Shown here piece after piece: positions 1-64,000 of a stretch of DNA of 64,000 bases. Position numbers and translations under genes: made by a program. The notes beneath the pieces were generated by a model. It was not told where the DNA came from, searched no databases, and saw only the letters and a list, made by a program, of their open reading frames with translations. The stretch is from Raillietiella orientalis (Eukaryota), in assembly GCA_036172245.1 (NCBI GenBank), contig JAYWIR010000036.1:2108001-2172000 (forward strand), written 5' to 3'. Positions within the stretch are counted from its first letter, which is position 1. Each line of letters begins with the position of its first letter.

Positions 1-593
1 GGCTATCCATATTTTCCCACTGCAATTACAAACACAACACTTGAGAATTTTCTCCTGTGCAGCCAGTAAACTGTCACCAGGTTCTTTACGGTCTTTAATG
101 GCATCTGCAAGATGAGATACACTTCCGTCTTGAAACACAATGAATGCTTCGAGATTATGGAACAAAAGAGAAAATATTTTCTTGGTAAACTGAAAAGACA
201 TTAAACTTCAATGTTTAGTAACAAAAAGAAAAAAAAAACACCATGAACTTCCGAAATTTGCTTGAACATTCATCAGTTTCCTTCCACATACACAAAATGT
301 TTTCATTGACAATTGCAAGATAGGAAGCAGAAGATGCATGCCATGTAACACTATGACTGAAAACTTGGCCTTTGGGAAGATTCCAATTCTTTATTGCTCT
401 TCTTTCTCTCACCTGATTAAATGAATTGTTATGTGCTATCAAATAAAATACAGCTGCTTACATCATATTTCACAACCATCTGAGGACCAATAGTAACAAT
501 AACATACTCCTTTTGATCTGCTTGGGTTACACCCAAAAATTCATCAGCATTAATTCCTGTACAGAATGTAATAGGCTTATGCAGTATGGCCAT
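1..593 (-). CDS. NOL11: Nucleolar protein 11, N-terminal part (runs off window start); exons 593-462, 412-242, 189-<1
   Basis: Spliced translation MAILHKPITFCTGINADEFLGVTQADQKEYVIVTIGPQMVVKYD|VRERRAIKNWNLPKGQVFSHSVTWHASSASYLAIVNENILCMWKETDECSSKFRKFM|FTKKIFSLLF...FIVFQDGSV resembles the NOL11 N-terminus as recalled (LLGV..D, W.V..GQ, YV.V..NKVL.IW, LVLF..G.V). GT-AG introns of 49 and 52 nt, both phase 0. Confidence 0.8.
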
Positions 594-746
594 TTTTGTC
601 CACAAAGAAGTCTTACTCTTTGCACCATTACATGCTTAGAATGGATTCATTTAATCATTTAACTCCAACTGTAGTTTATCCTTTATGTTAAACTTGCGAT
701 TCGCAATTTCAGATTGGATTAATGAAATCAATCATATCTTACTTAT

Positions 747-1212
747 TTATATTACACCATTCTACACACCAGAAAAAGGAAAAATGATTTTAACTTGTGC
801 AATGCATTCTTTTCTATCTACCCAGAATTTCAGCCCCTTTCCAAATTTATTAACAGCGCTTTCAAATGCCAAATGAGAAGCCCGACCATTGTGGTTTCCA
901 TTATTATGGATACTTGGCACCTTTTATGCACCAGATTCACCTCCATTTGATGTCCGTGCATGAACTTCGGTTCACTAGACACAGTGCTCTTACCTTCTCC
1001 CGTCCGGAAAATACCACGTACTTCTTTACGCACATTTGTGCTGATAAGTGCTTTCAATCATTCGTACTTACACCCAGTCAATTCCTTGAAGTCATCAAAA
1101 TGTGCTGCATTTTCTGGAAAATGCCTACCTTCAGTCTTTCACTTCACAACTCTCATAAATTTAACGAACACATTACGTGACATACGATCATTAGATGAAA
1201 CCATGACAACCT
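747..1212 (-). CDS. 3' exons of an unidentified spliced gene (further exons possibly upstream to ~2990)
   Basis: Five small exons join with consistent phases across GT-AG introns: EVVMVSSNDRMSQ|NAAHFDDFKELTG|SQMCVKKYVVFSGREK|VPSIHNNGNHNGRASHLAFESAVNKFGKGLKFW|NGVI*. No family recognised. Confidence 0.4.
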
Positions 1213-1360
1213 CTACAAACGAAAAACTGCAGCTTTAGTAGACAGATACGTTTCCACCCAGATGTCAACTTACTAAGTAAAACTGTACTCGTGTACGTAC
1301 CCCTTAGGACAGCTACTAAAGTGTGAAAGCTGTCAAGAACTGGCTGCTTTTGCCATTAGT

Positions 1361-1429
1361 TTGACAGGATCTCTCTTTGGTTTGTATTACATGAAATGCT
1401 TTCAATGGGAAACTGGATTACATGACATG
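1361..1429 (+). repeat. Dispersed ~70-bp repeat, copy 1 (copy 2 at 3323-3393)
   Basis: TTGACAGGATC.CTCTTT.GTTTGT...ACATGAAATGCTTTCAATGGGAAACT.GATTAC is shared by both copies. Confidence 0.8.
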
Positions 1430-3322
1430 ACATAGAAAACGCAGAATCGCAAGATTTTTCTTAGAAATTTCCTTCCCATCAAGAAAACGCGAAGGGGAAC
1501 AAAATAACTTCAGCAGCACTGCATTTCAAAGACTGGAATCTGGTAAACTGTACTGCACGTGGCAAACAGCTTAAAGGTCGTTCCAGTTCTTTGGAACTCT
1601 GATCGGCCATAACTCCGAGATACCAGAAATTCACTAGAAATTCATACCTCATTTTTTTTAAGAACTTTCACGAATTTAAACGAATAAGTGTTGTGCCACG
1701 AAGATGTAAAAAAGGTGTAATCAATGATTAAGTAGCATGAATGGAAAGCACTTTTCCTTTATAAAGATCAAAAATTTGAGATACTGTTGAAATAAAGAGT
1801 ACTTATGTTAACAATCCATCCAATTAAGGTTCATAATATATATATTTGCAATTGTTCTCATCAATAGCGCAATGAAAACCTTAAATAAAAGTGGAACGAC
1901 GCCATAATATGACAAATCTGCGTGAAGAATGAAAAATCTGATCGAGAGGACACAAGAGGAGACAATTCTTCAAAGACCTTCCTCGCAACTTTTCTCTGAA
2001 CTTTTATGATTAATTATAGGAAAATCCACAAAATGGCAATTTTCCTAAGTGAGTAAACAAGATAAAGTTTACCAAAATGTTATAATCAAACAAAAAATAC
2101 CTGAAAAAAATTCTGCTTATAAAGGAGTCGAAAATAATTCTTTTATGTATAATATGTACTATAAACACCTTCTTCAGGTATTCTTTGAACAACTTACAGC
2201 TGTTGGCAATAACTTAGGCGTTTATTCGATAGTTTGAAAAAGCAGTTTCATGAAGTTGAGTGGCATTGCTATTTTTGATGACTTATGGCTTACATATTGT
2301 CTTGCCCCCCCCTAACCCGATCTCAAATTCGGTGTCTTTTAAGGATGTCCATGTAGCTTGCAGGAGCAAAGCGTTCCTCAGGAAAAATGAAATTGTGAGA
2401 AAGCAATGTTTTCTACGAGTAATGGATACGAGAGACAGCTTACTGCTGACCTTGTCGAGTATGCCTGATTAGGAGAAATTCAAGAATACAAAAGCGCAAA
2501 AATTACTTTAAAAGTTGCACAGGAAACATAGATAACACAAGTGAGCATCAGCAAGGACGGAGGAAATTCTTCATCAGAAGGAGATTGTAAGGGAGACTCA
2601 GGATTCCTCGATATTATAAAACTTTGAAACCTTGACAGTCTTGAGCCTTTGTTTTCGCTGAAAAATCTTCCAATTTAACAGACAGTAAGTGAACAGAGGC
2701 AGAGAATCAATGCTCTTGTGGGAATCAAAATGTCTGAGAAGCAAACCTCCAAAATATGAAAAAAAAAAATAAGATTTTAAAAAACGGATACTTTGCATAT
2801 TCTGATGATCTAAAAGCTCATGCTGCAATTCCGGTCTTTGCTTTGAAGGTGGATACTGACAGAACCAAACACCAAGCTTCCTATAGTAATAGCAGAAATG
2901 ACAAATCAACTAGCAATTTGACTCACGCATTTGTCCATTAAAACGAAATTTGTTATAAATCTAGGATTTATTTCATATCAAGTGTTGTGCACATAATTTC
3001 AGTGAATATATGAACAGCAATCGAAACTAATACCGAAACAACTTGGCTCCCCGTGCATCTTACTGTTGCGTACCGCTGGCACGCAGCCAGAGGCGGCATC
3101 CTCACGTGTTGCCTGCGTGCGTGCTGCGGCAGCACAGGGAACAAACACGTGCTTTCGACCGTTTCATTCACGGGAGACTACAGCACGTGCCATGTTCCTG
3201 ACATGTAGAGCATTGCAGCACGAATAAGAAGGCATGCTGTCTCATAATGTGCTCTTGTTCTGTATGCACATCCTGTTGAAAACGCGTCCACCAGCTCATG
3301 CTTCACAGGAAATCTTCAAGGA

Positions 3323-3393
3323 TTGACAGGATCCCTCTTTCGTTTGTGTTGCACATGAAATGCTTTCAATGGGAAACTCGATTACGTGGCATG
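3323..3393 (+). repeat. Dispersed ~70-bp repeat, copy 2
   Basis: Aligns with 1361-1429, including the identical core ACATGAAATGCTTTCAATGGGAAACT. Confidence 0.8.
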
Positions 3394-4564
3394 CCGTAAT
3401 GCTACACAAACGTGGATGGGTAATTCGGGGGAAAAGTTGCCGTGAACGCGTTTGGCCCTGAGCATCCCGTCGTTCGTGATCCTAACACGGTTCCTGGGGA
3501 ACGAAGTACTTATAGGCCGAAGACGTTCAAATGCAGGTGAAAGGTGGAATTTGAATTTCAGGGGTGCACTTGGCCACTGGTCAACTCAGACGAGCTAGGA
3601 GAGCCAGAGCTGATGTACATTTTGGGACCATTTAACAGTCAAGCTGACTTTGTGATGTTGAAGAAATCTGCTTTCCTAGTTCATCTGAAATTGGAATTCC
3701 ATATTTTACCAAGTATGTCAAGGTTGATGGGATAGATTTTGCTATACCAATATAGACGTAAGAAAGGGTGCTGACAGGAAGGCATAAGAAGTACTATTTA
3801 TACGGAGCATTTGATTCCTTCTTGTTTCATCTGCTCTGCATGTGGAAAAAGTGCTCTCGCACGGAAATCCTAAACTTTCGGAAAATCGATCTCAAGCAAT
3901 TTCTAAGGTAGAAAAGTAACATATAACATGGAGTATTTTTTATAGTTGCTAGAATATTTATTATTTTGATTTTTGTAATGTTTTTACATTTTTGCATCAT
4001 CTTGTCCAACATAAAGAAAAATTCAATTTCTGCTGGTTCATGAAAATGTTGATAGTTACTGGTTACTTGCCACCAACAATCAGGTACATAAACCTCACAT
4101 CAACACCACTTTCCATGCTTCACAAAATGGGTATTGAAGTAAAATGCTGTAACACGACAGTACCAAACATAATGGTTTGTGTATGATGAAAATCTGATGT
4201 GAAATAACACTCATCTTCCTTGCACTTTATGCATCCTGTGTTGATTCTTCTGACTGAAGATCAATGGAATTTTAACATCGCAAGTTCCATGATGTAATTT
4301 CTCCAAAAATTTCAACAGTCAAAGAGCACATTGCACTTAGTAACTGATGCCATAAGAATGAGTGCTATTTGATACACAGTAACCTCTATGTAGACAATCC
4401 ACTTTTAAGTTTTCTGAACTTTTTAATATAAGACTTGAGAAATGAGGCTCAAAACAAAACAGGAAACAAACAAAAAAAAATACATGAATGAAAGATTTCG
4501 TGGAATTTGGTGCAGCAAGATGCATTCACACTACACCATATGTGCAAGGAGACCAGTTCAGTAA

Positions 4565-7500
4565 TCACTTGCACTGAACAGCTGTAAAGACATCAGCCTG
4601 CTTCTTGAGAAGCTCGACTCTTATCACCATGTGCAACAAATCTTCAAGACAGCTTTCTCCTTGGAGGATACACTTTACTGAAAGAAGAGGTATCTTCATA
4701 AATTGCGGAACCATTGGCAGCATATTTGTTGGTAAAACAGCTTCCTCATTACCATAGTCCACGAATTGTAGCTCACAAGTCTGCTCACATTTACGCAAGC
4801 AATGAGCTCTGTACCACCCTTCATACTCTGCACTGTATGCTAAACACAGTTCACTTTCTGCTGGCCAAAATGGTGCAGGATTGTTCTGAATTTTATTCAA
4901 AGCATATGACTGCAGTTCTTGGTCTAGATCACGAAGTTCTTCTAAATGATTGCAGCCAACAAGATAACAAAAGCCATGTGCAATATGAGTGACAAGCATC
5001 ATGTGTACAGAAGGAAATTGGTATTGAAGAATATCTGCTTTGGCAATGCAGAATGAAAACGGAACACTTTGGGAAATCCATGAGTTGAAGCAAACTTTGT
5101 CATCAACAGAAGTAAGAGTAACTGTTCCATCCCCATGCTAAAAATCAAGTGTATAACAGACAATTCACAGTGATTGCTTACACTCACCACTAACATGTCA
5201 TATTCCTTATCAAATGTTTGACTTACACGATCTAATGCATTCTGATCAAGATCACCTTCTGGAACATCTTTTAAAACCACTTTGTAACCCAATACTGGGT
5301 ACTTCAGAAACTTTTCAGGAAGCTTGCAAATCTGAGTCATGTCGATGGTATTGATATTGCCAAAATCGATGTACTGAACACTTGCATGAGCACCCTGGAT
5401 TTTGTGCACCACTGCTCGATACCAAATATCAGGTTCAAAAGTACAGGCTACTAGTTCTTCTGGCTCTGGTTTGTGTGGACATCTGCAAATGGGATCTGCA
5501 ATAAAACCAAAGTAATAGAGATCTGACAAACACAAAAATAACCAACCAACCTGAACTGCTAAACATAGCAAGTAACTCAAGCATCATAGTCTGCATAGTT
5601 TTCTCATCCCTACATAATTGTACTACAACTTCATTTTGTGACTTCACAAATACTAGTACAACTTTCAATTTATCTCCTGGATTAAGCTGACCAGAAGGAA
5701 GATCTCTCAGAGTATTTTTTTTGCTCCACGACCAACAAGTGGCCAGTATCTTGCATGCCTGCTTTTGGGCACAGAGCTCCAAAAACAGTTTACCTTCACT
5801 GAACTTCAGCACAGTGCACTGGATTTCATCATTTTCCAGTTGCTGCTTCCAGAATTCAAACTGATCTGGATACTGGAGATGACAATGCCAAGCCAGTGCA
5901 GGGACTTCGCGAAGTAAACCAAGCAATGGGAACACTTCTTTCACATCTGTTTCTTCTCCTGAGTCTAACAGATGTACATGTGCAAATGAGCCTGAGGTGC
6001 TCAGAATGCAAACCCGTTGGTATGAATTAACAGATGACACAAAAGAAGCACCCAAAGTTCCAGGAACTAAGGGCAGTCTTTCTGCAGTGTTATCTAACTG
6101 GATATTAAAAAGAGCATCAAGTGGCAATTTCTTTTCTTTTGGTATGAAAATAAGCCACAAAACACGCCGCATTGGATTCCAATGAACCATCATACAGCGA
6201 ATGACATCTCCCTCCTTGAACCATGGCTGTGATAGATCATTCTGCTTCACTATGCCAGAATCCGTAATTACAGGAACCACAGCAGCACTATCAAATGCAA
6301 ATTCAAAGCTCAATAATAATAGCACTACTCACTGTTTCTGTTTATGATATGGAGACACCTGCTGATTAGCTTTTTCTGCATGCCCACTGAGCAACATAAG
6401 CTGACTAAGAAAACTTTCTGCAGTAGGTGTGTTTGTATCTGTAACTTCCATAACAACATGCTCTTTTGAATCCTGAAAATTTGGAGCAAAGAAGAGCTGG
6501 ACATGAGACTGGAAGTAACATACAAGTCCAACTGCTCTGCACCATAAAGACATCTCATCTTCTACGTCAAGCAGAATAGAAAAGGTTTCTATACTTTTAG
6601 GAGACCATGCTTTCTCATTACATGGCTGCACTCCATTTAAAGAACAAAGCACTGCTTGAGCAGGATAGGTCAACAGATTATGAGGCAGATCCCAACATTC
6701 ATTTTTCTTCACCTTCACTGTCCGCCCAATATCAATCAGGAATACTTGCACTTCCTCCTTCCTTATTTCCCTGATTATAGCTCGAGCCCTTATCAACAGT
6801 GTAGCACCTCCAAGCAGTAAGGTCTACTTACCATTGAGATTCTGTTTGTACAGCACATAACAATCCTTTAGTGAGGGCTTCTGCACGTTTCAATGAGGAA
6901 GTCAACTTGGGATTAAAAAGAGAATGAGAATTTTTTGGACGCAGGTAAAAATGATAAGGGCTTATAACCTCTTCAGAACATACCTAGCTCTTTTGTAAGT
7001 AAACTTTCAATCACCTAGGTAGCTCACCTTTACAAATTCAGTACAAGAAAACTGAAATATTGGTAAAGTGATAGGTGTGAACTGAATGCCTCCATCTGAC
7101 TGTGTGGGAGGCACACGAGCAACTAATTGCCGACAACCACTGGGCACTTCTTCTTTAGATTGAGATAAGTGCTTAGCATGCTCAAAAGAGGTTTTGTCTT
7201 TACCACATTTATTCTGATATTTGCTGGTGGTAGAATTTCCCCGAGTGCTACCATTCCTAAGTCCATGTTGACTTAATTTCTCCACATTTGAATCTCGTTC
7301 AGCAGAACTCTTCGAATTATTTTTCTTCACGGATTTACGTGTAGCAGTTGATTCTGCCCCCTTTTCGACTCGTGGGTCATTAGTTTCAAAATGGGGAAGC
7401 ACTGGGTGTTGCTTTGCTGAAGCAATTTTCCTGGAATTCTGCGATGACCTACACAGATATGAAGAACAAATAAAACGTTAGAAAGAAAACCTTCTCGATC

Positions 7501-9478
7501 GACAGATGCACAAACAGATGCTGTTTGAACTGAATAGTCACTCTTTTTACAAATACTTTTACTGTCATAGCAGAATAGTGACCTTTTACATTCACTCTGC
7601 ATTACCTTGCTTCAAGACAATGTACCCTATGCTGTTCCCAATCATTCCATTGACAGTCCTTTGAGCAGTATGGAGTACGACAATCTTGGCACACATACAG
7701 GGAATGAGAACTGCACCTATGACATGGCCTTGCTGCCAGCTGATTCAATCCATTCCTTAATACCAATAACTAAATGTTCAATACAACGTAATTCATACTC
7801 TGTCTTCTGAGATACTACTGCTTTAGGGAGGCAGTAATCTCCAGCAACACTATTCACTGGTGAGTTACATGGATGGCCATTGGAAGTAAAGAGATCATTA
7901 GAAACACCATTTGATACCTCATTATGTTTCTGAATATTGTTTCTTGAGTGCAAATTAGGGCAAATGTATCAAATATAAAAACATCAACATCACTCACTTG
8001 GAATTTAAGCGCAGTTTTCTTTTCTGTTTCTCCTCTTTATTTTCAGCTAGACGAACAATAAAATTGAAAGGAGGCTTTCGATCCAAATGTTCAATTGCAG
8101 CTTCAGCTTCTCTAAAATGAAAAACATAAAACATGAATTCACACCATGATGAAGAAGCAAGTACTTTATAAGTAACTAACACAAGTAATGTTCTGTACTT
8201 CAGATACTGAACTCATAAAATGCATGCTGAAAAGATAGGTTTCTTTTTAGAAACATATGATTAACTCAATGAAAAATCTATTTTATTTATGAGAAAAAAT
8301 ATGCAATGAACTGTTTGTTTGTGGAAACAAAAATATAGCTGCATATCTACACTGAATACTACAAACGAAAGTTTCTTTTAACTGTAGAGCTTTTGGAGTG
8401 TATAAAAAAATAACATACTAAAAATGCTAATGACAAGTTGTTTGGTACAATTGGACACTTGACAAATATCATAATGAAAGTTTTGTTAACTAAAACTGTT
8501 TTCAAACGGATGAACACAATAAACTCATCCGAAAACAACACTGGTGACCCAATTATAATAGATAAAATGATCTATAAATGACATGACAGCAAGGATACAC
8601 CAGTGTGAAATAACTTCAACATGAAACACTAACAAAAAACTTTCCAATCAGTAAACATGATAACAGGTAACTTGATTTTGCCAAGTAAAACTGATATAAT
8701 AGTTTGTTGAATAATATACATATAAACCAGATGTTTTCAATAAGATGTGGAACTATGAATGGGCAGATAATTTGAAATTTATTGTCAAATTCCTTTGCAA
8801 CTGGGAATAATGCCCACAAATCTAAAAATTATTAATAAGGAATCAACAAAATCGTGCAGTGGCTACTGTATCTGCGAATTTTCTAAATAGCACCATAAAG
8901 TTCATTTAGTAATCAATAAAAACAATGCACTCATGAATGCTGACTTTAGCATTTGATAACATTTTGATACATATTCTTTTCAGTAAATCATGGTACAACA
9001 AGGTGATTATAAAAACCAACAGATTTAAGTAACAATACCTTAAAGTTCCATATTCAACCAAACAATAACAGTGCTCTCCTCTGGTAATAGGATTGACATA
9101 TATTGAGAGAACTTTGCCAATATTTGGTTGGGAAAAAACTTTTTCAAGTACTGGTTGCCCAATAGTTGCAAGTACATTTGTGACATACAATTTAAAGCGT
9201 TCGTTCGAGTCACTTGTCTTAGAAGCAGATTTCCTGAAACAATTACCGCTTAGACGTAGGACCAATAACCAAATAGAACTAATTTTGATCAATTGACAAA
9301 CTTGTTTCAATAGTCGCTTTTTTTTTTTTTTTTTTTTGAATTCCAACTGTCTGTTTAACATTAATTGCGATGTATGAAACTAACAACAGGGAAAATGCAC
9401 TTACTTTTTGTGGGGAGATCCTGCTACCGAATGAGTACGTTCCTCTTTGCTCCTATGCTTCCAATCCGGGGAAATCAT
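4565..9478 (-). CDS. RRM + zf-MYND + multiple Tudor domain protein (Vreteno/Veneno/TDRD1-like, piRNA-pathway type); multi-exon, start codon tentative
   Basis: RRM: FKLYVTNV...LEKVFS...YCLVEYGTL|REAEAAIEHLDRKPPFNFIVRLA (9233-9039, 8111-~7999). MYND: RPCHRCSSHSLYVCQDCRTPYCSKDCQWNDWEQHRVHC (~7756-7607). Tudor motifs: RARAII..VFLIDIG (~6750), YQRV..HLLDSGEE (~5990), WYRAVV..VQYIDFGN (~5390), WYRA..LQFVDYGNEE (~4780). Stop at 4565. Confidence 0.85.
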
Positions 9479-11506
9479 CCTGATAGCACCACTTTTAACT
9501 TATCACTGTCACCTATGAATTCTCGGTTATTATTCACTTGTCATCTGACCAGTACATGACAGAGAATTAAAAGAAAAAATGCATTTCGCCACTGTGAGCC
9601 CAATTCTTTCCTTATTTCTACTCGACTCCAGTGGTATTTCTTTTTTCTTTTTTTTTCCCCCCCCAAAAAAAAAGGGGGGTGGGGGGAAACGATCGTCCTG
9701 GTTACGCCAGTCACTACGATCGAAGGAGACGTGGTTTGAGAATGGGGGTGGAGATCAGAAGGAACCCACGGACCCCTGGCACACAGCGGATGCTACGACC
9801 GGCGCAGGCCAGCATGGAAGGCGCAGTGAGGGGGCGCACGCCGCCGCTCCGGGAAAGCCGGAAGCCCCAGCCTCCCCCGAAAATTCGGCCTACGTGGATC
9901 GGTGGACCAACGTTCCCGGTGGGAGACAGCGGGGGCGGAAGCACGACAGGGACGCCTCCCAGTCAGATGGGCGGCGAAACCAAACAGACCGGTCGCGTTT
10001 CGAGAGAAGAAGAAAAAAACAGGAAGCACGTTTTCAGACTTTGCGAGAGCCCGTGGTGGGAGCTCGAACCGACTCGCGGTGCATCCGAGAACTCTTCCCC
10101 TTGAATGGACCACCGAAAACACGAAGACAACTACAACAAGTGCACGTCTCCCTTCATGCCTTCATTTGCCTTCATTTGGTGATTGGTGCGGTGGCAGCGA
10201 GCTGGTCCACTGGTGATGGAGGTCTTTTCAAATAACCGCTCTTTCTTTCGTACTCTCGTGTTTACGTTGCTCTTGCATCCGAACAGAAGGCATCGCGAAG
10301 GCACCGCACACACAACGACGACAACAGATATTTTAAAAAAAATCTGTCTGAAATAATGTTGACTTCTCTAAATATGTGCAGGGAAACATTTCTCGTTCTC
10401 CAATGAAGGCAGCTTACCAACCAGTGTTTTTAAACAGATGCTAATGAATTTCAAAAACGTATTCCTAAAAGTGTTTGGTGCTTTTCGCATTTCTTTTTTA
10501 ACAAAACGTGCTTCAAGCAGAATTATTAGTTTCTTGTTTTCATTTTGGAAGTATGAACTGAAATTAACGAAGTTTGGTGAAACTAAAATTTTATTAACTT
10601 GCGAATCTTAATTTCTCTCCTAATTTTTTTCTCTGGTATACTATATTCTGAATCAAAAACCATAGCATGATGCATAATTGCCAATCACATCTGCTATCCT
10701 TGTACTACATCACGAATCCAAGACTGAGGTTTCAGCACCTTTTTGAGATTAATGAGGTTCCTTTAATAGTAACAGTACTGACCAAATATTGTTACTATTA
10801 ATGAAACTGATAAATCTTATCCCATCCTGGTGACTTCATCGAATGTAATCGATAAATCTTATTCCATCAGTTTGATTCGTGAGTGACAATCTCTTTGGAA
10901 TAGATAACAAGCATTTTCTAATAACCCATCTATTTTACTTATCAAGCCATTGTTGTGCACTGATTTCCCTTGCATTGATTGACTTATCAAAAATTAGAAA
11001 TCAACTTTATTTTGACCACTTTCATCACGAGCCTTTTATCATTCATGGATGTTTTTCGAATATTCTATCGGTAAATGTAAATCATGTTTCTTGATTTTTT
11101 TTTCTTTTTTTATAAACTGCAAATAAGTGCTTCGTTCTTTTTGCACTGTTTAGCTGACCAGTTATTTTGCACTGAGGTAAAATGCAATTTTAATTGACCT
11201 CTTGACTTTGCAACCCATCCTTTTATCTGCATAATTAAATCTCGGCTGTGCATTCGTTCCGAGGAATTCCGAAATTTTGTTGTTTATTGTGCTCCATCGC
11301 TGTGCGCATTTTCATTTCCAATCGTTTTCTAATTACAAAGAACCACGAAGGTGCTTTGGAGATGTTTTTATTTCCCAAAACGTTTATTGTGTAATTGCAG
11401 CGAAAGTCGATGCAAATGGCCACTATGGTTCACATATTGATGAATTTTGTCCCCGGGCGGTTTGGCTTTTAAAAATCGAGAACGTATTGATCTTCGGCGG
11501 TCGGAA

Positions 11507-12969
11507 ATGTTCAGGAATACGTTTCAAAGTGGATTTTTATCCGTTCTGTATAGCATCGGAAGCAAACCCCTCCAAATCTGGGATAAAAAGGTGAGCCGAA
11601 TGTGTGGGTTGTTGTGGATTCACATATTTCACATATGCTATTGGTTTACCATGATACCCGGATGCAGAAACTGTCACGCAGATCTCGAAACCGTTTTGAC
11701 CTGTGCATAGTTTTTCCACAAACATCTACTTTACTTGCGTGTCTGCTTTCACTTTTTGAAGATGAAGTCATGATCGTTTTGTTAGGCATGTGCATAGTCT
11801 TCTGTTATTCTGTTTGCTATCACGGATTTTCACTTTTCATCAGTGTTTCCGAAATGTAAGTTAACAGCAATTTTGTATGCAGGTAAATATTTGGGTTATG
11901 CCGTCGAATAACCAAAAGATGTAAATGCTGCCTGTTAAGCTGGGATCGTTTCCCCAAGATCAAAGATGCAAATATTAATCAAATGAGTCATTACATCTTT
12001 GTCAATTTCGTAAAGTTTCCTGGGCGGTTGCATCTTGTATTAAGCAGTTTGAAGGAATCATATCATTGAAACTTTGGAGTAAAGACATTATTGTGAATCA
12101 AATTTTCATGTCTGTTTTGATCAAAGACAGGAAAGTATTGAATATTGGAAGCATAACCACATAAAATATGAATCACCCTTTAGGCCCTTTGCTGTCAGAA
12201 TTATAAATCATTGCCTTTTTGTCATGAGATGTACGTAAAAAGTAGACAAATTCATTTCATATACTTCGTTAAGAGTTTGCTTTTTTGTTAATTAATTTCA
12301 TGCACTTATGAGTTAATTTTGTTTTTTGAAGGTGAGAAATGGACATATTAAAAGAATATCTGATGGTGACATTCAATCTTTGGTACTTGAAATTGTTGGA
12401 AGCAATGTTAGGTAAGCAACCTATAAATCTCAGATTGCTTGCTCATTTGTTATCATTTTGATAAGAATACATCATTGTTTTTCATGTTAAAGTACAACAT
12501 ATATCACATGCCCTGCTGACCCAAAGAAGACATTAGGAATAAAATTACCCTTTCTTGTAATGATAATTAAAAACATGAAGAAGTTTTTCACATTTGAAGT
12601 GCAGGTATGCACATTCATGTCTTAGCAAACAGCATGAATTAATGAATTTGCTTTTAGGTATTGGATGATAAAAACATAAGAAGGAGATTCAGAGCCAGTA
12701 ATTATCAGTCAACAACTAGAGTTAAACCTTTTATTTGCACCATGCCGATGCGATTAGATGAAGGCTGGAATCAGATACAGTTTAATCTGGCTGACTTTAC
12801 TAGAAGAGCATATGGAACCAATTATGTGGAAACATTGAGGGTTCAAATTCATGCAAACTGTAGAATACGTAGGGTGTACTTCTCTGATCGTCTTTATTCT
12901 GAGGACGAATTACCAGTTGAGTTTAAACTGTATCTTCCTGTAGCATCAACCTCAAAAATGAAAGTGTAA
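11507..12969 (+). CDS. CFAP20: Cilia- and flagella-associated protein 20 (BUG22); exons 11507-11590, 12332-12411, 12493-12604, 12658-12969; 195 aa
   Basis: [49 protein letters not shown]...|...[23 protein letters not shown]...|[44 protein letters not shown]... is near-identical to the highly conserved CFAP20. Canonical splice sites; 588 nt total. Confidence 0.97.
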
Positions 12970-15900
12970 TACATGATTCAATTGTTGGAACCCATGAAAT
13001 TGTTTTCATTTTGCCCAAACAGGATAAGTTTTTTCTTTACATCAAACAGTGATCTCGGAATTTGGGGCTGCAGTTGTGTGAATACGATAAGTAATGAAGG
13101 ATTACACAAAAAATAGGGTATGCACAGAACAGCAGCAATAATTTTTATGCTGTTGTTTATCAACATCTTTTGTAACAATGTTACCAGAGGTAAACATGTT
13201 CTTGAAAACATGTGCTTCCTGTGTTCTTGCTATTGGAAATATTTTCATGTGTCAATAAAGGACCCTCACATTTGCATTCAATGAGTTTATTACTTATTGA
13301 GCCAATGTAAGGGATGTTCTAAGCACCAAAGAGTAGCCACAGTTGGGCTTAATGTTTTGGGAACCTCATTTGTGCCTTGGTCTGGTATCAAATGAATAGA
13401 ACACATGCTAGCTAATGCTAAATGGCTATTCAGAGACCTACTGAAACTTCTGACTCTCGAACTGCTTAAGCTTGGGCTTCTGGAAAATTAGCAATTAAGA
13501 TGCTTTAACATCAGCCTCCAGTTTTTCCGGTTTGTCCTTGAAGCAATGCAGTGGATGAACTACACAGTGTGCCATCTGTTTATTTGGCAGACATGCTGTT
13601 ATTGACATAAAGAAGGATAACATGAAGAAACAGTGGCGACTGACATCTTCCATTGGTCCAAGCATCGCAGTGAAGCATCGTGATGTTTGCCCAAGCAACT
13701 TGTGCAGGGTCCGCGCTGCTTCCGAATCACCCCAAGCTCCCGCGGGGCAAATTCAAAGCGTCTGCACTTCAGGATGCTTAATTCTTGGTGAGGTTCAATC
13801 TTTTCGAGCTCCCAGAAAGCCCTTTTATTTCCTTCTTGTCTAAAGACCTGCCATTCCTGCCAAATTATGCTAGCAACATCTTTTGCTCCTGTAGGGTATG
13901 ATTACTTAGCCTTATGTGTGTTCATGCTACAAGGAGCCCCAACTGGGTGTTTTTTTTCTGCATGTGTTTAACGAATTTCCTTGTAGCTGTGGTGCTACAA
14001 AAATATTTTGCGAAATATTAAGTATCTACCCGGCTAAACTGTGCAGCGAGGGCATCGGTTGTTTGGAAGCAAGTTTTCATAAGCGAGGGGCTTCTTTCTA
14101 GCTAAGGCATCGGTCATATTAGTCATGCCAGGGGCGAATTCCGTTTACTGGGTGCATTTGCTTCTATGCATCATTTCTTTCACGCTCTTCGATTTCTAGA
14201 AATCTGCAGCGGCGTTGGGACTTCCAGTTTTCAGCACCCCCCATGCTCTTCCTCCACGCATGCAGCACCGCCTAATCCAGTTTTTCCAACATTCTTGAAG
14301 TTTCCATGATCTGCTAGGAGGATATGTACATATGTACATGCATGTATTTGAAATTAAGCATCCTAAAGATGTTCTTGGAGACAAGCAGTGCACCTAAAGA
14401 AAGTTAGTTTCATTATTAAAAAAAAAAAAAAAACTGTACAATACATGATCTAGAAGGAAACGCAGATACGGAAATTACTGCTTCCAAACAAATCAAAAGA
14501 AGGAAGTCCTTTAAAGAAAATTTACCCAAAGGAAATAAAATGATCATCAATTTGACATTTTGTTTGCAGAAATTCCCCGTTTCCAATTTTTCCAAAACTT
14601 ACATACTCATTTTTGTTTGCTTTCACAGCCTCTCGTTTATCAAGTATTTGTTCTTTTTTTTTCCTGTAGTGCTGCTGTTTGTACATGGGATTATTAACGA
14701 TCCATACTCTGATAAGAATGTGCATTATCGGGGACTGTAAATGGGATATTATCTGCACCCAAGGTCATCCATCATCTACGCTACAACCGGTTTCCTGCAC
14801 TGTGTAGCTAAAGACTATGCCTTCACTAATATAAAGTATGGTCTCATTACTTGGATGTAGTCTCAATTATCTGCCCCAGAGGTAATGGAATATGCACTAA
14901 TTATCATCCCTTTCTCACTGGAGATACTTTATTTCGCTGCCTAATTACAAACCGGAGTCCCCAGAGATTATCTGAAGGGCAAAGTTCTGCCTACTACTGT
15001 ATTAATTTTTCATATGCCGGTCCGGACGCTATCACACAATTATGCACCTGTGACAAAGGTCATCCGTCTGTGAATGCCAAATGCATCTATCCACAGATTG
15101 GAACATGAATGCATCGTGTCTGTGAAACGACTACTTTCACCCTTTCTCACTGGAGTGCCTTCAGCCACTCCTAAACTCAGGGTTTGAGAATGCATTACGG
15201 GTTTCGACCTTAGATGCCAACCTACCAGAGAGTACGTTTAGAGACGAGCGAAGTTGGTAAAACTGTTTGTCCCTCCCCGGTGGCTGCTCGGTCTGCCACC
15301 TCAACGAGGACATTTGCCAGCCAATTCTGCTTAGGTTTTCCGGGGAAAGGCGGCAACCCTTTCCGTCTTGGATTCTCCCGATTTATCCCTGACATATCAA
15401 TAAGTGGTTTCTAGGCAGGAAGAGTCCACTTTTGTACCGTACGCACGGACATGTCTCCTGAAATCCTAACAGTCAGAAAAACCTTAGCCCTAATAGAGAA
15501 GTGCACGAGTGCACTTATAGTCTTACGGTCTTTGTAAGCTCAGCGTTTTCTTTCTTCCTTTTCCTTTGAACACATTCCTGTGCTGGAGCAAAGATCCTGT
15601 TACTTGATGGAATAAACAACGGCAGCCCAACATGGTACGCCAGAATGAAAACAGGTATTAACACACTGAGGCATGGCTAATCACAAACGGGCAGCTTACT
15701 ATCATGGGTTTAGCAGTGGCCAGAGCGGCACTCTGCAACCGGACTTTCGTGCTTTTACTCTTGCAAGGCGTGAAAGGTTATTTCGTTCCCGTTGTTTTGT
15801 AATTATACAGCAAAACTGTACACAAAAAGTGATCTCATTACTCACTTTCAGCTACTAATTAAATTTAATCACATGTCATTAGACTTCGGATCTGGATACG

Positions 15901-16771
15901 ATCTACATGGATGGAATCTTAGGATTCCTATCTTCATGATCAAAAAGGTAAAGCAGACATGCGTGCTTCCGATCTGCTGATGCCATGACAGTTCATTCAT
16001 TTCACAACATTTTATTGATGTCAGAAGATCCCACTGATTGGGGCCATTGGAGCATTTTTTTTTTCTTTCCCGATATATTGAAACATATTAACGTCTAATA
16101 TTTACTATTTTTTAGCAAAAATTCACCCTGACCCGTAATTGGTCAACAAAACGATTCAGGTTGCAGGCGTCGAAGTGTAGCACCCTTGACTGCTGGCTGC
16201 ACTCGCAAACCTTCGCAAAGAGCTACACGATGGACTCTCTCCGTGCAGCAGTGGTTCGGCCCCTTCCTCTCGAGCCGCACGGCATGCGACCCCGAAACCA
16301 ACAAATCCAGTCTTCCCCTAACCTCGCGACGGTCTTCAGAAGTCGACGGCTGCATTTCACAAGGCACTAAGCGAGGAAGGTAATGGAAAAGTCCAGCCAA
16401 AGTCCAGAGACCCTGGACAAGACAATAAGAGGAAAGACAGTGAAGAAGTTTGGGGCTCCGTGCTCTTCATCCATCTCCATCGATGTCCTTAGAAGCCATT
16501 GGTCTCCTCATACGCATACACCAGCGGCTTGTACCACTACCGTCTTGCTGCCATACCTTCAAGATGAGTACACGTTGCGATGTGCAATCCGCACACCAGT
16601 CGCCAATGCGGGAATGGAGGCTGCCATTTTCCACCCTGTGCTGCACCTGTGGGTTGCCAAATCCGTCTCAGCACGCAGAACCCATTAAGCCATGTCCAGA
16701 CTCTGCCCTGGGTTTTCAAAGGACGCAGGATCTCTTCTTGGTCTTTCGGGTAAAGTGAAAGTGCAGAGCAA

Positions 16772-17388
<617 letters not shown>

Positions 17389-19879
17389 TGTCCCGTAGCT
17401 AAGCAAGAAAATCCCGACGTTCGGGACTCCCTGGTCGACGCGTCCACCCTTCCTCTTCTAAGACACCGCCATCGCTCCGGTGCTCTGGGACTCCCTTTGG
17501 AACGAGGACGAACCTCCCACCCACCTGCGAGGACAGCGGTCCAATGAATGCTCGCGTTTCAAGGTCGAGACTTTTCAGCAGCTGCTCCTGGGGTGCGGCC
17601 GAGGCAACAGCGCTCATCTCAGGGATACTGCAGCTGCAAACTCCCGAGACCTGCTCAGAGGGATGTTCACCTCTTCGGATCTGCCAGGTACCTCCTCGCC
17701 GGAGGCCTTCTACAGGCACCTTCGAGCCAGTGGAGATCTTCAGAACAGCAGGACCGTCCATGACCTCGGTCCAAGGGAGCAGCTCGCGGTCCCGACGGTC
17801 TCGGAAGGAGCAACGGCTTGACTCGACTCAGGAGGTGAAATGCATGGGAGCTTCGGGGCAACTGCGGGCGAACAATCTACGCAGCGGTGTACCCCACCTC
17901 TGGTCGCAACGTCCTCACTGAGGTGCATACGGGTGGCAGGGGTAGAGCCACCACGGCGGACCGACAGTCTCCGTTCGGCTTCAACCGGAGGTGAGTGCTG
18001 AACACCACGAGAGTCAACTTATGCTCTCGCCTGGTCGTCCTCCTCACAGGGACGCGTAGAGGGCGCTGAGCCCAACCTTTGAGTCACGAGATGGGGAGCC
18101 CATGCTCTCTCAAGGTGGGAGCAAGACTCGGGCGTACCAGGAGCCACCGGAAGGAGGCCCCTCCGGTGCTTCTTCGAGGTCGACAGAGGCCGCCTTCTCC
18201 TCCAAGTTCCCTTCGGCGACTGCCGCCAATGCGCGCTAAACGAGTGCACTCCAACGGAAGACGAAGACCTAGACCAGGGGTGGCTCCTCCTCCTCCTCCC
18301 AGTTTGAGTGCTTGCCGAACACGATGGGGACCTTCCGAGGAGAGCCCCGCGGGGCACAGAGAGGCTCAGCCTCTCACTTGACGACCTGGCTGGTATCACC
18401 TCGGTGCAGGGTCGCCGCTTGACCAACCGCCAGAGCAAGGGATCAAGGGCAAACAGGGTAAGCTCACGGGCGCAAGTCGCCGGTACCAGCCTGCGGCGAA
18501 TCGTGTCATCGCGACACCAACGGACACATCTTCGGGGGCATCGCGAGCAACCGAGGAAGCGGACGAGGACGCCGCTCTCCCTGAAGGGGACAGTGGCAGC
18601 CGACGACCGGCAGGGTGCGTTGCGAGCTGCGAATCAGTGGGAACGCGGAAACTTCTTGGCGGGAGGTCAGGGCGCCATCAACTGCTGACGCCGCGATCCC
18701 AGATCGCGCCAGAGAGGACAACGACGAAGAGAAGGACTCCTTGCAATCCCCTGGAATAAGGCTCCCCGTCTTCATCCACGTACAGCAACAGACACCTCAC
18801 CTGTCCACTCCCCGTTCCCATCCACATCCAGCATCCCCGCCCGCACTCCCTTCCACCTCCTCCGCATGCAACGCCTGCCTCCCTTGCCCCGGCGCCCCCG
18901 AACGTTCACCTTCTCGGGAAGCCCGTCGCGCCGCCCCGAGCCCACCTCTCCGACCGGAAGGAGACCGCGGCGGCGGGCACTTCCGATCGGCGCTTCCGCT
19001 TCCCGGGCGCCCTCGGCTGGGCGGCGAAGTCGCCAAGGGGCCCTCCGTCAAGCCCCGAGGGCGGCTGTCCACCGGGGGGTGACCGCCCCCGGCAGAAAAT
19101 GGCTCGGCTGCCCCCGACGCGGTTCGAAACGGAGCAGATGCCTCACCCAGTCCGACTCTACAGCGGCGCGCGCCACCGGGTATCGCCAGCGGGTCCACGG
19201 TGCGTGGACCGACTCCGCGCCGATCGGTCCCGTCCGCGCGACGCGCGTCTCCAGGAAGACCGAGGTGCGGTCTGCTTGGAGACTCAGTGCCACGAGAGCG
19301 GAGCACGCACGACTGCTCGCCACCGCCATCCCCCTGGGCCGCAGCAGAGCGAGGCCCATGGGGATGAGATGGCCATAGAAACGCAGCCCTCGAGGGCGCG
19401 GCCGACGCCGAGGCTCTTGCGGAAGAACCACCCTGTCCCTGCATCCTCGCTCTCATGAAAGTGCCGCTGGGGATGCCGCTGGCGAGCGACCGGGACGAGG
19501 AGCGCAGAGGACGGACAGCAAGGGGTCACCCTCCAGCCCCGGCGAGTGGGTCCTCCACGGTTGCTCCCCCTTTCCTTCGGGACTGGTGTCGACCGAGGGC
19601 CTCCTCTGTGGCAGCTGCGTGCGGCCTTTCGACGAATGGAGGTGCCGAAGGGGATCGTGGATGCAGTGCTCCTCGCGGCCCGCTCCGTGTGGGGGAGGGA
19701 AGGTCACGACCGGCCTCCCTGTCCGGGAGCGAATTCGCTCGGGAACCCCGCTGCCCCGGCTACACAGCGCGAGAACTCGCGGAGGGTCCTTCCGCCCGGG
19801 AATCCCCGAGGGAAGGAAAGGGGAGCGCCCGAGGAGTCCCGTGACCCTGGCGACGGGAGGCGTCGGAAGTTTAATGCCG

Positions 19880-20493
19880 GCGGGGTAGTGCAGGGTCGAG
19901 GGCCGCGAGGAAAGGGGGGAGCCGTGGGCTGTTTCGGCTGCAGGGCGACGAAGGATCGTCTGAGGCGCTGTTTCGCGCCTCCCTCGGGCCGTTCCCACTC
20001 TCCTTTTGGGCGGAAGCGCCTTTCTTCCTTCCGCAACGTGTCCCGATATCCAGGTCCGCTCTTCTTCTTGGGGCTCTGCGACTCCGTTGTCTTCCTTGAG
20101 GTCCGCTCGCGCCCCGGCCGAGTCCTGGGGGGAAGTGTCGGGTAGAGGGAGACAGTCGGGACGGCTGGTGGAAGAGGCGAGGACCTGCCGCCGGTCACGG
20201 AGGAGGGGAGGGGGAGGAGGGTTGGTGCCGAGCGTGCCCTCGCAGCGTCGCGAACTCCGCTGGAGTTCCACTTGGCAGGCCGCAGACGGCGCAGGGAGGC
20301 GCCGTCACTTTCCAAGGGGCCGGAGGAGGGAGCTATCCTTGGCCCGGTTTCTCTCCCAGAGTAAAGACACTCCGGAGCTCGAAGCATGCGGGGTAGTGCA
20401 TGGTCGAGGGCCGCGAGGAAAGGGGGGACCCGTGGGCTGTTTCGGCTGCAGGGCCACGAAGGATCTTTTGAGGCGCTATTTCGCGCCTCCCTC
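19880..20493 (+). repeat. Direct repeat pair of ~106 bp (19880-19985 and 20388-20493)
   Basis: GCGGGGTAGTGCA.GGTCGAGGGCCGCGAGGAAAGGGGGGA.CCGTGGGCTGTTTCGGCTGCAGGGC.ACGAAGGATC...TGAGGCGCT.TTTCGCGCCTCCCTC occurs twice, ~508 bp apart. Confidence 0.92.
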
Positions 20494-22436
20494 AGGGCGA
20501 CTCTTCCCGTCCTCGTTTGCTGCGTCTCTGTGGAGCGGTAGGAGGGGTCACCCCCCCTTGCCTCCCGGCTACGTTCGTTCCTGCGCGCGGGCCGCTTGCT
20601 CGGGGAAGCGCCTCGCCGCCTCCAAGAAGATGGGGTGTTGGGGTGGGCATTGGTGGCTTTACCGCAGGCGCCCGCGGCCGGGAGGAGAAGCGCCTCCGAA
20701 AGAGAGGTCGAAAGTTCGAACGTTACCCCTGCAGTCAGATCCTGTGGATCCATCCACAGGTGCCCACACCGGCATGCCGGCGCGGTGCCATCAAGTCTCG
20801 GTTGGATCTGGGACCTTGCGGACCCCCACAGAGGCTTCACGCAGCAGGAGCTGCTCCCAGATCTGGGTGGGATATTGTGGGGAGGGGGAGCGGACGAGTA
20901 AGGGGCGGAAGGAGTGGTAGCAAAGATGCTGTAAGTGGCGGCCCCCTCCATCGAGACGGAGTATGCCATCGAGGAAAGGGCCAAGGGCCACTCGCGCCTC
21001 TCGAAGGTGGTCGGACACCTCTGAGGAGGCACAGAAACCGCCTCACGCAACGCTGAGGTACCTTGCCCGTAGGGGATCCCCAACCGGAACCCGCCGGAGT
21101 GCCCCCTCCCACGGGATCGCGAGCCGGCCGGGATGCGACCCCGGCCTCGCCCTGATCCCCCAGGGACTGCTCGAAGCAACTTCCCGCGGGAAGGTCACAC
21201 GCATATCCCGCGGGAGCGCCTCCACCGCGCGCAAGGCTGGCGTTCCCACGCGAACGCGGCGGGGGAAGGCGCGGCTCCCCGCCGCGTTGCCAGGGAGACC
21301 CTTCGTTCGTCGGAGGGTGGGCCGTGCGAACGTGGCTTGCTACTGGGCGCATTCCCGCCGGGTGTCGCGGCTCGGGAATCCCCGGTGGTGGGAGGGGGTT
21401 TACGGAGTCATCTCGTCTCCTGTTTCCAAAAAAAAGTCATTTTCAAGGACACTTTTCTGGAGCCTGCAAGGGGTGCTCCTTCTCTACCCATTTTCCTGCG
21501 CGGTTCGCTGGGTACTCTCGGGTTGCCTGGGGAACGTCTCTTTCGTGTGCCCGGGCTGTCCGCTTCTCGAGCGCTTGATAGCGGGTCGCTCCTCCTTTAG
21601 GGTGCCCCTCCCTGCCCACATGTCCTCAGCCACCTGGTGATCCCTCGGTGAGTGGAGTCTCTTGCAGAATCGGAAGCACAGGCGAAGAAAGGTGGCACGC
21701 TCGTGGCGGGATGCCAAGTCCCTCTGCTTTCGTTCGAGTCCAGGAGATGTCTCTGCCGTCAGGCGGTCTGCCAGGCGAGGTCCCCTCAGAGAAAAAGGAG
21801 GAAGGGGACAAAAAATAAGATAAGACAAAATATAAGGAAAATTTGAAAAGACTGGGTGTCCTTTCGAGCACAGGGGTGAGATCAAGGGGAGGGATCACAG
21901 AGTCGATCCGCTGGCGTGTTCCTCTTTGTAGCTCGACAAATGGTCCATTTATCGGGGGTCCTGACAAACGTGAGCTTCGAACCAAGACCACGGTAGGCGG
22001 CAGGCGACTCTTGCCCTGGAATGGGGAGGGTCTTCCTCTGGGAGCCCGAGAGTCGCGAAGAGACGTTCCCGAACACTCCGGGAGAGCTGATGCGAGAAAA
22101 GACCGGCGCGACTTCACCGCGTCTGTGGAGGCGTGTGGCTGCCATGGGGCATTCCCCATGGCAGCCCCCCCCCCCAGGCTTCCCTACCACCCCGTACATG
22201 CTATTTATCACACAACGAATCACAGAAAGCTGAATGGAATTTGTACGCGCGCCTTATGTAACGGATAAATATCGCATAAACTGAAACTTGAGAAAGCGTT
22301 GATAAATGAGAGCGCACCTCGCAGCGCGGGTTCGCACAAGGCGACGGCGGTGCTCGTATGGCGCGGCTCTGTGAGGTTGAACGTTCCGGCTAAGAGGCAG
22401 CCCTCGGGACGAACACGAACACGAACAAGGGAGCAG

Positions 22437-23084
22437 GTTGAATTCCACCAGTGCATGCAGACTGGCCTCGTGGGTGAACGGAGCAAGTAGGTCCGTTTTC
22501 CAACAACGAGAAAAAAGAAAAAGCAGCTTGATTCTAAGGCGGCTGAGTATTTTTGAGGAATTTCTCCAACAGACCCCTTGTGTGGAACCATGGTTTCCCC
22601 TGAGGGCACTGTTGGCTAGAGTCGACATATTGTGCGGCCCTTTTGTAGGGAAGAGATTTTGGCAGAAGCAGAAACGGAACTCAACAGACTAGACGCCGTA
22701 AGAGACCCTTCTGAAGTGGACAAGCTGCTCGACGCCTTCCTTTGGAAAGCAGAGGGCGCGCCTGTGCCACAGTCTGCCCTGGTGGCCCTGTTCCACATCG
22801 TATTGGCTTCGATGTGTGAGCTGAGGCACCTAGAGGCAGTTCGGAAACAAGCCGACGAAACATCTTCGGCCGGTGGTATGGATGAGGACGGTACACTTCC
22901 CACTACCATCGAAGACAAACCTACTCTGGCTGTACCTACCGAGAGGACGAGTGAGGTAGCTCAGCTCGACTCCTCAGACAAAACACTTAAGATCCTGAAG
23001 AAAGGCTTAAATTCAAAAAAGGTGACGTTCGCTGGCGATATCGTCAGTGCAAAAAATACCCCATCATACCCCATCATGCTCTAG
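22437..23084 (+). CDS. Candidate last two exons of an orphan gene (~22437-22486, 22649-23084)
   Basis: Donor AA|GTAGGT and acceptor TTTTGTAG|G join in phase to give ...CMQTGLVGERSK|EEILAEAETELNRLDAVRDPSEVDKLLDAFLWK...ALVALFHIVLASMCELRHLE...KKVTFAGD...*. The composition is helical and protein-like, unlike neighbouring GC-rich ORFs. Confidence 0.45.
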
Positions 23085-23318
23085 GAACGAGAAGGACGGG
23101 AACAACAGGCAGATAGAGAGTGGTAGAGTCGAAACTGCAGGATTGCTCGGACTCATTGGTTGCCAACAAAACTCGAAAGGCACCTTTCTTTTTTTGGCTG
23201 TTTTGCTCCAATGCAAACAATAAACAAAACAGTTTCACTTTTTGCTTTTTTGTTTGAAAGTGAAATCATTCGATAACGTTTAAGATACATATCTTTTATA
23301 AACACCGCCATATTATCC

Positions 23319-23371
23319 ATGTGCGGGCTTCGTATAAAGCGGACGATCCGCGTTATACGAAGCCCGTACAT
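23319..23371. repeat. Near-perfect 25-bp inverted repeat (hairpin)
   Basis: ATGTGCGGGCTTCGTATAAAGCGGA-CGA-TCCGCGTTATACGAAGCCCGTACAT; 2 mismatches, one a G-U wobble. Confidence 0.9.
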
Positions 23372-26300
23372 TGTAAGCATGCCAAATATGTCAGCATATT
23401 AATATATTTGCGTGTGGCGATTATCTTCCGCTCTCCCCTCTATCCGCCGCGCACATCCACAAGCACCTTCCATTAGAAATGGACATCACGAGGGCGATGC
23501 TCCGGTGTCATTCACGGGCAGAACCGCATCCACCAAGCACGGGAAGTGGTATCCTCCTCCGCCTACCAGGGTTGGCCAGTTTGAGAAAAGGGGCCTGAGG
23601 TCAGAAGACACTGCCCTTTCAGAGGTTCCGCTCATTAGCCATCCCCGGAACCACTTCGGAGCCAGTGTTCCGTGAACTGGCGCCTACTTTTCGCCCCACA
23701 AATTACCCTCTCATCCGCGATCTGCCCCGCTCCCGCAGGCAGTTGCTTCGCGCCCGGACCAACAACGAATTCTCCTTCGTTCGCCACGTCCGCTCCCTTC
23801 CGCGATGACTTCGTCTTTCGCGAGGGAGATGGACCGAACGCTCGAACGACAGAACGAGATTTCAAGGTCTTCGGAAAGAGAGCCGCTCGCGAAAGAGCGC
23901 CAACCGAGAAGGAAAAGCTGACGTGAATTTTAAAAAAGCTTTTCACGCTTGGAGATGCAGCTCCACGCATCTCGCTTGAAAGCACCGGAAGTCGTGCGCT
24001 CTCTTTCCCATGAAGTACTAGGTCGGTAGGTGCCCCTCGAAAGATCCGCGCCAGCGATGCCATCTAGCGTCGAGCGGTGTCACCATCGTTGACTACGTCT
24101 CCCGATGGCCAAGAGGGCTTTTCGTCGAGTTCTCAGCAGCCCGACCCGGACGTATCTCCGTAGGTCGCCCGAGCTGTCGCCGAAGGTGTTGTTGGTCTTC
24201 CACCTTTTGCTGAAGAAGCGATCCGTGAAGCGATCGCAGCCGGCCTTGACGTAGTTGAACGCTCCCCGAGGAAGCCCTGCAGTCCCGGAGGCTCACGTGC
24301 GTTGAACGCAAAACCGAAAGCGATCCGTTGGCGCTCCCTTGACGCGGGAAAGCACCGACGTGCTTGCCTCGCGCCTGCGCGCAGTGCGTGAGCGCGGTGA
24401 AGTCACTGAGTGACACGGCAAGGGCGGCAATTCGTTCTGCTAGCCGCAGCTGCAATCAGTTTCTAGGATCTCCCCCTTCCCAGTCTTCGAGAATTTTCTC
24501 TTCGGCTGCAGGGAGGTCCGGCGGCTCTAACTGCGGTGCCGTGCTCCTGGCAGCATCTCTGCCGCATCTTTTGGTTGCGGCCCGAGAGGTAGGTCGCTGA
24601 GGAAGCAGCTCGCTACTCCAATGATGCTTCTCCCTGTCTTTCCATCTTTCCTTCTTTTTTTTCATATTTCTTTTACTTATACCAACCAATGGCAACTGTC
24701 CGTGTTCACAAAATCCGCTGCCGACGGACCACTTCTGTTGAGTACGAATATCTCCACTCAGCGTGCGTTCGGGAACAGTCCGAACGCACGCTGGGCTTCG
24801 CGACGCGCATGCGCGTTGTGGTTCTGGAAGGTCCCTTCCCATGTTCTGCAACTTTGGCGACCTCCGCAGCTCACGCGTGGCAGAGCATCGCTACCGGCAG
24901 CGACGACGCAACAAGCAGGCCTGGAGAGGTGAGTCCCCTAGCAGTTCCCGGGAGGCACCGTCGGGAAGCCGCCGCGCCCTTGTGAGAGCATTCCTTGGGT
25001 ATCCTCCTCCGCTGAGGCTTGGTCCAGGGAGGCCCCAGCGCACCTAGGAGAGAGGGTGGTTGCGCCTCTCTGCCGTCTCGGAGATCACCACTGCTCGCAC
25101 GCGGCAGGCAGAGGAGTTCCAAGGAGGAGGAAGATGCAACTGGCAACCCTGCAGGCGTCAGGGTTGCCAGTTGCTTGGGCACGGCCGGCGGCGTAACCCC
25201 AGTTTATGACCCCAGGCAGCGAGGGGTCCGCCCACGGCGATCCCAGGTAGGACGGCCCGCGCCCACCTCTGTGCCAATTGCTATGCACGATCTTGGACGT
25301 CTGCATCGACCTGGACGCCGGCACTCCTTCGGGTGACATTGAAGGGCGTCTCGAGTGCGGTCCCCGGGGTCCGCGCTAACAACTGCTGCAGCCCTCTTTC
25401 GGGACGAACGTCGCTGGAGCCCTGGAGTGCCCAGCAATTTTCCCATCCGCCACCACGAGCCACCCCTTGCGTTCGGGAAGGGCTGCTCCCTACGGGCTTA
25501 TCAGCCGCGCGTTTGGCGGACGGCGGGGGTTGGGGAGGGGAGGGAGGGTGCGAGCAGCGCTGCGGTGCGATCGCTTGACCACTCAACGAAAGCAAACGGG
25601 CAGTGGAAGGACCAGCGCGCGTCTTGCGCGTGGCCCCTCCGGCCTCTGCACGCGAAGAGTATGCCGCTGGCGACGACGGCTGCCTGATAGCGAGTCCTCC
25701 TCTGTCCCCGGTATCTTGCCCGCCTGCCTCGACTCCTCCCGGTAGGCCTGACATCCTTACGAGTGCTCCTCCCATAATGCGCGACACCAGAACAAAAACC
25801 GTTTGCTTCCGCTTCCGCCTAAGTTACAAGTGGAGTCAACAGACAGATTGGAAGACATGGGGGCAGGAGGAAGAGCGGGCAAGGAAACGCTCACGCACGC
25901 AAAAAGTGAGCAAAGCACTGTTTGTCGGGGACGCAGACCGCCCCAGTGAGAGATCGTGAGCGATGCCTGCTGTTTCCACATCCCTCTCATCCGTCCCTGG
26001 GAAGTTGAAAGATGCACGTGTAGGACCACCACGGGGATGCGTTTCGTTCCTCAAGCATCCTGTCGTACGCACGGACCATGGAGGAGGAGCCCTGAGCTAG
26101 CCAAAGTAGACGAGACATTTCGTTCAGGACGGGGATCGCCCTCACCTTGACAGATGGAAAGCGTTTCACAGTGTTCCCCATCCTCACACTGGCACCGAAT
26201 CGCAGTATACTAGTCGGCGTCCCGAGTGCGCATGGGAATGCACGTGCATGGAGGTCGAGATATGGTACCTAAGACTAGTCGGACCGAATGGTGGCGAAAA

Positions 26301-27611
26301 TCGTTGTCTCTCAAATAATTTTTTAAAAAAAAAAAAATTAAACAAATTAAGTGTTTGCAATGAGAGACAGCTTTGTTCGAGGGAACCTTTTTTTTTCACG
26401 CGTTAAAAATAGGAAGGAAGGGGGAAGGCGAGGAATTTACACGTACACGGATCTTTTTACTGCGTTTTTATTGCTGCGTGAAACTTGGGTGAGTATTTTG
26501 GTAGCCTTGCTGCCTGCCATTTTTTGTAGGCTGCCGAGTACCTCGGCCATTGTTGCGTCGGACGCAGCAGCTCGGGAGATCACGTGACGCTCGCGCAGAG
26601 GAAACGGCGAAGGCGCGCGCGCCTTCCCCCGTGCAGCTGCGTATGCGAGAGACCCTGCGCGCGTTGGCGAAGATGACTGACTCCCAGCCCCGAACTCCCA
26701 CGGTCCTTGCAAGTTCGCCCACCCTCCCACGTGTGCAGTTCGGGGAGCGCGGCCCCCTCCCTACCCGAGCCTCGGAATGGGCACGTCCTCCCCTTCCTCC
26801 CTGGGGACGGTGCTCGCGCTGCCTTGAGCGTCGAGCTGCGTTTCCCGTGCTCCTTTCCCACGTGCGAGCCGCCCCGGGTGCTGGGCCTGACCCCCGGCTC
26901 TCGACGTGATCCAGCCAGGTCTGTGAAGTGCGCCGCGCGTCCTTCGCCCGCGGAAGATGCGCAGAAGCCTCATCTGGGAGTGCCCCGCGTCTCGTGGGAC
27001 CATCTGCGCGCCTCCGGAACCGCCGGCACTCGGACGAAGCTGGCGCTCGAGGGGGACGAAAGTCGTGACCTTCGGCGCGCAGCTTTTCCGTGGTTGGAAA
27101 ATTTTCTCCAGCGTGTGGTGTGTCTTTTCGGTACACGTGGGTTCGCGCGCGTGGCGGAATCCAAGCAACCGGTGGTCGCTTGGATTCCGTTCCAGGTTTT
27201 CCCGCGTTGCGTCGGAGAACCCGAGTTCAGGGTGACCGCAAAAGACTTTTTTGAGTGTGTTGCGTGTGTGTTTTCCTTCAGTGAATCTGAGGTGGGACCC
27301 GGGGATCCAAGAACACAAGGAAATTTCCGATGGGAATGTGTTTCGAAGTGTGGTAACCATGTTTTCCCTCCCCCTTCCGCACAGGTTCCCAGGCTTGCCA
27401 GGGTGTTGAAGATATGAGCGGGCACCGTTAAGTGTTCAAGGTGCGCAAATTCCTGCCAGGGTGCCGCTGAGCAGCAAGTAAAAGGGGTTTTGCGTTCAGG
27501 AAGAAAGAAAAAGGAAGGTTTTGCTTTTCAGTTTCAGGTTTTCCGGTTTGCAGCTGCCGTTTCTGTCGGAGGTTCTGCGGGAGCGCGAAGTCTTTCGGGC
27601 GCACCTCGAGC

Positions 27612-30600
27612 ATGAGTGCCTTCAAGCGCTGCTCCTCCCTGTGCGAGAGCCTCGTGCTGCGGTTTCCTGGGTCAAGACCAAGTTCCACCGGCAGCTCGAG
27701 CACCTTCCGTGTCACCGTGAAAGAAGCCTTTCGCTTCTGTGTGGACTGCATGACGGCTGTCGGAACGCCGGCGAAGCACGCTCAGCAGCTCGCCAGCGTC
27801 CTGGTCGAAGCAGACAAGAGAGGACATTACAGCCACGGCATGAACAGATTAAGTAAGTGCCTCTCCGATTCCTCGCTTGCTGCGTTCCTGGCAGCGCCAA
27901 CCACCACCCCAGCGGCGACGCGAAAGCGCCGGATGTTACGGAGCACACGAATATGCCTCCATGAAACAGAGGCACGGTGAGGCAGGTCTTCGGACGATGA
28001 TGACCACCAAGGCATTCATCACTCTATGTCCGTGCAAAGTTTTCGTGTCGACGCAGCACCGTGAATCCGTGACAACCCACACGTTTCTAGATCTGCTGAA
28101 GGGGCGGAAACGAACGATGCGTGCCCGTCCGTTTGGGGTGCTGCCGTTGGCGTGCACGCAAGGGTTGGTCGGTTCGTCTTAATTTGCGTTCCCTCATTCT
28201 TGGGAGTCGTGCTCGTAACTTGGGAATGTCTTCCCAATACCTCAGCGCAGGCGCCTTGGTCCCCAGCAGGAGGTGCGCTGCAGCCGCGCTCGAGTGCTCC
28301 GAGGTTCACTGGCGGCCCCCCCCCCTCCCCTCCCCTTCCTCGCGTGGAAGGTGCGACTCTTCGAAGGAGTCCTTTGGTCAGTGGGACGGGAAAGCCGACC
28401 AGCCGCTCCGTCCATCCCGCAGCTGCCCTCGAGCTGTGAGGTTCCTTCTTCGCGGCCTGAAGGTACACGCTGCGCCCCCCCCCCCGCGTCTAGCAGGCTG
28501 TGCGCGCCTCGTCGTGTTAAGGCCCCAGTGGCTCGTCACCACCATCAAGGGTTCTTTGGTTTAGTAAATCTAATTTGGACAATGTTTTCAGTGTGATTAA
28601 ATACCTAATAAAGCCGATAATTCTGTTGACTTATTAAGAAGTGGACCAATTGCCAGATTTGAGCTTTACTCTCATTACATGCACGTACTTTTACATCTTC
28701 TCCATGTTTGGCTTTGTATCCATGCAGAGCTGACTTTTGACACGCATTAGAGATCCAAAGAACCGTCGATGGTGAATGCGGAAGGGAGGTGGGTTTGCGT
28801 GGGGGCAGAGCGGATTCTGCCTCGGTCGAGGACGGGAAGATGGGAGTTGTTCCGTGGGTGAAGTGTTCGCTGTAGTGGACAAGGTGGTTGGGGAGGGAGG
28901 GGTGAGGTTCCACCTTCAGAAGCCTATTCTCGTCCACCACGGAAGGCGACGAAGTCCGCTGACCCCACGTTCTTCGAACGAGAGAGTATGGGTGATTGAG
29001 GTGTGGGGAAGGAAAAAGGGAAGAAAGGCCGCCGCACCTTGGAATGAGGACGAGGACTTATGCCGCAGGGACGTGGACTCAGCAGGGCGTGGCGGATCTT
29101 CAAGCTGCCTTCCACCTGGCCCGTTGCTACGTGCCTGGGCGATCAGCGAAGAAAGCGTTCGTTCGCCTCCGGAGGCGAAGTCAATTCTGCAGCCTCTGCA
29201 AGACACCCGCGGGCGGGCAGAGAGGACCTTCTTCCACAGACCGGGCACAGCCTTGGCCAGGTCACAAAGGCGAGCTGCTTGCGGAGCTTCTGGCTGTCCC
29301 CCTGCAGAGCGAAGTTTCCGGAAAGGTAGAAGGATCGCGGAAGAGAAAGTGGTGGTAGGAGGAGCACCGCTCTGCAGGCCGCTCAGGTCTGGGAGGTTGA
29401 GGAGCGCGCGCATTCAGGAAGGGCGGCTCGTCGAAGCGTCCTCTTCGATCGCCCCGGGGAGGTCGGTCCGCATCCGCGACGACGCACGGCTCAAAGGTTG
29501 ACCCCCGTGCTCCTGCTCGCTCCGGTGCTGCGGGCAACGGCAGCGCAGCATGCAACGCGTCAGGTGGGGGGGGGGGGGGTTCGCGTCTCGGGTCACGGAG
29601 GGGGGAGGGGGGCGAAAAGTGGGAAAAAACAGTGGGGGCTCTGCCTTCCAATCCACGCAACGCTTGCATCGGCACGTCCTGCCTTCCAGGAATGTACGTC
29701 GAGGACGTGAGGAACGGAATATGCGACGCAGCAGCCGTGCCGACCGTGCTGAAAGAGAACACGTGCACAGCCCACGTGGACGGCCGCAACGCACTGGGAC
29801 CCACCGTAGGCGAGTTCTGCATGGAGAAGGCCATCGAGAAGGCGGAGCTCTCCGGGATCGGATGGGTGGTCACCAAAGGTAGGTTGCGACCGACCGAATC
29901 CACTGCTTCACCTCACCGCCCCCGCTTTGATGCCCTCCTCTTACCACCCCTCGGTGCTCCAGGAGGGACGCGACGGGGTCATTCGGGAGAACGCGGGAAC
30001 GCAGCCAGCACGCGCGCTCTACTCGTGCCCGCGGCGTTGGCGGGGGCGTGCGGTCTGCCGTTCGTCCTGGGAAATAGGTCCAAGCGAGCCGCGGGGAGCG
30101 GACTCACCCTAGGGGAACCCTCCGTTACTCGCGGAGGGTCCACAACGCCTCGTGCGCGCCATCTTCCTCCCCCCCTCTTTTTTCTTGTTCTCGGGCGCGA
30201 CCGCCTCCAGATGACGTCCGGAGCTCTGGGATGCTGCGCGCACGAAAATCGGCGCCTTCGCGCTCCCCCGCTTTCGGGATTTTTTCTCTGAAAGTCGAAA
30301 AACAAAAAGGAAAAACGAAGGACGTGCGTCAAGCAGTTTGCGTTTCCAACAGGAAGCTGCGCGCGCGCGGTTGCTTAGAAACGTCGTAGGTGCCCCGAAA
30401 GTCCCGGACCATCAAAATGTCGGAAGATCATAAAAAGTAAATGCTTATGTTTGTTATATACAATAACATATTTACTTATATATAGATTAATAGACTTATT
30501 TTAACATGGACATTTATTATCATGCTTATTATTAATATAATTAACATGTATATTAAAGATTGTAAAATATGTGTTTATTATATATAATTTATCCCCTCTT

Positions 30601-33600
30601 TTTTAATTATCACCATTATTTTTCATTTTTTAAAATTTGATATTCATGTGTTTATTTAGTACATGTGCAGTGTGTATATAAATACCTACAATAAGCACAT
30701 ATATGTTTATTTTTGTAACGTTTAACATGCATATTAATAATGTATTAATACATATTAATTGTATTAATGATATGCATGTTAATAAATACCAATAAACATA
30801 TATGTCAAAGTAATATTAATAATGTGTATGTTAAAATAAATTTGTGTACTCATATAGATAGATAGATAGATTAGTACGTACATTCATTACATGTATATGC
30901 ACAGGTATGTTGAACTAAATTTGTGTATTTATCTATCTCTATCTAAAATAAAATTTGTGCACATATATATGCATATATATATATTCACAAATTCGTTTTA
31001 TATATATATGTGTGTGTGTCTTGCAATATATGTGTTAAAATAAATTTGTATTTATAGGTAGATAGATAGATCTTGATAAATTTGTGTATTGATATATTTG
31101 TATCAATATTGATGTATATATGTATATATTAATACACCTATTTATTTTAACCTACATTTATTTATATATAGATTAATACACCCATTTTTTATGTATGCTA
31201 CAATAAATCTGAGCATTAAGATATAGATATATTTGTTATATACATAAAGATGTACGTAATAAGATGTATATATAAAAATATTTCCTCGCTAAATTTGTAC
31301 GCACACACACACGTACATATATCGTAAGCATCTATTTTTATGGCCTTTCGAGATTTAGAACCAACCTCAAAGGTGGGAACCATGGAAACCGCACGCTCGC
31401 CAGCGGTGGCTTGTCGCGCCTGCGGGCAGAGAGAGAATTGGCGTCAGTCGTGCGCACATCCCACTGGCAGCGGACGGCGCGGCATACGGAGACGGGGCCG
31501 TCTTTCGCGTGGGACGTGGGTGGCAGCAGCTGGTCTGGGACGTGCCCCCCCGGGCCGCGCGCCAGACGTCCACCCAGGCCCCGCTGCCCAACATGTAGAC
31601 CTCTCGACGGGCGCTACGCAGCCAGCTCGGCCGTCGTCGCGACCGTCCGAAGCTCCCGTCCTCGCCGGGAGCCGAACCTTCGCCCTCTCCGGAGGAAGTC
31701 CCTCGCGCATCTCGCGGGCGAAAGCGCGAGGCGCAGCTGCTGCCTCTTCCGGTGCGCCGAGTAGGGAAACCGCGTTGCGACCTCATCCCACTTTTCGTGC
31801 GGCCGAGCGACCGTTGGCACGGGGACAGGAGCAGGCACAAGGGAACCCCTCGTTCGAGCTCTTCCCCTCGAGCGAGGACGCTGAAAGTTTTCTTCCTGCG
31901 AGCGAGCCGTGCCCGAAACTCCGCTCGTGGACCGGGCCGTTGCACAACTGCAAGCGACGTGTACATAAAAGAAGCGAATGGGATTAGCAGGAGTGGAGTT
32001 CCCAAGCCCGTGAGGCAGGGTTGCCCCAACGTGGAAACGTGGATGATATCTGACTACCATGACTCTGCTGATGTGCTCGCTGGTGATGGAAGACCGGGTG
32101 TGGGTGATCGGATGTGGTGGTTCCCATGCAGGGCGGTGCGCCTACCCGTGTCGGACGTCTTGCCAGCGCATTGCTCACGGTGCCGTCGCGTTGTGACCAC
32201 GTTCGGTGGCTGCACGAGTCATCCTGTGATCATCCGAATTCGACAGCCAGCTTTCCCGTATCTTCGGGAATCCCTGCCTGCTTGCCTGCCTTCCTCCTCC
32301 TCGATTTCGAAGGACGGAGTTTTCTTCACCTCTTCCGTCGCTCACGTTCGGGAACGCGCTGCATTGATTGTGTGACATTCCTTTGGCCATCCCTGCGGTC
32401 GACCGGGTCGTCATGAGCAAGTGGTCCTCAAAAAGCCCTCACTACCATCGGCGCCATTTCTCCCTTCTTCCTGTTCACCGCTCGAACGGTGCAGCGAGCC
32501 ACAATGGCGACGGGATTCAACCACGTGGGAGCACAACGCCAACAGGCGGGGAGGAGGTGTGGCAGAGGAACCGTGCCGCTGTGGCACCCCACGGCATTCC
32601 GTGCGCAGGGAGTTCTCCCGAAGTGTTATAAACACACCCACGCACTGCGAAAGCGCATAAACAGCAGACTGTGCGTGGTGGGTTTCCTTCCTACCAGCGT
32701 CTTCAGAGGGAAGCCAGAATGCAAGCCGGAAGTTGTGGTTTGCCTGTAGGCAACTCCGCTGTCAGTTATCCGGTTGTGAAGGAGCGGACCCCCCATTCCG
32801 GAGGACCCCTCCGCGTCTGACTGATGGAGTAGGTGTGTCGCCACCACCTCTCCAGAGAGTGCAGAGACGAGAACCGATCCCTTCGGGGAATCTGCGCCCT
32901 TCTGAATTTCGGAAGCGTCCATTCGGGGTTCTCTTCAGAGGAGTAAACAGGAGCGGATCCCTCGTGGGGGATCCCTCCGGAGAAGAAATTCCAGGAGCGG
33001 ATCCTTTCCGGGTTCCCTTCAGAGATGAAAAACTGGAGCGGACCCCCCAAGAAGAATAAGGAAGGAGATTCCCTTCAGGATCCCCCCCTTCGGAGACAAC
33101 CAGGGCGGAGGTGATCTCCATTTCCGAGGATCGCTCCCCCGGAGCAAGAGGAACGGACTCTGAGTCCTTCCCGGATTCATAGGGCGGACCCCTCCCGGGG
33201 TACCCCCTATCTTGAAGAATACCCGCCCTCGGGTGGCGTGGAACCGCGTCGAAGAACTGCGAAGACAGAAAAGAAGGATTTCCATCGCAATTCACGTCTG
33301 CTTCTTCTGAAGTTGAAGAATCTGCTGTAACAACGGTATCTGGCCATGACTTTTTCCAACAGGCGTTCAGGGTCCAATTTATAATAATGGTCTAGAATAT
33401 TATTTTTTTTGATTAAGTTTTACCTGTACTGTTTTGTTTTTCCTTTATTAAGCGAAACTTTATTTGAAACAATAACATTAATTAACAGCCTGTGCGCAAT
33501 GCAGCCATATTTGAAACGGACCCACATCTCGTTGGCCATACGCGATCAGCACCGCAACTCTTAAGGCGTGTTTAGCACGTGCATCAGTTCAGCTGACGAT

Positions 33601-35264
33601 GCGGCGGGCCTCGTACAACGCGGAACGCACCCCCCGCGCTGTGCGGGAGTCCGCTGTATGTGAAGCTGCTGCAATGCGTACGCTGTACTGGTACACGGAA
33701 ATGAGCTTCTAGCGTACCAATCGTCATCCTGCGATTTGGATCGGAGAGCCTGGCTTGACGACAGCGCTCTTGGGCGCGCACGTCAGGGCGTCGGCCTCCT
33801 CCGACCTTGCGCGGGTTGGGTTGCACTTCGGACTTGGCCGCTGGTTCCTTGGAAATCCGAAACTCTTGCAGAAGTCTGGACCCGCAATGTGGGTCCCGTA
33901 GGACTGCAGCTCAGAAGCACTCCGGAAGCCTGGGGCACTCCTTACGCCTGCTTCGGTCGCGTGACCCGCGCGCTGCGAGGCCGCATACACCGAATCGGAC
34001 ACCACCTCGGAAAGCCGTAAACCAGCTCAGCCAACCCAGCGCTCACCGCCCCCCCCTTCCCCCCCCCAAGTTGCCGGCAGCATGATTTCCACGGGAACCC
34101 TAGCCTGACCGTTCACACGCGATGGAAAACCCCTATTTTGTTTCCGTAAAGTTACGCACTTGTCATTGTCATAGGTTCGAATCATTTCGGCATTGCCGGC
34201 TGGTACAGTGCAAAGGCACTGCAACGTGGATACTTGGCAAGTACACGTGAAAGCTGAATAACATATTAATCAGGTTCCATGTATACCAGGGACTAGCTTT
34301 TTGCAACACGTCCCCCATTATGGTTCCAACAAGAGCCCAAAAGGTACTTTTGATTTTTACTAAAGCCAGTAACTTTCCCGCAAAATTCGCAATCGCCTCC
34401 CTCGTGGTGCGTTCGTAAATTTCATGAGCCCAAATCCTAGGCAACATTGGGGACGAACCCAATTTCTTTGGCTGCTCCCGCCTTGGACAAGGACGACAGC
34501 TTCCTTCTGGACATGGCAACGACAACTGTTGCCGTTGGAAAAGTGAGTGATGCTTTGTTTTTTGTTTTGAAAAAACAAAACAAAACAATGTGTAACTCCA
34601 AACATCTTTACGAAGATCGAGTTGAGTCGGCGCAAAGGACTGCCAATTCCAAAAGGATGGGCAACAGATAAAGATGGCAAAGTGACCACGGACCCCAATG
34701 CTTATGCTGCATTGATGCCACTAGGTGGAGTCGAAGAACATGGAGGATACAAAGGCTATGGTTTGGCAATGCTTGTAGAAATCTTTTGTGGCATTTTGGC
34801 AGGTAGACAGTCACCATCTTTCTGCCTTAGTGTTGGGATTTATTATGTATTAGGTAGCGATTATGGACCCAACATCCGCCAGTGGATGTCACACACAAAG
34901 GTAGCCAACTTGGGGCAGTGCTTCATAGCTGTGGATCCAGATTGTTTTGCTGAAGGATTCCAGAGTCGAATGAGTGATCTGATGGACTGCTGCCGAAAAC
35001 TGGAACCTGTAAGCCACACACATGACTGTCTGGGTGAATGCTGTTCCCTAGGCAACAGCAGACAAACCTGTGTTAATGGCTGGGGATCCAGAAAGAGAGC
35101 ATCTTAAGCTTGTGGAAAAAAGCAACGGTTTAACATACCACTTGCAACAAATCACAGACAATGTGAGTTGAAAGTCAATAAGATCTTGAACCTTTCTTTA
35201 GGATTCTTTGGCAAAAACACTGCAAGTGTCTCCCATGGTTGTGGAGCCCAATCACAAACCATAA
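27612..35264 (+). CDS. Ldh_2 family (malate/L-lactate dehydrogenase-like, NAD(P)-dependent oxidoreductase); exons 27612-27852, 29690-29878, 34175-34236, 34290-34343, 34441-34542, 34616-34802, 34854-35008, 35052-35162, 35202-35264
   Basis: Family motifs: LVEADKRGHYSHGMNRL, VDGRNALGP..GEFCMEKAIEKA...GIGWV, SNHFGIAGWY, NTSP, LGTNPISLAAP..FLLDMATTTVAVGK, PLGG...GYKGYGLAMLVEIFCGILAG, NLGQCFIAVDP, VLMAGDPE. All intron phases are consistent. Confidence 0.93.
30389..31366. mobile_element. AT-rich non-autonomous DNA transposon, MULE-like termini, copy B (in Ldh_2 intron 2)
   Basis: Left ATCAAAATGTCGGAAGATCATAAAAAG versus right end in reverse complement TTCTAAATCTCGAAAGGCCATAAAAATAG. Same terminal consensus as copy A; interior extremely AT-rich with TA/TG/TAGA micro-repeats. 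Confidence 0.55.
32780..33220 (+). repeat. Degenerate ~40-bp minisatellite array (unit ~GGAGCGGATCCYTTCSGGGTTCCCTYCRGAGAAGAAA), cluster 1
   Basis: Units start near 32911, 32950, 32994 and 33035, with more diverged units on either side. Confidence 0.75.
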
Positions 35265-35286
35265 TATTGAATAAACAGATAAAAAG

Positions 35287-36912
35287 CTAATCTTGTGTGC
35301 CGTTTGGCTCAGTTCTTTTCTCTATGATAGATATGAAGTTTTCACTGGCCTTCTGATTAATTCTCTTCAGTATAGTCTGGAGAGTGGTCCCTGGTCCACA
35401 CTCATAGGAGTTGGGATAAAATTGTCCTGGATTCCTCTCATACAAAACATGCATGATCTGCTCCCATTTCAAGGGACTGCATATCTGTTTAGGCAGCAAC
35501 CTGAATATATGCTGCGCACTTTTGTAGTAGGAGCCATCAACACCTGAATGAACTGAAATCTGGGGATCACTCAAGGAAATTTTTCGTAGAGCTTTCACAA
35601 ATGGTTCTACAGCTGGTTGCATCAGGGGGGTATGAAATGCACCAGACACAGGAAGACGTTTGCAGCCTAAGATGCCAAAATCTTTTCTGTTTGTGGAGAT
35701 GAAGTCCAGAGCCTACAAAAATCTTGCAGTGATGCAAGTTGCTGCAACAACCAACATACCTGCTTGTTCCCACCAATCACCTTGCTTTCAGGATACAAAT
35801 AATTTGCTATTCTGCAAACAGCATCTGGAATGCCATTTTGCTTGCACCATTCCTCTGCTACTGTGCATGCAAAACGAATTTTTGCATTATGTCCGTAGAA
35901 GACCGTCATGAGTCCACTTGGGACCCTTTCGGAGGCATGCTGCATTGCCTGACCACGTACATACACAAGCTGTACTGCTAAAAAAAAAAAAAAAAAGTTC
36001 ATTGAAAAACAAAGGCAGAAAGAAACAAGCCAATCACCGTGTTTACATGGCAAATTCGCCAAGTCTGACCTTAAAACACGAAAAAAAAAGGCATATGAGT
36101 TTTTAAATATTGAGATCAAGAACACTGTTACACAGATGAATTGAATCAGCACGTATGTTTAAGAATCCTACAGTTACTGATTTCTAAATATACGTGTTTA
36201 GCTTCCAGTTCATTCCATCATTACATAACAGTATCAGAAAAAATGCAAATTAGCTACCTCAGAAGTTACGGGATTACACACTACTCATAAATGAATGGAT
36301 TCTTAAATTAACCATCAACTAACCATCTTCAAAAGTCATGCAGCCTGCAAACACTAATGCCGCGATTTCACCGACACTGAAACCTGCTGTGGCAACACAG
36401 CGATCCACTGCCCACGGGCGTTCATCCTTCAATCTGCAAACTGATGCTAAATTTGTAACCAAAATAGCAGTCTGGCAGTTCACAGTTTTGTCTAAAAACT
36501 CCTTGGGACCACGTAAACATGCAGATGAAAGATCGAACTTCACAACATCGCTAGCATATTCATACATTTTTTGGACTTCAGGATACTTCATTAATCGCTT
36601 GTTCATACCCACATATTGCGCACCCTGACCGGGAAACAAAATGATTGACGTTTTTCGTGGATCAATCTTAGGTCTGAATGATTTATATCCTTGGCTTTGC
36701 TTCCTGCTTACACCAGCTGGGTAAGGTGCGGTAGTCCACTCATCATCTTCCTGGGTACCCAAAACCGAGTCCTCCAGTAGTTTTTTTGCACTGACTTGAG
36801 GACGAGTCCTCGTGGTATCCACGCCGGTTATGATTCTCTTTTTTCTAATTCCGCGTTGGTGAAATTTACTCACGATGTAGTGCGATTTTAACACCTTCAA
36901 TGCACTATTCAT
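35287..36912 (-). CDS. MCAT: Mitochondrial malonyl-CoA:ACP transacylase; exons 36912-36324, 35977-35760, 35712-35287
   Basis: SIILFPGQGAQYVGM, LDKTVNCQTAI, AGFSVGE (catalytic Ser), VRGQAMQHASE, IANYLYPESKVIGG, LPVSGAFHTPLM, PLKWEQIMH, YECGPG; N-terminal basic targeting-like peptide. Confidence 0.95.
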
Positions 36913-37934
36913 CTTTGGTTGATAATCACAAAAGTCATACAGTGAAAAGCATTACGAATCTGAACGAAAGCGCTCTTAGGGCTCCAATAATAGCTTATCT
37001 TTCAGGAAAACGAAAGTGATTCATAACTTTTGTAGGTGTAAAGCATAGCACGTCACCATCCACGCTTTTAAACTCATGTAGGCATGCACACCACCAGGCT
37101 TTCTCTTGAAGGCACAAGAATTACCAAATGCTTTCCGTTGATCATCGAGAAAATACTTTTTTAATATAGATTTGAGGATTTGAAGGAAGAGAAAAGTCGA
37201 GAAACGCTATTCATACATATACTATCTCTTACACAGAATGAACCAATTGCAGCTACTCACTTGTTAATGAGATAGTATGCGTGTATTTTACGGAGGACAT
37301 CAAGATTTGGAGAGTGAATGTGGAAAATGAATGTTGCACCAGTATTCAACGTATCTACTTAGCAAAGAGTCTGCACATTCTTTTGGTTATGAAACTTCAG
37401 AAGGAACATAAAGATATGAGATATACTTCAGTGAACAAGTCTTATTTTTTTAGAATCATAGTGTAATATGAATGAATTTGCAGCCAATATTGCAGTACTC
37501 AACTTGATGGCTACATCATATTAAGGAAACATTGAGTGTTTCAGAAAGTCTTTCTAGAAGAATAAGGATAGTGATTGCAGAAGAAAAACAGTCAGTACCC
37601 TTTCCTAACGGATCGATTTCAACTTTTTTTACAATACTTCGAAACAATACTGATGTGAATACTTATCGATTTGGGGAAGAAGGCACGACAGAGATAGATG
37701 CTCCATTTTTACTTCAGTATAATCAAAGAACTGTACGAAGACACGGGAATGTCTGTTAGCCCATATGCTCTCGGAAAGTAAAATGAAATACCAAAAGTTT
37801 CCCAGTCACCACTTCAAGCTGCTAATCGAGAAGAATATTTCTGGTACACTCAAGATGAAAATTCCAGAAAAAAGGTATGAAGAAGTGTTGGAGTTCATTA
37901 CGCATGACGCGTTGAAACTTTGAAATGACTTAAA

Positions 37935-38070
37935 GATATCCTTTCGGGGTTCTCTTCAGAGGAGTAACAAGGAGAGGTTCCTTCCTGGTTCCCTCCGGTT
38001 AAGAAATTCAGGAGCCACTCCTTTACGGATTCCTCCGGAGAGAATAAAGAGGTTCCTTTCTCGGGAATGT
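37935..38070 (+). repeat. ~40-bp minisatellite cluster 2, homologous to 32911-33035
   Basis: TTCGGGGTTCTCTTCAGAGGAGTAA is shared exactly with cluster 1 and is followed by a CCCTCCGG..AAGAAATT unit in the same order. Confidence 0.75.
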
Positions 38071-38201
38071 GGGGTCCCGGGGCGCATCTGGAAGGGGTGA
38101 CAAGAGGGATTCTATTCTCCTCGCCATCCTCTTCTTTTGGATAGATGAAGGATGGAGAGGACACCGGACGACAGGCAACGATCCCTTTCCTAATCCTATT
38201 T

Positions 38202-41200
38202 TTATTCCGTTTTTTTTTCTTTTTTGTTCGTTTTCCTGTTCCCTTTCCTAATCCTCTTCCCGTTTCCAAGGTGAACCTCTCCGGCCTGCGTGCCGGCATC
38301 TTGGCAAGCTCCAGAGGGGCTGGTCACTACATCTTTGCGTTTCTCCTGGAAACGAACGCCCCGGTGCTGCCGGGTGATACCGCTCGCCTGCGCCTCTCGC
38401 TCGCTGATGCGCATCAGCTCTCCTAGTAGCGACAGCCGGAAGAGCGTGTGATGAAAAGGGGGGAGGGGGGGAACGTGGCCCGGGAAGAAATCGTCCGCGT
38501 TCCAAGGAACGCGGGCGAGCGGTGGGGAGGCACTTTGCGATGCACTGGAAGCAGCACCTCGCGCAGGCGCGAAGTCCACATGAGAAAGCAGGCGCGGGAA
38601 GCGCCGGCCACCTGTGCGTGAGGGCGGGAAACGGGCTCTTCCGTCAATTGCAATGCGGAGGCCTCCCCCCTGTGCTGGCGTACGCCAACTTGGGATCCGG
38701 ATCGAATGAGGCGTGGTGGAGGCTCCCGGCCGCAGGGGGAGCACGGGGATCCCCGGAAACGTGCTCGCAGCAAGTTGGCTTCCTGTTTTAGTCTCTGGGG
38801 GGAGGACAGGCACGCGAGGTTGGGCCTCTGGAAGTGTCTGGCAGTCAACTCCCTACTTCTCGGTCGAGGTCACGCTCGCGGAGTCCGGGGGCGGCAGTCG
38901 AGGAAGTCGCAGGCAACGTCTTCGCTCAGTACTGCCGGAAGGCTCGAGTCACGCCAACTGGGGGGGAATCTCCTCCCCGTGCGGGATCCAGAGGAGCGAG
39001 GGCGCGGTGGAGACGACGTCCCTGCTCCCGCCAAGGATCGGATTTTCCTGGGAACGGTATGAGCCCCGGTCGCTTAGGGGGCGGAGAGGGCGGGAAAAGA
39101 GGGGAGGGAAGAGGAAGCACTCACCACGGAGGAGAGGTGGCTCCGTCGGTCCCCATCGCTCCGGGACCAGAGGACGACCAGGTCACTGCCCGGGACTTCG
39201 GGTCTATCCCACGATCCTCCCTCCGCTCTCTGGAACGCCTCGGGAACCGGCGGGAATGCGACCTTCCTGCAGCGAGGGGAACGGCAGCCTGCCTTCTCCC
39301 GATTGCCGCTCCTGTGTCGGCGCCGCTCCCGCAGGTCCGAAGCTACTACGGGAGAAAGGATGCAGGCAGCTCAGCAGATGCGGGCAACCTTTCAGAGGGT
39401 GCAGTCACCAGCGGCTTCAGAGAAACGCCCCTCCCCTTCCCCGCGCGAGCGGAGGGCAGGATAAGCGGAAGCATTGAGGGACGGGAGCTGCAGGTCACCT
39501 TTCTGCTCCGCCAGCGTCTGCACCTCGGAGCGGATGTTCTCGATGCCTTCGCTCCACTCCCGTACCAGCAGCATCGCCCTCCTGTTCTCGTTCTTCAGCC
39601 GGAGCGCCTGCAAAGGCGGGTGGGGATGAAGAGGGCCCACTCGTGCGTCGCCTGGAATCGGCCGAGGCACGCGAGGAAGGAGGGAGTCTTATGGTTTCCC
39701 CCGGGACGCCATGTGCCGCCCGACAAGCCAGCTGGTCTCCGTGATGTGGCCGTCCGAGGTCGGACGGCCACATCGCGCGCGACGCCGGCGCTCCCCTCAT
39801 CGCAGCCTGGCGAAGGGAGGGCGGCACCCCTGGCTGCTCGGCGGCATCGAGCCTGCGCGGAAGTCGTGCGGCTGGCAGGCGCGCTCCGGAGAGCGCAGCC
39901 CCGAAGACCCCCGAAGTGGAGATGTGCGGCACCGCGGCTCGCGCCACTTTCCGGCGGCTTCCCGACCCACATGAAAAACAGACGGCCCACACGGCAGCAG
40001 CAGACGGAGTCGCTGCGCTGGCTTGGCCAGGGTGCCGCTCTGCCAGCCTACCGGTAGCACCATCTCGCGACGTTCCGCGCAATTCCCGCGACGGACTCGC
40101 AAACTTGCCCGGGCCCTGCGTCTGCCTCGGCGGGACATATACTGAAATCGGACCCCAGCGTGTGTTCTTCCTCACTATTATTTTTTGTTTTTTACAAAAC
40201 GCACGCAAAGCAGAGTGAGCTGCTGATGAAATATGAAGCGCAGCTTGAGGGGCAGACGAAAGACTCTTGAGTGCGCGCTTCCGCCGAGCGAAGCCCCGCA
40301 AGGGCCAGCGTGCTGACTGACCTGTTCTCGCAACTCTACCCTCGAGATCTCCAGTTGGTGATTCTCAGAAGAGAGGCGCTCGCGCTGCGCTGCGAGACCC
40401 GTGATGATGGTCCGAAGGCGAGCTTCCTTCCGCTCCCACTGGAAATAGAATGCCCGGGACCGAATGGTCCTGGAGACAGACGAGGGTGTCCCCGTCGTTC
40501 CCACCGGTGTCTCCTGCCGCGACGAAGTCCAGGGGACAGGCGGCGGGGACCATCCAGAGTGCGGCCCTCCCAGACCGTCCCCAGGAAGATCTGGCTGTGT
40601 CCCAGAGGAACTTATCCGACAAGGATGGCCGCGCCGGAAAGACGAAAGCTGGATGGAAGAGAAAGGGCCGCTGAGCCGTTGAACCGACGGCGGCAAGGAG
40701 GGGGCGATCGGGAAGAGGAAACCACGTGGAAGGACCCACCCGTGGAAAATCCGATGACACGGACAGCCGCGAGAGCAGCGGCAAGCGGGGGTGGCGGTTC
40801 TCTTCTTCCTCCTTCGCAGAGGATCCAGGACCTCAAGATCTCCTCTTCCTGCCGGTCGCCTCCCGAGGCAGAGCGAGGCGTGGCTTCGTGCTCCCCCCCC
40901 CTCCCTTCCCCATCTCACCGTCCGTCGCTGCCAACGCCGTCGTTCTGGCCCCACTGCTGTTGTCTCGCCCTTCCTTCGCGGCTGCAGGCGCTACCGTGGC
41001 CACGAGCCAGGGCACCGCCATCATCAAGTGAGTCCATCACTGACATCATCCCAAATTAAGGGCGAGTGGGAGTAGCCGGTTGCGTAGCCGTGCGCCCCCG
41101 CCGCCGTCCGTTGTTTTCGCGTCCGTCGACGTCGTCCGAACTGCCGTGGTCATCGCCTTCGAGGCAGTAAGAGCTCGCAGGATGGAAGAGCGGCGGTCTC

Positions 41201-42039
41201 CGCGAGAGGAGCCATGCGTGTTTTTCACACACACACAGACGCACGCCCCGCCCGGACCACACACCACCGCCTTCTTCGCCCCCCCCCCCCTCACCTCCTC
41301 CTTCACACGGGCGAGGGTGACAAACGAGAAGAGTAGGGCTAGTGCGGACACCAAGGGCGCCTTCACGCTGACCAACAGCGCCACCACGAACGCCGCTGCC
41401 AGGAGGCGGACATTCCTGCACGAGATCGCCGCCGCCTCAGCTCCGTCCCCGTGGAAACGTCTCCTCCGATCCGGCGGCTCCATCTCCGGGGTCCACGGCG
41501 ACGCCGGTGCTTCCCCGCACCCGTGCCGACCGAGCATGTCCCCTTTTCCTGCTCCTCCTCCCAGGACGATGGAAACTGCTGATCCCTGGGGGACGTCGCG
41601 GCCCGGCCAGGAGGCGATGAGACTCCAACAATCCCCCCCGTTCCCATGGTATCGCCGCCGCGAGAGGAAAAAAAGAAAAAAACTTGGCGGATCCGGGTGC
41701 CGAGAGCAAAGGAACGGCTTGCCACTAGCACCGCCTCTGCCCGTGCCTCTTCCCTAAGTGGGGCGCCGCCACACTGCTCCCTGGAAAACGAACTGGCAGA
41801 AGGGAGGAGGAGCTGCGTTGGTCGCGGCCTCCCGCCAAGCCCGGTCGCTCTGGAAAGCCCCGAGTCCGTTGCTTCCGACCGTTTCCGGCACTTCCCGGAC
41901 GTGTGACGCCAGGCGCTTCCGTCTGCTCGCCCCCCCCCCCCCCCCCCCCACGCCCGGGCAGCGCACAGGATCACAAGTGGGCGCGCATGCAGGCTATTTT
42001 TAGCGCTCCCTCGCGCACTTCCGTCGCCTCCGTAGCCAT
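38202..42039 (-). CDS. Orphan membrane-anchored coiled-coil protein; exons 42039-41975, 41415-41295, 40438-40322, 39607-39499, 38422-38202 (3' end uncertain)
   Basis: AAACCATGG start context and four GT-AG introns with matching phases (2,0,0,1). Translation: MATEATEVREGALKIACMRAHL|NVRLLAAAFVVALLVSVKAPLVSALALLFSFVTLARVKEE|WERKEARLRTIITGLAAQRERLSSENHQLEISRVELREQ|ALRLKNENRRAMLLVREWSEGIENIRSEVQTLAEQKG|ELMRISEREAQ... Confidence 0.65.
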
Positions 42040-43690
42040 GGTTTCGCGCCCGAGCTCCCCGGTATGCTGGAAGGCCTTGCTCGGGGAAAAAGAGCGCTTC
42101 GGTGCCGATTTCCAAGCTTCAGACGGGAGGGTTGACGGTGCGCCCTTTGCGTGGAGACACACGCGCACACACACAACTGCCGATAACGAACATGCCCCCC
42201 GGCCTCTTCCCTCTCCAAAATCGAGTGACACTGAATGGAGCGCGCCTCCTTTTCTCGCATCCCACTCGAGCTGCGCCACCCGATCGCCGCTCCCAAGTTG
42301 CGTCCGCCGCCGCCGGCTGCATTTGGCAGCACCGTTTGGTCTTCCCGACGTTACGAGGGGGAACCGCTGGCAGCTCCCTCGAGAGGATCGCGCGCGGCGG
42401 ATGCTTTGATGGGATGGGGAGAGCTCTTCCCGATCCTTCTCGCTTTCCTTTCTCCCAAATTTCGTCAATGAATCTCTCGGCCTCGCCCTCCGCTGATCCT
42501 AGCGGAAAGGAAGCAGCGCTCGCCTTCCTCGAACGAACCCGTGGGATTCCCCACCCCCACCCCTCCTGTCCCCCGGTGCTGAGAGCACTCCGTGAGCCGT
42601 GATCCCATTGGCAGTAACGGGAATTTCGCACCCCGGGAAAGAAGGGGTTTCTGAATTCATATTCAAGGCCTTCTTTTTTGTTTTTTCTTTTCACCATGCG
42701 TCGGCATGCCACGAAGCTCAGCCACACGTCACGTGCCGCCGTGGGGAGACGAAGACTTACCATCGTGGGGGCTTTCGCTGCTCCAGAGCTGAAACGCAAC
42801 CAAGGCAGCCAGCTGTAATCGAAGATGCCGAGTAATTCTGCCGAGCAATATTTCTTTCTTGCTTGCTTGCTACGGGAACAGTGGAAACCGTTCGAAAAGA
42901 TAATTCGGGCAGCTCATCAATCTAATGAAAGGTGCAGGAAATGAACTCCAGCTGTCTGGCAGCCTCCCATCGGTTCGCATCCATCAGATATCGCTCTGTC
43001 ACCACGGGCAAATCCCTCAAGGATGAAGTGCACTGAAGAGACGGACGTAATGCACAAACTGCGCCTTTTGCTGCCTGTCGCTACGCCACCAAACGTCAAC
43101 AGAATTCGTGAACCCTACGAGCAAAAGAATACATCCACACGCCGTATGTATCGAGCAGTCATCAAGCTGTTCTTCATGGTCCTTGAGGAATCCGTGCTGA
43201 AGCCGCAGTTAGGGGTCTCTCAGCTCCCAAGTTGCAAATTCGAATTGATTTATGCTTTGCTGCCAACCAAAACGCAAACCGCTCCTTCCATAGCTGCACG
43301 AGCATGGCGTCGGCTCCAGCAGCCGAGCAGCATCCAGGTTCCGTGGTCACATAGTTCTGCGGTGTCAGATAATCACACAAATGCAGCACCCGTATTCTCT
43401 CCTTGTTCTGAAATCGTTTCTTCGCTGAGCATCAGCTGCTTACTTCCTGAAGTCAACAGGATTTTGTGCAGTTGCTAAAACTCGAATCTGTAAAAGGAGG
43501 GGTATCGTGGGAACATCTTCATACTCTGCAACGCTTGTAAAAGGAGCCCAAAAGAAAAGCTTAGGCTATAAAACACCTTGAAAGGGAAATCATGGAACAC
43601 ATAACTCTCCGTAATAGCTTTGATGTAACTAGAAAGCAATGCACTAAATTAAAATACTTCAAGTTAAGCCACCAGGATTATGGATTTCAC

Positions 43691-45309
43691 AACAGCTTAA
43701 AGGTCCAGTAGAAGCGTCCCGCGGGGGAACATCAGCCCAGTGGATGAAGTGTGGTCGGACTGCCTTCAGAAGGCTATACGAGTTCTTTAAGCCCGTTCCA
43801 CCTTGGCAGGTTCCTCCTGCCGGAGCGAGGCATCGTATGGAACACCTTCGCTGCTCCCTCCTCCGCCCCCTGCTTTTTGTTTGCCCGCCCCCCTACTCGG
43901 CCAAGCTCCAGGCGCACAGCCTGTTGAGGAACGCTCTGTGGGGTCCTGCGAGGTCCAGGATACGCCTGAAAGACTTGGCGGCTCCGCGTAGGGATGCTGG
44001 TTTAGGCATCCTGACGCTGGAGAGAATCGAGCTGCAGGTGCAGCTTCGAATGTTGGCCCTGTGTGCCAACCATTGGTCCACTCCGTGGTGTGCTCTCCGC
44101 GCTGCTCCTGCAGCGCTGCACCGGCAGCGATGGACTTCTGTCGCTCTACGGAGCGCGCCACGAGAAGCTTCGGTTTCCCTTTGAAACTTCTCTACCGGCT
44201 CCTGGCAGCCCACGACTGGATCTCCTGCCGCCCAACGAACTTTGACGCCTGGCGGCAGGAATCGTTGCATGCCTGGGCAAAGCACGAGGATGTTTCGCTC
44301 TTGGAACTCTGTGGCGCCAACCTCTCCCCGTACTGCACGGTGGATGAGGTCTGCAGCAGCCAGGAGAAGTGGACTCGCCTGGCCCTCACCCCCCTCGCCG
44401 ACGCGCTGTCAGCCCTCAGGGCAAGAGATGACAGCTGCGAACCGGCGAGATGGGAGGTCGCCTGCACCATTGCAGGAACAACACGACCTATTGGCGGCTG
44501 GAGGACTTGCGAGCTGGCAGACGCCGCCACGCCTCGCATCATCCCGAAGGGACTCCTTCGGCGGAGTGAACATTTGAGTGTGCCCCTCGAAGAACTTGTG
44601 GTCCCTCCCTCCTGTTTGAACACTTCTGTGTTCCCCCTTTCGTGGAAGCAGGACGTCATCATGCTGGTGCATTGGGGTTTTCACTCCAACCAGCGCACGA
44701 ACCTTGTTTCCGGGGGAGTTGTCTCCCCAAACTGTAAGCGGTGCGGGGAAGTGGAAACGCTCCCGCACCTGCTCTTGGACTGCGGTGCCCTCCTAGGACT
44801 GTGGCGGAGGCTGGCCTCAGCTCTCCTGCACCAGGGAGACACCACAAGAGACTTGATGCTCCGCTTCTTCACGCCAGGCGGCCTGTCCTTAGGCGCTGTC
44901 ATCGCAACGGTCTGTTGCACCCGCGCCATCGACATGGCCCACCGCCAACCTCTCGAAAAATCACCCCGCGGGCGATTTTTCGAGAGGTCACCGGTTTAGC
45001 CGACGAACCATGACGACGGCTGCCAGGTGGCCTCATCTTCCAGAAGTGGGAAAGGAGATTTCCGGCATCCAGAGCCGGTTCTGGAAAGGTCGAAGCCAAA
45101 GACCAGTCCCCGAACCCATATCTTTATTTATATATATATATTTTTTATATATTTATTAGTGGTCCCTCCCGTTCCGGACTTTCGGCCTTACCGACCTGAG
45201 TGTCGGGGTGCCCTCCTTCCGATCTTCTGTACCCTTTGTCTGGGAACAAAGTTCCCAGATAGTTTAGAAATAAACGCCCCGGCGCACCCGGGTGAAAAAC
45301 AGCTTAAAG
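43691..45309 (+). mobile_element. 5'-truncated, frameshifted non-LTR retrotransposon (L1/Tx1-type ORF2 C-terminal part) with 12-bp TSD AACAGCTTAAAG
   Basis: RT-thumb-like LLRNALWG...RLKDLAAPRRDAGLGI and CCHC finger CKRCGEVETLPHLLLDC. The 3' UTR has an AT-rich tract, stem-loops, AATAAA and a short A run. The identical 12-mer flanks it at 43691-43702 and 45298-45309. Confidence 0.85.
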
Positions 45310-48300
45310 AGTACAAACCGGTAAATGAAGATATACCTTGAATAAGTGGACTTTATAAGAATACTCTTTTGCATTCTTATGAATGCATCCAATCAGACGA
45401 GGGATTCATGAGTTACTATTCCTGCCATATCATTCAATATGAATGCCAGTCAAACTGAGGAAAGCATCCGTTTGATCTTTCAAATGACTAACATGCTCTG
45501 TTGATAGAAGAGGCACTTTTATAGGTAATTTGGAAAGAATATGTAAAACAACGAAAGTCTTTCGGGGGGGGGGGGGTTGAATGATCTCAAAACTGCTTGA
45601 AAGGGTAGTTTTTGCGAAATTCGTGGCACGCATTGAAATTGAAAGCACAACACTTTGAATTTTCATCAACTGCCTTTTCTATATGCTTCGATTAAAACTC
45701 AGTTATTAGATGCATACTATGATACTGATACTAAACTTGCTTAAGTGGACTCGAAGACTTCGGAATAGACTCAGGTCCTATTCATGTAATTCATGCACTT
45801 TTCAGGAATTTCGCGAAGGAAAGAGTTCATAGAGATTATAAATCCAAAAATTTTGGAGCTTATTTTCTCTGAATGAGTATTCCAGTCTCTAAGCTGCATC
45901 ATATCCAAATGCAGGGGAGCATCACGTGGCAATAGCGGTTAAGTTTAGCAGCAGTCAAAGCAATTAACTTTATACTCTTTTACATTGAATCTTCCACAAT
46001 GAAAAGAAATCATTCCGAATTGCGGAAATTTTTGGCGTGATGCTTTTTTTTTTTTTTAAAAAAAAAAAAGGCAAATAAAGGCATACATGCTTTCAGTTTT
46101 TGTACGTGTTCCCCAAAGAATTAGATGAGAGATGTAAAAACTGAAATGATTTTCATAAAAACACCTACGATTAAACAATACTCAGGTAACATTCCACAGT
46201 GAAAATAAAGGAATTATGCACTTCGTCTGTACAAATTTCTTGCTCTTGCATCGATGCTGGCAAGTCTCATTATTCAGATCCACGATGAACATCACAGCAT
46301 TTTTGAAACTTCTGCTGTGACTAATGCCAACGCTCATGTGACTTTCTTTTATGAAATTTGCTATTCCTTTGTTTGTTTTACAGGATTAACCTTGTTCGGG
46401 TGAATGACTTGTTAATATTCATCCATCTGTAACCTGCCCTTGTATTATTTGTTTGCATATTATCCAAGTAGCAAACAGTATTTGGCGTACTGTATCCATC
46501 ATGACAAACAGCTGTATCAGTAAGTTTTTCTAGTACCATGGAATACTCTCAAATTTTCCAGATTTTCTTTTTTAATCTCAAGAACCCTGTAAAAAATGTC
46601 GCGTGGTTTCAAGTATATCTCGAAGACGGCTCCGAGAAGTTTTTCTCAACATCTTTAGGCAACTATTTAAATGAACTTTGTGTCCAACATGTTCAACATG
46701 TGCATTATAAATTTCTTTCCCAAGCAGAATTTTCGGATTGCACGAGCACATTTTTCATTTTTCGGGCCTCTCGACGCTAATGACACTTAACTTTTCGTTT
46801 CCCGAAATGCCTGTTGATGAGTACTTCAGCTAATGTGATGAAGTTTCATCGTATCCCCACGAGGTCACCCTCAGTTATAAAGATGCCACCATAGAGTTGA
46901 GAGTGTCTTTTCATCCACACTTTAAAGTTTATACTGCTTTGCATCCTGATCACGCAATGGTTCCAAGAATCCATCACTAAGAGTGCAGTTGTGGCAACCT
47001 TGCGAGTATCGCAGAAGGAAGGCAGCCCGCTGCGTAGAGCTCGGCAGGAAACAAAATGGCGCGTGCTGTAGAAGACTTGAGAGGGAGAGTGTAGGCAACG
47101 TGACAAAGAAAGTAAAAGCAAGAAACGTTTCGCCGGGAAACGACGAGTAAAGCTAAACATTGAACAGAGGCCAGTCGTCTTTTGTAGAAACCGTGGGGCA
47201 TGTGAGATACGTTCGTAAGTTTGTCGTGTATTTGTATCGGAAACGCATCCTTCATTGAAATGAAATGCAGGGTGGTGGTGATGGTAGTGGCGCAGGATTT
47301 ATGTTCCTCTTGGGTTAGTAAATAGCATAGCGAGTAAGCGGAAATCGATTCCAGCACGAAAGCAAAAACATAACTTAAGCACATAACTTTATGTGCTTCT
47401 TCAGTGAAGTGTTTTGTAGTGGTACAGATTCTAAATTGTGATTGACCAGGGTTGTGGTTTTCATTACTCGTTTTGTAGTACTGTTGGTCCGTTAGCTTAA
47501 GTATGCGAGGCTAGGTGGTGTCCACGTGATGTCTAAAAATGACGGAATGAAAATCGAAACAAATTAAGATGATGACAGTTGTTAGGTATCAGCAGATCCT
47601 TAAGTGAGTCCCACAGGAGAGGGACGTGCAACTTCGCAAGCATTTGTGTTTTCATTCATCAGTTTATTCTACGTGGTGGAATACCCATGCATACTTGTAT
47701 TGAAAACCTAATGTAACTGATGGGTATGAATCAGCATCATTTGCACTCATTTGAATAAAAAGTAAAACAAGAGAAACTCTCCAACTTTTAGAGCTGATAA
47801 AAGGTTTTTAGTGTTTAGCCTTTTTCAATTTTTCCAGTTTCAACACCAATCTGGAGATTATTATATTTATTGTAGCTGCTGTTTGGGAACATCAACTAGT
47901 AAAATACTCTCAGCTCACATGAGCAGTCTTCTCTCTTAGCCAGAAGATCAAGAAACAGAATCATATCCATTCTTAGGTGGGAAACTGCTTTGCAGGAACA
48001 CCGCCCCCAGCACTTAAGCAATTTAAAATAAGCAGCCACCATGCTAAAATAATTATCACTGAAGAATGTCATTAATTAAATGTGTTATGCAGGTAGTGCT
48101 CATATTAAAGAATTCAAGCATTTACATCAAAACTCAAGTAGTACTGCACACCATTTAATAAGCTGCATACAAAAAGAATCAATCTTTTTTTTTTCCCATG
48201 ATTGGTAAACAATCTAAATCACACTGAAGGTACTCAAATGCACTTATGTAATCCTAAGGGAGTACCTAAGGACCATTATCCAATACATTAACCTGAAATA

Positions 48301-48616
48301 AGAGGTACTTTACACATTGTAATGATATGATTTATTGACCTAGTTTTTGGCAAGGATTTTACTTTTAAAGCACAAAAAGAAATCAGTTTTGCAATCTGCA
48401 ATTCAAAAAACAATTTGGAGTGAAGTATGCTGAGCATCATTGCATGTTAGTCATTGTACACTGATAGCAACATCATCATACTGATCTTTGATGCAAAGAC
48501 CTGAATGAAATACCATAAAACATTAACATTCATTCATAAGTATATATTTTGGAGAGTACACACACATGGTTTGCATGCTGTCATGGGAAAACAGCATCCA
48601 ATCGACACAAATACTT

Positions 48617-49772
48617 TTAATCATCCTTTTCATCATCATCAAGTTCGCTAAATGATAATAAAAATGAATTTCTGATCTTTCTGGATGTTGATTCCTTTTT
48701 TGAAGTTGGTTTTGCTGTCTTGCTGGATGAGCTTTTGGCTGTGGTTTCATTTGCTTTTGCAGATAAGTCTGGTTTTTTAAACAAAATTCTCTTGGTCAGG
48801 AGATCCTCTTAAACACTAATTAAGCACCTTTACACTAAAGTTTTTTTGTTATTTTTACCTTTTTCTTGCTCTTCATCCTTCTGTTTCCAATAATGTTCTG
48901 CTTCTTCTTGTGATATATCTCCAGGTTCTAGTTGGATCACCACTGGCAACTCATCTGTTTTAGCATGATCATCTAACTTTCCTTCTGGAAGAACTTCTTT
49001 CTTTGATGATGTGTTAATGAAATTAAACTCTCATGAATTATAATGTCGCAAAACACTTAAATGTTTACAATTTGTGTTACATGCAAAGAGACGGTGTTTG
49101 GTAAAGTATAGTTTGCAAACTATATCACATCAAACTATGAATTACACTGATTTCACCTTTTCCATGCAAGTGCACTCTCGGACTACGCTTTAGCAATACG
49201 AATGGGACTTGGGAATCCCCTGAAACAACACTCCATCCTCTACGGTCGGTTTACAACAAGAAAACAAATCGTGTGTACTATTGTGAAAAACTTTCTTTCC
49301 AGGGTATTTCAACAAGCTGGGGGAGGGGAGGTGCTCCGAAACGATGCAAGATGGGATGATGGGTGGTGAGCCCCAGCATCCCACGACTTGCCGGCCTGCA
49401 ACTTTTTCTCGGCACAGATGAAAAAAATCCTTTCAACTTGGGACGAGGGAAATGCTCCCTCCCGAATCCCGCACGTGCTATACAAACGACCGTTTCGGGA
49501 AAAATTGCTCGCATTAAAGCTCGCAAGTGACAATTTGAAAAAAGGAGCACTCCCTCGGTCATGCGACAAAAAATGCCGTCGCTCGGGTGAAAACAGTGGA
49601 ACTTTGTGATCACTCGGCCCGCGCGCGCGTACCCCCCCCCCCCCCCCCCCTCAATGCAACATACTTTGGTCTGCACGTCGGGTCCAGCAACGTAGCCGAC
49701 GCGTTGCTTGATTTTTTTCAGAAAAGTTGCTTCCGGAGGCTTCACGCACGTTATGTTCCGCTTACGATTCAT
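48617..49772 (-). CDS. KIAA1143: KIAA1143/DUF4604 family protein; exons 49772-49665, 49000-48859, 48807-48617; 146 aa
   Basis: MNRKRNITCVKPPEATFLKKIKQRVGYVAGPDVQTK|KEVLP...DELPVVIQLEPGDISQEEA...|...RILFKKP...KIRNSFLLSFSELDDDEKDD* matches recalled KIAA1143 motifs (P.EP.FL..FK..VGY..GP.V.TK; P.VV.L..GDL..EE; I.F+KP; N..LLSF). Confidence 0.88.
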
Positions 49773-52700
49773 CTCATGCTCGGGTAGATGGGCAGATTTG
49801 ACACAAGTCCTCAAGGATTGGGCTAGGGCGCACGATGGGCTCGCAGAGGGCACAGCGGTGCGGCGCGCCACTCGGCCATGCTCGGGCGACACTGCGAACA
49901 CTACGGTTGCCAGAAGAGCTCGCATTTTATTTCCGTGTCCGCTTCTTTCGTCATCTCCTTGGGGATGTGTCGCATCGCAAGAGCTCGGGCACCCCCCAGA
50001 ATGATCCCCCCGCCTTGACGGCCGTGGCTGCTGACCTCGTGGTTTCAGCTTCAGGCAGAGGCAGCCACGGAAACATCAGGTTTTTCGTTTTGGTGAAGGA
50101 AAACAAAAAGAAGGAACAACAACAACAACAACAAAATTTGGTTGAGTTTCACGAACTCTATATTAATCGAGTACAAAATCGATTGGTTGAATCCTGGAGA
50201 GCTTGCTGTAAGTTGAGTTCCGAACCTCGGAAGGAATTGATTTGCATGCGGATAATTCCGAGAGGGTGGGAACACTGCGTTTCCGTCGCCTTCGCCATGT
50301 CCCAATGATGATGTCGGAACCCTCTTCCTTCTTCATCTGTCCATCCCCCACATATCATTAGTTTGGCTAATCCCAAAACCAGAGCGTGCTCCCCACTTCT
50401 GGACGCCGAAATCAAGCAAAGATTCATGTCCGAGCAGGCTTCATCCCCCCCCCCTCTCCGAAATGTTGGTAAATCAAGTGAGGAATTAGCCTTTTCCTTG
50501 GAAAGTATGTAGTGGACGCTAACAAAGTGCAGATGACCAATTCCCATTACACAGGAAGCAGACAATAATAATAATAATAATAAAGTCTTAATGAAGTAAG
50601 AAAAACAGTCGAGGTTTAAATGGCATTAGGATCAAATTGCTGGAGGAAAAAGCGGTAGACATGCTAAAGAAAGTAAGAAACAACGGATGTGTTACACACA
50701 AAAAAAAAACTGAATGCTGTAATTGCAGCAAAAATGAAATGTTAGAACTGAAATAGAAGACGGCTTGTCGATTGTGCTGGTGGATTGTTTGGGGTTAACA
50801 GTTTTCTATTGTATTACCAAGTGTTGAAGGTGTGGTTTGCCTGTTGATCCACTTGCGTTTTCCGTCTTTGCTCTCGTCTATCCTTGGAATCACCTTACCC
50901 GCGTTTTAAACGAACATTTCCGAGTTTTCTTACTCATAACGAACACCACGTATTCTGTCAGTCTGTTAGAAGAAAATCTTCGGCGACTCCGGGAGGTTCT
51001 TGCAAATCTGGCTCTTGCACACTTGCGCTGTTGTTGATTGCGACTTTTGAATGCCTTCGAATTCTTTGCATTCGTTCTGAATGAGAAAAAAAATAAAAAC
51101 GAGAATACGAAACCGGGTGATACGCTTACTACAAAATAAATTATACCGTCTTTTTTAATTAAAACTTCTTCTGCTCTTTAAATCACATCACCTAAAAAAA
51201 AATATCTTGAAAAGTTGCTCAAGTGTGAAAGTCGTTTGTACTTCTTAACCTCCCGGTCTGAAGGCACTTCTGCCTCCTCAGCAATCTTAGGTTCCAGAGG
51301 GTGGGTCTGAAGACAAACCGTTCAAGATCTGAGCGCCATGACCATTCCTTTAATTTTGCTGGAAGTGCGCTCATTTTTCACTTTTTGCGAAGCTACCGAG
51401 ATCTTATGAGCACGGGAAGTAACGAACTGTGGCTCATCTTGAGGGAGGGCTACCGTTCGGCCTTCCGCTGCTGTCGTGCATCCTCCGTTCCCTCCGGGAT
51501 GTGCGAGACGGTGGCACACTGTGCCACCATGTGTTAAAGAGACCTCCTGATCAGCCCTCCTTCGCGACGGTCGCACTGCGTCGAGGCGAAAGGAACCCCT
51601 GAAGGAAGAGCGAAACTCAAGAGTCAACAAGTTGTGTTGCCGGCGGAGTTCTGAAATTACGTATCGCCAAATCGATAGATTTGGCAACTGCAGAATTCAA
51701 AACGAAAGAAAGAAATACATCGAACGCAAATAGTCAGGGAACATCGCGCACAATGTTCGCGTGTAAGGTGAACCTGTGCACGCCGAGGGCGAACCGAGGT
51801 CAGCAAGTGAGCTAGTGACCTAGCGGCATCTCCTCCGATGCTGCTGCCGTCCCATTCAGGGCTTGGATTCCCCACGCCTTAGGCGCCGGCGATGAAGGTG
51901 GGGGGCGACCAACGCTTGCCGGGCGGCCACCCGCGCCGGATGGAAAGTCGGAAAGGGGAGGTTGACAGGTCCGGGGGGCGACCCGGAAGGGACCAGGTGT
52001 CGGCTGCGCTTCCGACAGAGCGGGCAGAGGCTTGCTGGCAGCAGGACCGAAGGCGGGACGGACCTCGGAGCTCCTGGCTTGGTGCTCCAGCCGGTCCTCC
52101 GCTTTCCCAACGGGAAGACGGGGGAATGGCGCGCGCTTCCAACTTCCTCCCGTCGGAGGGGTCCTCTCCGCGAGCGGTCGCCTCGCCACCCAAGGGTAAT
52201 AGCTCCCCAGGGAACGCAGCGACAAGAGGAGGATGCACGCTGGCTGTGCTAGGAGCATCCGCGGAACATTTCTCCAAGGACGAAAGTGACCGGAAAAAGA
52301 CCTTCCCCCTTTCGGGTCTTTTAGGAGCTCTGGTCCCATCCGAAGGAGAATGTGAGGGATGATCATCTTCCAGGAAGAAAGGGATGAGGGGGGCACCGCA
52401 GGCGGCCACCCTTTTGGGGTGGTTCAAATCGGGAGGGCGGGTGGCCGAAAGCGCCTGCGGGAAGGTCGATCTCCGAACTCGGCGGCGGCCCGCTGTTCCG
52501 GCGCCGAGAACTGGCGGTACGGAAGGCGCGTGCGCGTTCTCCCCTGAAGGTCTCCGCGGGTTGCGAAACGTCCCTGGCAAAGACTTCCTCCCCGTTGCCA
52601 AGGAAAACGATCGCCATGGCGACGTGATGGGCCCTCCGGGGGATCCCGCGATACGGCGAGAAGCCCTCCCCCTTTGAAGAGGGACGTCGGTGACAAACGG

Positions 52701-52910
52701 TCTTCCATCGTGCCGCTCTTTTCTTTGGTTCCCGTCCGCTCCACCGCGTAGGGACCGCCCGCCGTCCGGCTTTGGGAACCGCAGGCGTCGCCGCTGAAGA
52801 TGAAGAGCCACAGGAAACCCCAAGCGGCTGGGAGGAAACGCGCCCGGGCGCGCGCGCCGCCGCCGCGGGTGTCCTTTCGGTGCGCTTGTCACCGATCGCG
52901 CGCGCAGCAC

Positions 52911-53102
52911 CGCCACCATTTTGCGCTCCGTTCTGTTAAAATGGCGCGACATGGCCGGGGGCTCCTTTTCGCACGCGCGCGCCGGCGGATTCCGGTTACA
53001 GTGCCGCCGCCGCCATTTCACGTCCCATCGAAGAGATGGCGCGCGAGGTTGCCGGGGGGCGTTCTCGCGCGCTGCCGCCGCCAAGCCCCGACGCCATTTT
53101 GC
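52911..53102. promoter_or_regulatory. Cluster of YY1/Pleiohomeotic-type motifs in a CpG-dense segment
   Basis: AAAATGGCG (52938), ACATGGCC (~52949), CGCCATTT (53011), AGATGGCG (~53034) and CGCCATTTT (53092) lie within ~170 bp. Confidence 0.4.
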
Positions 53103-56100
53103 TTCCCCCTCCCTCCATCATCCCCAAGCGTTGGCGGTGCGTGCTGGTAGGGTATTCTCCGCGTGCCTTCGTCGCCAGGCGGGCGAGAGAGGGAAAAAAG
53201 AAAAACAAGTCAGCGAGTGACCTCCTGTGACGCGCTTCTCTGCAGGGAAACACCGTTGCACAGCTAAGGCGGCCATGTGACCCACCACGTCAAACGCTTG
53301 GCGTGTGCCTACGACCCGATGGGGAGGAGAAGAGGGAGGATGAAGGTCAACGCCGCTGCGGAGGCTTGCCGGAGGGAACGGGAACAACTCGGGAGAGGAC
53401 TGGGGACGGAAGAAGGATGGGGTGAAGGGTTAGGAGGAGAGGTGGGAAACGCCCGGCACGCTGCGTGCCACAGAGCAGGCAGGAATTCACGAGGTCGCGG
53501 GAACCGCTGGGATCCACTTCCGAGCAGGCACATCGCCTTCACCGAAATTCCTCCTGGCAGGATGCTCCCTGAGGCGAAGCACGAGGTTGCCCACCCTTCT
53601 TCCAGCCTGCCCCGTCTGTTGTAAACACATAGAATCAGAAAAGATGCCGCTCCCTCTGCGGCTCCAGGAGACGATCGAACTTAGCGACCCTCGACCTTAA
53701 ACCCCCCTCTCCCGACCTCGGGTCGGGGGAACCAAAAGTCTCTTTTGCGGCGACACTCGGCGGACGTCTGCAGTTACTCCGACCGCGGGATGATGGCGCT
53801 GCTGTGCCTCCCTCCGGAGCTCCTCCCAGTGGACTTCTCGAGGGCGCGACGCCTCCCCCCCTCTCTATTTTTCTCCTTTTTACCACCGCCCTTCGCTCTC
53901 CGCTCGCTGAGCAGAAGAGCGCCAAGCGTTTCAGGCGTGCTGCTCGTTGCGCAATGTCACTGGTGCTGCGCTGCAAGGAAACCGCCGGGCCCAGCGCGTG
54001 GATGGGCGGGCGGAGGTGGAGCGCTGGGGAGGAGACGAAGTCCGGCATCCCTCATCGCTACCCACGAGTGACCGATTCTGAGCTCCTGGGGGAAACCGGC
54101 GGTTGCGTGCGGGAATCATTCCTTCGCCGGAGTAGGAGTGCAGGAAGGCGCCCCCACAGGGAAGCCCCGCTTTCCTTCTGCAGCCTTCGCCTTTCCGAGG
54201 AAGGCCGCCGCCGGGCAGCTCCCTCGACGACCACGCGGACGTAGCAACGTCGTGCCTGCGAGTGGTTCGCCCGCGACCGGGGAATGACGGTGGTCCTCGA
54301 GCCTCCGCCCCGTCCTCCTCGCCCGGCTCCGGCGGCGGGAGGAAAAGACGAGGCGAACACGTATGCTCGAAGAACGCGGTGGTCCGCGGGGGTCCATTTT
54401 GCAGCTGACAGATCAGCCTGGAAAGCGACGTCTCCCACCCCATCTCGAGGGCGGTCGCCCGCTTTCGTGGGAAGCAGGGAAAACCGCCTGGGAGCGCGCG
54501 CCCTTTTTAGTAGTCGTCGACCTCTCCGTTCTGTTCCTCTGCCGCCCCTTCCTCACCGAGTCTTCCGAAGGCGCGTTGAGGCCTCGCACGAGACCCGCCG
54601 AAGCCCCGGCACCGGGACCAGGAAACCGACTGTCGTGGTTGGGTGGGTGGGCGCGCTTCCCTGTCACTGGCTCTGCTGCCCGCCGGCCCATCCGGGTTGG
54701 ACGGACGGACATCCGCCAACCAGCCGGAGGGGGGGGGGCGCCCGTACCTCGCGGACTGGCCGAGTGTCCCCTTCACGGAGCTCCTCCCTCCTACGACGCA
54801 GCCACGGAAAGGTGCAGGCAAGCAGGCGCTCCAAAGGCGACTTCCGGCTCCGTCTTCGAAGTCTGCGCAGGAACCGGGAAGCGCTGAGGGGGAGGGAGGG
54901 TAACCCACGTGCGCTCCGGCAGTTCACTTCCGGTGGAGGCAGCATCCACCGACGGGAAGATGCAAAAGGCACTCCTCGGCGCCATCTGGAGGCGTGCGCA
55001 AACACCGTACTGGCCAATACCAAGGGAACAACCACCCGGTGGTATGCCGCCATTATCGCATTGATGTGGGAGGGGGCCAGCGATTCCGAGACATTATGGC
55101 GTGCGGTCCCATGCTGTGGCCAGGGCAACTCAAGAGAGAGCGATGAACCTACCCTAAGGGCTTGAGACTCGAGGGGCGGGTGAAGGACGAAGCAAGCCAA
55201 GCGGGAACCCACGACTCAGGTCAAACAAGGCCTCAGGAACGAAGGCCGGCGTGCAGTCTTGGGCCAAGCTGCTGCTCTCCGGAAACAGACAGCTCCCTCG
55301 AATGGCTCGTCGGACGAATTCGGATGTTTTCACGCGGTGCTCTTTCCGAGTCTGCTCCACAGGTGGGTCCGCGGCGGCGGCACGGGGACACGAGAACCGA
55401 ATCGTGGCAGCCGAAGGGAAACGGCACGCAACGCTCCCGGACCCGGGGCACACGAAGGCGACCTGACGCACTTGAGAAAAAAGACACCTTGTCCTCCGGG
55501 AACTCATCCTGAAACCCTGCGTGAGACGATGGAAAGTAAGGAACGTGGGAAGGTGTGCAGAGAGAAGCTGGCTGGACCACGTGCTGCTTGTCTTCGGGAG
55601 AGGAGAGGGGAGGGGGGGGAGACATCCTGCCGTCCGCCGAAACTGCGCAAGAAGCTCGCGTCCAACGGACAGGCCGGGCGACGAGAATGGATAGCGAGTC
55701 CATGGAAACGGAACCCACCGGCAGCAGCTTGTGACAATGGTGGATGCGACCTCTTGAGGTGTTTCGGTATGCCCGCGCCTGGTGACCTTGTGGCACACAC
55801 GTCCGCGGACCTTTCGGCATCGCCCGACCCTTTGTTTCAAATTTCACCGCTCGCCTAGGAGTTGGCCGGATCCACCCCGGGTCAGGAGAAAAAATTGGAG
55901 CAGCTGACATTCCTTCCGCGAGATCAGGGGGACCTGGGCGGCTGCTGACCTTTACATGCGGGACCACTCCTCATTCGAAATCCCCAAAGTGCGGAGAAGG
56001 GGAAATGCAGGAGGAATGTGCAGGGCACGTGGGCACCTCCTACGTGTCGAATGGACCGCTGGATGCTGCGAGGCCCCTCACCAGTCGCAGTCGCGAACTC

Positions 56101-59100
56101 AGAAGCGTGTTCCTACGTGTACTCCATCACGGGGGCACAACGCCCGTGGCAGATCACCACTGGTAGGGTTGCGCGCCGCGAAAGCGATTAGGTCACCCAT
56201 CCAATCCGCGCACTCCGGAAACTCAGTATCGCCGCCGCCCGCTCCAGAAGCCATCAGGAGGAACTCGCGGCTTCTCGGGCGGATGCCAGAGCACCTCCAG
56301 ATGATTGGACCACGTGGAAGGAAGCGTGCACGAAAGCACGGGGCGTGCACGCACACACAAGCCAACACGACACATTGAACGATGCAAAGATAAAAGCAGC
56401 CGGTTAACCGGGCAAGTCTGGTTGCTAAGCAACTGGCATGTGGGAAGTGGCACTTTGTGCTTGCGCGACGGTGGCGCTGTATGCCCCCTTCTGTGCCTCG
56501 GACGATCCTGAAGTCACAAATCCTGACTTCTACCTTCCTACCCCCTCCCCCCCCCGGTCAGGGACATCGACGCAAGAAGTGAGAAAGGAACCCTTGACAC
56601 AAACACGACCAAAGGATTATCGGAATTATGGCACATGACCATGCGTGATAGGTAATGCCGAAGGCAAAAACGCTCTTCACGCGAAAGATTGATCGATCGA
56701 ATAGGATCTGCCCGCTGCGAATGTCTTGCAAACCACTGGTCAAACGCTCCCGAGGAGAATACGGGAAAACTGGACAAGCCAGATGAGGTCGTCTCCACGG
56801 AACAGCGTCTTCACGGCACGCACGTCGCAACGGCCACTGGCCCCAGAATGGGGCGAGAGAACACAACTTTCGGATGCCGCTACCGCACTGGAAGTACTGG
56901 CTAAAAATTCCTCTAGCACCTCGTGAACGTTACCAGAGTTGGTTCCATTTTTCATAAAAAGGGCTGACAATGTCAGTAAGCAGCAACATCGAGTGTTCCC
57001 GAAAACGGGATGAGCGACCCCCTCAGCTCTTGTAAGGGAAGCTTCGCTCTGGTGTTTACAGAGAAGACCTCCTGAACGTAACAAAGCACACAGAGGTAAC
57101 GATGTTTGAGTACGCGCCTACACTTTATTCCAGAACAAACCTCGGGGATTACCCGAGTTTCCACCAACGACAGAAGCCCCAGATAAAACAAAGCGCTCTT
57201 GCGCTTGGGGGAAGGAGCTAAGCTGCCCAAAGTGCTCACTGGACGAGTGTTAACCGGAAGCCACTCCAGCAATAAGCCGTCAGCAGCACTCCGCAATGAA
57301 GTAAAGGAGAAAACCTCGAGCTAATAACAAGGTCGGATTGCTTTGCGTCTCACTTCTTTGGAACATACTCGGTCCGGTGGATGCCACTCGGAAAGGTGCC
57401 CTGGGTGGAGCGGGCCGGAAAGCACGGGCGAAGAAGAAACCACCACAGTGTGTTGGATGCGAGCGCCCCTACCAAATCCCCGCTTCCTGCGGCGCCACGC
57501 GCAAAACGTGCCCACGACTGTTCCTCGTGGGGATCGCAGTGCAAGGCAAAACGGGAACTTTCAGAACCTTCGCTCGAAACGGCCGCTCGTACTTTCGCTA
57601 CACCTTGAACACTCCCAGAGACGTCGGATAGACACAGAACGCCGCACATCGCACCCGGTGACAACCACCCCATAATCTGGCCAATGTCTCTTCCACTCTC
57701 TCACGTTGCTGTTCACCTAGGCACATTCCATAAACGAAACACCCGAAGTCCCGTGAACAAGACGGATGATGGCCACTGACCGTCCATTAGACATTTGGCC
57801 TGCAGACCCAAATCGAATTGACAAAAAAGAGACCCTCGTCACCAGCGAGGAAGTGCCGTTGTAGCGTTCGCTTTCACCACGCCCAAAGAGACATTTGCGC
57901 AAATGAGCTGAACGTGGTAAATTCGGAAAAAAAAAAAAAACTCAGAAGAAGACCACAGAAAACAGAATCTATCTGCAAACACGCCCACTCTGAGATGCAC
58001 GATGCTATCGGGGGGGGGAGAAATAAAAAAATAAACACCTTCGAACGTGCTTAGAGCAAAGGTGGGATCGATGGAACGTTGGTTTGCGGCAATTGGACAA
58101 TTCTCCAGGCGAGAATGACCTCTGCGATCGAGTCACTGGAACACCGAACTCTCGAAAGCTCAGAGGAAAGAAAAAAAAAAAAAACAGATTGGACTCTTTC
58201 GTCAAAAAATTAATGGACACGGCTTTGCTCCTAACAGGCAAGTTAGTGAAGCGTGCAGCGGTCCAGCTGCTGCGGAAAAGAATCCCAACGAAAGTGCCAG
58301 CACGATGATGCACAGTACCCATCACGGAGACCTCAGGCGAACCTCGTGGGAGATGCCGAACCATGCATCACACCAGAGTCTGAAACATCAATCAAGACGA
58401 CAATTACGCAGCACGAAACAGTTAGCAGAGATGGGATGCAAGGAGTATCAACTGCAAGGAGGAAGAACACGCGCAGCTCCATTTCGCAGATAACACTCAC
58501 CAAAGATGATGGCACGACTGCTAATAAAATCGCTTTGGAAATGGAAAACCAACTTTAGAAATCTTGAAGGTGCACAAGAATTCACATTATAACAAATGCT
58601 TCCATAAAATACAAGGGCGAAAGGTAAATAATGGCTATTATGAGGTCAGCGCAGAGGGTAAGTAGAAAAAGAAGGGGGAGGGGGGAGTCACAAGAAAATT
58701 CCAAAAAAGGAAACGGCGCTCAAAGGTGAAATTGACACATCCACGCATACGTTCAACCACAGTTCCAACGAACCCTACAGAGCAATCATATCCCAATTGC
58801 ACTAATCTATCACCGTAAGATGCACCATGCATTCCAATGAACAATTACCTCAACGATCTGCTAAAGAGTAGCGATCCTTCACTCCGGCAACAGCCAGCAT
58901 GCTTTCCGATTCTGTGTAATCGCTGGTCTTATACGGCTGAAAGTAATAACCTGCACTTGTGCGATTCCATCCGCAGGACTGGGGCAACGCGGGAATTCAT
59001 GGGGGGGGGGGGGGGGGGAAGGAAATGCGGCGTCGGAGAAAGACCACGCCAAACATCTTTGAGAGCAGCCTCAAGGAGGGAAGAGCGCACGCAATGACCC

Positions 59101-61123
59101 GGAAGGTTGCCCCGTTACCATGGAGGCGCCGCATCGGATCCTTGGTGCTTCGGTCGCAGAGACCGTGCTGCTCCGCGGGTCTTTGCGACCAACGCTACGA
59201 GTCGAAACAGACGAACGGACGCGGGAAAGTCTACGGAAAACCGGCGGCGACGTCAACATCTTCTTCTTCCCCGAGGGCCGACCGGTTCGACTGCGTTCCC
59301 TACACAACGGACACCACCAATTTTGAAAGAAGCAAAAGCGCCAGACGAAGACCGGATGTAGTTCTACCGAGATGTGCCACCGAGCAGCCCAACCAGGTTT
59401 GGGGGGGGGGGGGAGGGCGTCCGCCGCTCCCTTCCGTACGGTGCAGTCTGACCTCGAGGGTGGCCGACGAACAAACGCTGCATTGAAACAACGAAAGAGC
59501 ACCTTTCGAAAAGGGCACATCACGCTGCCTTGGTAGTACTCACGGCACAGTTGGCACCATTGGTATTGTACCAGGGAAACCCTTGTCCGGAAACGCCCCT
59601 TTTTAACTCCCCCCTCCCCCCCAAACGGCACTGGAAAAACAAAAAGTCCAACCATTCAAGCTAAACTTTGGTCCAAGGAGGATGCGGAGGTTCGATTCGG
59701 TAAACCACAAGAGTCGATCCCTCAACAAGGATAGCTGAAATCATTCCACCTCGTACTGCAGCCGAACAGAAGAAAACAGAAAACTGACTGGAGAGACGGC
59801 AAATGACCGGAGAGGTTAAAGTCCACCAATCGGCTTACTCAAAATACTCAAACGGATGACCAAGGAATATGAAGAAGAAGAAAAAAACACAGAAAAGAAA
59901 GAAAGGGCGATTACCTCGATTCCAGAGCGCACCACCACTTCTGTCGCTTAAAAGAAGACTTCCTTCCCTACTGATACACAGACAACAGCGAAACGTCCAC
60001 CCATCCATCAAATATCACGTGATGGACGCTTCCTGCAGCGGCCGCTGCATCTTCGCCGACGTGCGCGCACCGCACACACCAACCGAACGCACTTTCTGCT
60101 GCACCGTTCGGACACCATCCTTAGGAGATAGCATAACCAACCTGCGTGAAGGAAAGGACACTTTCTATCTGCCGGGAAAACGGAATAGCTTTGTCGAGAG
60201 GGCCAAAGCACTCGGGAGAGAACCACTTTCCTCATACCACACACGGGGGGGGGGACCTCCGTTCTCTGCTGGGATCGAAACCGTCGCACTGGCTGCAGCC
60301 TCGACATTTGCCCGTACAAAAGTGTATTGTATAAGTGGATCTGCGACGAGTCCTTAACATTTTAAGGCTGAGCATTACGGATCGGAAACACGTGTACCGT
60401 TGGCAGCTGAAATGAAGAGCACATTTGCAACAAATGTGGCGGCTCCTTAAATAAAAAAACATACATCAGAATAAACATGGATTTGCAGTGTCAAGAACTA
60501 CGTGTAAACCTTCAGTTGCCATGGTTTTTTTTTTTTTTCTTTCCTCCCCTGATGGATTCCATCGAACCCGTGCCGTGCAAAGAACGGAAAACGAATGTTG
60601 CGCTGATTTGCACCAAGTGCGAATCAAAACCTTTTTCGATGATGAGGTAATCCGATTAAATGATTTCACACGATTATATTCTTCACAAAAACTGAATTTC
60701 CAAAAACCAAACTTACTTGAATCCAAGCAAAAACTGTCAGATTTTTATTCGAATCAGTTTGAAAAATGCAATTAATGAGTAGTACAGCATGGAACTGCCA
60801 TAAAAAAAAAACTTTTATATCAATCACCTAATCAAATCTCTTTTTATCAAAAATTATTAAATTTTAAAAAATAAGGTCAACATATCCTTTACGAACTATA
60901 AAAAAAAGGGCAAATGTAGCATTTTTCTGTAATTATATCATAGGAAATGCTGATGATATTTGTTTAAAAGAAATAAAACTATGGAATGATATACCTAAAT
61001 TGACGACATTTATGCACATGGTTTTCAATGGAACACATATATGTACAATTGATAAGAGTATGGTTCCTCAGATTTTTTGCCTTACACTGAATTATAAGTA
61101 TATGCACTATTTCAAAAGAAATT

Positions 61124-62621
61124 TTATGCAAGAGGATCTTGACCATCCTCAGAACCTACACTACCAGCACTAGAAGAGCTTTCCTTAATCTTTTTAACTG
61201 ATGAGTTATCATTTTCGGAGTTTATCTTCCTTTTCCTATTATTCTCAGTTGGCTCCTGTTCACTGGAATGGCATTGGGGGAATATGATTGACCCACAATC
61301 ACTGGGAAGGGGACGTGACCGGGTGGACTTCACAGGTTCAATTGTTACTTCTCCTGACTGGAACTTGGTAGGCACAGAATCACTGCTGGAGTGCAAACTG
61401 GCCAACTCATCAGAAAATTCAACCATATCAACCGCTTTAAAGCACTGCTGATTTTCGGCACAAAGCTCTAATTCTTCTGGCAAGTGGTACTGATGGCACT
61501 TGCTGCAGCAAGGAGCATTCTCTGTTTGGGATGTCACTTGAGTCTCACAATCAGAAGAGTCCATCTTTTTGGGCTGTGGTATTATAGTAATCTCATTGTT
61601 GATTTTAATGGTTGGAGGTGCAGAGTCATTTTTCTTTGGAGTATCTAACACTCGCTTAGCTACCATACTGTGAGCTGAATACACATGATTTTCAAACAAA
61701 CGATACATGCTGAACGTAGCTGTACACACAGTACATTTATATGAAAGGTGGGCAGGCTTTAAGCTCATCTGATGATCCTTTGAAACATGATGGAGAAGTT
61801 TCCATTGATACACTTTTCCACAAATGGGACAACGACCACTGTCTTGACCTTTATTAGCTGCTTCTTGCATGCTCGATGTCACTAGGCCATGACTCCCCAA
61901 TAAATGTCTTTCTAAGCCTTGATCTGTAAAAAATCGATATTGGCACTTTTGACAATTGAGGGGAGGTCTGTTGTGGATCATTTTTGGGTGGATTTTCACT
62001 TTGTGAATCCATTGCATATGATTACGAAGTTGTTCTAAGTCCTTAATATAACCATCACACACTTCACAGATAACAAATGCGTTTTTGGCCAATGATTGTT
62101 GAGGGTTTCCTCGACTTGAAGGTGTCTTTCCTGGAACCTGTCTTGGAACAGGAGTGATAGAGATGCTGGGTTGCTGAGGCTGCTTGGAAACACTGGGCTT
62201 GCTCCCAGATTTGACATTCTGCTTCTACGTAAAAGACAAAAGCAAAGCACAGAAGTCCCTTACCTGGATAGATAATGAGCTGGGAAGATTGATAGTAGCT
62301 GGTTTTATAGATGCACCACTTTTCCCAGATTGCAATGATGGGACAAGAGTAACAGAGGTGCTGTTACTGTTGTAGGCAGGAGGGAGCATAAATCTCTGTG
62401 ATGAGGTATTAGGAGGCACATAATTGTTACCCAGCATAGACATCCCTTGACCATTCATCCACTTGACAAACAATATCAGAAAAGCATTTAAATTGGTAAA
62501 TTACCTGATAGAATTGATTGCGACCTTGCTTCATTCCAGGTGGCATAAGAATGGATTGTGAGCCACCAGAAGGAGAACGGTACAACAAGGGCCCATTAGT
62601 CGGCAATTGTAAATATCCTAC

Positions 62622-62656
<35 letters not shown>

Positions 62657-63084
62657 ATTACCAAGACACCAAATTAGGGCACACATTTCAAAGCTATGCA
62701 TGGAAATTTTGAACATTTTCAACACTTTTCAAATGCTGAAAACCCAGTTTTCATGAAATAAAAATATGAATGTCAGTGTAATGAAACGTTACTTTCACTC
62801 TGGTTTCTGTTTGTTAAATTACTTCGTCTTTCTATTCTCAGTTCTTTTCTGACTGCATTCAAATCAAAATAAGTAAATGAATTCTTTAAAAACAGCAAAC
62901 AAGTCTAGTTTATCCTACATCCTCAATGGACCGACAATCTTGCAACAAAATTACCTGAGGAATTTTTTAAACTATTAGAAACTGATAATCGCCCAAAAGA
63001 ATTTGCAGAAGTCTCTTTATATGCTCCAACAGGTCTGCCTCGCCCTCTTGCTTGGTTAGCATATGAAATCATTAAAGGCATTCC
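61124..63084 (-). CDS. MEP-1: MEP-1-like C2H2 zinc-finger protein (Mi-2/NuRD-associated), 3' part; exons ~63084-62956, ~62617-62506, ~62461-62264, 62224-61124; 5' part beyond the resolved region
   Basis: FVICEVCDGYIKDLEQLRNHMQWIHKVKIHPKMIHNRPPLNCQKCQYRFFTDQGLERHLLGSHGLVTSSMQEAANKGQDSGRCPICG...YKCTVCTATF is characteristic of arthropod MEP-1; upstream QPSISITP and RGRGRP motifs. Confidence 0.9.
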
Positions 63085-64000
63085 TAAAAAATTCAAACAG
63101 ACAATTATTCATCACAACCACATTGGTTTCACAAGATAAAGAGGCCATTACCCAAAAACTCTGATACTACAATGATACAAAGATTTCAACCTAATTAACA
63201 TTGGCTCAAGGTCTTTGACTCTGCCAAACAGTATTTTACAACCACTATGCTGGTGTTATTTTTTTTAAAAACTGCTCAACAGTATGCCTACTACCTAGAA
63301 GCAGCTGTATAATCAAAATACTGGCTAACTGAGAAAAAGACACCTTTGAAGCATGTGATGTGAGGAACAAATAACCACATACAGTTAATGTTTGAATTCA
63401 CGGACTTTTCGAATGCATACAGAGCATTGCAATCCTCCAATCTGCAAAATGGTGCATTATAAACTCACTTCTCCATTGTTTCAGAAGATGGCTTCATCGA
63501 TAATGCACAAAGCCAGATTTGAAAAACATCTCTCCAGAAGTAAACAGCTATACCAAATTGTTCCTGGATTCTAATTTTAAAAAATTTCGAAAAAGAAATC
63601 AACATTGATTTCGAAACTTCAGAACAAAGAACTGAACGAACCTTGCTGTTACAATATCTGAACAAGCCAAGATTGAAATGAGTTGTCTCCTGAATGTGGT
63701 TTTACTTAACAAATAATAAACACCAATGATAAAAACATACTTAAGCAAACAGAAATCTACAGAGAAAACTTTCAGCAGATAGCTTTCATCACAAACATGA
63801 AAAAAAAAACCTGCTACCTCAATATATATAAACGATTTAAAGCAAATCTGCCCTTACATTAAACCCAAAGGCATCTCTCCTTCCCCAAACTACAGGCTGT
63901 TGCAAGATATAATTGAATGCTGAGTTTTTCCTTTCAAATGAATATTCTTAATGAGGGCTCGTGATGATTAATGTGAAAGTACAGATGAATAAAGAATAAA

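Follow-up and report, generated by a model that had tools for sequence, protein, structure and literature searches.

The window analysed here, which is the whole stretch of 64,000 nucleotides of Raillietiella orientalis DNA, is a mosaic in which AT-rich gene units alternate with GC-rich non-coding blocks (Table 1), an arrangement that is genuine and far above chance. NOL11 is represented by two NOL11_N matches that fall short of the curated cutoff, one at 432-635 (profile 1-50, E 2e-4) and one at 218-457 (profile 47-99, E 3e-4), in AT-rich DNA with a CpG o/e of 0.27-0.39. The gene with Tudor and MYND domains, which we take to be TDRD1-like, shows a GC3 of 0.31-0.38 and a CpG o/e of 0.13-0.60. 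CFAP20 gives CFA20_dom matches at 11444-11707 (profile 1-30), 12491-12622 (profile 56-95) and 12658-12966 (profile 93-184); its exon 1 is AT-rich with a CpG o/e of 0.79, and its 3′ exons are depleted (0.00 and 0.48). The segments 35670-36158 and 35290-35712 of MCAT match the human MCAT chains 2c2n and 8csp, and CpG o/e along this gene, from 3′ to 5′, is 0.22, 0.40 and 0.81, the 3′ part being depleted and the 5′ part not. An earlier sequence-only reading of this DNA had placed the 3′ part of MCAT in AT-rich DNA, which is correct but too restrictive, the whole coding sequence being there. The surroundings of the DUF4604 exon (47.5-49.0 kb) are AT-rich with a CpG o/e of 0.07-0.39, and so is the MEP-1 core exon (GC3 0.38, CpG o/e 0.28).

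Table 1. Genes, GC-rich blocks and AT-rich elements along the window
Feature	Position	Strand	Basis and remarks
NOL11 N-terminal exons	218..635	-	Pfam NOL11_N; gene continues past left window end
Tudor + MYND gene	4568..9452	-	Tudor domains 4568-6823; zf-MYND 7605-7769
Small GC block	9674..10224	.	HMM; GC 0.60, CpG o/e 0.94
CFAP20	11507..12966	+	CFA20_dom profile matches
Very AT-rich island	16713..17412	.	HMM, border profile; GC 0.28; carries (TG)44
Largest GC domain	17413..30410	.	HMM; segments GC 0.55-0.65, CpG o/e 0.84-1.12
YjmC-like oxidoreductase gene (Ldh_2 family)	27612..35171	+	Pfam Ldh_2, tblastn exon map
MITE-like AT-rich islet	28540..28774	.	Flanking 20-nt inverted repeats; in Ldh_2 intron 1
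AT-rich element with terminal inverted repeats	30411..31371	.	GC 0.22; border profile
GC block, 3′ portion of Ldh_2 intron 2	31372..34133	.	HMM, border profile
MCAT (mitochondrial malonyl-CoA:ACP transacylase) coding exons	35290..36951	-	Acyl_transf_1 at 36322-36951
GC domain upstream of MCAT	38253..45117	.	HMM; GC 0.61-0.63, CpG o/e 0.78-0.96
DUF4604-family gene exon	48833..49030	-	Pfam DUF4604 E 1.3e-5, slightly under curated cutoff
Small CpG-island-like GC block	49316..50070	.	HMM; GC 0.57, CpG o/e 0.99
GC domain downstream of MEP-1	51408..60314	.	HMM; patchier beyond 57885
MEP-1 zinc-finger core exon	61127..62224	-	C2H2 matches; arthropod MEP-1 homologues ~70% identity

One gene runs through both kinds of DNA. 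The Ldh_2 gene, with metazoan homologues at 50-59% identity, has a start codon, canonical splice sites and its exons in order; exons A (27612-about 27855) and B (about 29690-29878) belong to the GC-rich DNA and the exons from 34174 on to the AT-rich DNA. Its 3′ part, at 34.1-35.2 kb, was not named in the earlier reading. The long introns which that reading had described among exons of GC blocks are found here, measuring 1.8 and 4.3 kb. The short introns it had proposed for AT-rich genes are plausible by splice consensus, the best candidates measuring 45, 50 and 55 nt for the Tudor gene and, for the 3′ part of Ldh_2, about 45-47, 67 and 97 nt.

Composition, borders and content of the blocks

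Over 128 windows of 500 bp, GC content ranges from 0.204 to 0.712 with a standard deviation of 0.121, as against 0.022 for a binomial expectation and a mean of 0.025 for an order-3 Markov null, whose 100 simulations gave a largest value of 0.029. The distribution is bimodal, a mixture of two components with means 0.396 and 0.610 reaching a BIC of -191.1 versus -168.0 for one component, and a two-state HMM assigns 30,426 bp to a state of mean GC 0.617 and 33,574 bp to one of mean GC 0.376, in 35 segments with 34 state changes per 64 kb and zero N. This survey of GC and CpG o/e within the window bears out the strong heterogeneity of the earlier claim, whose blocks at 9580-10320, 17390-30390 and 31370-34150 fit those of the HMM well. 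On the other hand, its block 37950-42850 stops ~2.3 kb short of the HMM limit, and its block 49170-60400 hides an AT stretch (50071-51407) between two separate HMM blocks.

Unusually sharp borders had also been reported, which holds for the edges of two AT-rich islands only, gene-unit borders being softer (about 100-300 bp). The sharpest composition steps are the edges of these islands, one of them with terminal inverted repeats, and not the borders between regimes. On its right side, the island at 16713-17412 meets the GC domain that starts at 17413 in a razor-sharp border. The element at 30411-31371 (961 bp) sits within the GC-rich intron 2 of Ldh_2 and is razor-sharp at both edges, with terminal inverted repeats of ~36 nt (28/36 matching; local score 35 versus a null maximum of 23 in 200 shuffles) and a distinct dinucleotide signature (TA 1.17, AC/GT 1.32). 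Both islands have in common a 31-nt right-end motif, at 17358-17388 in the first, for which 0 occurrences are expected by chance. The inverted repeat of the MITE-like islet (28540-28559 and 28755-28774) is 90% complementary.

Within the GC-rich DNA, the largest domain is interrupted by AT islets of 95-430 bp, and its coding content and Pfam domains are exons A and B of Ldh_2 only. The domain at 38253-45117 holds a single AT islet (43369-43701) and no Pfam domain reaching cutoff, and the one at 51408-60314, of complex and non-repetitive sequence, no Pfam domains; from 54.5 to 60.3 kb its + strand is A-rich (AT skew +0.13 to +0.30) and GC drops to 0.46-0.60. No Pfam match occurs among the ORFs of the small block at 9674-10224. 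This block, which is CpG-island-like and starts at a series of homopolymers (T, C, A and G), separates the divergent Tudor and CFAP20 genes, and the block at 49316-50070 is immediately upstream of the DUF4604 gene.

The exons of the GC blocks had been read as mostly orphan, a view that is not supported: the ORFs lack codon periodicity (GC1 = GC2 = GC3) and their lengths are those expected by chance under an order-2 Markov null (longest 496 aa; simulated mean 434, SD 78, with 17% reaching at least 496). Two long ORFs were searched and gave no homologue, the 496-aa ORF at 19707-21194 (0 matches among 1.84 billion representatives) and the 335-aa ORF at 43992-44996. Pfam matches among the 277 scanned ORFs of at least 90 aa are restricted to known genes, none of the 150 GC-block ORFs of 55-89 aa scanned (out of 194) has a match, and neither set contains a transposon protein domain. 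Self-comparison of the window yields just 7 short repeat pairs, the longest of 112 bp, without tandem arrays or LTR-like direct repeats. The blocks are non-coding, single-copy within the window and not recognisable transposons.

Three compositional states

The genome had been described as two-state, whereas three states are found here. Among the 128 windows, 28 combine a high AT content with CpG depletion and fall on conserved gene bodies. Another 41, which cover the 5′ ends and flanks of genes as well as AT-rich inserts, have a high AT content but normal CpG, and 59 are GC-rich, likewise with normal CpG; a GC-rich and CpG-depleted class is absent (0/128). A CpG o/e below 0.5 occurs in 28/69 AT windows and 0/59 GC windows (Fisher p = 1.5e-9), the remaining 41/69 having values of at least 0.5. 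GC content and CpG status are therefore separable, and methylation is not enough to define the AT state.

Values of 0.07-0.5 accompanied by an excess of TpG/CpA characterise the bodies of NOL11, Tudor, CFAP20 3′, Ldh_2 3′/MCAT 3′, DUF4604 and MEP-1, in agreement with the claim that conserved genes sit in AT-rich, CpG-sparse DNA, and across AT windows CpG o/e runs against TpG/CpA (Spearman -0.74). The loss of CpG to TpG/CpA through germline gene-body methylation is well established in other invertebrates. Being limited to conserved gene bodies, the depletion seen here would be the footprint expected of such methylation, and the pattern of CpG loss with TpG/CpA excess lends support to the earlier reading on this point.

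Origin of the GC-rich blocks

Along Ldh_2, GC3 is 0.70 and 0.81 in the GC-rich DNA and drops past the border, leaving a weak tail (0.52, 0.45, 0.57, then 0.37, 0.47 and 0.38). In this one gene, the two exons in GC-rich DNA have G or C at the third position of 88/116 codons and two exons in AT-rich DNA at 79/175 (Fisher p = 1.7e-7); all other scored exon segments together give 865/2382, with segment GC3 of 0.24-0.57. More generally, GC3 tracks flanking GC over 21 exon segments (Spearman 0.61, p = 0.003). At the protein level, the AT-state part of Ldh_2 has a low content of Gly, Ala, Arg and Pro (99/100 homologues are at or above it) and the GC-state part is average (47/101). The elevated GC3 of embedded exons indicates that the GC state is a regional process reaching synonymous sites, and not merely inserted DNA. 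The idea of regimes alternating at gene scale fits this rise in GC3, but has to accommodate the third state and the fact that the sharpest borders are those of AT islands.

By analogy with the honeybee and the dog, the mosaic may tentatively be attributed to GC-biased gene conversion operating only where DNA is unmethylated and non-genic, a reading to which we give somewhat less than an even chance. Conserved and probably broadly expressed gene bodies are AT-rich (GC3 ~0.36) and have lost CpG to TpG/CpA, presumably through germline methylation, and gene 5′ ends and near flanks, AT-rich with CpG kept, would be unmethylated. Meiotic recombination would be excluded from methylated gene units and concentrated in unmethylated non-genic DNA. 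Long introns and intergenic DNA farther from gene units have reached 55-70% GC at a CpG o/e of ~1 under a regional GC-favouring process, which acts also on synonymous sites of embedded exons.

Several observations temper this proposal. The exon evidence comes from 116 codons of a single gene. Since 41/69 AT windows are CpG-normal, near-gene unmethylated DNA has stayed AT-rich, and an equation of unmethylated, recombining and GC-rich DNA is insufficient alone. The GC 0.22 island and the AT islets persist with sharp edges inside GC domains, so that they are either very young or the process is not uniform now. Two features count against gene conversion: the GC-to-AT step at 34134, about 40 nt ahead of the splice acceptor of the next Ldh_2 exon, is sharper than typical conversion tracts predict, and the AT skew at 54.5-60.3 kb is not the product of a strand-symmetric process.

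That same skew, which reaches +0.30 in this 6-kb stretch, fits retroposed material together with the internal A-runs, and would be accounted for if the GC blocks were old, decayed inserts (mobile elements or other expansions) bloating the introns and spacers of a compact AT-rich genome, and GC-rich because their source was. The long introns being GC-rich and the short ones AT-rich, certain borders lying only tens of bases from a splice site or gene end, and near-gene AT-rich flanks with normal CpG resembling retained original spacer all agree with such an origin, and the AT islets and the element with inverted repeats show that the region accepts insertions. Insertion cannot, however, yield the GC3 of Ldh_2 exons A and B, high up to canonical splice sites, and neither transposon domains in the scanned ORFs nor LTR-like repeats are found in ~30 kb of GC-rich DNA nearly devoid of internal similarity. 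We consider this origin unlikely, though it deserves to be kept in view.

A regional mutation bias independent of recombination would reach synonymous sites as well. Two kinds of chromatin with different repair or replication substitution spectra, namely active gene units marked by H3K36me3 and 5mC and DNA that is silent or differently replicated or repaired, might drift to AT-rich and GC-rich equilibria. The state does cover all site classes and changes at the limits of gene units instead of grading smoothly, and CpG decay shows the states to differ already in one or more mutational processes linked to chromatin. Nothing in the window separates mutation bias from gene conversion. We are aware of no mutational regime in animals that would take neutral DNA to 62-70% GC. 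Measured spectra are AT-biased, as the honeybee study reports for its own species (PMC4406589). Mutation bias is judged improbable.

Contamination or mis-joins in a chimeric assembly, suggested by the abrupt steps and an odd homopolymer-run junction at 9637-9690, can hardly be credited given the many state changes without any N, the intact metazoan Ldh_2 gene whose passage from GC-rich to AT-rich DNA means that this border is not an assembly join, the same 31-nt end motif on AT islands inside the GC domain and at its edge, and GC blocks without bacterial-style gene density or Pfam domains.

Relation to known systems

Vertebrate isochores extend over 100 kb or larger, and some fungi have sharp-bordered AT-isochores from repeat-induced point mutation, whose AT blocks are repeat-rich and gene-poor. 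The window resembles both in its alternation of GC-rich and AT-rich compartments, and the fungi in border sharpness, but it switches at a scale of 0.5-13 kb, its AT blocks carry conserved genes, and its GC blocks hold few genes and are single-copy as far as the window extends. The mosaic (fractional) methylation of invertebrates reportedly described by Tweedie et al. 1997 and Suzuki et al. 2007 is said to be targeted to transcription units; as there, CpG-depleted gene bodies with spared 5′ ends alternate with CpG-normal domains at the kilobase scale, to which the window adds a 25-point difference in GC, the classical invertebrate pattern being described for CpG only.

In the dog, GC peaks are islands of about 1 kb in a globally methylated, CpG-poor genome, unlike the window, where blocks of up to 13 kb occupy nearly half of the sequence in what is presumed to be a mosaic-methylated arthropod genome. 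The dog study reports a genome lacking PRDM9 in which recombination is attracted to unmethylated, CpG-rich DNA and GC-biased conversion gives rise to CpG islands at a distance from genes that are new (PMC4350167). The promoter-side blocks at 9674-10224 and 49316-50070 resemble CpG islands, and many other GC- and CpG-rich blocks are non-promoter; as in that account, they would lie in unmethylated DNA, and methylation state would set their borders.

For the honeybee (Apis mellifera), the source describes bimodal GC, germline-methylated low-CpG genes with suppressed crossover (29% of the rate of high-CpG genes), a correlation of GC with crossover rate and strong GC-biased gene conversion (bias parameter B of ~5.7), in a genome of 34% GC with a CpG o/e of about 1.67 (PMC4406589). 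The window differs in that its non-coding DNA has 62-70% GC and a CpG o/e of ~1, its long introns are the GC-rich ones, and it changes state at the 0.5-13 kb scale, even within one gene; recombination was measured in the honeybee, and the window is known from its sequence. Both share conserved, CpG-depleted genes in AT-rich DNA, GC-rich DNA that retains CpG and a GC3 that tracks regional GC, and the chain proposed for both would lead from methylation to lower recombination and hence to weaker GC-biased conversion.

Base composition and CpG status

The window comprises 64,000 bases with no N, and has an overall GC content of 0.491 and a CpG o/e of 0.91. Among 128 non-overlapping windows of 500 bp, GC ranges from 0.204 to 0.712, with a standard deviation of 0.121, to be compared with a binomial expectation of 0.022 and with a mean of 0.025 (largest value 0.029) in 100 order-3 Markov simulations. 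A two-component Gaussian mixture (means 0.396 and 0.610, weights 0.56 and 0.44) gave a better BIC (-191.1) than one component (-168.0) or three (-180.0), and the marked compositional heterogeneity described in an initial sequence-only reading is therefore real. Segmentation with a two-state HMM on single bases resulted in 35 segments, 33,574 bp at a mean GC of 0.376 and 30,426 bp at 0.617 (see table). With respect to these limits, the first three GC-rich blocks delineated in that reading were placed closely, the fourth was about 2.3 kb too short, and the fifth swallowed an AT-rich stretch at 50071-51407. Vertebrate-type isochores are uniform domains of at least 100 kb, whereas in the window the HMM segments measure 0.15-6.5 kb and, if AT islets are disregarded, no domain exceeds 13 kb, so these domains are not isochores of that type.

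Two alternating states, one AT-rich and CpG-poor and the other rich in both GC and CpG, had been proposed, which turned out to be too few. When GC state was crossed with a CpG o/e cut at 0.5 over the 128 windows, we found three: 28 AT-rich windows depleted in CpG (mean CpG o/e 0.29, mean TpG/CpA o/e 1.41), 41 AT-rich windows keeping it (0.87 and 1.14) and 59 GC-rich windows keeping it (0.97 and 1.00), with no GC-rich window below the cut. The association of CpG depletion with GC state is strong (Fisher p = 1.5e-9) and, with 300-bp windows, none of the 105 at GC of at least 0.5 has a CpG o/e below 0.5. Since CpG-poor GC windows are missing and CpG-normal AT windows are many (41 of 69), CpG loss forms a subset of the AT state, and the two properties, GC content and CpG status, can be told apart.

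Most of the 28 CpG-poor windows coincide with conserved gene bodies, as had been claimed; a few of them (2501, 13001-13501 and 14501) hold no identified gene. The 5′ ends can be AT-rich and yet keep their CpG, as seen in exon 1 of CFAP20 (CpG o/e 0.79) and in the 5′ exon of MCAT (0.81). In line with the mosaic gene-body methylation of invertebrates, CpG loss occurs mostly within transcription units and spares their 5′ ends, and it is accompanied by the TpG/CpA excess that deamination leaves behind (Spearman -0.74 between TpG/CpA o/e and CpG o/e in AT windows). Such a footprint of CpG loss and TpG/CpA gain is well established in other systems, and its presence in these gene bodies points to germline methylation. 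The strongest CpG depletion of the window (o/e 0.09) is located at 35169-35290, where the Ldh_2 gene (+) and MCAT (-) converge with stop codons only about 0.1 kb apart, and consequently the two 3′ UTRs either are very short or overlap one another. Other AT-rich stretches (650-4500, 13500-16700 and 45100-47500; CpG o/e 0.45-1.2) contain no Pfam-recognisable exon among ORFs of at least 35 aa, and may correspond to fast-evolving genes, UTRs or plain spacer.

Compositional and genic features of the window
Feature	Position	Strand	Remarks
GC-rich stretch	9674-10224		HMM
GC-rich stretch	17413-30410		HMM; broken by AT islets of 95-430 bp
GC-rich stretch	31372-34133		HMM
GC-rich stretch	38253-45117		HMM
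GC-rich stretch	49316-50070		HMM
GC-rich stretch	51408-60314		HMM; patchy beyond 57885
AT island	16713-17412		GC 0.28; carries (TG)44
AT island	30411-31371		GC 0.22
NOL11, N-terminal exons	218-635	-	CpG-poor
Tudor plus MYND gene	about 4568-9452	-	CpG-poor
CFAP20, 3′ exons			CpG-poor
YjmC-like Ldh_2 gene and MCAT, 3′ parts			CpG-poor
DUF4604 gene			CpG-poor
MEP-1			CpG-poor
Ldh_2 start codon	27612	+	Predicted gene model
Ldh_2 exon A	27612 to about 27855	+	GTAAGT donor; followed by a 1.8-kb intron
Ldh_2 exon B	about 29690-29878	+	Pyrimidine-rich acceptor, GTAGGT donor; followed by a 4.3-kb intron
Ldh_2 downstream exons (five)	from 34174	+	Introns of about 45-97 nt

Ldh_2, AT-rich islands and the borders between states

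The Ldh_2 gene, which encodes a YjmC-like oxidoreductase, runs across the border at 34134. It is intact, with a Pfam Ldh_2 match on the plus strand, and its top homologues, at 50-59% identity, are YjmC-like proteins of metazoans, on which grounds horizontal transfer was rejected. Both exon A and exon B are situated in GC DNA, and the long intron that follows exon B holds both an AT island and the GC block ending at 34133. In the AT-rich part, the third intron (34237-34283, about 46 nt) is predicted to use an apparent GC-AG splice pair with the donor GCAAGT. Exons A and B show GC3 values of 0.70 and 0.81 and CpG o/e of 1.02 and 1.13; downstream, GC3 takes values of 0.52, 0.45, 0.57, 0.37, 0.47 and 0.38, and CpG o/e is as low as 0.13. 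Counted by codons, GC3 is 88/116 (0.76) in A plus B versus 79/175 in two downstream exons (Fisher p = 1.7e-7), and 865/2382 (0.36, range 0.24-0.57) in 19 other exon segments of the window, some of which are stop-to-stop ORFs that may take in a little intron. Over 21 exon segments, GC3 tracks the GC of the flanking DNA (Spearman 0.61, p = 0.003). Moreover, 99 of 100 homologues contain more Gly, Ala, Arg and Pro than does the AT-state part of the protein, and the GC-state part is average in these residues (47 of 101 homologues at or above).

Raised GC at the synonymous sites of embedded conserved exons (0.76 vs 0.36, in one gene only) is a property expected of domains shaped by GC-biased gene conversion. 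Because these sites are reached, the GC state is a regional process and cannot be only inserted DNA, and the GC DNA is part of the animal's own genome, as judged from one gene and 116 codons. The concern that borders might coincide with assembly joins does not apply at 34134, which lies within an intact gene and hence is no join. For annotation, it matters that real exons in GC DNA have a codon usage very unlike the rest of the same gene.

The borders had been described as unusually sharp, which holds for some of them. In 50-bp bins, GC switches between 10-36% and 60-80% within a single bin at 17413, 30411 and 31372, all of them edges of the two very AT-rich islands, so that the razor-sharp borders are island edges. 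Those between GC DNA and gene units at 38253, 51408 and 60315 are softer, extending over 100-300 bp. At 34134, about 40 nt ahead of a splice acceptor, the change is fairly sharp. Under biased conversion, GC would be expected to fall away gradually at domain edges, over roughly the length of one conversion tract. Within Ldh_2, GC3 tails off over about 400 bp; the step at 34134 is sharper, and the island edges are abrupt.

Both islands are full of TA, TG and ATAG microsatellites, and their dinucleotide ratios (TA 1.17, AC/GT 1.32) are distinctive, TA being 0.64 in genic AT DNA and 0.40 in GC DNA. They have in common a 31-nt motif at the right end (two matches vs none expected), with the second copy at 17358-17388. 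The island in the second Ldh_2 intron carries terminal inverted repeats of about 36 nt at both ends, with 28 of 36 positions matching and a local score of 35 (200 shuffles reached 23 at most), and no clear target-site duplication was found there by eye. The left end of the other island gives a weak match (score 21, largest null 28), and the two are alike at their ends only, a whole-length alignment being uninformative. Altogether, they resemble members of one family of non-autonomous, AT-rich DNA elements, and are most likely insertions, with inverted ends demonstrated only for the island in Ldh_2. A further MITE-like unit of 235 bp (28540-28774) occurs in the GC-rich first intron of Ldh_2, with an AT-rich core flanked by 20-nt inverted repeats that are 90% complementary.

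Content and placement of the GC-rich blocks

The only recognisable content of the GC blocks is the two exons of Ldh_2. When all 277 stop-to-stop ORFs of at least 90 aa in the window were searched, Pfam matches above cutoff were found only in the named genes; three sub-threshold matches lie in or beside GC DNA (Drf_FH1, E 0.009; HIT, E 0.009; zf-RVT, E 0.007), and of 194 shorter ORFs (55-89 aa) in the GC blocks, the 150 that were scanned gave no match. Protein searches returned no matches for the 335-aa ORF carrying the zf-RVT hint, and none among 1.84 billion protein representatives for the longest ORF, of 496 aa. Real exons in the window have GC1 above GC2 and GC3, and in the ORFs of the blocks all three codon positions are alike in GC, as in the 496-aa ORF (0.61, 0.69 and 0.70). 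Their lengths match an order-2 Markov null: in 300 simulations the longest ORF averaged 434 aa (SD 78), 17% reached 496 aa, and 9% contained three or more ORFs of at least 400 aa, of which the blocks have three. A coding role of the blocks was therefore rejected, and what had been called orphan exons are chance ORFs of stop-poor DNA, which should not be annotated as genes.

Repeats within the window do not account for the blocks either. Self-comparison of the 64 kb by blastn yielded only seven short repeat pairs, the longest of 112 bp at 93%, and tblastx added none. The notable pairs are 19880-19991/20388-20499 (the longest), 32918-33016/37939-38033 (99 bp, 81% identity) and 1361-1429/3323-3393 (71 bp, 89% identity), possibly fragments of small mobile elements. 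No tandem array beyond trivial ones is present in the window even at score 30, so decayed satellites were rejected as a source, and no Rfam families or tRNAs were found in it. No relic of a transposon protein, be it reverse transcriptase, integrase or transposase, occurs in the 277 plus 150 ORFs at E ≤ 0.01 above the curated cutoff. Self-comparison within the 64 kb shows neither multiple copies of the blocks nor terminal direct or inverted repeats bounding them, none of the short pairs falling at a block end. As far as this window goes, recognisable transposable elements do not explain the blocks, which are single-copy within it and non-coding.

Regarding placement, the small blocks 9674-10224 and 49316-50070 are CpG-island-like, each located directly upstream of a gene's 5′ end (Tudor and DUF4604, respectively). 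The large ones occupy both long Ldh_2 introns, the 10 kb upstream of this gene, a 7-kb stretch on the upstream side of the MCAT flank and a 9-kb one downstream of MEP-1. The AT-rich DNA is made up of compact gene units, in which introns are short, together with 1-2 kb of flank. A succession of T, C, A and then G homopolymers marks the left edge of the first small block (9637-9690), and other long runs in or beside GC DNA are C20 at 41930, C19 at 49632 and G18 at 59001. Directly downstream of the minus-strand MEP-1, the stretch 54500-60300 has more A than T on the plus strand (AT skew +0.13 to +0.30 across about 6 kb) and several internal A-runs, which could derive from minus-strand transcription, through a long 3′ UTR or read-through, or from retroposed material.

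As a rough control, 19 metagenome loci of at least 6 kb with an arthropod MEP-1 relative have 500-bp GC standard deviations of 0.027-0.090, all below that of the window. Sought as a means of polarising substitutions, a close relative was not found: in 51 metagenome loci with MEP-1 relatives, the similarity is confined to the conserved exon, with no matches outside 61000-62400. A protein atlas places the sequence no further than Arthropoda, and the lists of homologues bring it close to no annotated order. Three contigs (L024, of 20.5 kb, L025 and L026) carry MEP-1 relatives at 70-86% identity, in which CpG-normal, GC-rich DNA (0.58-0.73) surrounds a less GC-rich MEP-1 exon, with no non-coding similarity to the window. 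Similar though weaker mosaics thus exist in other arthropod-like genomes.

Possible origin and significance of the GC state

The explanation we favour, a plausible one that still falls short of probable, is that the GC state arises from GC-biased gene conversion limited to recombination-permissive, unmethylated non-genic DNA. Recombination acting there would raise GC through biased conversion, and methylated gene bodies, not reached by conversion, would stay AT-rich. In this regard, a honeybee study reports that the crossover rate of low-CpG genes is 29% of that of high-CpG genes, that crossover and GC are correlated in coding sequence, introns and intergenic DNA alike, and that the conversion bias is very strong (PMC4406589). 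In the dog, recombination is attracted by non-methylation, and gene conversion has made new CpG islands, most of them distant from genes (PMC4350167). By our own arithmetic, based on the equilibrium formula given in PMC4406589 and with the AT mutation bias assumed to be 2, GC of about 65% would be attained already at a population-scaled bias of about 1.3. A more extreme version, in which recombination is very tightly restricted to unmethylated non-genic DNA and a gene-resolved, runaway conversion drives long introns and spacers to 62-70% GC, leaves methylated gene units near 36% GC3 and switches within one gene, can be put forward only tentatively; the switch would drag the synonymous sites of the 5′ exons along.

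Several observations fit conversion poorly. As 41 of the 69 AT-rich windows have no CpG depletion, lack of methylation is insufficient for GC enrichment; AT islands remain unaltered within GC domains; the step at 34134 is very sharp; and the AT skew, up to +0.30 at 54.5-60.3 kb, is not the product of a strand-symmetric process. Old inserted GC-rich DNA, no longer recognisable as such, would account for the sharp edges and for the long GC-rich versus short AT-rich introns, but it leaves unexplained both the GC3 of the embedded exons and the absence of any repeat or transposon signal, and we consider it unlikely. A chromatin-linked mutation bias acting without recombination is indistinguishable from gene conversion in the window, and appears less likely still. 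An artefact is highly improbable, contradicted by the border-spanning Ldh_2 gene, the 34 state transitions and the end motif common to both AT islands.

Mosaic gene-body methylation, GC-biased gene conversion and GC3 tracking regional GC are known ingredients. The scale and the amplitude are unusual, with kilobase switches and non-coding DNA of 62-70% GC beside genes with GC3 near 0.36, and so are the fact that the long introns are the GC-rich ones and the change of state inside one gene. A keyword search of the open-access literature returned no description of a kilobase-scale mosaic with such GC-rich non-coding DNA in an arthropod, which is weak evidence that this kind of mosaic is undescribed. 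If runaway conversion holds true, this genome would offer the sharpest natural map known so far of the places at which meiotic repair acts, or does not act, in an invertebrate. More generally, should the GC state be a marker of unmethylated DNA permissive for recombination, a meiotic map at kilobase resolution would be readable from base composition alone in an arthropod without a genetic map. The idea that methylation of gene bodies protects genes against recombination, and against the mutational load that comes with it, would thereby be open to a natural test.
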